This document shows, one piece after another, positions 1-64,000 of a stretch of 64,000 bases of DNA. Position numbers and translations under genes: made by a program. The DNA lies in contig OZ316899.1 in assembly GCA_973895155.1 (NCBI GenBank), forward strand, positions 7,815,241-7,879,240. Reading direction: 5' to 3'. The notes under the pieces are model-generated. The model ran no database searches and was not told the DNA's origin. It was given only the letters and a program-made list of their open reading frames with translations. Within the stretch, counting starts at the first letter, position 1. Each line of letters begins with the position of its first letter. Origin of the DNA: Marsupella aquatica. Lineage: Eukaryota > Plantae > Marchantiophyta.

Positions 1-1083
1 GCTCTGCTTCTCTTCATTTAATGCCTTGTTCAACTGCATTAAGAGATAGCCGTTGTAGTCTCGGCTTGCATCGATATTCTCCACCAAAAATACCTGGGCT
101 TTGCCGATTTTTGCTCTCGGCAAGGTACAATGCAACGTGAATCTCAGGAAATCAATCAGCTGCCCTATATGCGGGTTGGTATATTGATTCCTGAAAAACC
201 CATTCTTAGTGGAAGGCCCTGGAAATGACCTGAACTGGTCATCCGGCAACGTCTTCCTCTGCTCCACCTTAGTCTTCCTTCCTGTTGGTAAAGCAAAGAC
301 GGCTTTGATAAGCGCAGGTGTTAGTTTGAACACCTTTCCATACAGCAGCGTCATGTTGGAAGAAGCCTCCCAGCATCCCACGAAGTCCAATAGATCCTCA
401 TCTGGTATGTCTACCATCCTCCAGGACAACCTGACAAAGCCCTCAAACCCAGTGTCATTCATATATCCTCCATATTTATTATCCTGAATGGCACTGAAGA
501 CCTCATCCTCATCTCTTGCGAACTATAATTGTAAATTGGCAGGTAACCTGTTTGCCCACCCTGTCATGGTTTTATCCTCTACAGCCCGATCTCTAACTGG
601 CCCGGATTCCATCTTGATTGGTCTCTCCGACCTAGTTTGCTTTGCTAGAGTGGCGGATGCCAAACCTCCCTTGCGCTTCATCTCTTCAGCGCCTGAATAC
701 TCCCCGAGAATGGCTTCCTTTGTCCACTTCATAGTGTGACCCTTCAATTCCCAAAGTGGCTGCCCTACGTTCTTGATTGCCTCCCTAATCCCCACGACCT
801 TATTCTCCCGGATCAGCAATTGGTCAAGCTTCGCACTGGTGGGTGTCCACGAGAACTTTTCCAACACCTCCTCCGTATCTACGAATGTTGTTTTGTGAAT
901 TCCCCACAATTGCGCAAGCTCCGCTCGTTCTCTGGCTGCGCGCTTCGGCTCAACGTCTTCATACGTAGGTATCAGCTGCCTTGCTTCTTCAAGCAAACAG
1001 CCCCAAAACTTCCCTGCCTGATTCATCGTGTTCATTCCACCGAATGCCAAGAACTTGCGCAATCTCCCAATCCACCTTAGCAC
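1..1083 (-). pseudogene. LTR-encoded accessory ORF (homolog of the family B and C LTR ORFs), with an in-frame stop at ~523; truncated by the window edge
   Basis: FWGCLLE...AELAQLW...WTPTS...ENKVVGIREAI aligns with the family C ORF at ~44250-44548. The frame continues past the stop as ...LTPALIKAVFALP...LHCTLPRAKIGKAQVFLVE...SRDYNGYLL, matching 43343-43615. Confidence 0.8.
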
Positions 1084-1370
1084 TTGACTGACAGTCGCTC
1101 CTCAATGTCAAAACCGTGTACACGAGAATGCGAAATGGCAGAGTATTGGTCACCTTACTCCGAAGCCGCCGCTTAGGGGTCCTTGTGATCAAGCATGGAT
1201 TAGGTCATAACTCCAATCCGCTGGATCTCAACCATTGGATCCTTTCCTTTATTATCTACACGTAGAAATCGGCATCGGTCTTTATTGTTACCTTATACTA
1301 TCTATCTATCTTTATTTAGCCATTTTTTTTAGGCTTAGTTATTACTTTGTGATCCTGGCAAGGCATCACA
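1..1370 (-). mobile_element. 5' (or solo) LTR of a family-C-related Ty3/gypsy element, running off the left edge; inserted into the 5' LTR of gypsy A
   Basis: The minus strand starts TGTGATGCCTTGCCAGGATC at 1370, matching the family C LTR start TGTGATGCCTAGCCAGG at 44922. No PPT flanks it; gypsy A LTR sequence resumes at 1371. Confidence 0.75.
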
Positions 1371-1544
1371 ATAACCTTTGTGAGAAAAGTAAAAAATATA
1401 AAGGAGTGAGAGTTTGCTCCGAAAAGTGCTTGTCGCTTGTCCCAATCATAGCCAAAAATGCGCAGTTTGCCTGAGGAGCCCCTAACTTTAAGTCCTTGCG
1501 ACATTGGCGACCATACTGGAGAGTCCTTGGGGCAATTGGATGAG

Positions 1545-4500
1545 ATGGGTGACTATGACAAAGTCGATCGGATATCGAGCATCGTCATGTCGATGATGAG
1601 AACCATAAGGAAGGAAGAGCTTGAGTCGGAAAGGGCGAACAGGGAAGCAAATAGAACTACTCGGTGTCTCCAAGAGGTTCTGAAGGAGAATGGGCAGTAC
1701 GATGGGAGAAATGTGACAAGCTACCTTAAGTCTTACTTGACAGAAGCAACTGTCTACAAGTTGGATGAAGGGACAGCCGTGAAAGAGTTCATGGTGCTGG
1801 TCGAGAAGGAGTTGAGTTTGACGGTACGGACCATCGTTGAGTCAGCTGAGGGCTGGGATGACTTCGACTAGAAGATGAAAGAGGAGTTCCAAGCGGAGGA
1901 TGCTGATTGGGTCACGCAGGCTACCTTCTTGGATTGGGTGAATGAGAGGAACAAGAAGCTGAAGGGGCCGCAAGAGCTCCTAAGGGAGTTCAAGAGAAGG
2001 GTGTCTCAGTTACCAAAGCAGGATGTGGGAATCATTGAGTTGCAGCGCTCGACGCTCTTCTTGAGGGCAGCCAATGAGGACCTTTGAGAGGAGCTTGAGA
2101 ACGCGATGGAGCTGCTGGAACCTTCGAGAGTTACCTTGTCTAACGACTGGAACCAAGTTGAGAAAGCGGTGTCAAAAGTGAGCAATCGACACCGACGGCG
2201 AGAGCTAGACAAGGAGGCTACTACTCTTGACCTAAGGCCGTCGGAACCGATATTGAGGAAAGGGAAGCAAGAACCAGCGAAGGATGAGATCAAACCATCG
2301 GTGGATGATCTTGCGGAGATGATGCAGAACCTGAAGATCTTGGCGGCACATGCGGTTGAGAATCCAAAACTGAGGGTTGCGAGTGCTCCCAAGAGGAAGC
2401 GAGAGATGCAGAGTTGGCCATGCATGTGGTGCGACAGCAAAGAGCATGACAAATAAGAGTGCCTAGACCCAAGGGAAGCTGCGGATAAAGGGCTGATCAA
2501 GTTCATCGGTGAAGTTGGTCAGAAAAAGATATCGTTTGCCGATACTGAACAGCCAATTCCATTCCACTCCAACAAGGGAGGCATGAAGGCTTTGGCTGAG
2601 AAGCGAGCTGGGAAGCGAGTCGAAGAGGCGTCCTCTTTGCACCTAGAAGCAAATGTTTACAATGTGGAGTTGGATGGCCCCGTGATGGAAACGGACAAGT
2701 TTTACAAGCGCTTGGCGGATCTGGTGTGAGAGAGATCCGGATGGAGTGACCCGGTGCTGATCAATGCGATAACGGTTGAGGTTGGGGCTAGTTGGGATGC
2801 CTCGGTCGAGTCAAAAAGGAAGAAAACCGACGAGGATGACACTCCGTCTCAATCAAGGGAACGAGAGAGGCGGGATACTTGAGACAAGGAGAGAAGGGTT
2901 AGGTTTGAAGAAGAGGAAATGAGCAAGAAAGAGCCGGAGAAAGGGAAACCGAACAGGAAGGACCCAGGCTGGGTGCTTGGCAGGGATGTGGACCAGGCCA
3001 TGTACCCGGAGGTTGTAGCTGAGAAGTTCTGGAGCCAACAGGCTCAAGGGTTTACCAATGCCATGTTCTTTGGCAGTATGAGGCGGGAGATCCAGGAAGC
3101 GATCTTGGAGAGATCCAAGAGGAAACGGATTTACAAAGAGGGCCCTCACACCTTGATGGGGGAGGCTGGCGAGACGGAAATTGGGAGTTTCCAAACTTAC
3201 ACTGTTGGGGTGTCCATGGGTTCAGGTAGTAAGCCTACTGGCCCCGAAGAGTCAGACTTGGGGAAAACAAAGAGGGTCAAGTTCCTTGAAGAGGAGCTCA
3301 TGAACTTGGACGATGAGTTCTTCGATGCGGAAGAGGAGCTCATGGGAACCGGAAGCAAAGCTGAGTTTGTGGCAAATAGGGACCCGACTGAAGGGGAAGA
3401 ACGAGAAAGCATTACCGCGCAGTCGAGGACCATTCATGTCATGGGCTCAATGAAAGGAAACGGTTATGCTTACCGAGATGGATACTGGGCTCGAGCAAGT
3501 CCGGAGAGCAAGTGCCAGTTGGAAGGAATGGAAGGCAAGGTGCGGGCGCTCATTGATACTGGCTCGGACATCAACTTGATGGATCCAAAGGTGTTTCAAA
3601 AGGGGAATTGGCCGGTGGATAATGAGTTGCTTTGGAGTGTGAACTCGGTGAGTTCAATCAAGGACTATCTTTGGGGTGGAGTCCGAATGTGATGGTGAAG
3701 TTTGGGAATGTCAAGCAGGCTTGTAACATTTTTGTTCATGAGCACTTGTCATTTTCGGTGATACTGGGCATGCCGTTCATCACTGAATGGAGGATGGAGA
3801 CGAAGGTTCTGGATGATACTACCTTCATGGTGAAGGTTTGGAGCAAAGATGGGAAAGAGGTGGTTCAATTTCCGGCTGTTTTACCTAGAAATGAGAGGAA
3901 TAGGAAAGGGTTGAGGACTGAGAGTGCCGACTCTGGTCCAAGTCCGGAAAATGACTTGGCACTTTGCTGAAAAGAGTGGATCGGCGGAGTGCTCATTCCT
4001 TAGCTCCTTGTGAAGGGGAAAACACAATGGATAATGGAGAGGAAGAGCCACTCAAATGTGCGGAGTCTAACTTGGGAAGGGACAAGCTGGAGAAGGAGTT
4101 GGAAAGGCAGTACTTGTCTATGGCCGTGCTTGTATACTCGAGTACCAAATACAAGATGGTCGACAAGAAGGTGAGGCCGGCGGCGATACCTTTGCCGGAC
4201 GATGTGATGGAGGTTATGGATCGAGCGAGGATGGAACCAAGGTTGAGGCCAACTGATCGGATAGGGCATAAATTTACTCAAGAGAGTTTGGCAAAGCTTA
4301 AGATTGGTTCGGATGGGTTACTTACGGAGGTGGAGCAAGTGGCATTTTGAAAGATGATAATGGAGCATGGCAAGGCATTCTCGTTTTTGATTGAGGAGAT
4401 TGGTTGTGCGGATCCAAGTAAGGTGACACCAATGATCATCTTTACTGTCCCTCATGTTCCGTGGGATCTGAAACCGATTTCGGTTCTGCGGGCTTTAGCT

Positions 4501-7362
4501 CCAAAGCTTGCGGAACTGCTTAAGGAGAAGCTGAGTGCTAGGATTCTCAAGAGGTCTGATGCTCCCTACTCGAACAGATGGTTTACAGTGAGAAAGAAGA
4601 ATGGAAGCTTGAGGTTCATTCAGGGTATGCAACCTCCGAACAAGGTGACCATCAAGAATGTGGGAGTTGGGCCACTCGTGGATGAGTTTGCGGAGGAGTT
4701 CGCTGGGAGGGCGATCTACTCCATGGGTGATTTGTTTTTGGGTTACGACCAGTTCTAGTTGGCGCAAGAGAGCCAAGACATTACGACTATGAGGACCCCG
4801 CTAGGCCTCTTGAGGATGTGCACTCTTCCTCAAGGGGCGACAAACTCAGTAGCGCACATGCAAAACGCGATGAGTAAAATCTTGGAGCCGTTCATTCCGG
4901 AAAAAGTGAGACCGTTCATTGATGATGTCCCAATAAAGGGGTGCTTGGCTGAAGGGAAGGATGAGACCTTGAGGAGTGATGGGATCCGGCAGTTTGTGTG
5001 GGATCACATTGCTGATGTTAAGGTGGTTCTCGAGAAGCTGATTGATGTGGGAGTCACTCTTTTGGGGGAGAAGTCTGAATTCGGGATGAAAGAGGTGAAA
5101 GTCGTTGGGCAAATGTGCGGATCTTATGGAAGGAAGCCAAACATGGATAAGGTGAGAGCTATTAGCGAGATGAAGGATTGCGAATCCGTGCCGGAAGTTT
5201 GAAGGTTTCTGGGTGCTTGTGTCTTTTACAAGATCTGGCCCCTCATTTCTCGCACCTGGCGGACGCGCTCTATGAGCTGTTGAGGAAAAAGGTTAAGTGG
5301 AGATGGCTACTTGAGCATAGTGAAGCAATGGCTAAGCTTAAGAGCGCTCTCATGAGCCCGCCAGTTCTCCGAGCTACGGACTATGAGAGTGGACGACCAC
5401 TGATCATGACTGTTGATGCGAGTCCGTTCGCAACCAGGTGGGAAGTTGGGCAAGATGACGAGAATGGGGAAAGGTATGCGATCAGATTGGTGCAAAAAAA
5501 ATTACGGAAAGGCAAAGGAGATATGCCCAAGTTAAGAGGGAGCTTTGGGGTGCCAAGGTGGCGCTCCATCAAGAGAGGAACTATTTGATTGGGGAGCCGG
5601 TGGTGGTTGAGACTGATTGTCAATCGCTGTTGGGGATGATTGCAAATTGTGACACGCCTGACATAGCGATGCTCAGGTGGATCGCTTTCATTCGGATGTT
5701 CAACCCTGAGCTAAGTCACATTGCAGGAAAGGATAATCCGGTTGCCAACATGCTGTCAAGGGCAAGATTCGGAAATGAGGTAGCAACGAGAGTTGGCGAG
5801 GTGACCGGAACCGAAAGTGTTGGAAGTCTAGAGTTCAAGGAAGAACTCTACTCAGGAGAGTTGCTGGATATCAGGCGTTACATTAGCACTTTGGAGAAGC
5901 AACCAGAGTGGAGTTACCAGGAGTTTGTCAAGATCCGGAAGAGATCTTACAAGTTCCTATTGAGGGAGGGCTACTTGTGGCAAAGGCATAAGGACCCAAG
6001 TCAGTTGTTGCAAAGGGCTATGGGTACTAAGGATGAGAACGACCAAATTCTCAAAGAGTGCCATGATGCTGACATGGCTGGGCACAAAGGGGTGCATTCA
6101 ACTTATGAGAGGGTTCGAAAGCTGTACTGGTGGCCAGGTTTATACTTGGCCGTTTGAGACTATGTCAAGACTTGCGAGATTTGCTAGTTTTACTTGAGGA
6201 TCCAACATAGGGATGGATTGGTTCCGACTTACCCCGTGGCTCTACACTTTCAATGGGCTGTTGATGTGGTGTACATGCCAAGAGAGAGCAATGGGGCGAG
6301 ATACTTGGTTTTGGCGAGAGAAGACTTGTCTTCTTATGTGGAAGGGAGAGCGTTGGTTTCAAACACTACTGCTACCGTTTGCCAGTTCATACTTGAGGAT
6401 ATCATTGCAAGGCATGGGTGCTTTACAAGGATCAGAGCTGATAGGGGGAGCTCAGCTCCAAGGAAGCGCAAGAGTTTTTTGACCAACACCGCATCAAACT
6501 AAAGCTGACTTTGAGTTACAATCCGGAAGGCAATGGGAAATCTGAAAGGGGGCACATCCAGATTGTGGGCGCTTTGGCTAAGGCTTGTGATGGGGACTTG
6601 GGCAGGTGGTCGAGTCTCCTTCCACTTGCTCTGTTAGCGGATCGAATGACTTGTAGCTCACTGACCGGATACATTTCGGCTGAGCTACTTACTGGGCACT
6701 TGCCGATGATGCCACTCGAGGAAGATGTTTGCACTTGGCAACTGATTGGATGGAAAGATGACGTTTTGAGAGAGGAGTTGCTGGCTTGAAGGATCGAACA
6801 CTTCAACTTGTTACCCGTGAAGATTGAGGTGGCTCGGAAGCAATTGAAGATGGCGAGGTTAAGGAACAAGGGCAGGTTTGACAGGACTCATCGGTTGAGG
6901 CCTGTCTTGGTTAAGGAAGGGGATTGGGTTCTAGTTTACGAAAGTAAGTTGGATGAGCAACACTTGAGCCGAAACAAGTTTGCTCGGAGGTGGCAAGGTC
7001 CGTATGTGGTGGTTGCTATTCATGCGAATGCGACCTACACTATTCGGGAGTTAGATGGAACAGTTCACCAAGTACCTTACGCAGGGAAAAGGGTGAAGAT
7101 CTTCAAGAGGAGGACCGAGAAGGGAATGGACTCAAGTTCCAACTTGAGTGAATTTGAAGACGAGGCACTGGTCCAGGCGCATCCGTTGGACTTGACTTTT
7201 GAAAGTGGCTTGACTGGTTCCGATTTGGATGAGTTGGACTTCAAGTTTCTGGAAAGTGGAGTGCCTAAGGCCGAGTCTGAAGGCTTTGGGTTTGAGTTTC
7301 TTGAGGAGGAAGTGGTCCAGGCGCATGGCTTGAGTTCGGACTCAGACTTAGAGGATATCTGA
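1545..7362 (+). pseudogene. gag-pol of gypsy A (zinc knuckle, aspartic protease, RT, RNase H, integrase) with many stops and frameshifts
   Basis: CMWCDSKEH knuckle; LIDTGSDINL protease; RWFTVRKKNG, DLFLGYDQF, LPQG and FIDD in RT; VDAS and VETDC in RNase H; H..GH.G zinc finger, WAVDVV, SYNPEGNGKSER and WQGPY in integrase. Confidence 0.92.
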
Positions 7363-7407
7363 TGGATTGGAGCAGATCGGAGGCTGCTCAGGTTTACTGG
7401 GGGAGGA

Positions 7408-8253
7408 TGTCGTGCCAAAAGATTTTGGCTCAGGAATGGCTTTTATAGGGGATGATGGGCGAGCCTCCCGGTTGGGTTGCGTGCATGCTGACTTGGAGGG
7501 GCTGCTTGGTTGGATGGATTGAGGTTTGGTGATTGGGTGCCTTGTCATCACCAGGTTTGGTGTTTGGGTGAGTCACCAGGCTTGGAGTTTGGATGAGCCT
7601 CGCTGATGGCAGCTGGCTCAGGTTGGATGGTTGGGTTTCCGATGCTACTTAAGACTTGAGCCTTGGCTCATTGAGGTTGGCGGTTGTCTATTGAGATCTA
7701 TTGAGTTGCAAATTGTGAGTTCCGCTCCGTTCTACGGAACTCGACTGTTGTGCGGCGGTTTTGGAGTTCTGAGCGAGTGTTGGATCCAGGTGTGGAGTTT
7801 TCAATCTAGGCGGGGAATTTCTCGAGTTTGGAGTCTCGTTGATCCAGGCGGGGATTTCTCAAGTTTGGAGTCTCGTCGATCCAGGCAAGGATTTCTCGAG
7901 TTTGGAGCCTCGTTGGTTCAGGCCCGAGTTCCGTGTTAGCTTTTTAGACTAGTGGAGTAGCTAGTCGAGTTTTGGTTTTGTGAGCTAAGGAGGATAGTTT
8001 TTCCATCAATTTTGAGTAGTTAGTCACTCGAGGAGTTCTACTCGACAAGTTAGAGGTAGCGGCCCGCCGTAGGGCCAGCTACTTGACTCTTGCGGGCAAG
8101 CTTACTCGAGGGCACCTATTGTAACCTTTGTGAGAAAAGTAAAAAATATAAAGGAGTGAGAGTTCGCTCCGAAAAGTGCTTGTTGCCTGTCCCAATCGCA
8201 GCCAAAAATGCACAGTTTGCCCAAGGAGCCCCTAACCTTAAGTCCTCGCGACA
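7408..8253 (+). repeat. 3' LTR of gypsy A (846 bp) containing ~36-bp internal tandem repeats
   Basis: TG...CA ends with a TGTCG/CGACA inverted repeat; PPT directly upstream; 3-4 GATCCAGGCRRGGATTTCTCRAGTTTGGAG units at ~7780-7920; near-identical inverted copy at 48394-49241. Confidence 0.9.
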
Positions 8254-8967
8254 GCGGCAAGGCCCACTAGTCCTAGGGAAGTTGGGGTTGAGGCTAGTGT
8301 CCCAAGAGGGAGAAAGCATTCCAAGAGGCGGGCCCGAGGGGATACCAATTTGTACAAGGCAGTGGTTATGGGTAGGTGGGGTGATTGTGAGTTCACTGGC
8401 AGACGTGTCCCTATCATCAAGGGCTGGGATCCTGAGACTCTTGGTTTGCCACAACAACTTTCCTACAGTGAGGTAGAGGTTTGGGGTAGACGTTGGGTTA
8501 TCAAACCTTCCACACTTGGGGAAAGACATGGCTATGGAGTTTTTTCTTGTGAGGACATCATTGTGGACGCCGAGAGTGGTAGAGGTGGACGCGGCCAAGA
8601 GGGGCCTACTTTGTTTCCTTATGGTGGACCCATCTACAAGAGAAGACATTGGAACATGATCCTTGCACAACACCCTGAGTGGAAGACTTATGCATTGGAT
8701 ATGGATACTTTTGATGGAAACACTAGAAGGTATAGTGAGCAGTGTGTCATAGATGGGGACCCCATACGGACTGGGAATATTGATGGTTTCATAAATAGTA
8801 CCATGGGGACTCGCCCTAAGCGTAGGCAACATTGTGAGTGGGTTTTCATTGAGGGTCCTCTGCCAGCACCTTATGGCCAGACATATCATCATGATCATTG
8901 CCTAGTTGTAGCGACGAGGACCATTAACTCAGGGGATGAGTCATTTACTCACTATGAGTGGGATTAG
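8254..8967 (+). CDS. SET-domain protein, 3' part (5' end cut off by the gypsy A insertion)
   Basis: SET motifs KPSTLG..HGYGVFS.EDI (GxG), PYGG (YxG), GNIDGFINS and VVATRTINSGDESFTHYEW. The frame is open from the LTR boundary at 8254. Confidence 0.75.
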   Translation, partial: AARPTSPREVGVEASVPRGRKHSKRRARGDTNLYKAVVMGRWGDCEFTGRRVPIIKGWDPETLGLPQQLSYSEVEVWGRRWVIKPSTLGERHGYGVFSCEDIIVDAESGRGGRGQEGPTLFPYGGPIYKRRHWNMILAQHPEWKTYALDMDTFDGNTRRYSEQCVIDGDPIRTGNIDGFINSTMGTRPKRRQHCEWVFIEGPLPAPYGQTYHHDHCLVVATRTINSGDESFTHYEWD

Positions 8968-9164
8968 GGTTAAGTTAAGGGTCATCGGTGGTATGTTGCA
9001 TATCAAATGACACTACATATGGCCTTTGGCCACATTTTGTATTTGCACCACAACCAATATTATTTCATTTTTGCACACCCCTAGCCCATTTTTGTGTGTG
9101 TTCTCTTTGCAATATAACTTTCAATTGTTTGCTTTGTTTTTAGAATGTGCAACCCTCTCCAAAT

Positions 9165-9682
9165 ATGTTACCACGGAGATTGAGAGCAACATATCAAGAA
9201 ATGGGTATGCCAGAAGAAGGACATGGATCAAAGTCACAATCCTCATCAAGGGATAGTGGAAGCAGTAACCCTGATGAAGAGGTACCTCGGACGGATGAAC
9301 AAGTAACCAATGACCAGGATAGAGCCATGGATGACTTTATGGTTGATTGGTTTGGTGTCGACAACCCTGGTGATGAAGTTAATGACCTTCCCAATGAAGG
9401 ACAGGTGCCCTCCATTGATCCACGCCCAAGAATACCCCTGAGGGACAACGCCAATGGGAAGAAGCAGAGGAACAAGCCCGAACACCTATCTATGAGGGTG
9501 CTCGTTTGAGTCGCCTTTCAGCCATCTTGGGGTTGATGAACCTACAGGCCAAACACAAGGCAAGCAATGCCTTGTTATTTGATATGTTTGCACTTTGCCA
9601 TGACCTTATGTTACCCACTGAGAATGTGTTGCCAGCAACTTGGAAGGAAACAAAGAGTGTTCTCTCATCTATTGACATGGAA
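9165..9682 (+). pseudogene. CACTA/En-Spm transposase (TnpD) N-terminal part, duplicate copy 1
   Basis: LSRLSAILGLMNLQAKHKASNALLFDMFALCHDLMLPTENVLPATWKETKSVLSSI(G)ME is the typical region ahead of Transposase_21; contains a frameshift. Confidence 0.75.
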
Positions 9683-9877
9683 GGGTATGACATGCATGAT
9701 AGTAAACAGGAAATAGGTACACTGGTACCAGCAAAACTTTACTGTTACCAGAAAAATGACAATGTAAAAATATTTCCTAAAAATCCACATTTTCCAAACA
9801 AAAAAATTGTCGACAACATTTTTTGGCTAGCTTTGGGCGCTAGCAAAAAAATAAATTTTTTTCAAAAACATTACCAC

Positions 9878-11001
9878 TATTCAGGGACATAGATCTCATG
9901 TGCCAACAAACTCACTACCTTCTATTCCATTTGGGAGTATGGGGGCTCCCTATATAGTACATGGCGTGGTGGTTATGTAACCACCTCTTGTCCCTATTCA
10001 CTAGGGTAAGTCTAGTTTACCGGGGTTAGGTTTATCACTTATAACACTCCCCCTTGGTTGGGTGATGAGTGTGTTCCAGCCAACCATATGATGGGGAAAG
10101 CTAACCCTATGGTCTATAGTCTGGCCCAATGTAGTATGGTCTCATTAAAACCATGCTTCCATCATGGAAAGAGTGCCACTACTATAACATAGGTTTGGGT
10201 CCAGTTATTGAATGTATGTCCTTATAGTGTGCAAAAAGGGTGCATAAGGGGAATTAAAGGGTGTAATCTCTATGTATGTGCCCGTTCATGTGTCTAAAGA
10301 CTCGTGGTCTGTGTTTATGTTTAAGGAGCTGTTTACGCTCCTACCCTAATCCTGCGGGCCACGGGTTGGACGCCTCCAGTTGTCGGTTTGTTGCTTTGGT
10401 GGGCTGCTGACATCGTTTGAATCTTCGTTCGTTCGGTAGTCGGTGCGGCCATGTCGGGAGGTCGTCGTTTGTGTGTTGGGATTAGTCAAGTCTCATCGGT
10501 TCTGCGTGATTCTCGATGGTTTGGGGTGGCGGATTGGGGGTAGCATGTGATGTTGGAGCTCCCATTGTATCAGTTTGATCGACAGTAATGGGTGTGCAGT
10601 TTGGGTAAGTTCCTCAATGGCCTGCGTCATTCTTTTCCTTGTAAAAGATGCCATACTTCGCGGTCCTATCTCGTATGCATGTTCGCGGTGTAGTGCTGGT
10701 GGGAGTGGTTTAGTGAACAAGTCCGCGCGGTTGTCTTTACTTGGAATCCATTGTACTTGGACCTGTTCGCCATGCTGTTCGTGAGTGAAAAAGAATTTGG
10801 GTGCTATGTGTTTGATTCTATCCCCTTTAATGAATCCCTGGACTATCTGCTCCACGCAGGGTCGGTTGTCTTCGTATATAGTTGTTGGTTTCTTTAGTTG
10901 CGCTCTGCCTGTGTGCAAGTGTATGTGGTTTATCAGGTTTCTTAGCCAAATGCTTTCCTTGGTGGCTTCGTAAAGTGCTATTATCTCGGCGTGATTTGAG
11001 G
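9878..11001 (-). mobile_element. Duplicated 3' end of the copia element (3' LTR 9878-10046, PPT, RNase H tail)
   Basis: Matches 12645-13768; IYEDN, RIKHI and ADLFTK motifs. Confidence 0.9.
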
Positions 11002-11020
11002 ACCTTAAGTCCTCGCGACA

Positions 11021-11734
11021 GCGGCAAGGCCCACTAGTCCTAGGGAAGTTGGGGTTGAGGCTAGTGTCCCAAGAGGGAGAAAGCATTCCAAGAGGCGGGC
11101 CCGAGGGGATACCAATTTGTACAAGGCAGTGGTTATGGGTAGGTGGGGTGATTGTGAGTTCACTGGCAGACGTGTCCCTATCATCAAGGGCTGGGATCCT
11201 GAGACTCTTGGTTTGCCACAACAACTTTCCTACAGTGAGGTAGAGGTTTGGGGTAGACGTTGGGTTATCAAACCTTCCACACTTGGGGAAAGACATGGCT
11301 ATGGAGTTTTTTCTTGTGAGGACATCATTGTGGACGCCGAGAGTGGTAGAGGTGGACGCGGCCAAGAGGGGCCTACTTTGTTTCCTTATGGTGGACCCAT
11401 CTACAAGAGAAGACATTGGAACATGATCCTTGCACAACACCCTGAGTGGAAGACTTATGCATTGGATATGGATACTTTTGATGGAAACACTAGAAGGTAT
11501 AGTGAGCAGTGTGTCATAGATGGGGACCCCATACGGACTGGGAATATTGATGGTTTCATAAATAGTACCATGGGGACTCGCCCTAAGCGTAGGCAACATT
11601 GTGAGTGGGTTTTCATTGAGGGTCCTCTGCCAGCACCTTATGGCCAGACATATCATCATGATCATTGCCTAGTTGTAGCGACGAGGACCATTAACTCAGG
11701 GGATGAGTCATTTACTCACTATGAGTGGGATTAG
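11021..11734 (+). CDS. SET-domain protein fragment, duplicate copy 2
   Basis: Translation identical to 8254-8967. Confidence 0.75.
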   Translation, partial: AARPTSPREVGVEASVPRGRKHSKRRARGDTNLYKAVVMGRWGDCEFTGRRVPIIKGWDPETLGLPQQLSYSEVEVWGRRWVIKPSTLGERHGYGVFSCEDIIVDAESGRGGRGQEGPTLFPYGGPIYKRRHWNMILAQHPEWKTYALDMDTFDGNTRRYSEQCVIDGDPIRTGNIDGFINSTMGTRPKRRQHCEWVFIEGPLPAPYGQTYHHDHCLVVATRTINSGDESFTHYEWD

Positions 11735-11931
11735 GGTTAAGTTAAGGGTCATCGGTGGTATGTTGCATATCAAATGACACTACATATGGCCTTTGGCCAC
11801 ATTTTGTATTTGCACCACAACCAATATTATTTCATTTTTGCACACCCCTAGCCCATTTTTGTGTGTGTTCTCTTTGCAATATAACTTTCAATTGTTTGCT
11901 TTGTTTTTAGAATGTGCAACCCTCTCCAAAT

Positions 11932-12449
11932 ATGTTACCACGGAGATTGAGAGCAACATATCAAGAAATGGGTATGCCAGAAGAAGGACATGGATCAAAG
12001 TCACAATCCTCATCAAGGGATAGTGGAAGCAGTAACCCTGATGAAGAGGTACCTCGGACGGATGAACAAGTAACCAATGACCAGGATAGAGCCATGGATG
12101 ACTTTATGGTTGATTGGTTTGGTGTCGACAACCCTGGTGATGAAGTTAATGACCTTCCCAATGAAGGACAGGTGCCCTCCATTGATCCACGCCCAAGAAT
12201 ACCCCTGAGGGACAACGCCAATGGGAAGAAGCAGAGGAACAAGCCCGAACACCTATCTATGAGGGTGCTCGTTTGAGTCGCCTTTCAGCCATCTTGGGGT
12301 TGATGAACCTACAGGCCAAACACAAGGCAAGCAATGCCTTGTTATTTGATATGTTTGCACTTTGCCATGACCTTATGTTACCCACTGAGAATGTGTTGCC
12401 AGCAACTTGGAAGGAAACAAAGAGTGTTCTCTCATCTATTGACATGGAA
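11932..12449 (+). pseudogene. CACTA transposase N-terminal part, copy 2; continues at 32079
   Basis: Ends ...SSI-(G)ME; after the nested inserts are removed it joins ME-YHIVHTCVNDC at 32079. Confidence 0.78.
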
Positions 12450-13259
12450 GGGTATGACATGCATGATAGTAAACAGGAAATAGGTACACTGGTACCAGCA
12501 AAACTTTACTGTTACCAGAAAAATGACAATGTAAAAATATTTCCTAAAAATCCACATTTTCCAAACAAAAAAATTGTCGACAACATTTTTTGGCTAGCTT
12601 TGGGCGCTAGCAAAAAAATAAATTTTTTTCAAAAACATTACCACTATTCAGGGACATAGATCTCATGTGCCAACAAACTCACTACCTTCTATTCCATTTG
12701 GGAGTATGGGGGCTCCCTATATAGTACATGGCGTGGTGGTTATGTAACCACCTCTTGTCCCTATTCACTAGGGTAAGTCTAGTTTACCGGGGTTAGGTTT
12801 ATCACTTATAACACTCCCCCTTGGTTGGGTGATGAGTGTGTTCCAGCCAACCATATGATGGGGAAAGCTAACCCTATGGTCTATAGTCTGGCCCAATGTA
12901 GTATGGTCTCATTAAAACCATGCTTCCATCATGGAAAGAGTGCCACTACTATAACATAGGTTTGGGTCCAGTTATTGAATGTATGTCCTTATAGTGTGCA
13001 AAAAGGGTGCATAAGGGGAATTAAAGGGTGTAATCTCTATGTATGTGCCCGTTCATGTGTCTAAAGACTCGTGGTCTGTGTTTATGTTTAAGGAGCTGTT
13101 TACGCTCCTACCCTAATCCTGCGGGCCACGGGTTGGACGCCTCCAGTTGTCGGTTTGTTGCTTTGGTGGGCTGCTGACATCGTTTGAATCTTCGTTCGTT
13201 CGGTAGTCGGTGCGGCCATGTCGGGAGGTCGTCGTTTGTGTGTTGGGATTAGTCAAGTC

Positions 13260-16200
13260 TCATCGGTTCTGCGTGATTCTCGATGGTTTGGGGTGGCGGA
13301 TTGGGGGTAGCATGTGATGTTGGAGCTCCCATTGTATCAGTTTGATCGACAGTAATGGGTGTGCAGTTTGGGTAAGTTCCTCAATGGCCTGCGTCATTCT
13401 TTTCCTTGTAAAAGATGCCATACTTCGCAGTCCTATCTCGTATGCATGTTCGCGGTGTAGTGCTGGTGGGAGTGGTTTAGTGAACAAGTCCGCGCGGTTG
13501 TCTTTACTTGGAATCCATTGTACTTGGACCTGTTCGCCATGCTGTTCGTGAGTGAAAAAGAATTTGGGTGCTATGTGTTTGATTCTATCCCCTTTAATGA
13601 ATCCCTGGACTATCTGCTCCACGCAGGGTCGGTTGTCTTCGTATATAGTTGTTGGTTTCTTTAGTTGCGCTCTGCCTGTGTGCAAGTGTATGTGGTTTAT
13701 CAGGTTTCTTAGCCAAATGCTTTCCTTGGTGGCTTCGTAAAGTGCTATTATCTCGGCGTGATTTGAGGAGGTTGCTGTGAGCGATTGTTTCCTGCTTTTC
13801 CAAGAGATCACCATGCCACCTTGTAGGAAGACATATCCTGTTTGGGATTTCGCATCGTTAGGGTCTGAGAGGTAGCCCACGTCCGCGTAGCCGGTCAACA
13901 TGTTTTCTGAGTTCTTGGGGAAGAATAGCCCCATGTCCATTGTGCCGTGCAGGTATTGGAATACCCTTTTTACTCCATTCCAATGTCGGATTGTGGGGTT
14001 GGAGCTATGTCGAGCGAGTAGATTGACGGCAAAAGCAATGTCGGGGCGTGACTGTGTCGCCAGGTACATCAGGGCCCTGATGGCTGAGAGGTATGGCTTC
14101 TCGGGGCCAAGAACCTCCTCTGTCTCTACCCATTTTTTAAAGGTGTCCCTTGTGGGGTCTGAGGATCTCAGGTCCATGGGGGTGCTGACCGGGTGGGCGG
14201 ATGCCATGTTGAATTTCCGTAGCGCCTTTTCGGTATAAGTTGATTGGTTGATCAGGATTCCCTGTTGCAAGTAGTTGAATTGTAATCCCAGGCAATAGCT
14301 AGGCTTCCCGATGTCCCTCATCTCAAAAGTCTTCTTCAAGATTTTGATTGTCTTTTGCATTATCGTTTGCTGTGCCAAAGATGTTTATGTCATCTACGTA
14401 AATTGCGATGATGACAAATTCATCTGCCTCCCGTTTGAGGAACAAACAAGGGGCAATGTCGTCAGTATTGAAGTTCAGTGCGAGCATTTAAGCTTTAAAT
14501 CGTTTGTACCAGGTGCGTCCGCTCTATTTTAATCCGTACATTGAGCGTAGGACTTGGACTGCGAGTTCTCTTTTGACTCGTTTTGGCTGTGTAGCAGCGG
14601 TGTTCGGTCGGAGGAGCGTTTGTTTCCTGAGGTCGGATGTGTGAAGCACATCCTTTGGTGTCGGTACTGCAGGTTCGAGCTCGCTCGTCATTTTGTCCAA
14701 ATCGCCTGTAGGGCCGGTTTGGGTTAGGCCCGGTTGTAGACCGCGGTCTATGGTACCATTCTTCTCCCCCCCAATGTGGAACCTTATTCTTTTGATCAGT
14801 TCCGGGGGTGCCTTCATGTATATTGTGGTATGTAGGATACCATATAGGTAGGTTATGATCACGTCTAGCGTGTACATGATGAGCTTGTGCAGGAGTGTAA
14901 ATGCAATGAGGTACCGGTATGTTATGGAATCCATCACTGAGGAGTATGTTTGGTCGAAGTACCGGCCGGGAATTTGGGTGTAGCCCTTTGCTACCAAGCA
15001 AGCTTTGTATCTGATTACCTCTCCCTTTGCATTTTGTTTCCTCAAGAAAGTGAAATTATATCCCATAAGGTGTGTCCCTGCGGGTGCAGGGATTACGGGT
15101 CCGAAGATGTTTCGTTTTATCAGGGAGTCTAATTCGGAGTTTATGGCCAGCTCCCATTGATGCCAGTCTGGTTGAGATTGGGCCTCTGCTATTGTAATGG
15201 GGTCGGGGGTTTCGGTGGTTATCTCCTCAGAGATATGGAACGCAAAGTGGTCATTGATTTGTGTTGTATTTCGCTGCATCATTTGTCCAATGTGTATGTA
15301 GCTGATCATTATTTCCTCGTTTGCTATATCCCTTGGAGGGGGTGATCTTCGTGCAGGGGTGGCCGCAGGTGCTGGTGATGCGCTGCACGGTGGTCGCGGG
15401 TGCGTATCCTTGGAGCCTAGGGGTCGACCCCGTTTTGCCTTAGGTGCGGCTGCCGTTGCCTGTGGGGCTGTCCGTGAAATTCTTGTGGGTATATTTGCTG
15501 CCTCCGTGTGTGACCGTGTGACTGCAGCTGCATCGTTGAAAGAGTCATGTAAGTTTGTGAGCATTTGCTGTAAATGGAGGACCCTTTGTACTCCTTGGTC
15601 TGCTTCTCTGGTCCGGTGGTCATCAGTGATTGGTTTTGTGGGAAGCCATTGTAGTTCTTGTGCTTTGACATGTCCGCTTCTAGCAGTGTCTTTGGCGAGA
15701 GTTGGGAATTCATCTTCAAAGAATTGGCAGTCTTGGAACCTTGCTTTAAATACGTCTGCTGTCATAGGTTCCAAGTACCTGATGATAGAACGTGAGTCTA
15801 GTCCCACGTAGATGCCTCGTTGTCTCTAGGGTCCCATTTTGGTCCGTTTGGGGCCGAGTATTGGGACCAGGACCAGGCATCCGAATGTTCAGTGATGGGT
15901 GATGTCCGGTGGCATTCCGTATGCCAAAAAGTGAGGGGTTTGGGTGTTGAAGGAGGATGGCCTTATTCTTAGGAGGGCGGCAGCGTGCAGGACAACATGT
16001 CCCCATGCTGAGGCTGGTAAGTTGGATTGCATTAGCAGTGGCCTGGCGCGGATATCATTGAAGCTGATTAGGTTCCTTGTGGCCCTTGGTGCGTAGATTG
16101 CTGAGTTGATGTAGATTGTAGTCCCTTTTGGAAATCTGACTCTGGCCGGGCCGTAGCCTTCCTCTATGTGGTTAGGTCCTGTTATCGTTGTCATGGATCT

Positions 16201-17220
16201 GTTGGATGGTGTGATTCGGAGGAAATAATGTCTGTCTCATAGTATTGAGTGAGATGTTCTGCTGTCCACAATGCAGTTATTGTGGTCGTTCGGTGGTGTT
16301 GAGGTGGAGCCTAGTTGGGCGGTGTGGACCTCGGGTACTGCTGGGTCTAATTTGTAGCCCTCAATGTCATCTAGGGCCTCCATGTAGTTGCCCTGTGCTC
16401 CGTTGGTGGGTTGTTCCTGGCTCTGCTTGTAGAGTGTGACCAGGTGTGTGGGTGCCCGACAGTCTCTTTGTAGGTGTCCCTTTGTTCCGCACCTGAAACA
16501 TTCAATGGGGTTATTGTCTTCTCGGTTCCAATTGTAATATCCCCTGGCGCGGCGCCCCCCTTGGCCTCTTCCTCTGAGTCCACCTCCTCTTCCTCTGTAT
16601 CCACCTCTTCTGTTAAAGTTTCCGAATGTTTGGTCTTCTCTATTGGGTTGGCCGTTGCTTCTTCTTTGTTGGTATCTCCCTACCGGGGTTTCTGCCTCTT
16701 CTCCCCCTGAAGTTTCCATTTCCTCTCCCTCTGGGCCTGTCGTTTTGGCGATTAAAGTTGGCTTCTGGTCTTGGTGGTGGTACAGCGGCCCCTGGTGGGC
16801 AAGATTTGGCATTCTCCAGGAGGAGTAGTTGGTGTTTTTCAGCAAGAAGCATATATGCGATCAGTTCAGAATATTTAGTGAAGCCCATATTCCTGTACTG
16901 TGATGCCAGGAGTAAGTTTCCTGCATTGAACGTTGAAAGGGTGCGCTCCATCATTTTGTCATCGTTGATGGGGTGGCCGCAGACTGCCAGTTGTGAGGTG
17001 ATCCGGAATAGTTTGCCATTGTAGCTCGCTATTGAGTTGTGGTCTTGGACTCTAAGATTGATCCAGTCGTGGTGGGCCGCTGGCAGGGAGACAAGCCGCA
17101 TGTGGTTGAACCGTAATCTCAGATCTTCCCAGAGTATTCTGGGATTATATTGGTTCAGATACTGGGTCTTGAGTGGCTCGGCCAAGTGACGTCGAATGAA
17201 GATTAGTGCTCTTGCCTTCT
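13260..17220 (-). pseudogene. copia gag-pol (gag, zinc knuckle, protease, integrase remnant, RT, RNase H)
   Basis: CFRCGTKGHLQRDC knuckle; IVDSRTSHSIL protease; YKACLVAKGYTQ, SMYGLK and SRPDIAFAVNLLAR in RT; YAD, IYEDN and ADLFTK in RNase H. Confidence 0.92.
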
Positions 17221-17577
17221 TGTGACGCCGCCGGTACGGCGGTTAATGAGTGATTCGGTCTAACTGCGCTTAGCACGCGCGTTAGGAGTGTCTTAGGCCG
17301 CTATTATTAGCATAACGATAGTATTTAGGTAATCATTATGGGTAGGACATCATTAGGCAATAAGGGGGAATTCAGGTTCGGACTGGCGGCGGGTCGCTAT
17401 TCGCACACCCAGGTTACGAGCGTGGAGGGGCCCCTCCCTCGGGTCCGTATAACGTACTTAAGAAGCGGCCACTGACACGCGCTGACTCGGACCGGCGGAG
17501 TGGCCGGTACACCACAAGCGTGAGCGGTTCAGCCTATGGGCGTCGAGGAGACGTCGGGGGATCGACAAGCCCTCAAG

Positions 17578-17590
17578 GTATAAAAGGGGA
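17578..17590 (+). promoter_or_regulatory. Putative TATA box for the LTR-encoded ORF
   Basis: GTATAAAAGGGGA ~108 bp upstream of ATG 17687; conserved at 27578 and in copy B2 (~53270-53281, minus strand). Confidence 0.55.
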
Positions 17591-17686
17591 GCCAACCCTT
17601 TGTAGTGCACCAGTTCATCAGTCCACGCACCAGCTTCGACCCCAGCTCTCTCGTTCGCTCTAAGTCACCACTACTATCTCCTCTGA

Positions 17687-20346
17687 ATGTCGCACACGAT
17701 CCTCTCCAGCTCGGCCATTCGATTCTGGACGCAGTTCCTATCTACCGGAAGGCACTTGGCCGACTCATTGAAACACGCCAACCCGCGCCGATACGAAATC
17801 AAACGCGAGTACGAGAGAGCCATCCGCCTAGCAAGACGACACCACTACATCCTTAACTTTGACTACCCGTCTCAGAGCGAGCTTTACCGACCAGCAGAGG
17901 TATCTGGGTACTTCTTCAACGGAGACAAATATATCAGTTTCTGGGAAGCATTGCTTCGGCTTCCGGACGAGGTCTTCAATATCCCGGGTACGATCGACTT
18001 GCAACGACATCACTTCGACCACATCCCTGCTTAGGTTCGGGCTATCATCAACAGCGAGTCCAGCACTACCCGTTCGACAAGGTTGTCTGCACTCGCTTCG
18101 GAGAACTTCTACCAGCACCTACAGAGCTTCATGGGAACTCGGCCATCAACCAACATGACCAACTCAGTCGAACCCGTACCTGTACCCAAACCCGTACCCA
18201 TGCAACCTCAGGCTCAACCTCAGGCTCAGCTTCAGCTTCAGCCTCAGCCGCAGCCTAGCCAAACCCCACCACCGATCGCCCAACCAGCACAAGTACGCTC
18301 CGTCATCAACGCTGTGGATCTTAGCGATGACGAAGAGGCTACCCCACCCTTGACCAGGCGGCCCAGAGGAACAAGCGCTCAGGGGGCCGACATTATATCA
18401 TCCCCACCCCCTGCTCTGACCCCAGGAGCGGCCCCGGTAGACAACATGGTGACCATGGCCGCCCCGGGCCCGTTACTAACGGCAGTGGCACTACCCAGGC
18501 CTGATCGGGAGGATGGGGAAGTGTCACCTTCCCCGAGCCAGTCACGAGGGAAGAAGAGGAAGGAATCCACCACTGCATCCGGGTTACCGTTGGCCACGAT
18601 AGCCGTAGCCAAGGTGACGATGCACCGCATGGGGGAAAACGTTCACAAAAACATCCTCCATCCCAAGCATGCGGTATACCTGAAGACTCAGGGATTCGAG
18701 CACCTCGCCTCCCTCCCCTGGAACACTTGCAGGTACTACGGGGAGGACATGACGGAGTTCGTCAGGAATTATGACGACGCGCGTCAACATACTCGGCTGC
18801 GGGGAAGGAGTATGTCCCTCACGGAAGAACGGCTCAGGATGATCTTCGGGTTACCCGAAGGTGACCATCGAGTCGAATCACAGGCTCCCGGGGGCAAGGG
18901 AGCCAAGTACCAATCTTCAAGTTTTCCCTCAGAGGGAGCAGTGGACAACGGGTTCGTGATGAAGACCTGCCTCATCCCCGAGATAGCTGAGCGACTGGAG
19001 TTCCAGAGGTACGCCCTCCACATGATGGAACCCCGGGGGGAGATCTCCGCCGCCCAGGTTATCCAAGTCGAGAACTATCGACCTAGGAAGTGGGCGTCGT
19101 ACTTCGCTAAGAAATTCCATGAAGAGATGGAGCGGCGAAGGAAGACGCTGTACAATTGCGGGAAGGTGTATTTTGCTAGCCACATCGAGATCATTCTTGA
19201 GTGGTACGCCCGGTTTGATCGACGAACCCTCCCCGTGTCAACGTTACAAAGCTGGTCCCAGCTAGGTGGGTTTTCCCGACCTTGGAGAGACGGCCCCAAC
19301 CCGAGGCCCGAAGTCCAGTGGACACGCCAGCTTCACCCACCCCACCTCCACAAGTAGCTATAGTCGTAATCGAGGAGGTACCGGATGGGTCGGTTGTCGC
19401 AACCGTTGATGCGACCCAACAAGCCGGGCTAAGTACAGAAGTCGGTACGGCGGAGGTCTTACCCGAGCCCGGGTCTCCCAAAGACCCACCGGTGGCTATT
19501 CCGGAGAACCGGACATTGCTGCAGAAGGACACTCCAGCCCCTTCCAACGTTACGTCCCTAGGGCTGGACGTCACTGCCCCAGCCCCCACGCGTGTTGACG
19601 TCTACCCATGCCCAACTCCGGACAGGCACAACCTAGACCACCCGGAACTCTTCGTACCGGGTACATTTCTGAACGGGCTTCTGGGAGATTTCTCTCATCA
19701 AATTGCCCGGGATACCGGGGAGTTCATGGCCCGGAAGGTAGCCTATTTCTTCAATCAGGAGTTGGTTGCCGCAGTAAAGGCAGGTCGGGCCCAGTCAGAG
19801 GCCCTTCAAAGGATAGAGCGGTACCGGGTGGAGTCCGTGTACCTAAAGAACGAAGTTGCGGCTCAAGAGGCTGAGCTTCTGCAACTACGACCCAAGGTTG
19901 CAGCCGCCGATGAGTTGTTAGCAAAGGTGCACGCTCTTACCGCCCTAGCCAAACAGGCCAAAGCTGGGAACGAGGCCGAGATTACACGACTCCGGAACCA
20001 GATTGACAGTTTGAAGAATCAAACCGTCACCTGGCAGAAAGACCTGGAGGAGGCCGAGGAACGGGCCCAGCGAGACACGGCGGAGATAGCCACGCTGCAG
20101 GCCGAGGTGGCGCGGCTCCAAACCGAGGCCGAGAAGCAGGACCAGCTGGCGGGTAAACTGACGATCGACGCCCAGCAGCTGGAGGAGGCATGTGAGGAGG
20201 CAGTAGAGGAGACGGACGCGGCGAGGCGAGAGAACAAATCTCTGCTGGACCAGGTCCAGCTCCTCAAGGCGGACAATGATAGGCTTGGAAGGCAACGGGA
20301 TGGCCGCTCCCATTCGGGCGGCTCTGGCAAGCGTGCCAGGCATTAG
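17687..20346 (+). pseudogene. LTR-encoded accessory protein (~885 aa consensus: Pro/Gln-rich region, plant-TE accessory-like core, C-terminal coiled coil), 5' LTR copy
   Basis: One reading frame broken by TAG at ~18032 and a 1-bp deletion at ~19230. Both positions are intact in the other two LTR copies. Confidence 0.85.
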
Positions 20347-21365
20347 CAGCGGAGTAGGAATAGATTAGGATTAGGACTGGCTTAGTCAGGCTCTTGGGAC
20401 AGGCACCTGCCTTAGGTACAGCAGCGCTGCCATGCTGTCCAGCCTGCGTAGATTAGGATCTTCTAATAAGACACAACCGTTTTCCGGCCTGACTGTCAGC
20501 TTAGTTAGGACCTTAGTCAGCGAATCTTCGGCGAGAGGACACCCCGTCCCTCATCCCTTAGTATTTAGTGCACCCCTCGGTAGAGGCAGGGGGGGTTTTT
20601 AGTTGCAGAGTTGGACGTCCGCGGTATGTGCGGGGAGTCCCGACCTCTGGGAATGAAAGAGTACCGAGGGGAGGGGGTAGGACTAAGCTTGCCGGGCGAG
20701 TGCGGAGCCGGGCTCCGTTGTAGTGTGCACCCTTGGCCTTGAACCTGTTCATTCCGGGGCTGTCGGGTCAACTAAGTGTACGCATATGTTCCCTTTGTAG
20801 TAAAATCCTTTCCCATCATTTTCCTTCGTGTAAATCGAGATTGTATGCATGTGCGCGTGTATGTGTGTGGTTTCTCGTATATGGGTGGTAGCGCCAGGCC
20901 GAACGCACTACCCGAGACGTGCACAGGGTGCAGCCTGCGGGTAAGTGGTTGCTAGCACGGGTTGAGGACTTGTATCATCGAATCCGGATCGAAGGCGGAC
21001 AACACGAAGGCTTAGAAGCCCTTAAGCCGGGGTCGATCCTGCTATCGACTAAGGTACGTTTCGGCGGCGGAACACAAACCATACCTAGGAGGTGTCCGTA
21101 TTTAGCAGTATGCGCACTTAGCGCTAGTTTACGAGAATAAGGTGCATTACGTGCTTCCCTTCCTGCCCGAACCCTCAGATTTACGAGGGATGTGCCCGTC
21201 TAAGCTGAAGTCTGAGTTAAGGCCGCAGCCGACGACGTGACATAGCCTTTGTTTTGGCGCTAGATGGAGGGGGCACTCTACATATCGTAGAGGGGAGACA
21301 TGTGCGTATTCACCTAGGCAGGATACATCAGGACGTAGTACTAACCATCGCATTTATATGAGTAA

Positions 21366-24300
21366 ATGCCCGTCACTCGTTCTCAAGCAGCTTACTTGAG
21401 GAGATTGACCAGCGAACGAGAAAGTGCAACCACGACAAGTTCCGATTCTTCGGGCTCGGAGGACTCGCAATCGCCCCGACATATGAACATACCCCCGGGC
21501 CCTTCGGGGTCCGGTTCGACCGGTCCTGCTGCGGTTCCTCCGCCACCACCACCACCACCACCACCTATGGCAGCCGCTCCACCGATGGCCCGCGCTGCTC
21601 AAGCTCCTCCACAAATATTGCAACAATCGCGATTTCATTATTGACCTTTCAAGGGGCGTCATGGGGACGATCCGGATGAATGGTTGGATGAGTTTGAAGC
21701 CACTGCTAAAGCTAATGGGGAAGACGCCATTAAGCTAACCGTCCTCCCGGGAGTGATGCGGGGAGAAGCTCGTCCATGGTACAACTCGTTGCCACCCGGG
21801 ACTACATGGGCACAATTCCAAGCTGCATTGCTGCAGGAGTTTCGTGCCATTGGATCAGAACAACGTTCTCTATTAAAGATTGGCCAGCTTCGCATGGGAA
21901 AGAAGGAGTCCCTGCGGAAGTTCATTCAGAAGTTTCAGAAACTTGCGGCCAAGATCCGGCCCAGGCCGGGAGACGCGCTCCAGCTTACATGGTTCCTTCA
22001 TGGTTTGCCCACGAATATGCAATTCTGGGTACGCCAGAATAATCCAATTTCAATGCAGGCGGCCATAGCGTGCGCTGAAACTTATCGGAAGTCCACCTAT
22101 AACTCCCGGCGGAGCCAGCGAGCACGCAGCAAGAAGGGTAAGTACGAGACCTTCAGTGACAGTGACTCCGAATCGGACGACGAGAGGAAGAAGAAACGCA
22201 AGAAGAAGAAGAAACATCGTTCGACCTCGTCCAGCTCGGAGACGGAATCCAGTTTGGATTTAGCTTCAAGCACCGGATCCTCTACCTCCAGTTCATCAGG
22301 AAGTGACTCAGAGAGCGGAAGCCGGAGCAAAAAGAAGAAGAGACCAGTGAAGAAGGAGGGGAAGATCAAACCCCGGGCGCGAAGAATGATACCAGATCCA
22401 AAGGCTACAGAAGCAGACAAGCTGAACGAAATCATGGATCGACTCAAAGCACTGTCAGTATATCTTGCGGAAAAGCTGGTGGAGAAGAAGAAGCCATCTG
22501 AGATTCGAGCCCATGCGTGGTGTTCAAAGTGCTTCCAATCCGGCCATGTGGTGCAGGAATGCCCAAGGTGGAAGAACCGAGTTCACCAAGTAGAGCTAGA
22601 TGATGTTGACAACCCGGGTCCCGAATCGGAGTCTACGGAGTATTTCTTTGAGGACCCTCCTGATTCCGTGTACCAGATTTCAATGATAGGTCTGCGTAAT
22701 TTAGCGGGTAGAACTGTGTACCCCTACCCAAACAATGGCCGGAGTTTCCAGGTTATTAGTAACCCGAGCATCCCTCCTAAGCCAGGGATTTGGCGATCCC
22801 CGATTTGTTATAACTGTGAAAAGCCAGGACACTTTGCGAGGGAATGCACCGAATCAAGACGTCAGGGAGATGGCCGAGGCACCCCACTATGTCAAGTCTG
22901 CAAAACGGAGGCTCATTCCACGGCCAACTGTCCGTTGGTAATCGCTGCTCGAACGAGCGCAGCTAGACCGGCCCAGGCTGGACCGGCCACGAGCGATGCA
23001 GTCGTCCAAATGATTGTTGTAGAATGGCAAGATGACAACACCGAGTGGGTGAATCTGGTGGACGTGGCGGAACACCCTAATCCATCTGACAAGGCTGAGT
23101 GCTATCGTGTGTCAACAAGAGCTGAACGGAAGGAAGAGAAGCAGGAGGAGAAACGCAGGAAAAAGCAAGATACTACTCCGGTGCAGCCAGCGATAGATAT
23201 ACCCCCGGAGAAGGACGATGACTACCGACGGGACGACCCGAAGCTATTTTTCCCCCGCATCAAAGAATTGGTAAAGAAACAGCTGGAGGCTTACGAAGCT
23301 CAGGAATACCAAAAGGCAATCGATAAGGACATCAAAGCAGCCGAGACAGCCCGGCGACAGGAGCAAGAAAAGCAAGATAAACAAGAGGAAGCCAAGCAGC
23401 AGCCGAAGGAAGAAACAAAGGAGGACTATGATATTAAGGAGGACGTGAAGAGTTTCCCGGTTACAGCGACGGTGGGGCAACTGCTACAGAACAACCCATG
23501 GTACAGACGGCAACTAAGGGAGTTGCTCATGGGTCGCCGAAGGAGGAGACTACCCCGAGTTGGGATCGCGGACTGCAACATGATATGCGAGGACCTTGGA
23601 GCGCCGGACATCTCGATCGAAATTAATAATTGTACCATCAAGATGGTTCTTGTAGACGGAGGAGCGGGAGTCAATATCATGACTGAAGAAACGTCAGTCA
23701 AGTTAGGATACCTCACGTATCAACCCACAGCCCGAGCTATCAGATTAGCAAACGGGGCAAGGGTCCTCCCATTAGGCACGCTCACACGAGTGCTCACTCT
23801 GGTGGGAGGGGTGGAGTTCTATCTCAACTTCCTAGTTATGAGGCCGGTTCGTCCCTCCTCTTACCCGGTTCTTCTGGGCAGGCCGTGGCTGTACGGTGGC
23901 CGCGTAGTCACGGATTGGGGAAAGAAGGAGCTACGGTTCGGGGAACCCACCGTACGGGTATCATGGGCAATGGACGATTATCAGGGAGAAACCCCACAAG
24001 GACCCGAGGAATATGATTCGGAGACCTCGGAGGAAGAGGAACTCAATATGATTGAACTCATCTCGTCCCTGTCCGAGGAAGATGTCTTCGGAGTTGAGAC
24101 AACCCGCGAAACACATCTCCTAAATTACCCGAGGGCTGCCATTGAAACGGAGGACACGGCTCCAGCTAAGCAGGGAGCCGAGGCTGCTTCTACCATTGCA
24201 GAGCCTCGTGACCACGAACCAGTCTCATGGGACCCGTCCATTCCGCAATTGGAGGAAGTAACTCCAATCCCAAGACCAATCCAGGTTCCACCCATGTACG

Positions 24301-27253
24301 GAGGAGTTCGGTTAGCTGAGCTTGATGCGAGCCTGGACCCGAGCCTGCAAAACCAGGTGGAAGTCATCAGGAAGGAGCACTACCGGAAGTACACCATTGG
24401 GATGGACAAATCTTTTAACCTGGGCCACGCTCTGACAGGGGAGGCTGAAAAATCCATCCAAGCTTTTCTCAAGGAATATGAAGATGTGTTTGCATGGAGT
24501 CATCATGATTTAACAGGCGTCTCCCCCGAGTTGGGAGAACACACGATCGATCTGAACCTAGGAGCCCATGCGGTACGGCAGCGACAACGTCGCATGAACC
24601 CGAGGTACTCCATCTTAGTGAAGGAGGAAATTGATCGTCTCCTCGCTGCCGATATCATCTACCCGGTAATTGCCAGCGACTGGGTCTCTCCCATTGTCAT
24701 TGTACCAAAGAAGGGAGGTACGGATGGAAAACCTAAGATTCGTATTTGTCAGGACTACCGTAAGCTGAACGACGCAACCCGAAAAGACCATTACCCATTA
24801 CCATTCACAGATATGGTCCTAGATATGGTAGCCCGAAATGAAATCTATACATTTCTTGACGGGTATTCAGGTTATAACCAAATCTGGATTCGCCTCGCGG
24901 ATCAGCTCAAAACAACTTTCACTACGGAGTGGGGGACTTTCGCATTTCGGAGGATGCCTTTCGGTCTGTGTAACGCCCCGGCCATGTTTCAGCGCCTTAT
25001 GATGAATATCTTCCATGATTTCCTACGGGAATTTCTGGAGATATTTATCGATGACTTTGCCATCTTTGGAATCGTTGCCATGCACCCCGAACACCTAAGA
25101 CGAACGTTGCAATGATGCCGAGATGTTAACCTCAAACTACATCCCGCCAAATGCTTCTTTGGGGTAGAGGAGGGGGTGTTACTCGGGCACCGTGTGTCCA
25201 AACGGGGCATTGAGGTGGACCAAGAGAAAGTTGCGGCCTGGATGGCAGTGGTGTTCCCCGTGGATCAAAAAGCAGTACGATCCTTCTTGGGCTGCGTAGG
25301 GTATTACCGTCGGTTCATTAAAGATTTTGCTAAAATAGCTTTGCCCTTAACAGAGATGATGAAAAAGGATGCGGTGATCGAGGAGACCCCAAGGAGACGG
25401 GTTGCTTTCGAAGAACTCCGTAAAAGACTCACCACCGCACCTATCATGGTCACTCCAGACTGGAACAAGGAGTTCCACGTGTATGTCGACGTGTCAGGGT
25501 TCTATATCGGGTCTGTGCTTAGTCAGCTTGATACGGACGGACGTGATCACCCCATCTACTTCGCTAGCCGTCAATTATTCACAGCCGAAAAAAATTATTC
25601 CCCCACGGATCGAGAGGCACTGGGCATAATCTACTCATGTAAGAAGTTCCAGCACTATCTGCTCGGCTACAAGGTCATCTTCCACATGGATCACGACAGC
25701 CTGAAGTACATGGTCAACAAAGCAGACGTAACGGGACGGATAGCCCGTTGGGTACTACTTCTCCAGGAATTTAACTACGAAGTTTGGGTTCGGCCAAGAA
25801 AGGCACACCTCAATGCCGACTTCTTTTCACGGCTGGACGGCGTACCAGTCGATAAGCCAATTGATGATATTTTTCCTGATGAGGAGTTGTTCCACGTAGG
25901 GGAGGGGACACCAACGTGGTACGGATCAATAATCACCTTCCTTTTAACGGGCCGCATCCCTGACGGCATCAATCAGGAGGCCGCCGCTGTGTTTTTACGG
26001 AACGCCGGGCCTTACGTCATGATACAGGGTCACCTACATAAGGAAGGTATTAATGGAAAGTTACGACGCTGCTTAGAGTATAAGGAGACGCTTATCGTGA
26101 TTCGGGCCCTGCATGAAGAAGAAGCTGGAGGCCATTTCGCGGTGGTCACGACAGCCCAAAAGATTCTGGACTCGGGGTATTGGTGGCCTACGTTGCATCG
26201 GGATGTACAGCGCTTCATTAAGGGCTGTGACTTGTGTCAGCGAGCTGGGGCCCCGAGGCGGGCTCATCATCACCCGCTCACATCTGTGCTTCCATTGGCA
26301 CCATTCGAAAAATGGGGAATTGATTATATCGGGCCGTTTACTCCCGTTACCCGAAGGCGAAGATGCAGGTACATCCTACTAGCTATTGATTACTCCACCA
26401 AGTGGGTCGAAGCACGGGCTACGGTAAAGGACGACGCCGCAACCAGTGCCAGATTCTTATACGAACAGATTTTCACCCGATTCGGCCCGCCCTTAGAATT
26501 GGTAAGCGACCGTGGAACCCACTTCCTCAATGACACCGTAGCCCAGCTTACGGAGCGTTACCTAGTCAAGCACCACAAGACTACCCCGTATCATCCTAAA
26601 GCCAACGGAATGGCGGAGAGAGCAAATGGTATCATTGGGAAGATCCTCAACAAAACTATAGCTGCGCACAAAACGGATTGGGATCATAAGTTGTACGCAG
26701 CGGTGTACTCGTATAATCTAGCTTACAAAACTACTACGAGTCACAGCCCGTACTTTCGTTCGGCCAACATTCGTTGGTGCCCGTCGAGTTTGAAGTACAC
26801 ACTCCATGGGTCAGCATTCGGGATCGCTTACCTGAACCTGAAAGTTCGTCAGACCGAGCTTATCAGATTGAAGCCTTGGAAGAAGCACAGCTACTAGCAG
26901 CTCGACACGCCGTGAAGAAACAGGCAACTTCGAAGAAGCAGCACGACAAAGGACTACGGAGGGTCGACGTCGTGGCAGGCGATCTAGTCCTTCTGTACGA
27001 TAGTAGGTACATGTAGTTTCCAGGGAAGCTTCATACCCGGTGGTTAGGGCCCTTCCTTGTCAATCAGATCTACCGTAACGGATCTTTGGAGCTTGCGACG
27101 TATGCCGGTGATTTACTCCCCACGCGAATCAGCTACGATCGTGTAAAAAAGTACCACCATCAAGATGACGACGCCGAGAGTGATGTTCGCGAGGACGCTT
27201 CACAATTAAGCAGGGAGCTATGTGACGCTACCGGTACGGCGGTTAATGAGTGA
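21366..27253 (+). pseudogene. gag-pol of gypsy B (single frame; three CCHC knuckles, PR, RT, RH, IN) with a few stops and one frameshift
   Basis: CSKCFQSGHVVQEC, CYNCEKPGHFAREC and CQVCKTEAHSTANC; VDGGAGVN; DYRKLN, LDGYSGYNQI, MPFGLCNAP and FIDD; WGIDYIGP, VSDRGTHF and WLGPF. Stops at 21642, 25113 and 27013; frameshift at ~26757. Confidence 0.95.
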
Positions 27254-30200
27254 TTCGGTCTAACTGCGCTTAGCACGCGCGTTAGGAGTGTCTTAGGCCG
27301 CTATTATTAGCATAACGATAGTATTTAGGTAATCATTATAGGTAGGACATCATTAGGCAATAAGGGGGAATTCAGGTTCGGACTGGCGGCGGGTCGCTAT
27401 TCGCACACCCGGGTTACGAGCGTGGAGGGGCCCCTCCCTCAGGTCCGTATAACGTACTTAAGAAGCGGCCACTGACACGCGCTGACTCAGACCGGCGGAG
27501 TGGCCGGTACACCACAAGCGTGAGCGGTTCAGCCTATGGGCGTCGAGGAGACGTCGGGGGATCGACAAGCCCTCAAGGTATAAAAGGGGAGCCAACCCTT
27601 TGTAGTGCACCAGTCCATCAGTCCACGCACCAGCTTCGACCCCAGCTCTCTCGTTCGCTCTAAGTCGCCACTACTATCTCCTCTGAATGTTGCACACGAT
27701 CCTCTCCAGCTCGGCCATTCGATTCTGGATGCAGTTCCTATCTACCGGAAGGCACTTGGCCGACTCATTGAAACACGCCAACCCGCGCCGATACAAAATC
27801 AAATGCGAGTACGAGAGAGCCATCCGCCTAGCAAGACGACACCACTACATCCTTAACTTTGACTACCCATCTCAGAGCGAGCTTTACCGACCAGCAGAGG
27901 TATCTGGGTACTTCTTCAACGGAGACAAATATATCGGTTTCTGGGAAGCATTGCTTCGGCTTCCGGACGAGGTCTTCAATATCCCGGGTACGATCGACTT
28001 GCAACGACATCACTTCGACCACATCCCTGCTCAGGTTCGGGCTATCATCAACAGCGAGTCCAGCACTACCCGTTCGACAAGGTTGTCTGCACTCGCTTCG
28101 GAGAACTTCTACCAGCACCTACAGAGCTTCATGGGAACTCGGCCATCAACCAACATGACCAACTCAGTCGAACCCGTACCCGTACCCGTACCCGTACCCA
28201 TGCAACCTCAGGCTCAACCTCAGGCTCAGCTTCAGCTTCAGCCTCAACCGCAGCCTAGCCAAACCCCACCACCGATCGCCCAGCCAGCACAAGTACGCTC
28301 CGTCATCAACGTTGTGGATCTTAGCGATGACGACGAGGCTACCCCACCCTTGACCAGGCGGCCCAGAGGAACAAGCGCTCAAGGGGCCGACACTATATCG
28401 TCCCCACCCCCTGCTCTGACCCCAGGAGCGGCTTCGGCAGACAACATGGTGACCATGGCCGCCCCGGGCCCGTTACTAACGGCAGTGGCACTACCCAGGC
28501 CCGATCGGGAGGATGGGGAAGTGTCACCTTCCCCGAGCCAGTCACGGGGGAAGAAGAGGAAGGAATCCACCACTGCATCCGGGTTACCGTTGGCCACGGT
28601 AGCCGTAGCCAAGGTGACGATGCACCGCATGGGGGAAAACGTTCACAAAAACATCCTCCATCCCAAGCATGCGGTGTACCTGAAGACTCAGGGATTCGAG
28701 CACCTCGCCTCCCTCCCCTGGAACACTTGCAGGTACTACGGGGAGGACATGACGGAGTTCGTCAGGAATTATGACGACGCACGTCAACATACTTGGCTGC
28801 GGGGAAGGAGTATGTCCCTCACGGAAGAACGGCTCAGGATGATCTTTGGGTTACCCGAAGGTGACCATCGAGTCGAATCACGGGCTCCCGGGGGCAAGGG
28901 AGCCAAGTACCAATCTTCAAGTTTTCCCTTAGAGGGAGCAGTGGACAACGGGTTCGTGATGAAGACCTGCCTCATCCCCAAGATAGCTGAGTGACTGGAG
29001 TTCCAGAGGTACGCCCTCCACATGATGGAACCCCGGGGGGAGATCTCCGCCGCCCAGGTTATCCAGGTCGAGAACTATCGATCTAGGAAGTGGGCGTCAT
29101 ACTTCGCTAAGAAATTCCATGAAGAGATGGAGCGGCGAAGGAAGACGCTGTACATTGGCGGGAAGGCGTATTTTGCTAGCCACATCGAGATCATTCTTGA
29201 GTGGTACGCCCGGTTTGATCGACGAACCCTTCCCCGTGTCAACGTTACAAAGCTGGTCCCAGCTAGGTGGGTTTTCCCGGCCTTGGAGAGACGGCCCCAA
29301 CCCGAGGCCCGAAGTCCAGGGGACACGCCAGCTTCACCCACCCCACCTCCACAAGTAGCTATAGTCGTAACCGAGGAGGTACCGGATGGGTCGGTTGTCG
29401 CAACCGTTGATGCGACCCAACAAGCCGGGCTAAGTACAGAAGTCGGTACGGCGGAGGTCTTACCCGAGCCCGGGTCTCCCAAAGACCCACCAGTGGCTAT
29501 TCCGGAGAACCGGACATTGCTGCAGGAGGACACTCCAGCCCCTTCCAACGTTACGTCCCCAGGGCTGGACGTCACTGCCCCAGCCCCCGCGCGTGTTGAC
29601 GTCTGCCCGTGCCCAACTCCGGACAGGCACAACCTGGACCACCCGGAACTCTTCGTACCAGGTACATTTCTGAACGGGCTTCTGGGAGATTTCTCTCATC
29701 AAATTGCCCGGGATACCGGGGAGTTCATGGCCCGGAAGGTAGCCTGTTTCTTCAATCAGGAGTTGGTTGCCGCAGTAAAGGCAAGTCGGGCCCAGTCAGA
29801 GGCCCTTCAGAGGATAGAGCGGTACCGGGTGGAGTCCGTGTACCTAAAGAACGAAGTTGCGGCTCAAGAGGCTGAGCTTCTGCAACTACGACCCAAGGTT
29901 GCAGCCTCCGATGAGTTGTTAGCAAAGGCGCACGCTCTTACCGCCCTAGCCGAACAGGCCAAAGCTGGGAACGAGGCCGAGATTACACGACTCCGGAACC
30001 AGATTGACAGTTTGAAGAATCAAACCGTCACCTGGCAGAAAGACCTGGAGGAGGCCGAGGAACGGGCCCAGCGAGACACGGCGGAGATAGCCACGCTGTA
30101 GGCCGAGGTGGCGCAGCTCCAAACCGAGGCCAAGAAGCAGGACCAGCTGGCGGGTAAACTGACGAGCGACGCCCAGCAGCTGGAGGAGGCCATGTCAGGA

Positions 30201-31244
30201 GGCAGCAGAGGAGACGGACACGGCGAGGCGAGAGAACGAATCTCTGCTGGACCAGGTCTAGCTCCTCAAGGCGGACAATGACAGGCTTCGAAGGCAGTGG
30301 GATGGCCGCTCCCATTCGGGCGGCTCTGGCAAGCGTGCCAGGCATTAGCAGCGGAGTAGGAATAGACTAGGATTAGGACTGGCTTAGTCAGGCTCTTGGG
30401 ACAGGCACCTGCCTTAGGTACAGCAGCGCTGCCATGCTGTCCAGCCTGCGTAGATTAGGATCTTCTAATAAGACACAACCGTTTTCCGGCCTGACTGTCA
30501 GCTTAGTTAGGACCTTAGTCAGCGAATCTTCGGCGAGAGGACACCCCGTCCCTCGTCCCTTAGTATTTAGTGCACCCCTCGGTATAGGCAGGGGGGTTTT
30601 TAGTTGCAGAGTTGGACGTCCGCGGTATGTGCGGGGAGTCCCGACCTCTGGGAATGAAAGAGTACCGAGGGGAGGGGGTAGGACTAAGCTCGTCGGGCGA
30701 GTGCGGAGTCGGGCTTCGTTGTAGTGTGCACCCTTGGCCTGGAACCTGTTCATTCCGGGGCTGTCGGGTCAACTAAGTGTATGCATATGTTCCCTTTGTA
30801 GTAAAATCCTTTCCCATCATTTTCCTTCGTGTAAATCAAGATTGTATGCATGTGCGCGTGTATGTGTGTGGGTTTCTCGTATATGGGTGGCAGCGCCAGA
30901 CCAAACGCACTACCCGAGACGTGCACAGGGTGCAGCCTGCGGGTAAGTGGTTGCGAGCACGGGTTGAGGACCTGTATCATCGAATCCGGATCGAAGGCGG
31001 ACAGCACGAAGGCTTAGAAGCCCTTAAGCCGGGGTCGATCCTGCTATCGACTAAGGTACGTTCCGGCGGCGGAACACAAACCATACCTAGGAGGTGTCCG
31101 TATTTAGCAGTATACGCACTTAGCGCTAGTTTACGAGAATAAGGTGCATTACGTGCTTCCCTTCCTGCCCAAACCCTCAGATTTACGAGGGATGTGCCCG
31201 TCTAAGCTGAAGTCTGAGTTAAGGCCGCAGCCGACGACGTGACA
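27221..31244 (+). repeat. 3' LTR of gypsy B (4024 bp)
   Basis: Preceded by the PPT, followed by TSD CTTCT. Confidence 0.95.
27687..30348 (+). pseudogene. LTR-encoded accessory ORF, 3' LTR copy
   Basis: ORFs 27687-28994 and 29022-30101 are in frame; their lesions differ from those in the 5' copy. Confidence 0.85.
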
Positions 31245-31394
31245 CTTCTGTTGTAGTGTGAGGCCTGCATCGGTTAGGATTGTGTCCTGCAAGTCTTTGG
31301 ATGCAAGATAGGCCTTAATGTCAAGTGACCATGTTAGATAATTTGCACCGTCTATGGCTAATGCCTTAAATTGTAATTTCTTGATCGTAGTCAT
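31245..31394 (-). pseudogene. copia gag N-terminus, separated from the rest by the gypsy B insertion
   Basis: MTTIKKLQFKALAIDGANYLTWSLDIKAYL...QQK joins ARALIFIRRHLAEPLKTQY across the CTTCT TSD; Bianca-type gag start. Confidence 0.88.
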
Positions 31395-32078
31395 TGTTCA
31401 ATCAAAGTATTGTGTCTTGTGTAATCAGAAATGTCTCAATGAATGGAGATTGCTTAAGTTTTCCTTGGTGTATCTTGTTTGAAATTGTGTAATCTTGGGG
31501 GATGGGATCGGGACTTCCCTGATATTGGTCCGTGTGCGGCCGTTCTCGGTGGTCCGTTTGCCTTGTGTCGACCTTCCTCGTGCCTGCTCCGATATTTCAT
31601 GGGCCGTCCTTGCCAGATGTTGGGTAATTTTTGTGGAGAAGATCTCGTTCAGGGAGGAGAGATCGATGTGGGGGCAAAGCTATTGTTGGAGTCCTAAAAC
31701 AAACTGAAATCCTTAGACATTTTTGTCTTCCGTGGGCTGGTGTGGAGATTTTCCCTTTTTTTTCAAACAAAATTTTGCTCGAGCTGATGTGTAAGGAAAA
31801 AAAAACCACTCAGATCCAGACTCGTGCTAATAACGTATTCAGGGACATAGATCTCATGCGCCAACAAACTCACTACCTTCTTTCCATTTGGGAGTATGGG
31901 GGCTCCCTATATAGTACATGGCTTGGTGGTTATGTAACCACCTCTTGTCCCTATTCACTAGGGTAAGTCTAGTTTACCGGGGTTAGGTTTATCACTTGTA
32001 ACAACCACTCATTTTTCTGTTACCAGTTTCTGTTTCTTGTTACTATTTGTTGTTTGCTGTTGTTTGTAAATACCCTGC

Positions 32079-35000
32079 ATGGAATATCATATTGTTCATA
32101 CATGTGTGAATGATTGCATGTTATTTCATGGGGCCAATGCAAACAAGACACAATGTACAACATGTGATGAGCCTCGCTATGACCCCAACATGCTAACAAA
32201 GAAGGTGCCAAGGAAGGTTGTTCGTTGGTTTCCCATCATTCCTTGGTTATTGCACATGTATCGGTGTTCTGACTTGGCAGAGTTGATGGTATGGCATAAG
32301 ACTCATCGATCAGAGTCTGGTGTCATGCGGTTGCCAGTTGACTCCCCTGCTCACAAAATATTGAGGCAACATGGCCAGACTTGGCACATGATCCTCGCCA
32401 TGTGAGGCTAGGATTGGCATCTGATGGAGTTAGCCCTCATTCACTTGGAGGAAAGGGGCAACCTACATCAGTTTGGCCTGTGGTTGTCATGAATTATAAC
32501 CTCCCGCCATGGCTATCCATGAAGAAGGGGTTCCTTTTATTGTCTTTGATTATCCCAGGTCCAAAAAAGGTGAAGAACTTTGACACTTACTTGGCACTAT
32601 TGGTTGGAGAACTTCAAAAATTATGGGATGGAGTGTGGGCATATGATGGCAGGAAAATTATAGGAGGTTTTTCACGTGTCTTTAAATTGAGAGGGATCAT
32701 TTGTTGGACAATGCATGACTATCCTGGTAAGATGACTTCCATGCCATTTGCAACCCTTCAATAATGTGCAATATATATTGTTGGTTCTCATGTGACAACC
32801 TTAACATAAAGTTTGCATGGTTTGATTTCTTCTGTGTAAACAGGGGTTGGTTTTGTCTCCGGATTGCAAACTCAGGGGTACAAAGCTTGCTCTACTTGTG
32901 GCGCAAGCTTAGAGGACATGGCCACATATTGTTCATGGATTAGAAAGATTGTTTATATTGGGCATACAAATCTTCTTCCTATGGGGCATGAGATGAGGTT
33001 TGACCCACTTCTATTTTCCTCCTTTGAAATGCCATTTGGTGATGAGCGTGAATTTCCTGATGCAACAAGTTTTGCATATTGGAAGTCACTAGCTGATAGG
33101 GTGGCAGACCCAAATGATTCCTTCACCTTTGATAGGACAGGTTTGACCAGGTGGAGTATACTAGCCACTTTGCCCTATTGGTCTGAGTTGAAGATCCGCC
33201 ATCTCTTAGACCCCATGCACATGGAGGGAAATATGGGGAAGGCTTTGATAAAGCATTTTTATGGGGAGAAGGACACTAATTTTAGGGAGGCATGATGCGA
33301 GGAGATGGAAATGCATCCAGATGTTTGGATGACAACTGATCCTATCACAGGTGTGGAGAATTGTCGTTCTGCTCCTTGGGTGTTGAGTGTTGGCCAAAGA
33401 CGTGAATTTCGGAACCGTATAGGAGAGATGCGGTTTCCTATAGGCTATGGTGCCAACCTTTGGAAAGCTTTTGGGATGGAGGACAATCACAAGTGGCCAC
33501 AATATCTGAAGACACATGACTATCATCGCTATTGCAGCATATATTGCCAGTGGCAATTATAGGTATAGGGAGTGAAGAAGTGCAAGATGCCATCTGGTCA
33601 TTGGGTTATTTGTTGAGACGGATATGCTCAAAGGAGATATATGTAGAAGAGATCCCTGGGATGGAGGCATTGGCAGCTGAGATGTTATGCAAGTTGGAGA
33701 AAGCCCTCCCTCCTTCCTTCTTTGATTGTCAGGTCCATTTACTTGTGCATCTTGTGCGGGAGGTTGCCATTGCTGGTCCAGTGCATTGTAGATGGATGTA
33801 TTGGCTTGAGCGTTACATGGCGGTGTTGAAGGCTTATGTACGTAACCGTGCACGGGTGGAGGGAAGCATAGCTACATGATACTTGGCAGTAGAGAGTATG
33901 TTTTAAATTGTAGTAACATCTTGGCCACCATTGATCCTACTTGTCCACGTACTTGGATGGAGGAGAGATTTGGAGGAGGACCGTTTAACAGGTGCCACAA
34001 AAACACGCACGTTGACATCAACAAAGTGGTCACAGTTGACAACATTTATGTTGAGTAATAGTAATATCATGGATAAATGGAGATAGTTTTATGAGAATGC
34101 CAAGAGAACAAGTCAAAGGGCAAGAATTTTTCCTAAGATGCATGAGTATATGAAGCAAAAGTTGCTTGAGTTGGATGACATGGTGACACAAGGAGGAGAT
34201 GTGTCCCACTTTCCTTCTATCATAGATGACGTACGGACCATTGTTCATGGCCCTTTGATAGTGGTGACATCCAAGACGGCTATGTGGACACAAGGGAGAC
34301 ACTTCAGGTCCACTAGTACCTAACCTTTCTTCCTCTATTCATGTAGACCATATTTTGATTAGTTATTTCTATTGTTTCAAAACTTTCTATTATCATTAAT
34401 GACATCCAGTGGTGGACGTTGCCACCCAGCGCCCTCACCAATCCCAGCACTCACGCCTAAGTGCCCCTGGTCCCCGAATGCCTTCACGAAATACCTTGAG
34501 CAAGCACCCTAGTGTCTCTTGCACCACCAACGGCCCCTCCCATACGAAGCCGCACTTGCCCACCTACATGACCACTACTCAACAGTCCTCAAGTGCTGTC
34601 TGCACAAGCAACCAAGCACCTCGGTAAGCAACCCTTCAGGATCTAGAACTTGCCAAGTCTAGCATCCTAACTCAAGCTCAACAGACATTGGTAAATAGGT
34701 CAGCGATAGGTCCTCCCAATGCCATAAGCCAGAACTAGAATCCACGCCCATTGTTTGTCCAGAACAGCTCCTTCCTTGGTGCAGCCCAGGTTTCCCCTCG
34801 TACCTATCCATCACCAACAAACCGCCTTGACCCCAAGACATGCTCATGGCCCCAATAGCGTAGCTTGTCCCAACACACCGGGACCAGAATGGCCCCGACT
34901 CTAGCAACCATCCCGATTCAACTCACTAATGGCCTAGGGACCGAGCACTCTTGGAACTCAACCTCCACACCTACTTGGCCTTGCCTCCCCAACGCAAGCT

Positions 35001-36488
35001 TCCTTGGGAGACTGAACACGGCTTGGCTGCTATTTGGCAGGATTTGGCAAGCGGACGAGTTAACACCCGCAAACCCCAAGAACCCATGGTTCCTCCAGAC
35101 CCATCTGAGCTCAAGAGGACGTAGCCCTTCCTTGAGAGTTTTCCAACGCACCCAAGAAGTCCTCCAACAGACTTCCCGTTGGGAAGATATTGCCGTTTCC
35201 ATTTGGCGGTTTCCCTTAGTGTCGCGACCGTCGCGGCTCACGACTTCGGCTCACCCTTAGCCCCCAGGGAGACACCACTCCCCTCATATATGCTTCTGGA
35301 GACCTGCCACCCCCGGACCAGCTTTGGTCCCTAAACATTTGGCCTCCAACCCGGATCCTATCGCCCATAACTCTCTCGTTAGGCATCCGCAAGAGAAGTG
35401 CCTTAGCCCATTGTGATTGGGCCGACCCAGTGCTCATGCCTAGGCCCTCAAGTCCCATCGCCGCTTGGGGCCCCCAATCGGTCCAACCCGGATCGGGCCA
35501 TAACTTGCGCCCCAAGCGTCCGTTACCCATGGCGTCAACTCCATGGGCCTTGGGCCCAAGAGGAGCTCACCCTCAAGCCCTCAGAACTAAAAGTCCATCC
35601 GGAGGTCCGGATGGTCGGCCTTGAGCCCGGCCCATTTCCCCTTGCCCGACCAGCTCTCAACTAGCCCAAGTCCTTAGTGTGTGTCACCAGCTTGGCTCAT
35701 TGCCTTCGCTAGTGGCACGTCTCTTTTCTCACAAGCCTCCCCATGCTAAGTCCTCCCCGGACAGCCTATCCGGGCCTGGACCATAAGGGAGCTTGGCGTC
35801 GGAGTCAGTGACGCCGGAGCTAAGTGTTAAGGTAGTTGAGTTCCGTGACTCATCCATAACTATAATGTTGGCTTCTATATATTTATGCCATGGGCCATGC
35901 GGGTTTTGGCTATTTAGGGATGGGTGTCATATTTTGAGGATTATTACATTGATGGTGTCTTTTGTGTAATAAAAATTTATGGGTTTTGTTAATTTCAGGG
36001 TTTCTTCCCTTGATGAGAAGAGGGGTCATACTTTTGATTGTGGAATTCAAGGGGAATTTTCTCAAGACTCCCAAAGCAGCCGCCATGACATGAACATTGT
36101 TAGAGATGTTGTGCCACACTATGGGAAGATAGAGGAGATCTTGGTGGTATCATATGACAACCATTCAAAGTTTGAGGAATATGTCTTCAAGTGCAAGTGG
36201 TTCAAAGTGAACCTTGTTGGTCAAAATTGCACTGTACTTCAAGATGAGAGTGGGTTTACATGGTTGAAGACAAGTGCCACTAGTGTTCAAGCATCTCATT
36301 GGCAAACATCAGAACCATTTGCTTTCCCATCACACTTGGAGCAATGTTTCTACATTCCATACCCCTTAGACCCGGAGTGGTCAATTGTCATCACCTATGT
36401 GTCACTTTCTTGTTCCATTGTTTCTGAGAAGCCAGATGTTATTGTATCAAACCTAGATGACCTTGAGACCGATGAAGACCAAGTGTGA
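32079..36488 (+). pseudogene. CACTA/En-Spm transposase TnpD (Transposase_21, DUF4218- and DUF4216-like regions), spliced and decayed
   Basis: CVNDCMLF..C..C.EPRY; RHVRLGLASDGVSPH...SVWPV..NYNLPP..IIPGP; LDPMH; LKTHDYH; PPSFFD..VHLLVHL; GPVHCRWMY..ER; FKCKWF..EPFAFP. Introns at ~32727-32843 and ~34308-35998 (GT..AG). Confidence 0.92.
34408..35850. mobile_element. Probable solo LTR (1443 bp) with AGT...ACT termini, inside a transposase intron
   Basis: GC-rich block in an AT-rich intron; flanked by CATCC at 34403-34407 and 35851-35855; imperfect terminal IR AGTGGTGGA / AGTCACGGA. Confidence 0.65.
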
Positions 36489-36715
36489 GGGACATATTTA
36501 TATGCACTTGGGTCCAGCCTAGACATTTGTTCATGATATATTTGATTTGTTCATGTTTGGTAATATAAAAAAAAGTATCGTCTATATTTATATTTGCCGT
36601 TCATTTTTGAATGAGACACTCATGACAAATGTATTGTATTGTTTTATTGTGATCACTTGTGAATTTTACACACAACTTTCTATCTAACCTTTGTTGCTCA
36701 ATATAACTTTCTTTC

Positions 36716-36910
36716 TGTTATAATACATAGGTTAAGTCTAGACTTGGGTTATCTTGACACCTAGGATTAAGTTACCTTAACCTTAGGTAATTGCTGTAAC
36801 TACCTAGCTAGACCTTGGCTTGAACCAACCACCATGTATATACTCCATTTGGAATATGAAGGAAGAACACACTTATGATTGTATAGTTACTCAAACACGT
36901 TATCAGCACG
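36716..36910 (+). mobile_element. Second Bianca-like copia LTR (TGTTATAA...AAACA) with PBS; rest of element not recognisable
   Basis: CGTTATCAGCACG follows directly at 36898-36910; size and start resemble the 12645-12813 LTR. Confidence 0.55.
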
Positions 36911-37364
36911 AATGCTTGAGGCAATTTTTTTTATCAACATAGGATTTTGTGCAATAGAACAATGAATCAAGGGGCTGTTGAATGATTGAAACAAAGGTCA
37001 TCCTTCATCAAATTTTTTAGAGAAGGGCTTGCATAAGCATGTATCATAAGGATATAACCCGAAGAAGAAATTTGAATGGATTTCATTGACTCCATTTACA
37101 AATTGACACCAACAAACATTGCAAATTGAGACGGGAGAAATTTAGAAAAGAATTCAGAATTAATGCTTCATCAATTATCTGAGGAAGATTACACATGAGG
37201 TGATTCAAGGAAACTACCAACATTGAGAAGATGGCACCTTTGACAAGTACAATCAAGAAATTAAACTTTCAAGCACTAGATATAGATGGCTCGAATTACT
37301 TGTCGTGGTCACTGGACGTTGAGGCACATTTGGCCTCAAAGGAAATTCCCGATACTATTCTTAC

Positions 37365-37628
37365 TGTGGTGCGTCCCATGGCTCCCTAAACCCAAGAAAC
37401 CCCCTTGCACAAGCCGATTCCCGCAAGTTTCGCCCTTGGCAAGGCCGGTTTTGTGGCTTAGCGACATGGGACGCTGCTAACCTCCTTCTACCAACATTTT
37501 AGCGCCAAAAATGTGGTGCGTCCCATGGCTCCCTAAACCCAAGAAACCCCTCTCACAAGCCGATTCCCGCAGGTTTTGCTCTTGGCGAGGCCGATTTTGC
37601 GGCTTTAGCTGCTAACTTCCTTCTACTA
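37365..37628. repeat. Two-copy direct repeat, period 147 bp
   Basis: TGTGGTGCGTCCCATGGCTCCCTAAACCCAAGAAACCCC at 37365 and 37512. Confidence 0.85.
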
Positions 37629-38591
37629 CTATTGCTATTAACATTTTACTCACATATACTGGACAGATCCTTCATCGGGTCATGAGATATGTAGTCGGCC
37701 TCTTCTATGTGTTCCCTTGGTCTCCTCTCTTGGTCTTCCTTTAGGTATGTTTGGATTCCACCGCCGGAATGATCCCCAACTGGCTTGGGTAAGCCGCTAA
37801 GACCTCTCTTAACTTGACACATCCAACTCTTACTACCTTGCTTACTCCCTTCTCTTGGTTCATGTGGGCAATCTTCAAACAAGTTAATGTGACACACAAA
37901 TAGCAAAATGACTCCTTCCGACTGAGTTATATCATGCACTTGCCATACAAACAGTACTTCTCATACACAAGTGTGACGCCAGTGACATGGTCCTTATTCA
38001 ATAATACGATGGAATTGGTATGCTGTGCACAGTAAGTAACTGTCAGACTGTAGAATGATCAGCAAGATGGCAAGAATAAGGGCAATCATGGCGTTGAGAG
38101 CAGGACTAGGGTAGTTTAGCTTGAAGAGCGCACAGCCGAGACAGACATAACGGCCACAGTCATTGTCAGGGCCACAAATAAGCAGCTAGAGGACAAGAGG
38201 ATTCACCTCCTCTACCATACTACCGTGCTAACGGGCACAATGGAGCATGGAGGCTCTCCAAGACGTAGGGGCAAGGGGAAGCGAGTCTCCACAATTGAGA
38301 AAACGGTTGTGTGATATGGTGATTGTTATCATGATGAAATCTGAATGTCTTGGGTGTGTATCTTCATTTTGTTACTTAGGTTAGTGATTCATAGTCTAGT
38401 TTTAGTGTGATAGGGAAATAAAAAGTTATGTCGCGGGTGGTCGGCGACCGTATCTCTTTCAATGTGTCGCCAAATCCGGATCTGTAAAGAGCATTGGAAA
38501 GATCTGGTCAAGGCGAGTAAAATCAATATAAAACACTTGGGAAACGGAGGTGTATTAAGAAAGATACGGCCTGATTAGTGTGTCGGGTTAA

Positions 38592-40521
38592 TGTGTGACC
38601 GGAATTAGCGGGTTTGGCTTCGGTTTCGGGTTAACCTAAGCTTGGCCACGGCTTAGCTTAGGTCAGCCCGGCTTCAGCTTAGGCTTAGCCCAAGTTTGGG
38701 TTAGCCTGACCTCGGGCCCGGGTTAGCATAATTATAGGTCAGCTCAGGTTCGGGCTCAGACTAGCGGCTAGCAGACTAGAAGACTAGCGGATAAGCGGAT
38801 AGTAGACTAGCGGCTAGCAGACTAGCAAACTAGCGGATAGCAGACTAGCGGCTAGCAGATTAGCCAGAGGCCACGGGTTAGCTCTACTCGGGCTAGATAG
38901 GATAGCTTGGTTAGCCAAACTCGGGTTAGCTATGTAACTCGGGTTAGCGCAACAGTGTGTACCCCCTCTCGGTTGTGGGGGCATAACTTTCTCTGTATTT
39001 GCCCAAATCGGCTATAATTGACCTCGTTGGAAAGAGGAGCTCAAGCCACTTCCAACGCTGCTATCCATGCAACAAATGGTTGAACAGAGAAATCTGGAGA
39101 GGAGGCGCAAGCTCGCAAAAATTGTGGAGGAGAGCCAAATCCGAAATACATAGTCAGTTTGAGATAGAAATAAAGTTTCGAGTTAGGGTTTAGTAGTTAG
39201 ATATAGTGGCGGCTCTGTTAGGGCTAGGATGGGGCGCCAATAACGTAGCATCCACCCATTTGGGCTTAGTGCGAGAGTATATAGGGTAGCCCCCTGGTAG
39301 AGGCAGGGGGGACTTCAGTTGTGTGATCTCACTTAGACTGAGCATCAGGGAGGAGCTCTGTGCAAGCAAGGTTGGACTTGGACGTCGTGTGTTGGGGAGA
39401 GCTGGGTTGTGCTATTACTTAGGGAGTAATCAGCCAAGCTTCACAACAACGGTTTGTCAGGTTTGCGAGCTGGATTGTGGCTCTTTCTAGTGGGCAGCAC
39501 AACTGGGTTCTTGGTGATAGGTGACGTATTGGTGATTGTAAACTGTGGGGAGGATTTTGATTGCATTTACGATGAGCACAGTAGGGAGGCTGAGACACTG
39601 ATCAAGGTGCAGCAGGAGGAGCATTTACAATCAGTTTGGCAAGCTACGTGATCCATGGGGAGTCCCGGCCGTTGTCTGGTAGAGAGCACTAAGGGATTTA
39701 TGGCCAGAGCTGAGCTTGTAGGGCAAGCATGAGGCCGGGCCTCATTGCAGTCTGGGGTAGATCGCCGTTAGGCCTGGTACCAGCTTTGAAGTCGAGTCAA
39801 CTGTGCATGCATAACTTGACATTCTGAAATGGAGGTGTGAGATCTGTATGTGCCCCCAAGAATGAAGTGCAATGAAGGAGGCTGAGTTCAGGATTGAGTT
39901 TGCAAGGCAAGTACGGGATTGGTTCAAGTCCAATCTGCCGTCGCAATCTGGAGTGGGTCGGGCTCAAGTTCAGGGTTGAGCTTGCATGGCAAGCACGGGG
40001 CTTGCAGGGCAAGCACGTCGCAATCTGGAGTAGACAGCCTTCGGGACTATTGGTCAAATCAAGTGTTCTCAGTGAACTATTGTGCACATCAATGAATCTA
40101 ATTGAGTTTTCCTCTCAGGCCTCATTTCTCTCATGGATGTGTGTGTGTGTGAGGCAATCTGAGTGTATGATGGGACTAGCAGCGCCACTGAGAGGTGTAC
40201 CGGGTGCATTGAAGTGGGTTGGGTGAGGGCTACAGTCATAACTCTGATTGTTGGGAGTGGAATGGCAGAGTGGTGGGGCAATGGTTTAGAAGTCCCTAAG
40301 CCGGGAATCAGTCAGAGTCACTGGTTTATGGGTACATTCCGGCGGCGGAATAGAAACATACCTATGGCAGTAAGCATACATATAGACATATGCGCACCGT
40401 AGCGCTAGGCACTGTGTGTACGGGCCCGACATGAAGACCCCTTCTCACCAGAACTATCATGAGTGCAAGAGCTGATTCCCAACCTTGGTCCTTTGGGATT
40501 GAGCTTGGGTGATGTGTGACA
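38592..40521 (+). mobile_element. LTR-like sequence D related to the gypsy B LTR but lacking the ORF; left boundary uncertain
   Basis: Shares CCCCT(C)GGTAGAGGCAGGGGGG, CCCT(T)AAGCCGGG, GGTACRTTYCGGCGGCGGAA, CATACCTA and TATGCGCAC..AGCGCTAG with the 3' part of the B LTR; ends GTGACA. No TSD found. Confidence 0.6.
38757..38950. repeat. Short tandem repeats (AGACTAGCGGCTAGC / CTCGGGTTAGC units)
   Basis: Directly visible ~7/15-bp periodicity. Confidence 0.85.
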
Positions 40522-41113
40522 GAGTCTTGCTATGATAGTCTGGCGTTAAGGGGATAAACCGGTGTATACCAGCCTTCACAACGTCCCTCCGTGATCCTCA
40601 GGTACAAGGAGATAGTTTTGGCACCCAATAGTGATAGCTTTGGTGTCAAGACCCAATGTCAACCACTTGACAACAAGATCTGCAAACTAAGCCGTGAGGC
40701 CAACTCTATTCATCTCTTAGGCATGAGGAAACGTGAATATACACAAGGGTCACAGTATAACTAATCGAGAGCTTCTTTTACTACCTGATTCCAGCCCTGC
40801 TGGTGCACTAAAAACTTGCTAAAGAAGAAGGCCCTAAACTCCCCGCAGCCCAGGTACTTATCCTGGCAGTGGATCCGCCTAATTCTTTGCAATGTAAGCC
40901 TAATCTACCTAACTATAATCTACCTATGTACAGCAAGGCAGGAACACAAGTGTTGCTCTTACCAGTGGATCCGCAATCCCACTAATCTAAGTGTCAGGGC
41001 CGCCTCCTGGTCCTGATCCTAATTCTAAACTTGGAGATCTAAGCCCACCCTGCCCACTCACACCTCCTCCCTCCACGTCCGCCCTCCTTAAAAGGAGCGG
41101 CCCTCCACCACCG

Positions 41114-44100
41114 TCATGGTAGTGGTGGCTGATCCTCAATGGACGCCCCCAATGCTTCTTCCGTAGCCATTGCCGTAGGTCCATCCTCTGACAGATTACC
41201 TGCCCCAGACCAAGTCAACTCTCCAGCGGCCTGACTGGGTCCACCCTCGGCTTCGGTCTCAGCATCGGCCACGGCCTCTAATATGGCTACGGCCTCCTCG
41301 GCATGCTCTAGTGGAGGATCTGATACCCCGGCTTCATCACTAAGTGTTCCGGCCTCGGCCTTACCATCCCCGCCTTCTAGGGGTGGATCTACCGTGATCC
41401 TGCCTGAGGTTGGTGCCGGTTGTACCTCCTCTGTCACGACGGCTTGAGAAGCTGCATTACTCCCTGGCCCAGAAGGTTTCCGCTTCTTCTTCCCTGTTTT
41501 GGCAGCTGGTCCCTTCCCCTTGCCACTTATCTCCGACACCAGTGCGAGTGTCGCGGCTTGTCCTTCGGCCAGTATTACTCCTGGGAACTTGGTTGCCCCA
41601 ATTGGACTTGATGAAACCAAGCACTTAAATACTGCGGCTTGTTTCTTTAGCCGCTCTGTTTGGTTGTCGGCTCGCCGCTGTAAGTTCTCCATCTTCCTCG
41701 TGCTTTCCTCCAACTCCTCTTGCACTTTGTTCAGGTCCTTGCAAGCCTCCTCCAACTCCTTTTGGGCTTCCTCCAATTCCTTTTTTAAGGTAGCCCTCTC
41801 CTCTTGGGTTGCTCTTAGCTCCTTGTCGAACTCCACTACAACCTCAGACTCCATTTTATTCATCTTGGCATAAGTCTGATCGAGCTGGTTGTCTTTCTCA
41901 CGCAGTTTGGCCTTGAAGCTGGCCGTTAGGGATGCAAGCTCCTGTTGCAGCACAATTATCCCTTGATAGGATTTCCCTAACTCGGCCTCCTTCTACTCAA
42001 GGGCTTCGCGGATATCCTTGAGTTCCCCCTTCAATGCCCTTTCCCTTCTCTGAGTCTCCGCCATGGCCCGATTGTTGGCTGCTATGTGGGCCTCCTCTGC
42101 ATCCCTCAGCTCTCGCTTCCACTTCTCCCTTTCCTTGACCGCAACGGCCAACTCCTCCTGGGTCTGAGTCAGTTTATCCTTGATAATCTGATTATCAGAC
42201 TAAGCGGTATCCAATTGCCCCTACATGATGTTTAGCTCATGCCGCTTAATCTGCAGCTCATCTTGGGCTTTCTTGGCCGCCTTTAGGTCTTCCACCTCGG
42301 CTTCCCTTGCCCTAAGTTGACGGATGACCTTGTCTTTCTTTCTTCTCTCCAACGCCACCGCTTCTTCTAATCGGCATTTTTCCAACATCTCCCTCTAGAA
42401 AAAAGGTCCCTGCTCCAACTCCTCCCCAAAGATGTTGAGCGCAAGTTTCCCACACATCTCCCCGTACTCCATGGCTCTTTCTTTAGCATAGGTGGAGTGA
42501 GTAGAAGTCATCGACATCAACCACCGTGGCCTTTGTTCCCAAGCCGCCTTGCGGATTTCTTCTATCGTGGCTGGAGGACTACTTTGTTTTTCTGCAAGCC
42601 GCCTAATGTCCTCTGGTCATTCTCCCCCTGGTAAATCTTTCTCCCTAGCCAGGGCTGCCCTCTCTTCCTCCCTGAGTTGCTCCTGAAACTCTTGTGCCGT
42701 CTGTTTTATGCCATCAAAGCTCAGGGGAGCGACATCTGGCGGGGGGGACTTGGGGCTGTTATGCTGGGTGGGGTCCCCTCGAACTACTCTTGGAAGCGTG
42801 GGGATGAAACGGCCATAGGTCCTTATTCCTGGGACATGATGGTCCAACCCGTAGCCGGAGTCATCATTGCCGTAGTCCTCCACCGCCTCCTCCACTGCTT
42901 GGACTACCGGCTCCCCCCGCTGCTCCCCTGGTCTTGCCGTGAACACGGCCTCCTGCCGATCATAGCTAGCAGGTCCTAGTTCCTCCTCTGGCTTCCAGGC
43001 TGTCTTCTCCCTTTGTTTCCCCTAAACAAGAGCCTTAGGCTGCCTTCCCTCGGCTACAGGACTCGAGGCTCCTACATACATTTGAACCCCCGGCTCGTGT
43101 TCCAGCCTCCTTCTTTCCTTGGCTCCAGTAAAGGGGTTTTCCTTCATGAGTCGGCTTAGGCTGACCTCTAAAGGAGTGTCCTGTACCTATGCCATTGCCG
43201 TTGTAGTTCTCTTTTCTTTCTCCAACAATTTCAGCAGATTCTGCATGCCTGGTTGTTGCATCGGCAAGTCCTCCGTCCTCGGCCTAAACACCTACTCGAT
43301 TGTAGGACTGTCGGGCTGGTTTGGTTTCTCTATTGCCGGCCTCTATTTTGGAACCTCCTTTGGTGCCCTTGCCTGCAGTGGAAGTATCGGGGCAAAGATC
43401 TGACTTCGGGCATACCAGCACAATAGCAACATGTGATAGCCAAGCCGGGACACGCTTCCCATGCCGATCGCCTGCTGTTCCTCCCTCAAGATCTTCTTCA
43501 GTTGGGTGAGGAGGTACCCGTTGTAGTCCCGGCTTGGGTCTGGCCTTTCCGCTAGGTAGACCTGTGCCTTGCCGATCTCTGGCCTTGGCAAGTTGCAGTG
43601 CATGGTTACCCCCAAGAAATTGATGATCTCTCCTATGTGCGGGTTGGTGCAGGTGTTCTAAAAGAATCCATTCTTTGTTGATGGCCATGGGAATGATTGG
43701 AACTCCTTGTCTGGCAAGGTCTTTTGGGTATCTACTTTGGTCTTATTGCCCATCGGCAAGCCAAACACTTTGGCAATCACCCGGGGAGTGAGATAGAGAT
43801 CCTTCCCATACACCCTTGTGGAATTGGTCTCAGGTTCCCATGATCCCCCAAATTCTAATCAATCTGAATCCAGCACCTCCGGCTTCAGCCATGGGAATTT
43901 CACGAAAGCTTTCAAGCCGGATCCGGCCATGACGCCCTGGTACTTCCGAGTCTGCATAGCCGTAAAGCATGCATCCTCTTCACGTGCAAAGTGTAATTGC
44001 ACTTCCTTAGGGAGGGTCGCCGCCCAGCCTTTCCAGGTGTCATCTCTTGTCGGAATGGCATTGATGGGGTCGACCTCCTCTTCTTCGGCTTTGTCCTGCC

Positions 44101-44548
44101 TCTTGCTCCCTTGCTCGGCTGGCTTCCTTGGTGCCGCCGACCTCATTCTCTTTGCAGGGGTGGTCACTTCGTTGGCGTTCCCTTTCCTCTTCATAGCTGT
44201 TGCCATGGATGTTTCTCCTAGAACGGTTGCCTTCGTCCACCCCTCCATGCTACCCTTCAACTCCCAGTGTATGTTGTTGCAGCGGTTGATGGCTTCCCGG
44301 ATGCCGACTATTTTGTTCTCACAAAATAGAAGATAGTCAAGTTCGTTGCTAGTAGGTGTCCACAGGAATTCAGCCATGATGAGTTCTCCTCCTGAGAAGG
44401 CAGACTTCTGCAGCTCCCACAGTTGAGCAAGCTCCTGCCGTTCTCAAGCGGCTCTCTCCAATTCTTCGTCCTTGTAGGTCCCAATGTACTCAGTTGCCCG
44501 TTCTAACAAGCATCCCCAAAAATGAGCAACCTGATTGACGTTGCTCAT
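41114..44548 (-). pseudogene. LTR-encoded accessory ORF of family C (decayed; long coiled-coil C-terminus)
   Basis: Fragments 43859-44377, 43343-43615 and 41114-41953 (heptad-rich); homologous to the ORF at 1-1083 and to the core of the B LTR ORF. Confidence 0.8.
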
Positions 44549-44910
44549 ACCCTTCCTTGAATTGATAGTTGGTATCTGCTCCCTCCCCAAGTGCTTGCCT
44601 AAGCAGTTGACAATAGTTGCTTCACGTAGTCGTCTGCTTAGTTCGTACTTGCAAATGAGCCACCATTCCTTACGATCGATCCTTACCCCCTTGTCTGGTC
44701 TTCCTTCCCGTTAGTTACCCATAGCCACCGGTACTTAGCATGCCCTAACCCTAATCGTGTTCCCTCTCCCGATGTCCTTACTTCCGGCCTCGGCTCGGGT
44801 TCCATAGTCATCCTTAATTGTTTATATTTTCCTTGTTTTTGTTACTATACTAATGTGTTTCCAGGGTACACTCCTGATTTTACCATTTAAACTGGCCTAG
44901 TGATTCCTGG

Positions 44911-47900
44911 CTAGGCATCACATAGCTCCCCACTTAATTGTGAAGCGTCCTCGCGAACAACTTCATCTTTGTCCATATAGTATTTCTTGAGGCGGTCGTA
45001 GTGAATGCGAACTAGGTACACCTCTCCAGTTATGTTGGCCAATTGCACGGAGCCAGTGGAGAACTTCATGGTTACCCTGAAGGGTCCTAACCAGCGAGTG
45101 TAAAGTTTACCTGGAAACCTACTATACCTACTATCGTAAAGTAATACAAGATCTCCTATGTGAATACTAACTGGTTTCAACTTTTTATCATATTGTTGCT
45201 TCATGGTATTCTATCTATATTCTACTCTCTCGGCTGAAATTATTCTGGCCTCTTCTAAAGCGTCTAATCCATATTCTCGCTCCTCTGGGCTTTCCTCCTA
45301 TGAGGCTCTCTCATTAATTGTAACTTGAAATGTAGGAATCTCAAGTTGCATGGGTACCAGAGCTTCCTGTCCAAATGTTAAGAAAAAGGGTGTATGACCG
45401 GTAGTGGATTTATAGGCTAAATTGTAAGCAAAAACAGCAGCAAACAATTTATCATCCCCATCGAGTTTGTTTTGGGCTACGGTCTTGTTTAATATCTTTC
45501 CTATAATTCCATTGGCTTGTTCTGTCAACCCATTTGCCTTTGGGTGGTAAGGAGTAGTAGGCCTATGTCTAACTAAATACTACTTATTTAAACGACTAAT
45601 TATATCATTCAGAAAATGGGTTCCTCTATCACTAACTAATTCTAGTGGTGCGCCATACCTGGTGAAGATCTGCTCAAACATGAATCGAGCCGTAGTAATT
45701 GCATCATCCTTCATTGTTGGCCTGGCCTCCACTCACTTAGTTGCATAATCCGTGGCCAGGATTATGTACTTGTTCCTCCGAGGATGGGTTAATGGTTTCA
45801 GGGGTCCAATGTAATCAATACCCCACTTCTCAAATGGTGCCAGAGGTAGAATAGGGTGCAGTGGATGTCTTGTGGACGCCCTTGGTCCTCCCGCTTGTTG
45901 ACAAGGATCGCATTGTTTGATAAACTGATAGACATCCTTGTGCAAGGTGGGCCACCAGTAATTGGCATTTAATATCTTTTTAGATGTGGTTATTGGAGCA
46001 AAATGTCCTCCGGCTTCCTCTCCATGCATAGCCCGTAAGACTTGTTTTACCTCCCCTTTCTCCAAACACCTTTGAATTGTGCCGCTGATTCCATACCTGT
46101 GTGGCATGCCCCTAATGCATTGATACTGTTTGACCTTCCGCAGAAAGACTGCCGCTTGTTCTTGGTTTAGCCCTGGCTGTAATCTGGATGTGCTGAGAAA
46201 TTGTAAAATCTCAGGGTACCATGTATCAGCTATTTCCACAACAAATAGTTCCTCGTCGGGGAATCGATCATCGATGCAATCCGTGGCAGGTTCACCTGTG
46301 ATCCTTGAAAAGAAGTTGGCATTGGCATGTAGCTTTCCCGGCTTGATTTTTAGCTCGTAGTCAAATTCCTATAATAGCAAAATCCATCTTGCTACCCTGC
46401 CTGTAAGGTCCGGCTTATTTACTAGGTACTTCAAACTTTCATGATCAGTATGAAAGATTACCTTGTACCCTAGCAAATAATGCCTAAACTTTTTACATGA
46501 ATAAATGACTCCTAATGCTTCTCTTTCTGTGGTCGAGTAGTTTTGTTCGGCATCGGCAAGCTGGCGGCTTGCAAAGTATATAGGATGGTCCCTTCCTTTC
46601 TCATCTAACCGACTTAGTACTGAGCCGATACAGAAACCTGAGACATCTACAAAGACGTGGAAATCCTTGTTCCAGTCTGGTGCTATCATGACTGGGGCCT
46701 CTACTAACATTTGCTTTAATTCCACCACAGCTGTTACTCGTTCTGGTGTGGGTTCAAAGTCTGCACCTGCCTTGAGCATGTTGGTTAATGGTAAAGCTAG
46801 CTTGGCAAAATCCTTGATGAACCGGCGATAATAGCCAATGCACCCCAAGAAGGATCTCACATCCTTTATGTTCTTAGGTTGCATAATATCTAGCCATACT
46901 GCTAGCTTACCCTTGTCAATCTCAATGCCCTTCTTAGATACCTTGTGACCTAGCAGCACACCTTCTGTTACTCCAAAGAAACATTTATCTGGGTGTAACT
47001 TGAGACCTACCTCTCTGCATCTCATGAAGGTCTTCCTTAGGTATTTAGCATGTTTCAATGCCTTCCCAAATACTGCAAAGTCATCAATGAAGATTTCCAT
47101 GAACTTTCTCAAGTAGTCATGGAAAATGTTCACCATTAGTCGTTGGAACATAGCTGGTGCGTTACAGAGTCCAAACGGCATACGATTGAAGACATAGATC
47201 CCCCATTCCGTGATGAAGGCCGTCTTGATTTGGTCCTCCTGCCTAATAATGATTTGGTTATAACCAGAGTACCCATCCATGAATGAGTATAGTTCATGAT
47301 TGGCTACCATGTCCAATACCATATCAGTAAAGGGCAAGGGAAAATGGTCCTTCAACATGGCCTCATTTAACTTCCTATAATCCTGACAAACCCGGATCTT
47401 GGGTTTACCATTGGGTCCAGCTTTCTTGGGAACTATCACAATTGGAGACACCTAGTCTGAGTGTAGGACTGGAGTGATGAATCCAACTTCCATTAGCTTG
47501 TCGATTTCATCTTTGACCAACAGGGAATACTTAGGGTTCATCCTTCGAATTGGTTGTCGAAATGATTTGGCCCCTAACATGAGATCGATTTGGTGTTCTT
47601 CTAATTTTGGATCTACTCCCTTCGGGTCTTGATGGCTCCACGCAAACACATCTTGAAATTCAATCAGTAATTCACTGATTTCTTTCTCAAGCTCAGGTGC
47701 TAGGTCCCGTCCCAAGTTCAGTTCCCTTCCTTCTCCTAAGTCGAGCTTCCGGTATTGCCGTGCTTGGATCATATTAATCTACTTCTTCAAATTCAAGTCC
47801 AGCTCAGCTTCCAGCCTCTCTAGTCTCATACCTCCATAAACTGGAATCTCGGCTGCACTAGCCAAGTCGTTTGACTTGATTTCTCCCTTGTTATCCGCAG

Positions 47901-48393
47901 ACTGTTCCTTTGCCGGTCTATTCGGTTTTGAATTGGTGGTCGGCTTCCCTTCCTGACTCGGCTCTGGGTTGTTTTTATGCATCTTCTCCATCCCCGCTTC
48001 TTGGGTTTCAGGCCGTTGTGCTCTTCCGTCTTCTAGTAGGGCCTCAATTTGTTCTGCCCTCGTGATCGGCTTGTATGCCGATCCCTTGGTATTTAATTTA
48101 TTGCCGATGGTAGATGACGTTGTGGATTCTGCCGGCTCTGCCACAATGCCTGAGGAAAATCCATTGTTTCTGGTGCAGCTCCCCACTTAGCCGTTTCATC
48201 CAACTAGTCCACCTCTTGTGCTTCCTCTGGAATTGAAGCTAGAAAGGTGGACTCTATGACAAAGCAGTCCTCGGTCTCTTCTTCGCATTCTTCCAAGTCA
48301 CCCTCCATAGGTTCTTGCCATAGTCCGCTGGGGGGTACTTCTGGTCTGAAGACACTTTCTTCGGTTAGGTCAGTGAGGCCTTCTAGCCAATGT
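44911..48393 (-). pseudogene. pol (RT, RNase H, integrase) of family C
   Basis: DYRKLNE, MDGYSGYNQI, FIDD, WGIDYIGP and WLGPF motifs, with several stops. Confidence 0.92.
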
Positions 48394-49636
48394 TGTCACA
48401 AGGACTTAAACTTAGGGGCTCCTCGGGCAAATTGCACATTTCTGGCTACAATTGGGACAGGCGACAAGCACTTTTCGGAGCGAACTCTCACTCCTTCATA
48501 TTTTTTACTTTTCTCACAAAGGTTACAATAGGTGCCCTCGAGTAAGCTTTCCCGCAAGAGTCTGGTAGCTGGCCCTACGGCGGGCTGCTACCTCTAACTA
48601 GTCGAGTAGAACTCCTCGAGTGACTAACTACTCAAAATCTGAAGGAAAACTATCCTCCTTAGCTCACAAAACCAAAACTCAACTAGCTACTCTACTAGTC
48701 TAAAATAGCTCACACGGAACTCGGGCCTGGACCAACGAGGCTCCAAACTCGAGAAATCCTGGCCTGGATCGACAAGACTCCAAACTTGAGAAATCCTCGT
48801 CTGGATCAACGAGACTCCAGACTCGAGAAATTCCCCGTCTGGATCAAAAACTCCCCACCTGGATCCAACACTCGCTCAGAACTCCAAAACCGCCGCACAA
48901 TAGTCGGGTTCCGCAGAACGGAGCGGAACTCACAGCTCGCAACTCAACAGATCTCAATAGACAACCGCCAACCTCAATGAGCCGAGGCTCAAGTCTTAAG
49001 TAGCATTGGAAACCCAACCATCTAGCCTGAGCCAGCTGCCATCAGTGAGGCTCATCCAAACTCCAAGCTTGGTGACTCACCCAAACACCAAACCTGGTGA
49101 CGACAAGTCACCCAATCACCAAACCTCAATCCATCCAACCAAGCAGCCCCTCCGAGTCAGCATGCACGCAACCCAACCAGGAGGCCTTGCCCATCATTCC
49201 CTATAAAATCCATTCTTGAGCCAAAATCTTTTGGCACGACATCCTCCCCCAGTAAACCTGAGCAACCTCCGGTCTGCTCCAATCCATCAGATATCCTCTA
49301 AGTCTGAGTCCAAACTCGAGCCATGCGCTTGGACACTTCCTCCTCAAGAAACTCAAACCCAAAGCCTTCAGACTCAGCCTTAGGCACTCCACTTTCCAGA
49401 AACTCGAAGTCCAACTCATCCGAATCAGAACCAGTCAAGCCACTTTTGAAACTCAAGTCCAACGGATGTGCCTGGACCAGTGCGTGGTCTTCAAATTCAC
49501 TCAGGTCGGAACTTGAGTCCATTCCCTTCTCGGTCCTCCTCTTGAAGATCTTCACCCTTTTCCCTGCGTAAGGTACTTGGTGAACTGTTCCATCCAACTC
49601 CCGAATAGTGTAGGTCGCATTTGCATGAACAACAAC
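48394..49636 (-). mobile_element. Gypsy A copy 2: 3' LTR (48394-49241), PPT and integrase C-terminus
   Basis: Reverse complement of ~7010-8253; cut at 49637 by gypsy B copy 2. Confidence 0.92.
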
Positions 49637-50535
49637 TGTCACGTCGTAGGCTTCGGCCTTAACTCAGACTTCAGCTTAGACGGGCACATCCCTCGTAAAT
49701 CTGAGGGTTCGGGCAGGAAGGGAAGCACGTAATGCACCTTATTCTCGTAAACTAGCGCTAAGTGCGCATACTGCTAAATATGAACACCTCCTAGGTATGG
49801 TTTGTGTTCCGCCGCCGGAACGTACCTTAGTCGATAGCAGGATCGACCCCGGCTTAAGGGCTTCTAAGCCTTCGTGCTGTCCGCCTTCGATCCGGATTCG
49901 ATGATACAGGTCCTCAACCCGTGCTCGCAACCACTTACCCGCAGGCTGCACCCTGTGCACGTCTCGGGTAGTGCGTTCGGCCTGGCGCTGCCACCCATAT
50001 ACGAGAAACCCACACACATATGCGCACACATGCATACAATCTCGATTTACACGAAGGAAAATGATGGGAAAGGATTTTACTACAAAGGGAACATATGCGT
50101 ACACTTAGTTGACACGACAGCCTTGGAATGCACAGGTTCAAGGCCGAGGGTGCACACTACAACGGAGCCCGGCTCCGCACTCGCCCGGCGAGCTTAGTCC
50201 TACCCCCTCCCCTTGGTACTCTGTCATTCCCAGAGGTCGGGACTCCCCGCATGTCCCACGGATGTCCGACTCTGAAACTAAAAACCCCCCCTCTGCCTCT
50301 ACCGAGGGGTGCACTAAATACTAAGAGCCGAGGAACGGGGTGTCCTCTCGCCAAAGATTCGCTGACTAAGGTCCTAACTAAGCTGACAGTCAGGACGGAA
50401 AACGGCTGTGTCTCATTAGAAGATCCTAATTTACGCAGGCTGGACAGCAGGGCAGCGCTGCTGTACCTAAGGCAGGTGCCTGTCCCAAGAGCCTGACTAA
50501 GCCAATCCTAATCCTAATCTATTCCTACTCCGCCG

Positions 50536-53172
50536 CTAATGCCTGGCACGCTTGCCAGAGCCGCCCGAATGGGAACGGCCATCCTGCTGCCTTCAAAGCC
50601 TGTCATTGTCCGCCTTGAGGAGCTGGACCTGGTCCAGCAGAGATTCGTTCTCTCGCCTCGCCGCGTCCGTCTCCTCTGCTGCCTCCTGACATGCCTCCTC
50701 CAGCTGCTGGGCGTCGCTCGTCAGTTTACTCGCCAGCTGGTCCTGCTTCTCGGCCTCGGTTTGGAGCCGCGCCATCTCGGCCTGCAGCGTGGCTATCTCC
50801 GTCGCGTCCCGCTGGGCTCACTCCTCGGCCTCCTCCAGGTCTTTCTGCCAGGTGACAGCTTGTTTCTTCAAACTGTCAATCTGGTTCCGGAGTCGTGTAA
50901 TCTCGGTCTCGTTCCCAGCTTTGGTCTGTTCGGCTAGGGCGGTAAGAGCATACGCCTTTGCTAACAACTCATCGGCGGCTGCAACCTTGGGTCGTAGTTG
51001 CAGAAGCTCAGCCTCTTGAGCCGCCACTTTGTTCTTTAGGTACACGGACTCCACCCGGTACCGCTCTATCCTCTGAAGGGCCTCCGACTGGGCCCGACCT
51101 GCCTTTACGGCGGCAACCAACTCCTGATTGAAGAAACAGGCTACCTTCCGGGCCATGAACTCCCCGGTATCCCGGGCAATTTGATGAGAGAAATCTCCCA
51201 GAAGCCCGTTCAGAAACGTACCCTGTACGAAGAGTTCCGGGTGGTCCAAGTTGTGCCTGTCCGGATTTGGGCACGGGCAGACATCAACACGCACAGGGGC
51301 CGGGGCAGTGACGTCCAGCCCTGGGGACATAACGTTGGAAGGGGCTGGAGTGTCCTCCTGTAGCGATGTCCGGTTCTCCGGAATTGCCACCGGCGGGTCC
51401 TTGGGAGACCCGGGTTCGGGTAAGACCTCTGCCGTACCAACTTCTATACTTAGCCCGGCTAGTTGGGTCGCATCAACGGTTGCGACGACCGACCCCTCCG
51501 GCGCCTCCTCGGTTACGATTACAGCTATTTGTGGAGGTGGGGTGGGTGAAGCTGGCATGTCCACTGGACTTCGGGCCTCGGGTTGGGGCCGTCTCTCCAA
51601 TGCCGGAAAAACCCACCTAGCTGGGACCAGCTTTGTAACGTTGATGCGGGGAAGGGTTCGTCGATCAAACCGGGCGTACCACTCAAGAATGATTTCGATG
51701 TGGCTAGCAAAATACGCCTTCCCGCCAATGTACAGCGTCTTCCTTCGCCGCTCCATCTCTTCATGGAATTTCTTAGCGAAGTACGACGCCCATTTCCTAG
51801 GTCGATAGTTCTCGACCTGGATAACCTGGGCGGCGGAGATCTCCCCCCGGGGTTCCATCATGTGGAGAGCGTACCTCTGGAACTCCAGCCGCTCAGCTAT
51901 CTCGGGCATGAGGCAGGTCCTCATCACGAACCCGTTGTCTACTGATCCCTCTGAGGGAAAACTTGAAGATTGGTACTTGGCCCCCTTGCCCCCGGGAGCC
52001 CGTGATTCGACTCGATGGTCACCTTCGGGTAACCCGAAGATCATCTTGAGCCATTCTTCTGTGAGGGACATATTCCTTCCCCGCAGCCAAGTCTGTTGAC
52101 GTACGTCGTCATAATTCTTGACGAATTCTGTCATGTCCTCCCCGTAGTACCTACAAGTGTTCTAGGGGAGAGAGGCGAGGTGCTCAAATCCCTGAGTCTT
52201 CAGGTACACCGCATGCTTGGGATGGAGGATGTTGCTGTGAACGTTTTCCCCCATGTGATGCATCGTCACCTTGGCTACGGCTACCGTGGCCAACGGTAAC
52301 CCGGATGTAGTGGCGGATTCCTTCCTCTTCTTTCCCCGTGACTGACTCGGGGAAGGTGATACTTCCCCATCCTCCCGATCGGGCCTGGGGAGTGCCACTG
52401 CGGTTGGTAACGGGCCCGGGGCGGCCACGGTCACCATGTTGTCTGCTGGGGCCGCTCCTGGGGTCAGAGCAGGGGGTGGGGACGATATAGTGTCGGCCCC
52501 CCGAGCGCTTGTTCCTCTGGGCCGCCTGGTCAAGGGTGGGGTAGCCTCGTCGTCATCGCTAAGATCCACAGCGTTGATGATGGAGCGTACCTGTGCTGGC
52601 TGGGTGATAGGTGGTGGGGTTTGGCTAGGCTGCGGCTGAGGCTGAAGCTGAAGCTGAGGTTGCATGGGTACGGGTACGGGTACGGGCCCGGCTGAGTTGG
52701 TCATGTTGGTTGATGGCCGAGTTCCCATGAAGCTCTGCAGGTGCTGGTAGAAGTTCTCCGAAGCGAGTGCGGACGCCCTTGTCGAACGGTTGGTACTGGA
52801 CTCGCCGTTAATGACAGCCCGAACCTGGGCAGGGATGTGGTCGAAGTGATGTCGCTGCAGGTCGATTGTACCCGGGATATTGAAGACCTCGTCCGGAAGC
52901 CGAAGCAATGCTTCCCAGAACCCGATATATTTGTCTCCGTTGAAGAAGTACCCAGATACCTCAGCTGGTCGGTAAAGCTCGCTCTGAGACGGGTAGTCAA
53001 AGTTAAGGACGTAGTGGTGTCGTCCTGCTAGGCGGATGGCTCTCTCGTATTCGTGTTCGATCTCGTATCAGCGCGGGTTGGCGTGTTTCAATGAATCGGC
53101 CAAGTGCCTTCCGGTAGATAGGAACTGCGTCCAGAATCGAATGGCCGAGCTGGAGACGATCGTGTGCGACAT
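50536..53172 (-). pseudogene. LTR-encoded accessory ORF, B copy 2
   Basis: ORFs 52162-52908, 50818-52134 and 50593-50775 are collinear and in frame, with private stops. Confidence 0.85.
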
Positions 53173-53605
53173 TCAGAGGAGATAGTAGTGGTGACCTAGA
53201 GAGAACGAGAGAGCTGGGGTCGAAGCTGGCGCGCGGACTGATGGACTGGTGCACTACAAAGGGTTGGCTCCCCTTTTATACTTTGAGGGCTTGTCGATCC
53301 CCGACGTCTCCTCGACGCCCATAGGTTGAACCGCTCACGCTTGTGGTGTACCGGCCACTCCGCCGGTCTGAGTCAACGTGCGTCAGTGGCCGCTTCCTTA
53401 AGTTCGTTATACGGACCCGAGGGAGGGGCCCCTCCACGCTCGTAACCCGGGTGTGCGAATAGCGACCCGCCGCCAGCCCGAACCTGAAGTCCCCCTTATT
53501 GCCTAATGATGTCCTACCCCTAATGATTACCTAAATACTATCGTTATGCTAATAATAGCGGCCTAAGACCCACCTAATGCGCGTGCCGAGCGCAGTTAGA
53601 CTGAA

Positions 53606-56600
53606 TCACTCATTAACCGCCGTACCGGCGGCGTCACATAGCTCCCTGCTTAATTGTGAAGCGTCCTCGCGAACATTGCTATCGGCGTCGTCATCTTGAT
53701 GGTGGTACTTTTTTACACGATCGTAGCTGATTCGCGTGGGGAGTAAATCGTCGGCATACGTCGCAAGCTCCAAAGATCCGTTTCGGTAGATCTGATTGAC
53801 AAGGAAGGGCCCCAACCACCGGGTATGCAGCTTCCCTGGAAACTGCATGTACCTACTATCGTACAGAAGGACTAGATCGCCTGCCACGACGTCGACCCTC
53901 CGTAGTCCTTTGTCGTGCTGCTTCTTCGAAGTTGCCTGTTTCTTCACGGTGTGTCGAGCTGCCAGTAGTCGTGCTTCTTCCAAGGCTTCAATCTGATAAG
54001 CTCGGTCTGACAGACTTTCAGATTCAAGTAAGCGATCCCGAATGCTGACCCGTGGAGTGTGCACTTCAAATTCGACGGGCACCAACGAATGTTGGCCGAA
54101 CACCAGAAAGTACGGGCTGTGACTCGTAGTAGTTTTGTAAGCTAGATTATACGAGTACACCGCCGCGTACAACTTATCATCCCAATCCGTTTTGTGCGCA
54201 GCTACAGTTTTGTTGAGGATCTTCCCAATGATACCATTTGCTCTCTCCGCCATCCCGTTGGCTTTAGGATGATATGGGGTAGTCTTGCGGTGCTTGACTA
54301 GGTAACGCTCCGTAAGCTGGGCTACGGTGTCATTGAGGAAGTGGGTTCCACGGTCGCTTACGAATTCTAAGGGCGGTCCGAATCGGGTGAAAATCTGTTC
54401 GTATAAGAATCTGGCACTGGTTGCGGCGTCGTCCTTTACCGTAGCCCGCGCTTTGACCCATTTGGTGGAGTAATCAATAGCTAATAGGATGTACCTGCAC
54501 CTTCGCCTTCGGGTAACGGGAGTGAATGGTCCGATATAATCAATTCCCCATTTTTCGAATGGTGCCAATGGAAGCACAGATGTGAGCGGGTGATGATGAG
54601 CCCGCCTCGGGGCCCCCGCTCACTGACACAAGTCACAGCCCTTAATGAAGCGCTGTACATCCCGATGCAACGTAGACCACCAATACCCCGAGTCCAGAAT
54701 CTTTCGGGCTGTCGTAACTACCGCGAAATGGCCTCCAGCTTCTTCTTCATGCAGGGCCTGTATCACGATAAGTGTCTCCTTATACTCTAAGCAGTGTCGT
54801 AACTTTCCGTTAATACCTTCCTTATGTAGGTGACCCTGTATCATGACGTAAGGCCCGGCTTTCCGTAAAAACAGAGCGGCGGCCTCCTGATTGATGCCGT
54901 CAGGGATGCGGCCCGTTAAAAGGAAGGTGATTATTGAGCCGTACCATGTTGGTGTCCCTTCCCCCACGTGGAACAACTCCTCATCCGGAAAAATATCATC
55001 AATTGGCTGATCGACTGGTACGCCGTCCAGTCGTGAAAAGAAATCGGCATTGAGGTGTACCCTTCCTGGCCGAACCCAAACTTCGTAATTAAATTCCTGG
55101 AGAAGTAGCACCCACCGGGCTATCCGTCCTGTCACATCCGCTTTGTTGACCATGTACTTCAGGCTATCATGATCCGTGTGGAAAATGACCTTGTAGCCTA
55201 GCAGATAGTGTCGGAACTTTTTACACGAGTAGATTATTCCCAAAGCTTCTCGATCAGTGGGGGAATAATTCTTTTCGGCTGCAAATAGTTGACGGCTAGC
55301 GAAATAGATGGGGTGATCACGTCCATCCTCATCTAGCTGACTAAGTACGGATCCGATACAGAACCCTGACACATCGACATACACGTGGAACTCCTTATTC
55401 CAGTCTGGGGTGACCATGATAGGCGCGGTGGTGAGTCGTTTACGGAGTTCCTCAAAAGCAATCCGTCTTCGGGGTGTCTTCTCGACCGCTGCGTCCTTCT
55501 TCATCATCTCAGTTAAGGGCAACGCAATTTTAGCAAAGTCTTTAATGAACCGGCGGTAATACCCTACGCAGCCCAAGAAGGATCGTACTGCTTTTTGATC
55601 CAAGGGGAACACCACCGCCATCCAGGCCGCAACTTTCTCTTGGTCCACCTCAATGCCCCGTTTGGACACACGATGCCGGAGTAACACCCCCTCCTCTACC
55701 CCGAAGAAGCATTTGGCGGGATGTAGTTTGAGGTTAACATCTCGGCATCGTTGCAACGTTCGTCGTAGGTGTTCGGGGTGCATGGCAATGGTTCCGAAGA
55801 TGGCAAAGTCATCGATAAATATCTCCAAAAATTCCCGTAGGAAATCGTGGAAGATATTCATCATAAGGCACTGAAACATAGCCGGGGCGTTACACAGACC
55901 AAAAGGCATCCTCCGAAATGCGAACGTTCCCCACTCCGTAGTGAAAGTTGTTTTGAGCTGATCCGCGAGACGAATCCAGATTTGGTTATAACCTGAATAC
56001 CCGTCAAGAAATGTATAGATTTCATTTCGGGCCACCATATCTAGAACCATATCCGTGAATGGTAATGGGTAATGGTCTTTTCGGGTTGCATCATTCAGCT
56101 TACGGTAGTCCTGACAGATACGAATCTTAGGTTTTCCATCCGTACCTCCCTTCTTTGGTACAATGACAATGGGAGAGACCCAGTCGCTGGCCATTACCGG
56201 GTAAATGATATCGGCGGCGAGGAGACGATCAATTTCCTCCTTCACTAAGATGGAGTACCTCGGATTCATGCGACGTTGTCGCTGTCGTACCGCATGGGCT
56301 CCTAGGTTCAGATCGATTGTGTGTTCTCCCAACTCGGGGGAGACGCCTGTTAAATCATGATGACTCCATGCAAACACATCTTCATATTCCTTGAGCAAAG
56401 CTTGGATGGATTTTTCAGCCTTCCCCGTCAGAGCGTGGCCTAGGTTAAAAGATTTGTCCATCCCAATAGTGTACTTCCGGTAGTGCTCCTTCCTGATGAC
56501 TTCAACCTGGTTTCGCAGACTCGGGTCCAGGCTCGCGTCAAGCTCAGCTAACCGAACCCCTCCGTACATGGGTGGGACCGGGATTGGTCTCGGGATGGGG

Positions 56601-57784
56601 TTTACTTCCTCCAATTGCGGAATGGACGGATCCCATGAGACTCGCTTTTTATGTCTCGGTCTCGAGTTTTCGGCCTCAGGTGGTTGTTGGGCTGGTTCAT
56701 GGTTACGAGGCTCTGAAATGGAAGGAGTAGCCTCGGCTCCCTGCTTAGCTGGAGCCGTGTCCTCCGTCTCGACGAGTTGTTCGTGCGTTTCCTCATCCCC
56801 GACAGTAGATGTACTTGGGGTGGACTCAATGGCAGCCCTCGGGTAATTTAGGAGATGTGTTTCTCGGGTTGCTTCAACTCCGAAGACATCTTCCTCGGAT
56901 AGGGACGAGATGAGTTCGATCATATTGAGTTCCTCTTCCTCCGAGGTCTCCGAATCATATTCCTCGGGTCCTTGTGGGGTTTCTCCCTGATAATCGTCCA
57001 TTGCCCAGGATACCCGTACGGTGGGTTCCCCGAACCGTAGCTCCTTCTTTCCCCAATCCGTGACTACGCGGCCACCGTACAACCATGGCCTGCCCAGAAG
57101 AACCGGATAAGAGGAGGGACGAACCGGCCTCATGACTAAGAAGTTGAGATAGAACTCTACCCCTCCCACCAGAGTGAGCACTCGTGTGAGCGTGCCTAAT
57201 GGGAGGACCCTTGCCCCGTTTGCTAATCTGATAGCTCGGGCCGTGGGTTGATACGTGAGGTATCCTAACTTGACTGACGTTTCTTCAGTCATGATGTTGA
57301 CTCCCGCTCCTCCGTCTACAAGAACCATCTTGATGGTACAGTTATTAATTTTGATCGAGATGTCCGGCGCTCCAAGGTCCTCGCATATCATGTTGCAGTC
57401 CGCACTCCCAACTCGGGGTAGTCTCCTCCTTCGGCGACCCATGAGCAACTCCCTCAGTTGTCGTCTGTACTGTGGGTTGTTCTGCAGCAGTTGCCCCACC
57501 GTCGCTGTAACCGGGCAACTCTTCACGTCCTCCTTAATATCATAGTCCTCCTTTGTTTCTTTCGTTGGCTGCTGCTTGGCTTCCTCTTGTTTATCTTGCT
57601 TTTCTTGCTCCTGACGCCGGGCTGTCTCGGCTGCTTTGATGTCCTTATCGATTGCCTTCTGGTATTCCCAAGCTTCGTAAGCCTCCAGCTGTTTCTTTAC
57701 CAATTCTTCGATGCGGGGGAAAAACAGTTTCGGGTCGTCCCGTCGGTAGTCATCGTCCTTTTCCGGGGGTATATTTATCGCTGG
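53606..57784 (-). pseudogene. pol of B copy 2 (PR-RT-RH-IN), a single stop at 54620
   Basis: The 1027-aa and 323-aa ORFs are in frame. Confidence 0.94.
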
Positions 57785-58305
57785 ACTCTATGTGTTCTAA
57801 TGTTAACATGGTGAATGGTGAGCTTATAGAGTGAGTTCATTCCAAGTACACAATAAAACATGAATGGAATGTGTTATTTGTGCACAAGAGTGAGTTCATT
57901 CCAAGTAGTATAGTGGGGTCTTCATCACTCATTTCCAGTTGACATGAAAGACTTATACATACCCCACAAAGTGTCTACTTTAGTTGTTTTATAAACCCAC
58001 AAAGTATATTTAAATACTACCCTCCATAACCTTTTTAGTCTTTCCCAACGACTCACCATTGCAGCCCATAAAAGACTGAAAATGACTCACCAAAGCTACC
58101 CACACAAAGACTACAATAGACTGAAAATCCAGTCTATTAAATGACTTATAAACCAGTTCTATAAAGGACTCAGTTGATTATAGTAACAAAACATACGACT
58201 CGCAATCCTATAAAGGATTGGAGTCCTTCCCAGTCGTTTCCAAGTCCTATATGGTACTAAATAGTTGTTTAATGGGGTCTAAATACCCCCCGGTTTCTAC
58301 TTGTG
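57785..58305. mobile_element. Probable right end of a CACTA-type element (terminus reads CACAAGTAGAAACC on the minus strand) with subterminal repeats
   Basis: ...GGTTTCTACTTGTG at 58292-58305; repeated AAAGACT/AGTC motifs at ~57945-58250; abrupt switch to LTR sequence at 58306. Confidence 0.5.
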
Positions 58306-58546
58306 ATAGTTGCCTCCGGATCAGTTATACGGTCCGAGGCAGACAACCATAACGCGCCCCTAATCCGGTGGTACGTCACGTGCCGTGTTGCATGAACTCT
58401 ATTATTACTAAAACCTATCCTAAGCATCATGACTAGATAATTTTGTGTCGTTATGCTAATAACTACGGATTCCTAAGTCTACTTCATACGTGCGTAACAC
58501 AGATTAAGCCATATTACTCATTACCAGTCGTGTTGGCGGCGTCACA
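58306..58546 (-). mobile_element. 5' end of a diverged B-family LTR
   Basis: The minus strand starts TGTGACGCCGCC and shares TATTAGCATAACGA and CCGTATAAC with the first 240 bp of the B LTR. Confidence 0.75.
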
Positions 58547-58817
58547 GTTTGGTCAAGCTTAAGTTGTGAAAGGTAATCTTTACTGTGCCACCTTGGTTGG
58601 ATGAACAAAATCTGAAGTGACATTATGATTGATGTATTAGGTGATTCAAAGATAAACATAGACAAAGATGTGCCCAGCCTAGTGCCCCAGTGTCCATAGC
58701 CAATGAGGCATCAGGTAAGCTTATGCTTTAAATTCCCCTATATGAATGTTGTGAGACAATTCATTGGTTAACAGATTTAACCTGAATATTGTGGTGTGTT
58801 TATTGTTATTCATTTAG

Positions 58818-59520
58818 GATTAGCAGAAGCAAACATGGAGGATGTGGCAATGGCAAAGAAGAGGACAAAGGCTGTTCATAATGGTAAGTTGATAGTGACA
58901 ACTTTGTGGTTGGTGACATGTACATTTAGCACATGTGATTAGTGATTGACTTATGTTGGACAATGCACTGAATTGTAGTTGATGCAGAGTTGATAGACTC
59001 TCAACCAAGTGGGAGCGGGGTGAAGTGACGCCAAAACTTGGGAGCAACATTGGATGCAAGTAAGATTGTAGATGGTTCAATTGAAGCAAGTACAATGTTT
59101 GCAGATATTGAGATGATGTCGTAGGGAAATCCTACTACACAATCAGAAGTGTCAAATATGGATGCAGATTCTTTGAAGAAGAGTGTCCCCAATTCTTGAT
59201 CACCAACACAAACACTCGTGCCAAAGTGATGACTTGCAACCAAGGTATGAATAATGTCATGTATAAGCCACCCAGGAAAGCCAAGAAAAATAGCCAAGGT
59301 AAGGTGGAGGTGATAGCCACAACAGAGCTAGTCCATAATCTTCTATCATGGGAGGCTGACTCACAGGTATGTGTGGGTACATGCATTTTGCAACTGGATC
59401 ATACTAAATTCCATGGCAAAGTGGTCCCAAATGACCATGTAAAAGTGTTGTTGACTACAGTCATTGTATCTGATTATAATTTGCCATTTCCAAATAGAGC
59501 AGATGATCCACCTCAAGAAG
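58818..59520 (+). pseudogene. CACTA accessory gene (TnpA/Tnp1-like C-terminal domain) remnant, spliced
   Basis: VGTCILQLDHTKFHGKVVPNDHVKVLLTTVIVSDYNLPFP resembles the 'HG..lp....V.v..v....LP.P' domain of En/Spm ORF2. Exon-like segments at 58818-58883 and from ~58988. Confidence 0.55.
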
Positions 59521-59582
59521 TAATTGCAAATATCAACCTATTTATTAAAAGTGTATTTTCTTTTGTTCACAAATGAGTCTTG

Positions 59583-59660
59583 AAATGTACACTTTCATGT
59601 CCCCAAATGTACACTTCAAGACACCCAAATGTACACTTTTGTGTCTCTAAATGTACACTT
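59583..59660. repeat. ~22-bp tandem repeat, AAATGTACACTT core x4
   Basis: Directly visible. Confidence 0.9.
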
Positions 59661-59913
59661 TATAGGCCAAATCACATTAATATTATATTAATAAATAATA
59701 CATATTATATTATTTAATAACTCACATAGAAATGGAGGATAAAAACTTATAAAGTTATTTCATCCCCATTTAAGGACCAGATATTCTGTGAACAAAATAA
59801 CATCATTCCAAATAGATTATAAAATATCTTTATACAATTATCTGCAAATTTACATTGAATACGAACATGTTTCTAGTACTATCCAAGGGGCTTAACACAA
59901 GTCAATTAAATAT

Positions 59914-60950
59914 CTAAACCAAGTGCTCCCTACAATGTGTATTTGAGCATGTGCCCCTGTCTCCTTTCCTATCTACCCTATTGTCACGGTTGCAACTCAC
60001 TTTATTTTCAGGGAGTTGAAATCTGGTGGTGTTGTTCCTAATGGCTATAATCTCCCGCAAAAAGTGTCTGGGATTTTCTCTATATGGACCTGAATAGTCC
60101 TTTCCTAAAAATGATTTAGCAAGTGAGTTGACAAGTGCATTGTCAAGTTCCACCTCAGGACGTAAACTACATATACGGTGCTTTACATTCCAAGGGATCT
60201 CATTACTGTTGAGGTCCAACACACTATGTGTAAACTGTGACTTCCAAATTTTTGCTGCAAATCTCTTGCTAAGTTGATCATAAGTAATCTCATTTTTTGC
60301 CTTGTCTCTCTTCATGTGCAAAAGAGACCACTTTGGAGAGTTGAGAAGAAGATAGCATCGAATGTCACTTGCATGTGATAGTTTCTCAAGACATGGCCAA
60401 AGAATTGCTAGAAGAAAATTATCTCCACGATTGGCATGCGTGTAGGGCACTGGAAATAATCCGGTCATGTCTGGGTTGGCAAATGCCTTAAGGGGGGAGT
60501 CATCCACAAGGAGGGTGTTGGTTTCATCATATAGATTTCCAAATGCATTCCATACCACCTGAAAATCCTTCAGTAGCACATTTGCCTTTCCGTTTGTAAT
60601 GTCACGCCTTTGAATGCCTGTGTCAAAGGCTTCCACCTGTGTGAATACAAACTTAAGTTTCAACCGCTCCTCAACAGTGAACATCATGTTCAGCATTTTC
60701 ACTGTTCGTTCTACCCCAGCACAAGTCCAAATTGCAACGTCAAATCTGTCAAAAACCAACTTTAGAAACTCATGGAGCCCTGGTCGTTCTGTATACATGC
60801 GACTAATACCATTTTTTCTATCCCAATGCACTCCACTTGAGGTGACAATATTCCTGGATGTGCCCTTGCTTTGGAATTCAATAGAATCCCAAAGTATTTT
60901 ATTAAGGTCCAAAATCAGCAACTTCCGCTTGACGGGACCAGGTCTCGATT
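59914..60950 (-). CDS. FCP1/SCP (NIF) HAD-family phosphatase-like domain exon
   Basis: KRKLLILDLNKIL, RPGLHEFLKLVFDRFDVAIWTCA, LKDF..VW and NTLLVDDSPLKAFANP; intact frame; TGCAG acceptor at 60951. Confidence 0.85.
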
Positions 60951-61069
60951 CTGCAAGTGCACCAAACACCATTCTCAGAGAAAAGACCAAAAGTGAACTT
61001 TGGATTAGGATTGTCTCAGTCCAAAAATACAACACAATGGCTGACAAAAACGAAAATTAACCTACATAC

Positions 61070-61129
61070 CGTTTTTAGAAGCCTCACAATGTGTAGACGG
61101 ATATGGAGACTTTAATTGGTGAGCCCATT
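61070..61129 (-). CDS. 60-bp internal exon (phase 1-1) upstream of the FCP1-like exon
   Basis: CACAG acceptor at 61130; CG|GTATGT donor at 61069; splices in frame (..SKN-E-SRPG); no in-frame ATG upstream before a stop. Confidence 0.55.
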
Positions 61130-61189
61130 CTGTGAGACCGAGAAGTATTTTAGATTGATATGAATAAATAGAAAGTCAAAGGCTGAATT

Positions 61190-63562
61190 TCATTCCGAAA
61201 TAAGAGATCCGTATTCATCAATAATCATGTCAGCACCAAGCTCCTGTTGGATTTCAAAATTGACATCTGAAGTACTTTGTTCTACCCAATAAGGAGAAGT
61301 CCAAACAGGAGTTATGAACCCCAATTCTCCCCTCTTATACTCCTCCTTATTGAGAATTGAAGGAGCAGCTTCCAATGATATTTCTTGGCCTCGATTTGGC
61401 CCACTTTTCCACACGTAACATCGTGCGTCGCGTTCCAATGACCTCCATCCAGTTGATCCAACTCTATTCCCTTTCTTTTTTGAGAACGGAAGGACAACAG
61501 GACTCCTCGAGTGTGAACGAACGAACACCAATTTGTCATCAGAAGCTGAAAAGAGTGTGTCAGGACAAGTTGAAGCACCTGCCTGGTTGTCAGCAGCCGT
61601 TGATTCATTTCCTCCTGGATTGATGGGAATGTCAGGCAATCCGCCGGCTTCCCCACGAGTCAATTCGTTAGTTTCAGCTTCATTTGAATCTCCAAGCCTC
61701 GTTGCGCCTTCGTTGATCAGATTGGTTGAAGAAAGATGATCAAACATATCAACCCTTGCTCCTTCCAGTTGCTCCATCTGTCCTCCCGGCGTTGTTGGAT
61801 TGGGATCATCCTTGTCCAAGTTATCATCAACTTGAACTTCATGGGGCCCCGGAGGGATGTCATCTAAACCAGATGAACGGTTTGGTGCAAGTCCAATATC
61901 ATCATCTACATCGTAAGGCTCACCTTGACCAACACGGTCATCCAAATTTTTGACATATGCCTCCTCTGATGCCTCTACGCCTTTAGCCACTTTGTCAGCA
62001 ACATCTTCAGACTCAGAACCGTCGGATTCAACAGCGACAGCTACAGCCGCAATAGTGGTAGCCCATTGTCGAGAATTTTCAGCAAGTGATTCACAATGGG
62101 CTTTAAGTGAGGGAACTCTCTCGCAAAGGTAGGAAGCAAAAGCTTCCACAAAATGCCTCTCGGACTGAGAGTCACAATAAACAAAGCATTCCCTATCGCA
62201 AAAAAATGATGTCTTCATGACTTGGCCACCGGAGAAAAAATCTAGAACCAAATCTCCCGGTTCTGATAAGGATTCAATAATCCTTTGGATCATCCGCGTG
62301 GGTTTGGCATGAGGATTAACCCATCCTCCGCGACTACCAACTGTCTCAAATCGAGGGGCCATATTCATAATCTTGACGGCCTCTTCCGGGTCCAAAACCA
62401 CTTTTAGGTCGTCGTTTTGTGTCCCCTCATCTGATTCCTTAGCTTTCCCCTTTCCCTTGTCGATCTTGCATACTTCATAATCAACATCCTTTGAAGTATA
62501 CAAGAATTTTGGCTTTGGATAGTTGGGCTTGAAAACTTCATTCCAATTGACGTCTTCATCTCGAGAAATCCCTGCAAAGATAACTTCTTCAATCCCTCCA
62601 CCCCAACATGAGTCATGAGGGTGCGGTTGATCATCTCGTGAATAACTCCCATACTCAATGTGAATGGTCAAAGCTTTCTCTTGTCCCAATTTACGAAGGG
62701 CACCATGGACATTCAGTGCAAGTTGTCCAGGATGAACTGTTATCGTCACCACAATCGTGGGATTTTGTGGAAGCTCCACAATGTATTCAAAGAGAACAAG
62801 AATCTCTGCTTCAGTCCACTATTTTTGTGGAAGCCGGCTAAAATCAACAATGGCAAGAGGGCAGGTCGGAGGAGCTTCTTGCAATGACTCTGGATCAATG
62901 GTCTTCATGAGATTGTCGCTAAAAAATGTAACCCATGGTAGGGTCCGAGAACGTGATCCTCCGCCAAATCTCTGGCAGTATATATCATCTAGGCGGAATA
63001 CCAATGCCGTCGGCAAGATTGCGCTCTCCCGCGTATGATTTGGCTTTAAAAGGTTGGCAAGATAGACCTCGCCAGCGGCTCTTCGACACCTGCTGAACTC
63101 TGAATCAATTGCTAGCGTAGGAAGAACCTCAACTACTTTCCTCCAATTAGTATTTGTCGGGAAATTCACCGCATCCTTGGTGCAATAGTAGTCTTCAATA
63201 AGGGACTTGAGTTTCCGCACGATCTTCACATCTTTGGCCAACTCCTCTATAGATGGCATGTCTGATTTATTAGAGGCATCTTTCTTTAGCAATACCTTTC
63301 CTGACTTCACCCGCGTCAGTATTCTTGTGATGTCTCGTTGTGAGATCAACTCACCATCAAAACAATGAAACATGGCAACAGTAATTGCTTTTTCAGACTT
63401 CTCATTTCCTTCTACACCAGCTCCATCGGGAAGTTTCCCATCCAACCACAATTGGCATACCAAACTCCATAAATCAAAAAGAGCATTGTCGGCAAACAGT
63501 AACCAGTAGACATTACGACAATCTTTCCTTCCCATGGTCATTCTTGCAAGAGCCAACCAATC
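61190..63562 (-). pseudogene. Large exon encoding a beta-class N4C/N6A DNA methyltransferase-like fold plus acidic linker; one in-frame TAG at 62819-62821
   Basis: NPHAKPTRMIQRIIESLSEPGDLVLDFFSGG matches motifs X-I (HP..KP...l.r.i...s.pGD.VLDPF.GSG). ORFs 62819-63556 and 61190-62779 are in the same frame. TGTAG acceptor at ~63563. Confidence 0.7.
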
Positions 63563-63625
63563 CTACAATTGCAAAGGAAAGTCTGTTAGTTCTCCATAAC
63601 TCAATTGTTTGAAAGCACTCAGGTG

Positions 63626-63975
63626 CGGACTGAGACCATCCCAGTCCAACACAGAACTAGACAGTATCAGTGGAAATATTATATTGAATGTGCATGATTT
63701 AGTTTGGACTAGGACCATCCCAATCCAAAACAAAACTAGACGGTATCAGTGGAGAAATATTCTACTGAATGTGCATGAATCCATTTGGACTGGGACCATC
63801 CCAGTCCAACACAAAACTAGACAATATCAGTGGAAATAGTCTATTGAATGTGCATGAATCCATTTGGACTGGGACCATCCCAGTCCAACACAAAACTAGA
63901 CGATATCAGTGGAAATATTCTACTGAATGTGAATGTATCCATTTGGACTCGGACCATCTCAATCCAAAGCAAACT
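63626..63975. repeat. 79-bp tandem repeat (~4.4 copies) with an internal hairpin, probably intronic
   Basis: Units start at 63626, 63705, 63786, 63865 and 63944; each carries TGGACTGGGA-CCA-TCCCAGTCCA or a variant. Confidence 0.92.
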
Positions 63976-64000
63976 TGAAGCTTTGTGGTCAAAGACTACC

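Follow-up and report, generated by a model that had tools for sequence, protein, structure and literature searches.

The features located in the window, that is, in the whole stretch of 64,000 nucleotides that was analysed, are collected in Table 1. A SET-like open reading frame (ORF) is followed about 200 bp further 3' by the start of a TnpD transposase on the same strand, and a gene with methyltransferase-like (MT) and NIF/FCP1-homology regions lies on the minus strand at 59917-63562, 22 kb from the CACTA copy. No ordinary host gene was seen in the window on re-examination, in agreement with the preliminary description of this DNA.

Table 1. Coordinates of features in the window
Feature	Position	Strand	Evidence or remark
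SET-like ORF, 5'-truncated	8254-8964 (stop-to-stop 8242-8964)	+	Weak Pfam SET match; relatives
SET, second copy by duplication	11021-11731		
TnpD, N-terminal part	9165-9877 (ORF 9144-9506, ATG ~9165)	+	Collinear with TnpD of L006, L007, L050
TnpD, N-terminal part, duplicate	11932-12644		
TnpD, remainder	32004-36485	+	Pfam domains; collinear with L007, L050
Transposase_21 in TnpD	32342-33292		Pfam, E=4.8e-34
DUF4218 in TnpD	33520-33876		Pfam, E=4.3e-30
Additional 1.68 kb in TnpD	34310-35985		Absent from relatives
DUF4216 in TnpD	35973-36485		Pfam, E=6.6e-8
TnpD 3' flank	36486-37150	+	No recognisable CACTA terminus; copia gag fragment next
Tandem duplication of a 2768-bp unit	8235-11002 and 11002-13769		99.96% identical; self-BLAST, junction sequences
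Ty1/copia element in TnpD	9878-32003	-	RVT_2 matches, LTR pair, TSD
LTRs (169 bp) of the copia element	9878-10046 (also 12645-12813) and 31836-32003		Self-BLAST
Ty3/gypsy element nested in copia gag region	17221-31244	+	Domain matches, LTRs, TSD
Small spliced-looking gene	58836-59573	+	Sole candidate for a TnpA-like remnant
22-bp tandem array, core AAAGTGTACAWTT in gene orientation	59583-59661	-	~260-330 bp 3' of NIF stop
ORF3: NIF/FCP1-homology, then Cys-rich tail	59917-61056	-	Pfam NIF; UBLCP1 closest solved structure
ORF2: C-terminal half of methyltransferase-like domain, acidic linker, conserved C-terminal region	61193-62818	-	Motif I DFFSGGQ; ends DEYGS
In-frame TAG within methyltransferase-like domain	62819-62821	-	Sense codon here in relatives
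ORF1: helical N-terminal region and first half of methyltransferase-like domain	62822-63562	-	D-F-S-R replaces DPPY
79-bp tandem array, 4.3 copies	63627-63997		25-bp palindrome TTGGACTGGGACCATCCCAGTCCAA in each unit

The reading frame of TnpD is interrupted between 9877 and 32004 by the copia element, which itself contains the gypsy element. The junction sequences gave a 5-bp target site duplication (TSD), ACCAC, for the former and the TSD CTTCT for the latter, in which gag, PR, RT, RNase H, and integrase domains were matched and which is bounded by 4-kb LTRs (97.6% identical by self-BLAST). Both elements are foreign to the CACTA. The duplicated 2768-bp unit covers an LTR end, SET, the N-terminal part of TnpD, and the 3' end of the copia. 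Once joined across the insertion, TnpD combines Transposase_21 with DUF4218 and DUF4216, the domain set of a TnpD-type DDE transposase of CACTA/EnSpm elements; its start, MLPRRLRATY.EMGMP, is conserved among relatives. At the other side, the SET ORF is cut at 8253/8254 by an LTR end, and neither the Zn-finger exon that precedes SET in relatives nor the 5' portion of the element is present in the window copy. No CACTA terminus was found within the window, and the preliminary description had rightly placed the ends of the element outside it. That description had also arranged the SET ORF, TnpD, a TnpA-like remnant, and the minus-strand gene along a single backbone from 8254 to 64000, with LTR and MITE insertions taken out. 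Apart from the TnpA-like remnant these components exist, but the continuity was not confirmed: the junctions at 8253/8254, ~37150, and 57784/57785 are breakpoints rather than clean insertion sites. A gypsy copy without its 5' LTR abuts the last of these, and the interval between TnpD and the MT/NIF gene is occupied by truncated, unrelated LTR elements with at least two rearrangement breakpoints.

Lysine methyltransferases of the SET-domain type are marked by the motifs GxG, YxG, NH(S/C)xxPN, and ELxF/YDY. The ORF in the window scored under the Pfam SET (PF00856) cut-off of 22.4 bits (15.6 bits, E=0.022); 19 of its 24 aligned relatives matched the same model, the best with E=7.5e-8. Its protein is 78% identical at the amino acid level to that of Calypogeia fissa and 66% to that of Sphagnum, where SET clusters reach up to 360 members. 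The family keeps GxG, YxG, and ELxxHY with the catalytic Tyr (GYG, FPYGG, ELFTHY); the NH position reads NS almost without exception. Solved structures searched by sequence with the SET protein gave no match, and the AlphaFold model, with a pLDDT of only 36.8, is too low in confidence for the fold to be read. Two further traits are conserved in the family, namely the stop codon that directly follows HYEW[DNS] and the exon with a Zn-finger 5' of SET. A dN/dS estimate, which had been proposed in the preliminary description, gave 0.18-0.29 for SET, similar to the values of TnpD segments and indicative of purifying selection.

Loci outside the window were analysed with 10 kb of context on either side. 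SET followed by TnpD on one strand, as in Calypogeia fissa (loci L006 and L050) and Sphagnum jensenii (L007), was found in 20/20 of the outside loci with enough DNA, and the gap between the two genes was 143-227 bp. Two complete Sphagnum copies were delimited through the alignment of many copies, one in L007 (3788-15625, TSD AAT/AAT) and one in L038 (~6123-16020, TSD ACA/ACA), and their inverted ends (CACTAC...) read CACTACAAC... and ...GTAGTAGTG. These complete elements are 10-12 kb long, end ~0.8 kb past the TnpD stop, and encode three genes: a divergent gene of unassigned role, a protein with Zn-finger and SET, and TnpD ~150 bp 3' of SET. In the liverwort locus L050 a CACTA-type terminus is present at the 5' end and no 3' terminus was found within 6 kb after TnpD, while L006 is truncated; a longer liverwort variant with additional genes possibly exists. 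Because of the linkage to TnpD in every testable locus, its location within full-length elements bounded by CACTA ends and 3-bp TSDs, and the purifying selection, the sequences establish SET as an intrinsic, selected gene of a bryophyte CACTA family. The earlier proposal of a CACTA carrying an epigenetic-type gene thus holds for SET.

Flowering-plant CACTA elements often capture fragments of host genes, and on that general ground the SET ORF could be viewed as a passively acquired transduplicate of no use to the element. This view is already contradicted and its probability is close to nil: SET occupies the same position in every testable copy of mosses and liverworts, with intact frames, conserved motifs, and the dN/dS values given above. 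It is also rather improbable that SET is spliced onto the transposase as its N-terminal domain, a fusion of the SETMAR kind that the element would generate. The ~150-bp gap on one strand and the gene model P0186, which splices SET into TnpD, would fit such a fusion, as would the Zn-finger exon 5' of SET, which we take to resemble the usual N-terminus of TnpD; a Pfam search of that exon gave no support for the resemblance. The stop codon after HYEW[DNS], however, is kept in almost all moss and liverwort copies, TnpD opens with a conserved ATG, and P0186 omits the C-terminus of SET and is thus likely a prediction artefact.

The minus-strand gene had been described as a spliced gene, convergent to the transposase, with a DNA methyltransferase-like fold and an FCP1/SCP phosphatase domain. 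Both domains were recovered, the first from the model of a homologue (below) and the second from the match of ORF3 to NIF (PF03031; E=2.2e-15, 57.2 bits, cut-off 21.8). ORF1 and ORF2 form a single reading frame, broken by the TAG codon and not by an intron. A splice acceptor, ttgtAG|GATTGG, precedes ORF1, and upstream exons must therefore lie beyond 64000. The match of ORF2 to PF01555 (28.7 bits, cut-off 26.7) spans just 29 residues. The stop of ORF2 is common to the relatives, which makes NIF an ORF or exon of its own; its DxDxT motif reads D-L-N-K-I. The copy in the window is evidently pseudogenised. It is framed by tandem arrays, that of the 25-bp palindrome lying 5' and that of the 22-mer with the TGTACA core lying 3' of the gene; the palindrome recurs at 61000-61025 and 61795-61819, and the 22-bp array is also present in L010 at the same position.

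A profile of the MT/NIF family was matched by 157 representative clusters at 50% identity. The order of MT and then NIF is kept in L001, L003, L010, and L011, Riccia sorocarpa has 13 NIF paralogues over six chromosomes, and an MT homologue (P0006) is annotated in Calypogeia fissa. The structure of an uninterrupted natural homologue (L001:191-1651) was modelled with a pLDDT of 85. Its top Foldseek matches were M.MboIIA, M1.HpyAVI, CcrM, M.RsrI, and M.PvuII (E ~3e-7, probability 1.00), its strands line up with the methyltransferase motifs, and the model confirms the Rossmann-like fold of a beta-class DNA amino-methyltransferase, in which motif IV precedes motif I. The SAM-binding motif I (FxGxG) is kept in the family as D-F-F-S-G-G-Q. 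The catalytic motif IV, (D/N/S)PP(Y/F), is replaced by D-F-[STA]-R, and its two prolines occur in no family member. In the NIF catalytic motif DxDx(T/V), the second Asp was found in 0/16 relatives and the first is missing in 2/16. Both catalytic motifs are thereby degenerate throughout the family. Relatives have an additional upstream exon with the motif SGQHSA. A ParB-like nature of this exon found no support, as it had no Pfam or NCBIfam match and a profile search of solved structures gave just spurious fimbrial matches.

The preliminary description had proposed the MT/NIF gene as possible cargo of one giant CACTA, running from 8254 to past 64000 and including SET, TnpD, and a TnpA-like gene. 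In favour of this arrangement, all genes lie within 56 kb, uninterrupted by any host gene, SET is truly borne by a CACTA, the 3' end of the liverwort type was not located (none within 6 kb after TnpD in L050), the tandem arrays beside the MT/NIF gene are as expected of subterminal repeats, and a gene with PF01555 and SET is carried by giant Plavaka elements of red algae, which belong to the same superfamily (bioRxiv 10.1101/2025.02.11.637652). The accessible loci speak against it. Neither MT nor NIF was found in any of 41 SET loci (119 kb 5' and 107 kb 3' of SET), neither SET nor TnpD in any of nine MT/NIF loci (117 kb), and the gene is missing from the complete Sphagnum elements in L007 and L038. 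What these loci contain is a multi-copy family that is not linked to this transposase, the very pattern named beforehand as incompatible with the proposal. The single candidate for the TnpA-like remnant had no Pfam match and no similarity to related CACTA loci, and that part of the description finds no support; TCGCAAA, the subterminal motif of the Sphagnum copies, forms no cluster in any part of the window; and truncated LTR elements and breakpoints, not clean insertions, separate TnpD from the MT/NIF gene. One giant element is accordingly judged highly unlikely.

The preferred reading, with a probability of about 0.7, is that the window is a pile of nested transposons in bryophyte DNA, holding two separate items, a truncated copy of the SET-carrying CACTA and a pseudogenised copy of the MT/NIF gene. 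The sequence features reported earlier are mostly real, yet they do not make up one element, and the closeness of the MT/NIF gene to the CACTA copy is a by-product of transposon pile-up. A different origin of the second item is unlikely, namely from a host gene family that underwent lineage-specific expansion and is not borne by transposons; the window copy would then be a dead duplicate in heterochromatin. The Riccia paralogues are annotated genes with similarity restricted to genic sequence, homology between L008 and L009 is confined to the gene, and the 10 kb around the nine loci yielded no transposase. Among named species, though, matches come from Riccia sorocarpa and Calypogeia fissa only, the others being from metagenomes and raw-read assemblies; members are very diverse, with long exons and few introns; a flanking tandem array is conserved between copies whose proteins are just 41% identical; and the window copy sits among transposons. 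Under the preferred reading, the MT/NIF product would be a pseudo-enzyme module that binds DNA or SAM and belongs to a mobile element distinct from the SET-carrying CACTA, and would recognise its own arrays without methylating or dephosphorylating anything.

The SET-carrying CACTA shares with plant En/Spm (CACTA, DTC) a TnpD-type transposase with Transposase_21, DUF4218, and DUF4216; its complete relatives also have the CACTA inverted ends and the 3-bp TSD of that group and likewise encode a second protein. It differs in that the second protein, with Zn-finger and SET, is encoded 5' of TnpD, that a divergent third gene is present, that no Transposase_23/24 (TnpA-type) domain was found in it, and that the window copy lacks both ends. 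The SET product may be an accessory protein filling the place that TnpA has in En/Spm. It would methylate, or at least bind, proteins of the chromatin at copies of the element and could thereby influence their transcription or silencing. DNA transposons with their own SET genes were known already, among them HarbingerS and MuDR of Phytophthora (Kojima and Jurka 2014, cited in PMC12730594). The likeness to these and to Helitron captures, one of domain type, is that of a DNA transposon with its own, presumably chromatin-directed SET protein; what differs is the superfamily (CACTA) and the host lineage (bryophytes). SETMAR likewise pairs SET with a transposase, but there a host gene has been fused with a dead mariner; in the present family, SET is a separate ORF carried by the element itself. 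VANC of VANDAL elements is comparable as a transposon-linked protein aimed at the chromatin or DNA-methylation state, with no sequence relation.

The separate, transposon-like MT/NIF family resembles beta-class N6-adenine/N4-cytosine DNA methyltransferases (the five enzymes matched above and bdelloid N4CMT) in fold, motif order, and the retained F-x-G-x-G (F-F-S-G-G), and departs from them in the family-wide change of DPPY to D-F-[STA]-R, the long helical N-terminus, the acidic linker, and the adjacent NIF ORF. With the FCP1/SCP phosphatases (UBLCP1, CTDNEP1, SCP1) and TIM50, an inactive relative that serves as a binding module, it shares the NIF domain, including DDSP and a conserved Lys; DxDxT reads D-x-[N/E/S]-[G/K]-x instead. 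Because no member keeps the second Asp, the NIF domain is, by analogy, probably a binding module like TIM50. In red-algal Plavaka elements, PAG2 combines PF01555 with SET and PAG3 combines ParB with a 2OG oxygenase, and the accessory genes are reported to move between transposon families (bioRxiv 10.1101/2025.02.11.637652). The likeness, drawn from domain names alone, lies in the vocabulary of PF01555 methylase and SET within the EnSpm/CACTA superfamily; here the two domains belong to different genes, never to one element among the accessible loci, and the methylase-like domain is partnered with NIF/FCP1, not SET, with both catalytic motifs degenerate. As a tentative and rather doubtful extension, MT/NIF and its upstream exon might serve bryophyte transposons as an accessory cassette that recognises itself, similar to the PAG genes. 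In it, a dead methyltransferase fold would bind the 25-bp palindrome and the TGTACA arrays that flank its gene, a dead CTD-phosphatase fold coupled to it would dock on RNA polymerase II or chromatin, and the cassette would hop among transposon families, perhaps with longer liverwort variants of the SET-carrying CACTA among them. In Plavaka, too, tandem arrays of inverted repeats adjoin an accessory gene.

The window was resolved by self-comparison and domain scans into nested transposons throughout, and no ordinary host gene was seen with these approaches, in agreement with the preliminary description of this DNA. Coordinates are collected in the table below. At the junction of the tandem duplication, copia RNase H sequence is fused to the final 19 bp of an LTR; the duplication is either a very recent event or an assembly artefact.

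Features of the window, and of the divergent gene in three related loci (window positions unless a locus is named)
Feature	Position	Strand	Remarks
Coiled-coil family, first copy	1-1083	-	
Gypsy-type element	1372-8253	+	LTR end at 8253
1.2-kb LTR-like segment	7012-8253		common to 48394-49636 (-)
Same segment, last 132 bp only	1372-1503		
Tandem duplication	8235-13769		2768-bp unit, two copies, 99.96% identical; doubles SET/TnpD start
CACTA fragment, two halves	8254-9877 and 32004-36485	+	copia between halves
Extra TnpD sequence, ~260 bp	9684-9877 + 32009-32080		
Copia	9878-32003	-	169-bp LTRs, TSD ACCAC
Big gypsy	17221-31244		nested in copia; 4-kb LTRs 97.6% identical, TSD CTTCT
Long ORFs in big-gypsy LTRs	18083-20346, 27687-30101, 50818-52908 (-)		~430 + 350 aa
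GC-rich 1.68-kb segment in TnpD	34310-35985		
Sequence past TnpD	3' of 36485		~0.7 kb non-coding DNA, copia gag fragment, then unassigned sequence
ORFs	37650-41116		no Pfam domain
Further gypsy	41117-48393	-	with coiled-coil ORFs
Coiled-coil family, second copy	41117-44710	-	
LTR fragment	48394-49636		
Second big-gypsy copy	49629-57784	-	no 5' LTR; breaks off within gag region at 57784/57785
Small gene, methylase-like/NIF gene, two tandem arrays	57785-64000		small gene +, methylase-like/NIF gene -
21-bp motif AGAGTGAGTTCATTCCAAGTA, twice	57828-57907		59 bp apart, just past the 57784/57785 break
Candidate TnpA-like gene	58836-59573		
Divergent gene, L007 (Sphagnum jensenii)	5482-6528	-	
Divergent gene, L050 (Calypogeia fissa)	7393-8325	-	
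Divergent gene, L006 (Calypogeia fissa)	6897-7877	-	

Taken alone, the SET-like ORF of the window gave a weak Pfam score. Relatives with 60-84% identity were found in Calypogeia fissa, five Sphagnum species, and peat or moss metagenomes, in clusters of up to 360 members, and a Pfam SET match was obtained for 19 of 24 aligned relatives. The best matches were to the leafy liverwort C. fissa (78% protein and 83% DNA identity) and to Sphagnum. The CACTA transposase gene TnpD followed SET in the same order and orientation in two C. fissa loci (L006 and L050) and in the S. jensenii locus L007. Metagenome contigs were scanned for SET, which yielded 38 further loci, and in all 20 testable outside loci (those in which the SET 3' end was complete and 450 bp or more of sequence followed) TnpD was located on the same strand, 143-227 bp past SET. 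The SET stop codon was kept directly after HYEW[DNS], and the TnpD start ATG was conserved.

A strict-rule scan of L006 and L007 for TIR pairs detected no ends, after which the ends of L007 and of L038, a second complete Sphagnum copy, were delimited by aligning many copies. Against L007, homology started at 3787/3788 and stopped at approximately 15625. The ends of the complete elements read CACTACAACAA... and ...TGTAGTAGTG, and the 3-bp target duplications were AAT/AAT in L007 and ACA/ACA in L038. Both CACTA elements, 10-12 kb long, are complete, with the gene order divergent minus-strand ORF pair, zinc-finger exon (CxCxxC), SET, TnpD, ~0.8 kb of non-coding DNA, and 3' end. The divergent gene (two minus-strand ORFs, ~325 aa) was 48-66% conserved between moss and liverwort, matched no known domain, and was absent from the window copy. 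Terminal repeats with a 3-bp duplication around the linked genes, and a dN/dS test, had been proposed as checks in the preliminary description; the former were found in L007 and L038, and the dN/dS of SET was 0.18-0.29, similar to that of TnpD. Based on the SET-TnpD linkage, the complete elements, and this dN/dS, SET is an intrinsic, selected gene of a bryophyte CACTA family. The SET-carrying family is real and appears to add a new form to a known kind of element. Sequence searches of the PDB with SET gave no match, its structure prediction had a pLDDT of 37, and a search of viral contigs with SET returned nothing.

The preliminary description had put forward SET, TnpD, a TnpA-like remnant, and the methylase-like/NIF gene as possible parts of one giant CACTA element. 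SET, TnpD, and the methylase-like/NIF gene are present in the window, and the cargo interpretation held for SET. The methylase-like or NIF sequence was found in none of 41 SET loci (119 kb on the upstream side of SET and 107 kb on the downstream side), and SET or TnpD in none of nine methylase-like/NIF loci (117 kb), with outside-locus flanks extending 10 kb. This gene would not fit into the complete Sphagnum elements, and within the window the path from TnpD to it traverses unrelated LTR elements and the 57784/57785 breakpoint as well as the missing 3' end. The TnpA-like remnant was not borne out, as its candidate gene matched nothing in Pfam and showed no similarity to any CACTA locus. Consequently, the one-element interpretation is not supported among the accessible loci.

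The methylase-like/NIF gene was analyzed using its three minus-strand ORFs (ORF1, 63562-62822; ORF2, 62818-61193; ORF3 or NIF, 61056-59917), each searched singly with no spliced join. ORF1 and ORF2 form a single frame interrupted by TAG, which is open in the homologous protein P0001. The methylase fold was predicted on a natural uninterrupted homologue (L001:191-1651; pLDDT 85), and Foldseek placed this model among beta-class N6-adenine/N4-cytosine DNA methyltransferases with a probability of 1.00. Motif I is retained (DFFSGGQ), and the catalytic DPPY is replaced by D-F-[STA]-R in every family member. The ORF2 stop is common to relatives (...DEYGS...), and the NIF ORF starts 136 nt after it; its DxDxT motif reads D-L-N-K-I in the window, and the second Asp was present in 0 of 16 relatives. 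A splice acceptor is located just before ORF1, and in the homologous loci L003, L010, and L011 an upstream ORF, conserved and bearing an SGQHSA motif, leads into the gene; the window thus contains just the 3' portion of the gene. A ParB-like identity for this upstream exon was rejected because searches gave no support.

A word-index search with ORF2 gave one match only, and an exhaustive profile search was required, by which 157 clusters at 50% identity matched the profile of this diverse family. A member is also present in C. fissa, and Riccia sorocarpa is multi-copy, with 13 NIF paralogues over six chromosomes. The related-locus search with alignment A3 found nothing in metagenome or viral contigs. 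The neighbour of one R. sorocarpa paralogue (L009 1-1357, -) carries Pfam DUF7869; no paper naming this domain was found, and papers on a bryophyte FCP1/methylase transposon gene were likewise sought with no useful result. The methylase-like/NIF gene lies between two arrays of short repeats. One, with a 22-bp unit (core AAAGTGTACAWTT), is located ~300 bp past the NIF stop and occurs at the same place in L010 despite only 41% protein identity; the other, with a 79-bp unit, includes a 25-bp palindrome, two further copies of which fall within the gene region. These arrays look like putative protein-binding sites. As judged from sequence, the gene is a separate, probably mobile, and probably non-catalytic module. 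Between its methylase-like and NIF parts (5036-5225), L010 likewise has short tandem repeats, of 30 and 42 bp; their relative position matches that of the palindrome copy at window 61000-61025, but their sequence is different.

In oomycetes, HarbingerS and MuDR transposons are known to carry SET genes; SET captures have also been reported for Helitrons (PMC12730594; bioRxiv 10.1101/2025.02.11.637652). Giant red-algal Plavaka elements (EnSpm/CACTA superfamily) carry PAG2 (PF01555 + SET) and PAG3 (ParB + oxygenase), which adjoin arrays of inverted repeats, and these accessory genes pass from one transposon family to another (bioRxiv 10.1101/2025.02.11.637652). Compared by domain names, the bryophyte case draws on the same set of domains, arranged differently. 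No description of a SET-carrying bryophyte CACTA family was found in the searchable literature, Repbase being outside this scope. The family is of the classical plant type, abundant in Sphagnum and present also in liverworts. Transposon-encoded chromatin modifiers are rare and provide direct evidence for an epigenetic-silencing arms race; this family has numerous copies, includes complete elements, and occurs in hosts that have been sequenced, which makes it an experimentally tractable system for testing whether a DNA transposon deposits histone marks on its own sequence. The methylase-like/NIF family, in which two enzyme folds, each having lost catalytic residues, lie between short repeat arrays, may form a novel type of transposon accessory module.

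CACTA coding DNA was 77-83% identical between moss (L007) and liverworts (window, L006, and L050), with dS of 0.5-0.9 for SET and 1.2-2.1 for most TnpD segments. These values seem low against the age of the moss-liverwort split, which makes horizontal transfer a candidate worth testing. In metagenome contig L049 (2393-4554), a locus with few long ORFs, a distant SET-like stretch (28% identity) is followed by TnpD-like stretches (37-47%), an order suggesting that the pairing may predate the family studied.

The window CACTA copy lacks everything upstream of SET. Its 3' end was not found using a TIR pattern, similarity to the Calypogeia 5' TIR, or the Sphagnum subterminal motif, and 3' ends of liverwort-type copies were likewise not found. 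The GC-rich segment within TnpD, with no inverted ends or domain matches, occupies a position where the gap in Sphagnum and Calypogeia TnpD is just 110-140 bp. At its ME|Y codon junction TnpD carries ~260 additional bp, with ATGGAA on either side; this stretch contains the copia insertion site and may be a small non-autonomous element.

Among the retrotransposons, a TSD was not detected on either side of 1372-8253, and copies may thus have recombined; the two elements with the 1.2-kb LTR-like segment have internal regions that differ at the DNA level. The long ORFs of the big-gypsy LTRs, unusual in length for LTR ORFs, remain open in all three LTR copies and gave nothing in Pfam except weak coiled-coil matches. 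The two-copy protein family with a coiled-coil C-terminus had no Pfam domain in either copy, and may represent an extra ORF of a gypsy retrotransposon because one copy is located downstream of a gypsy integrase.
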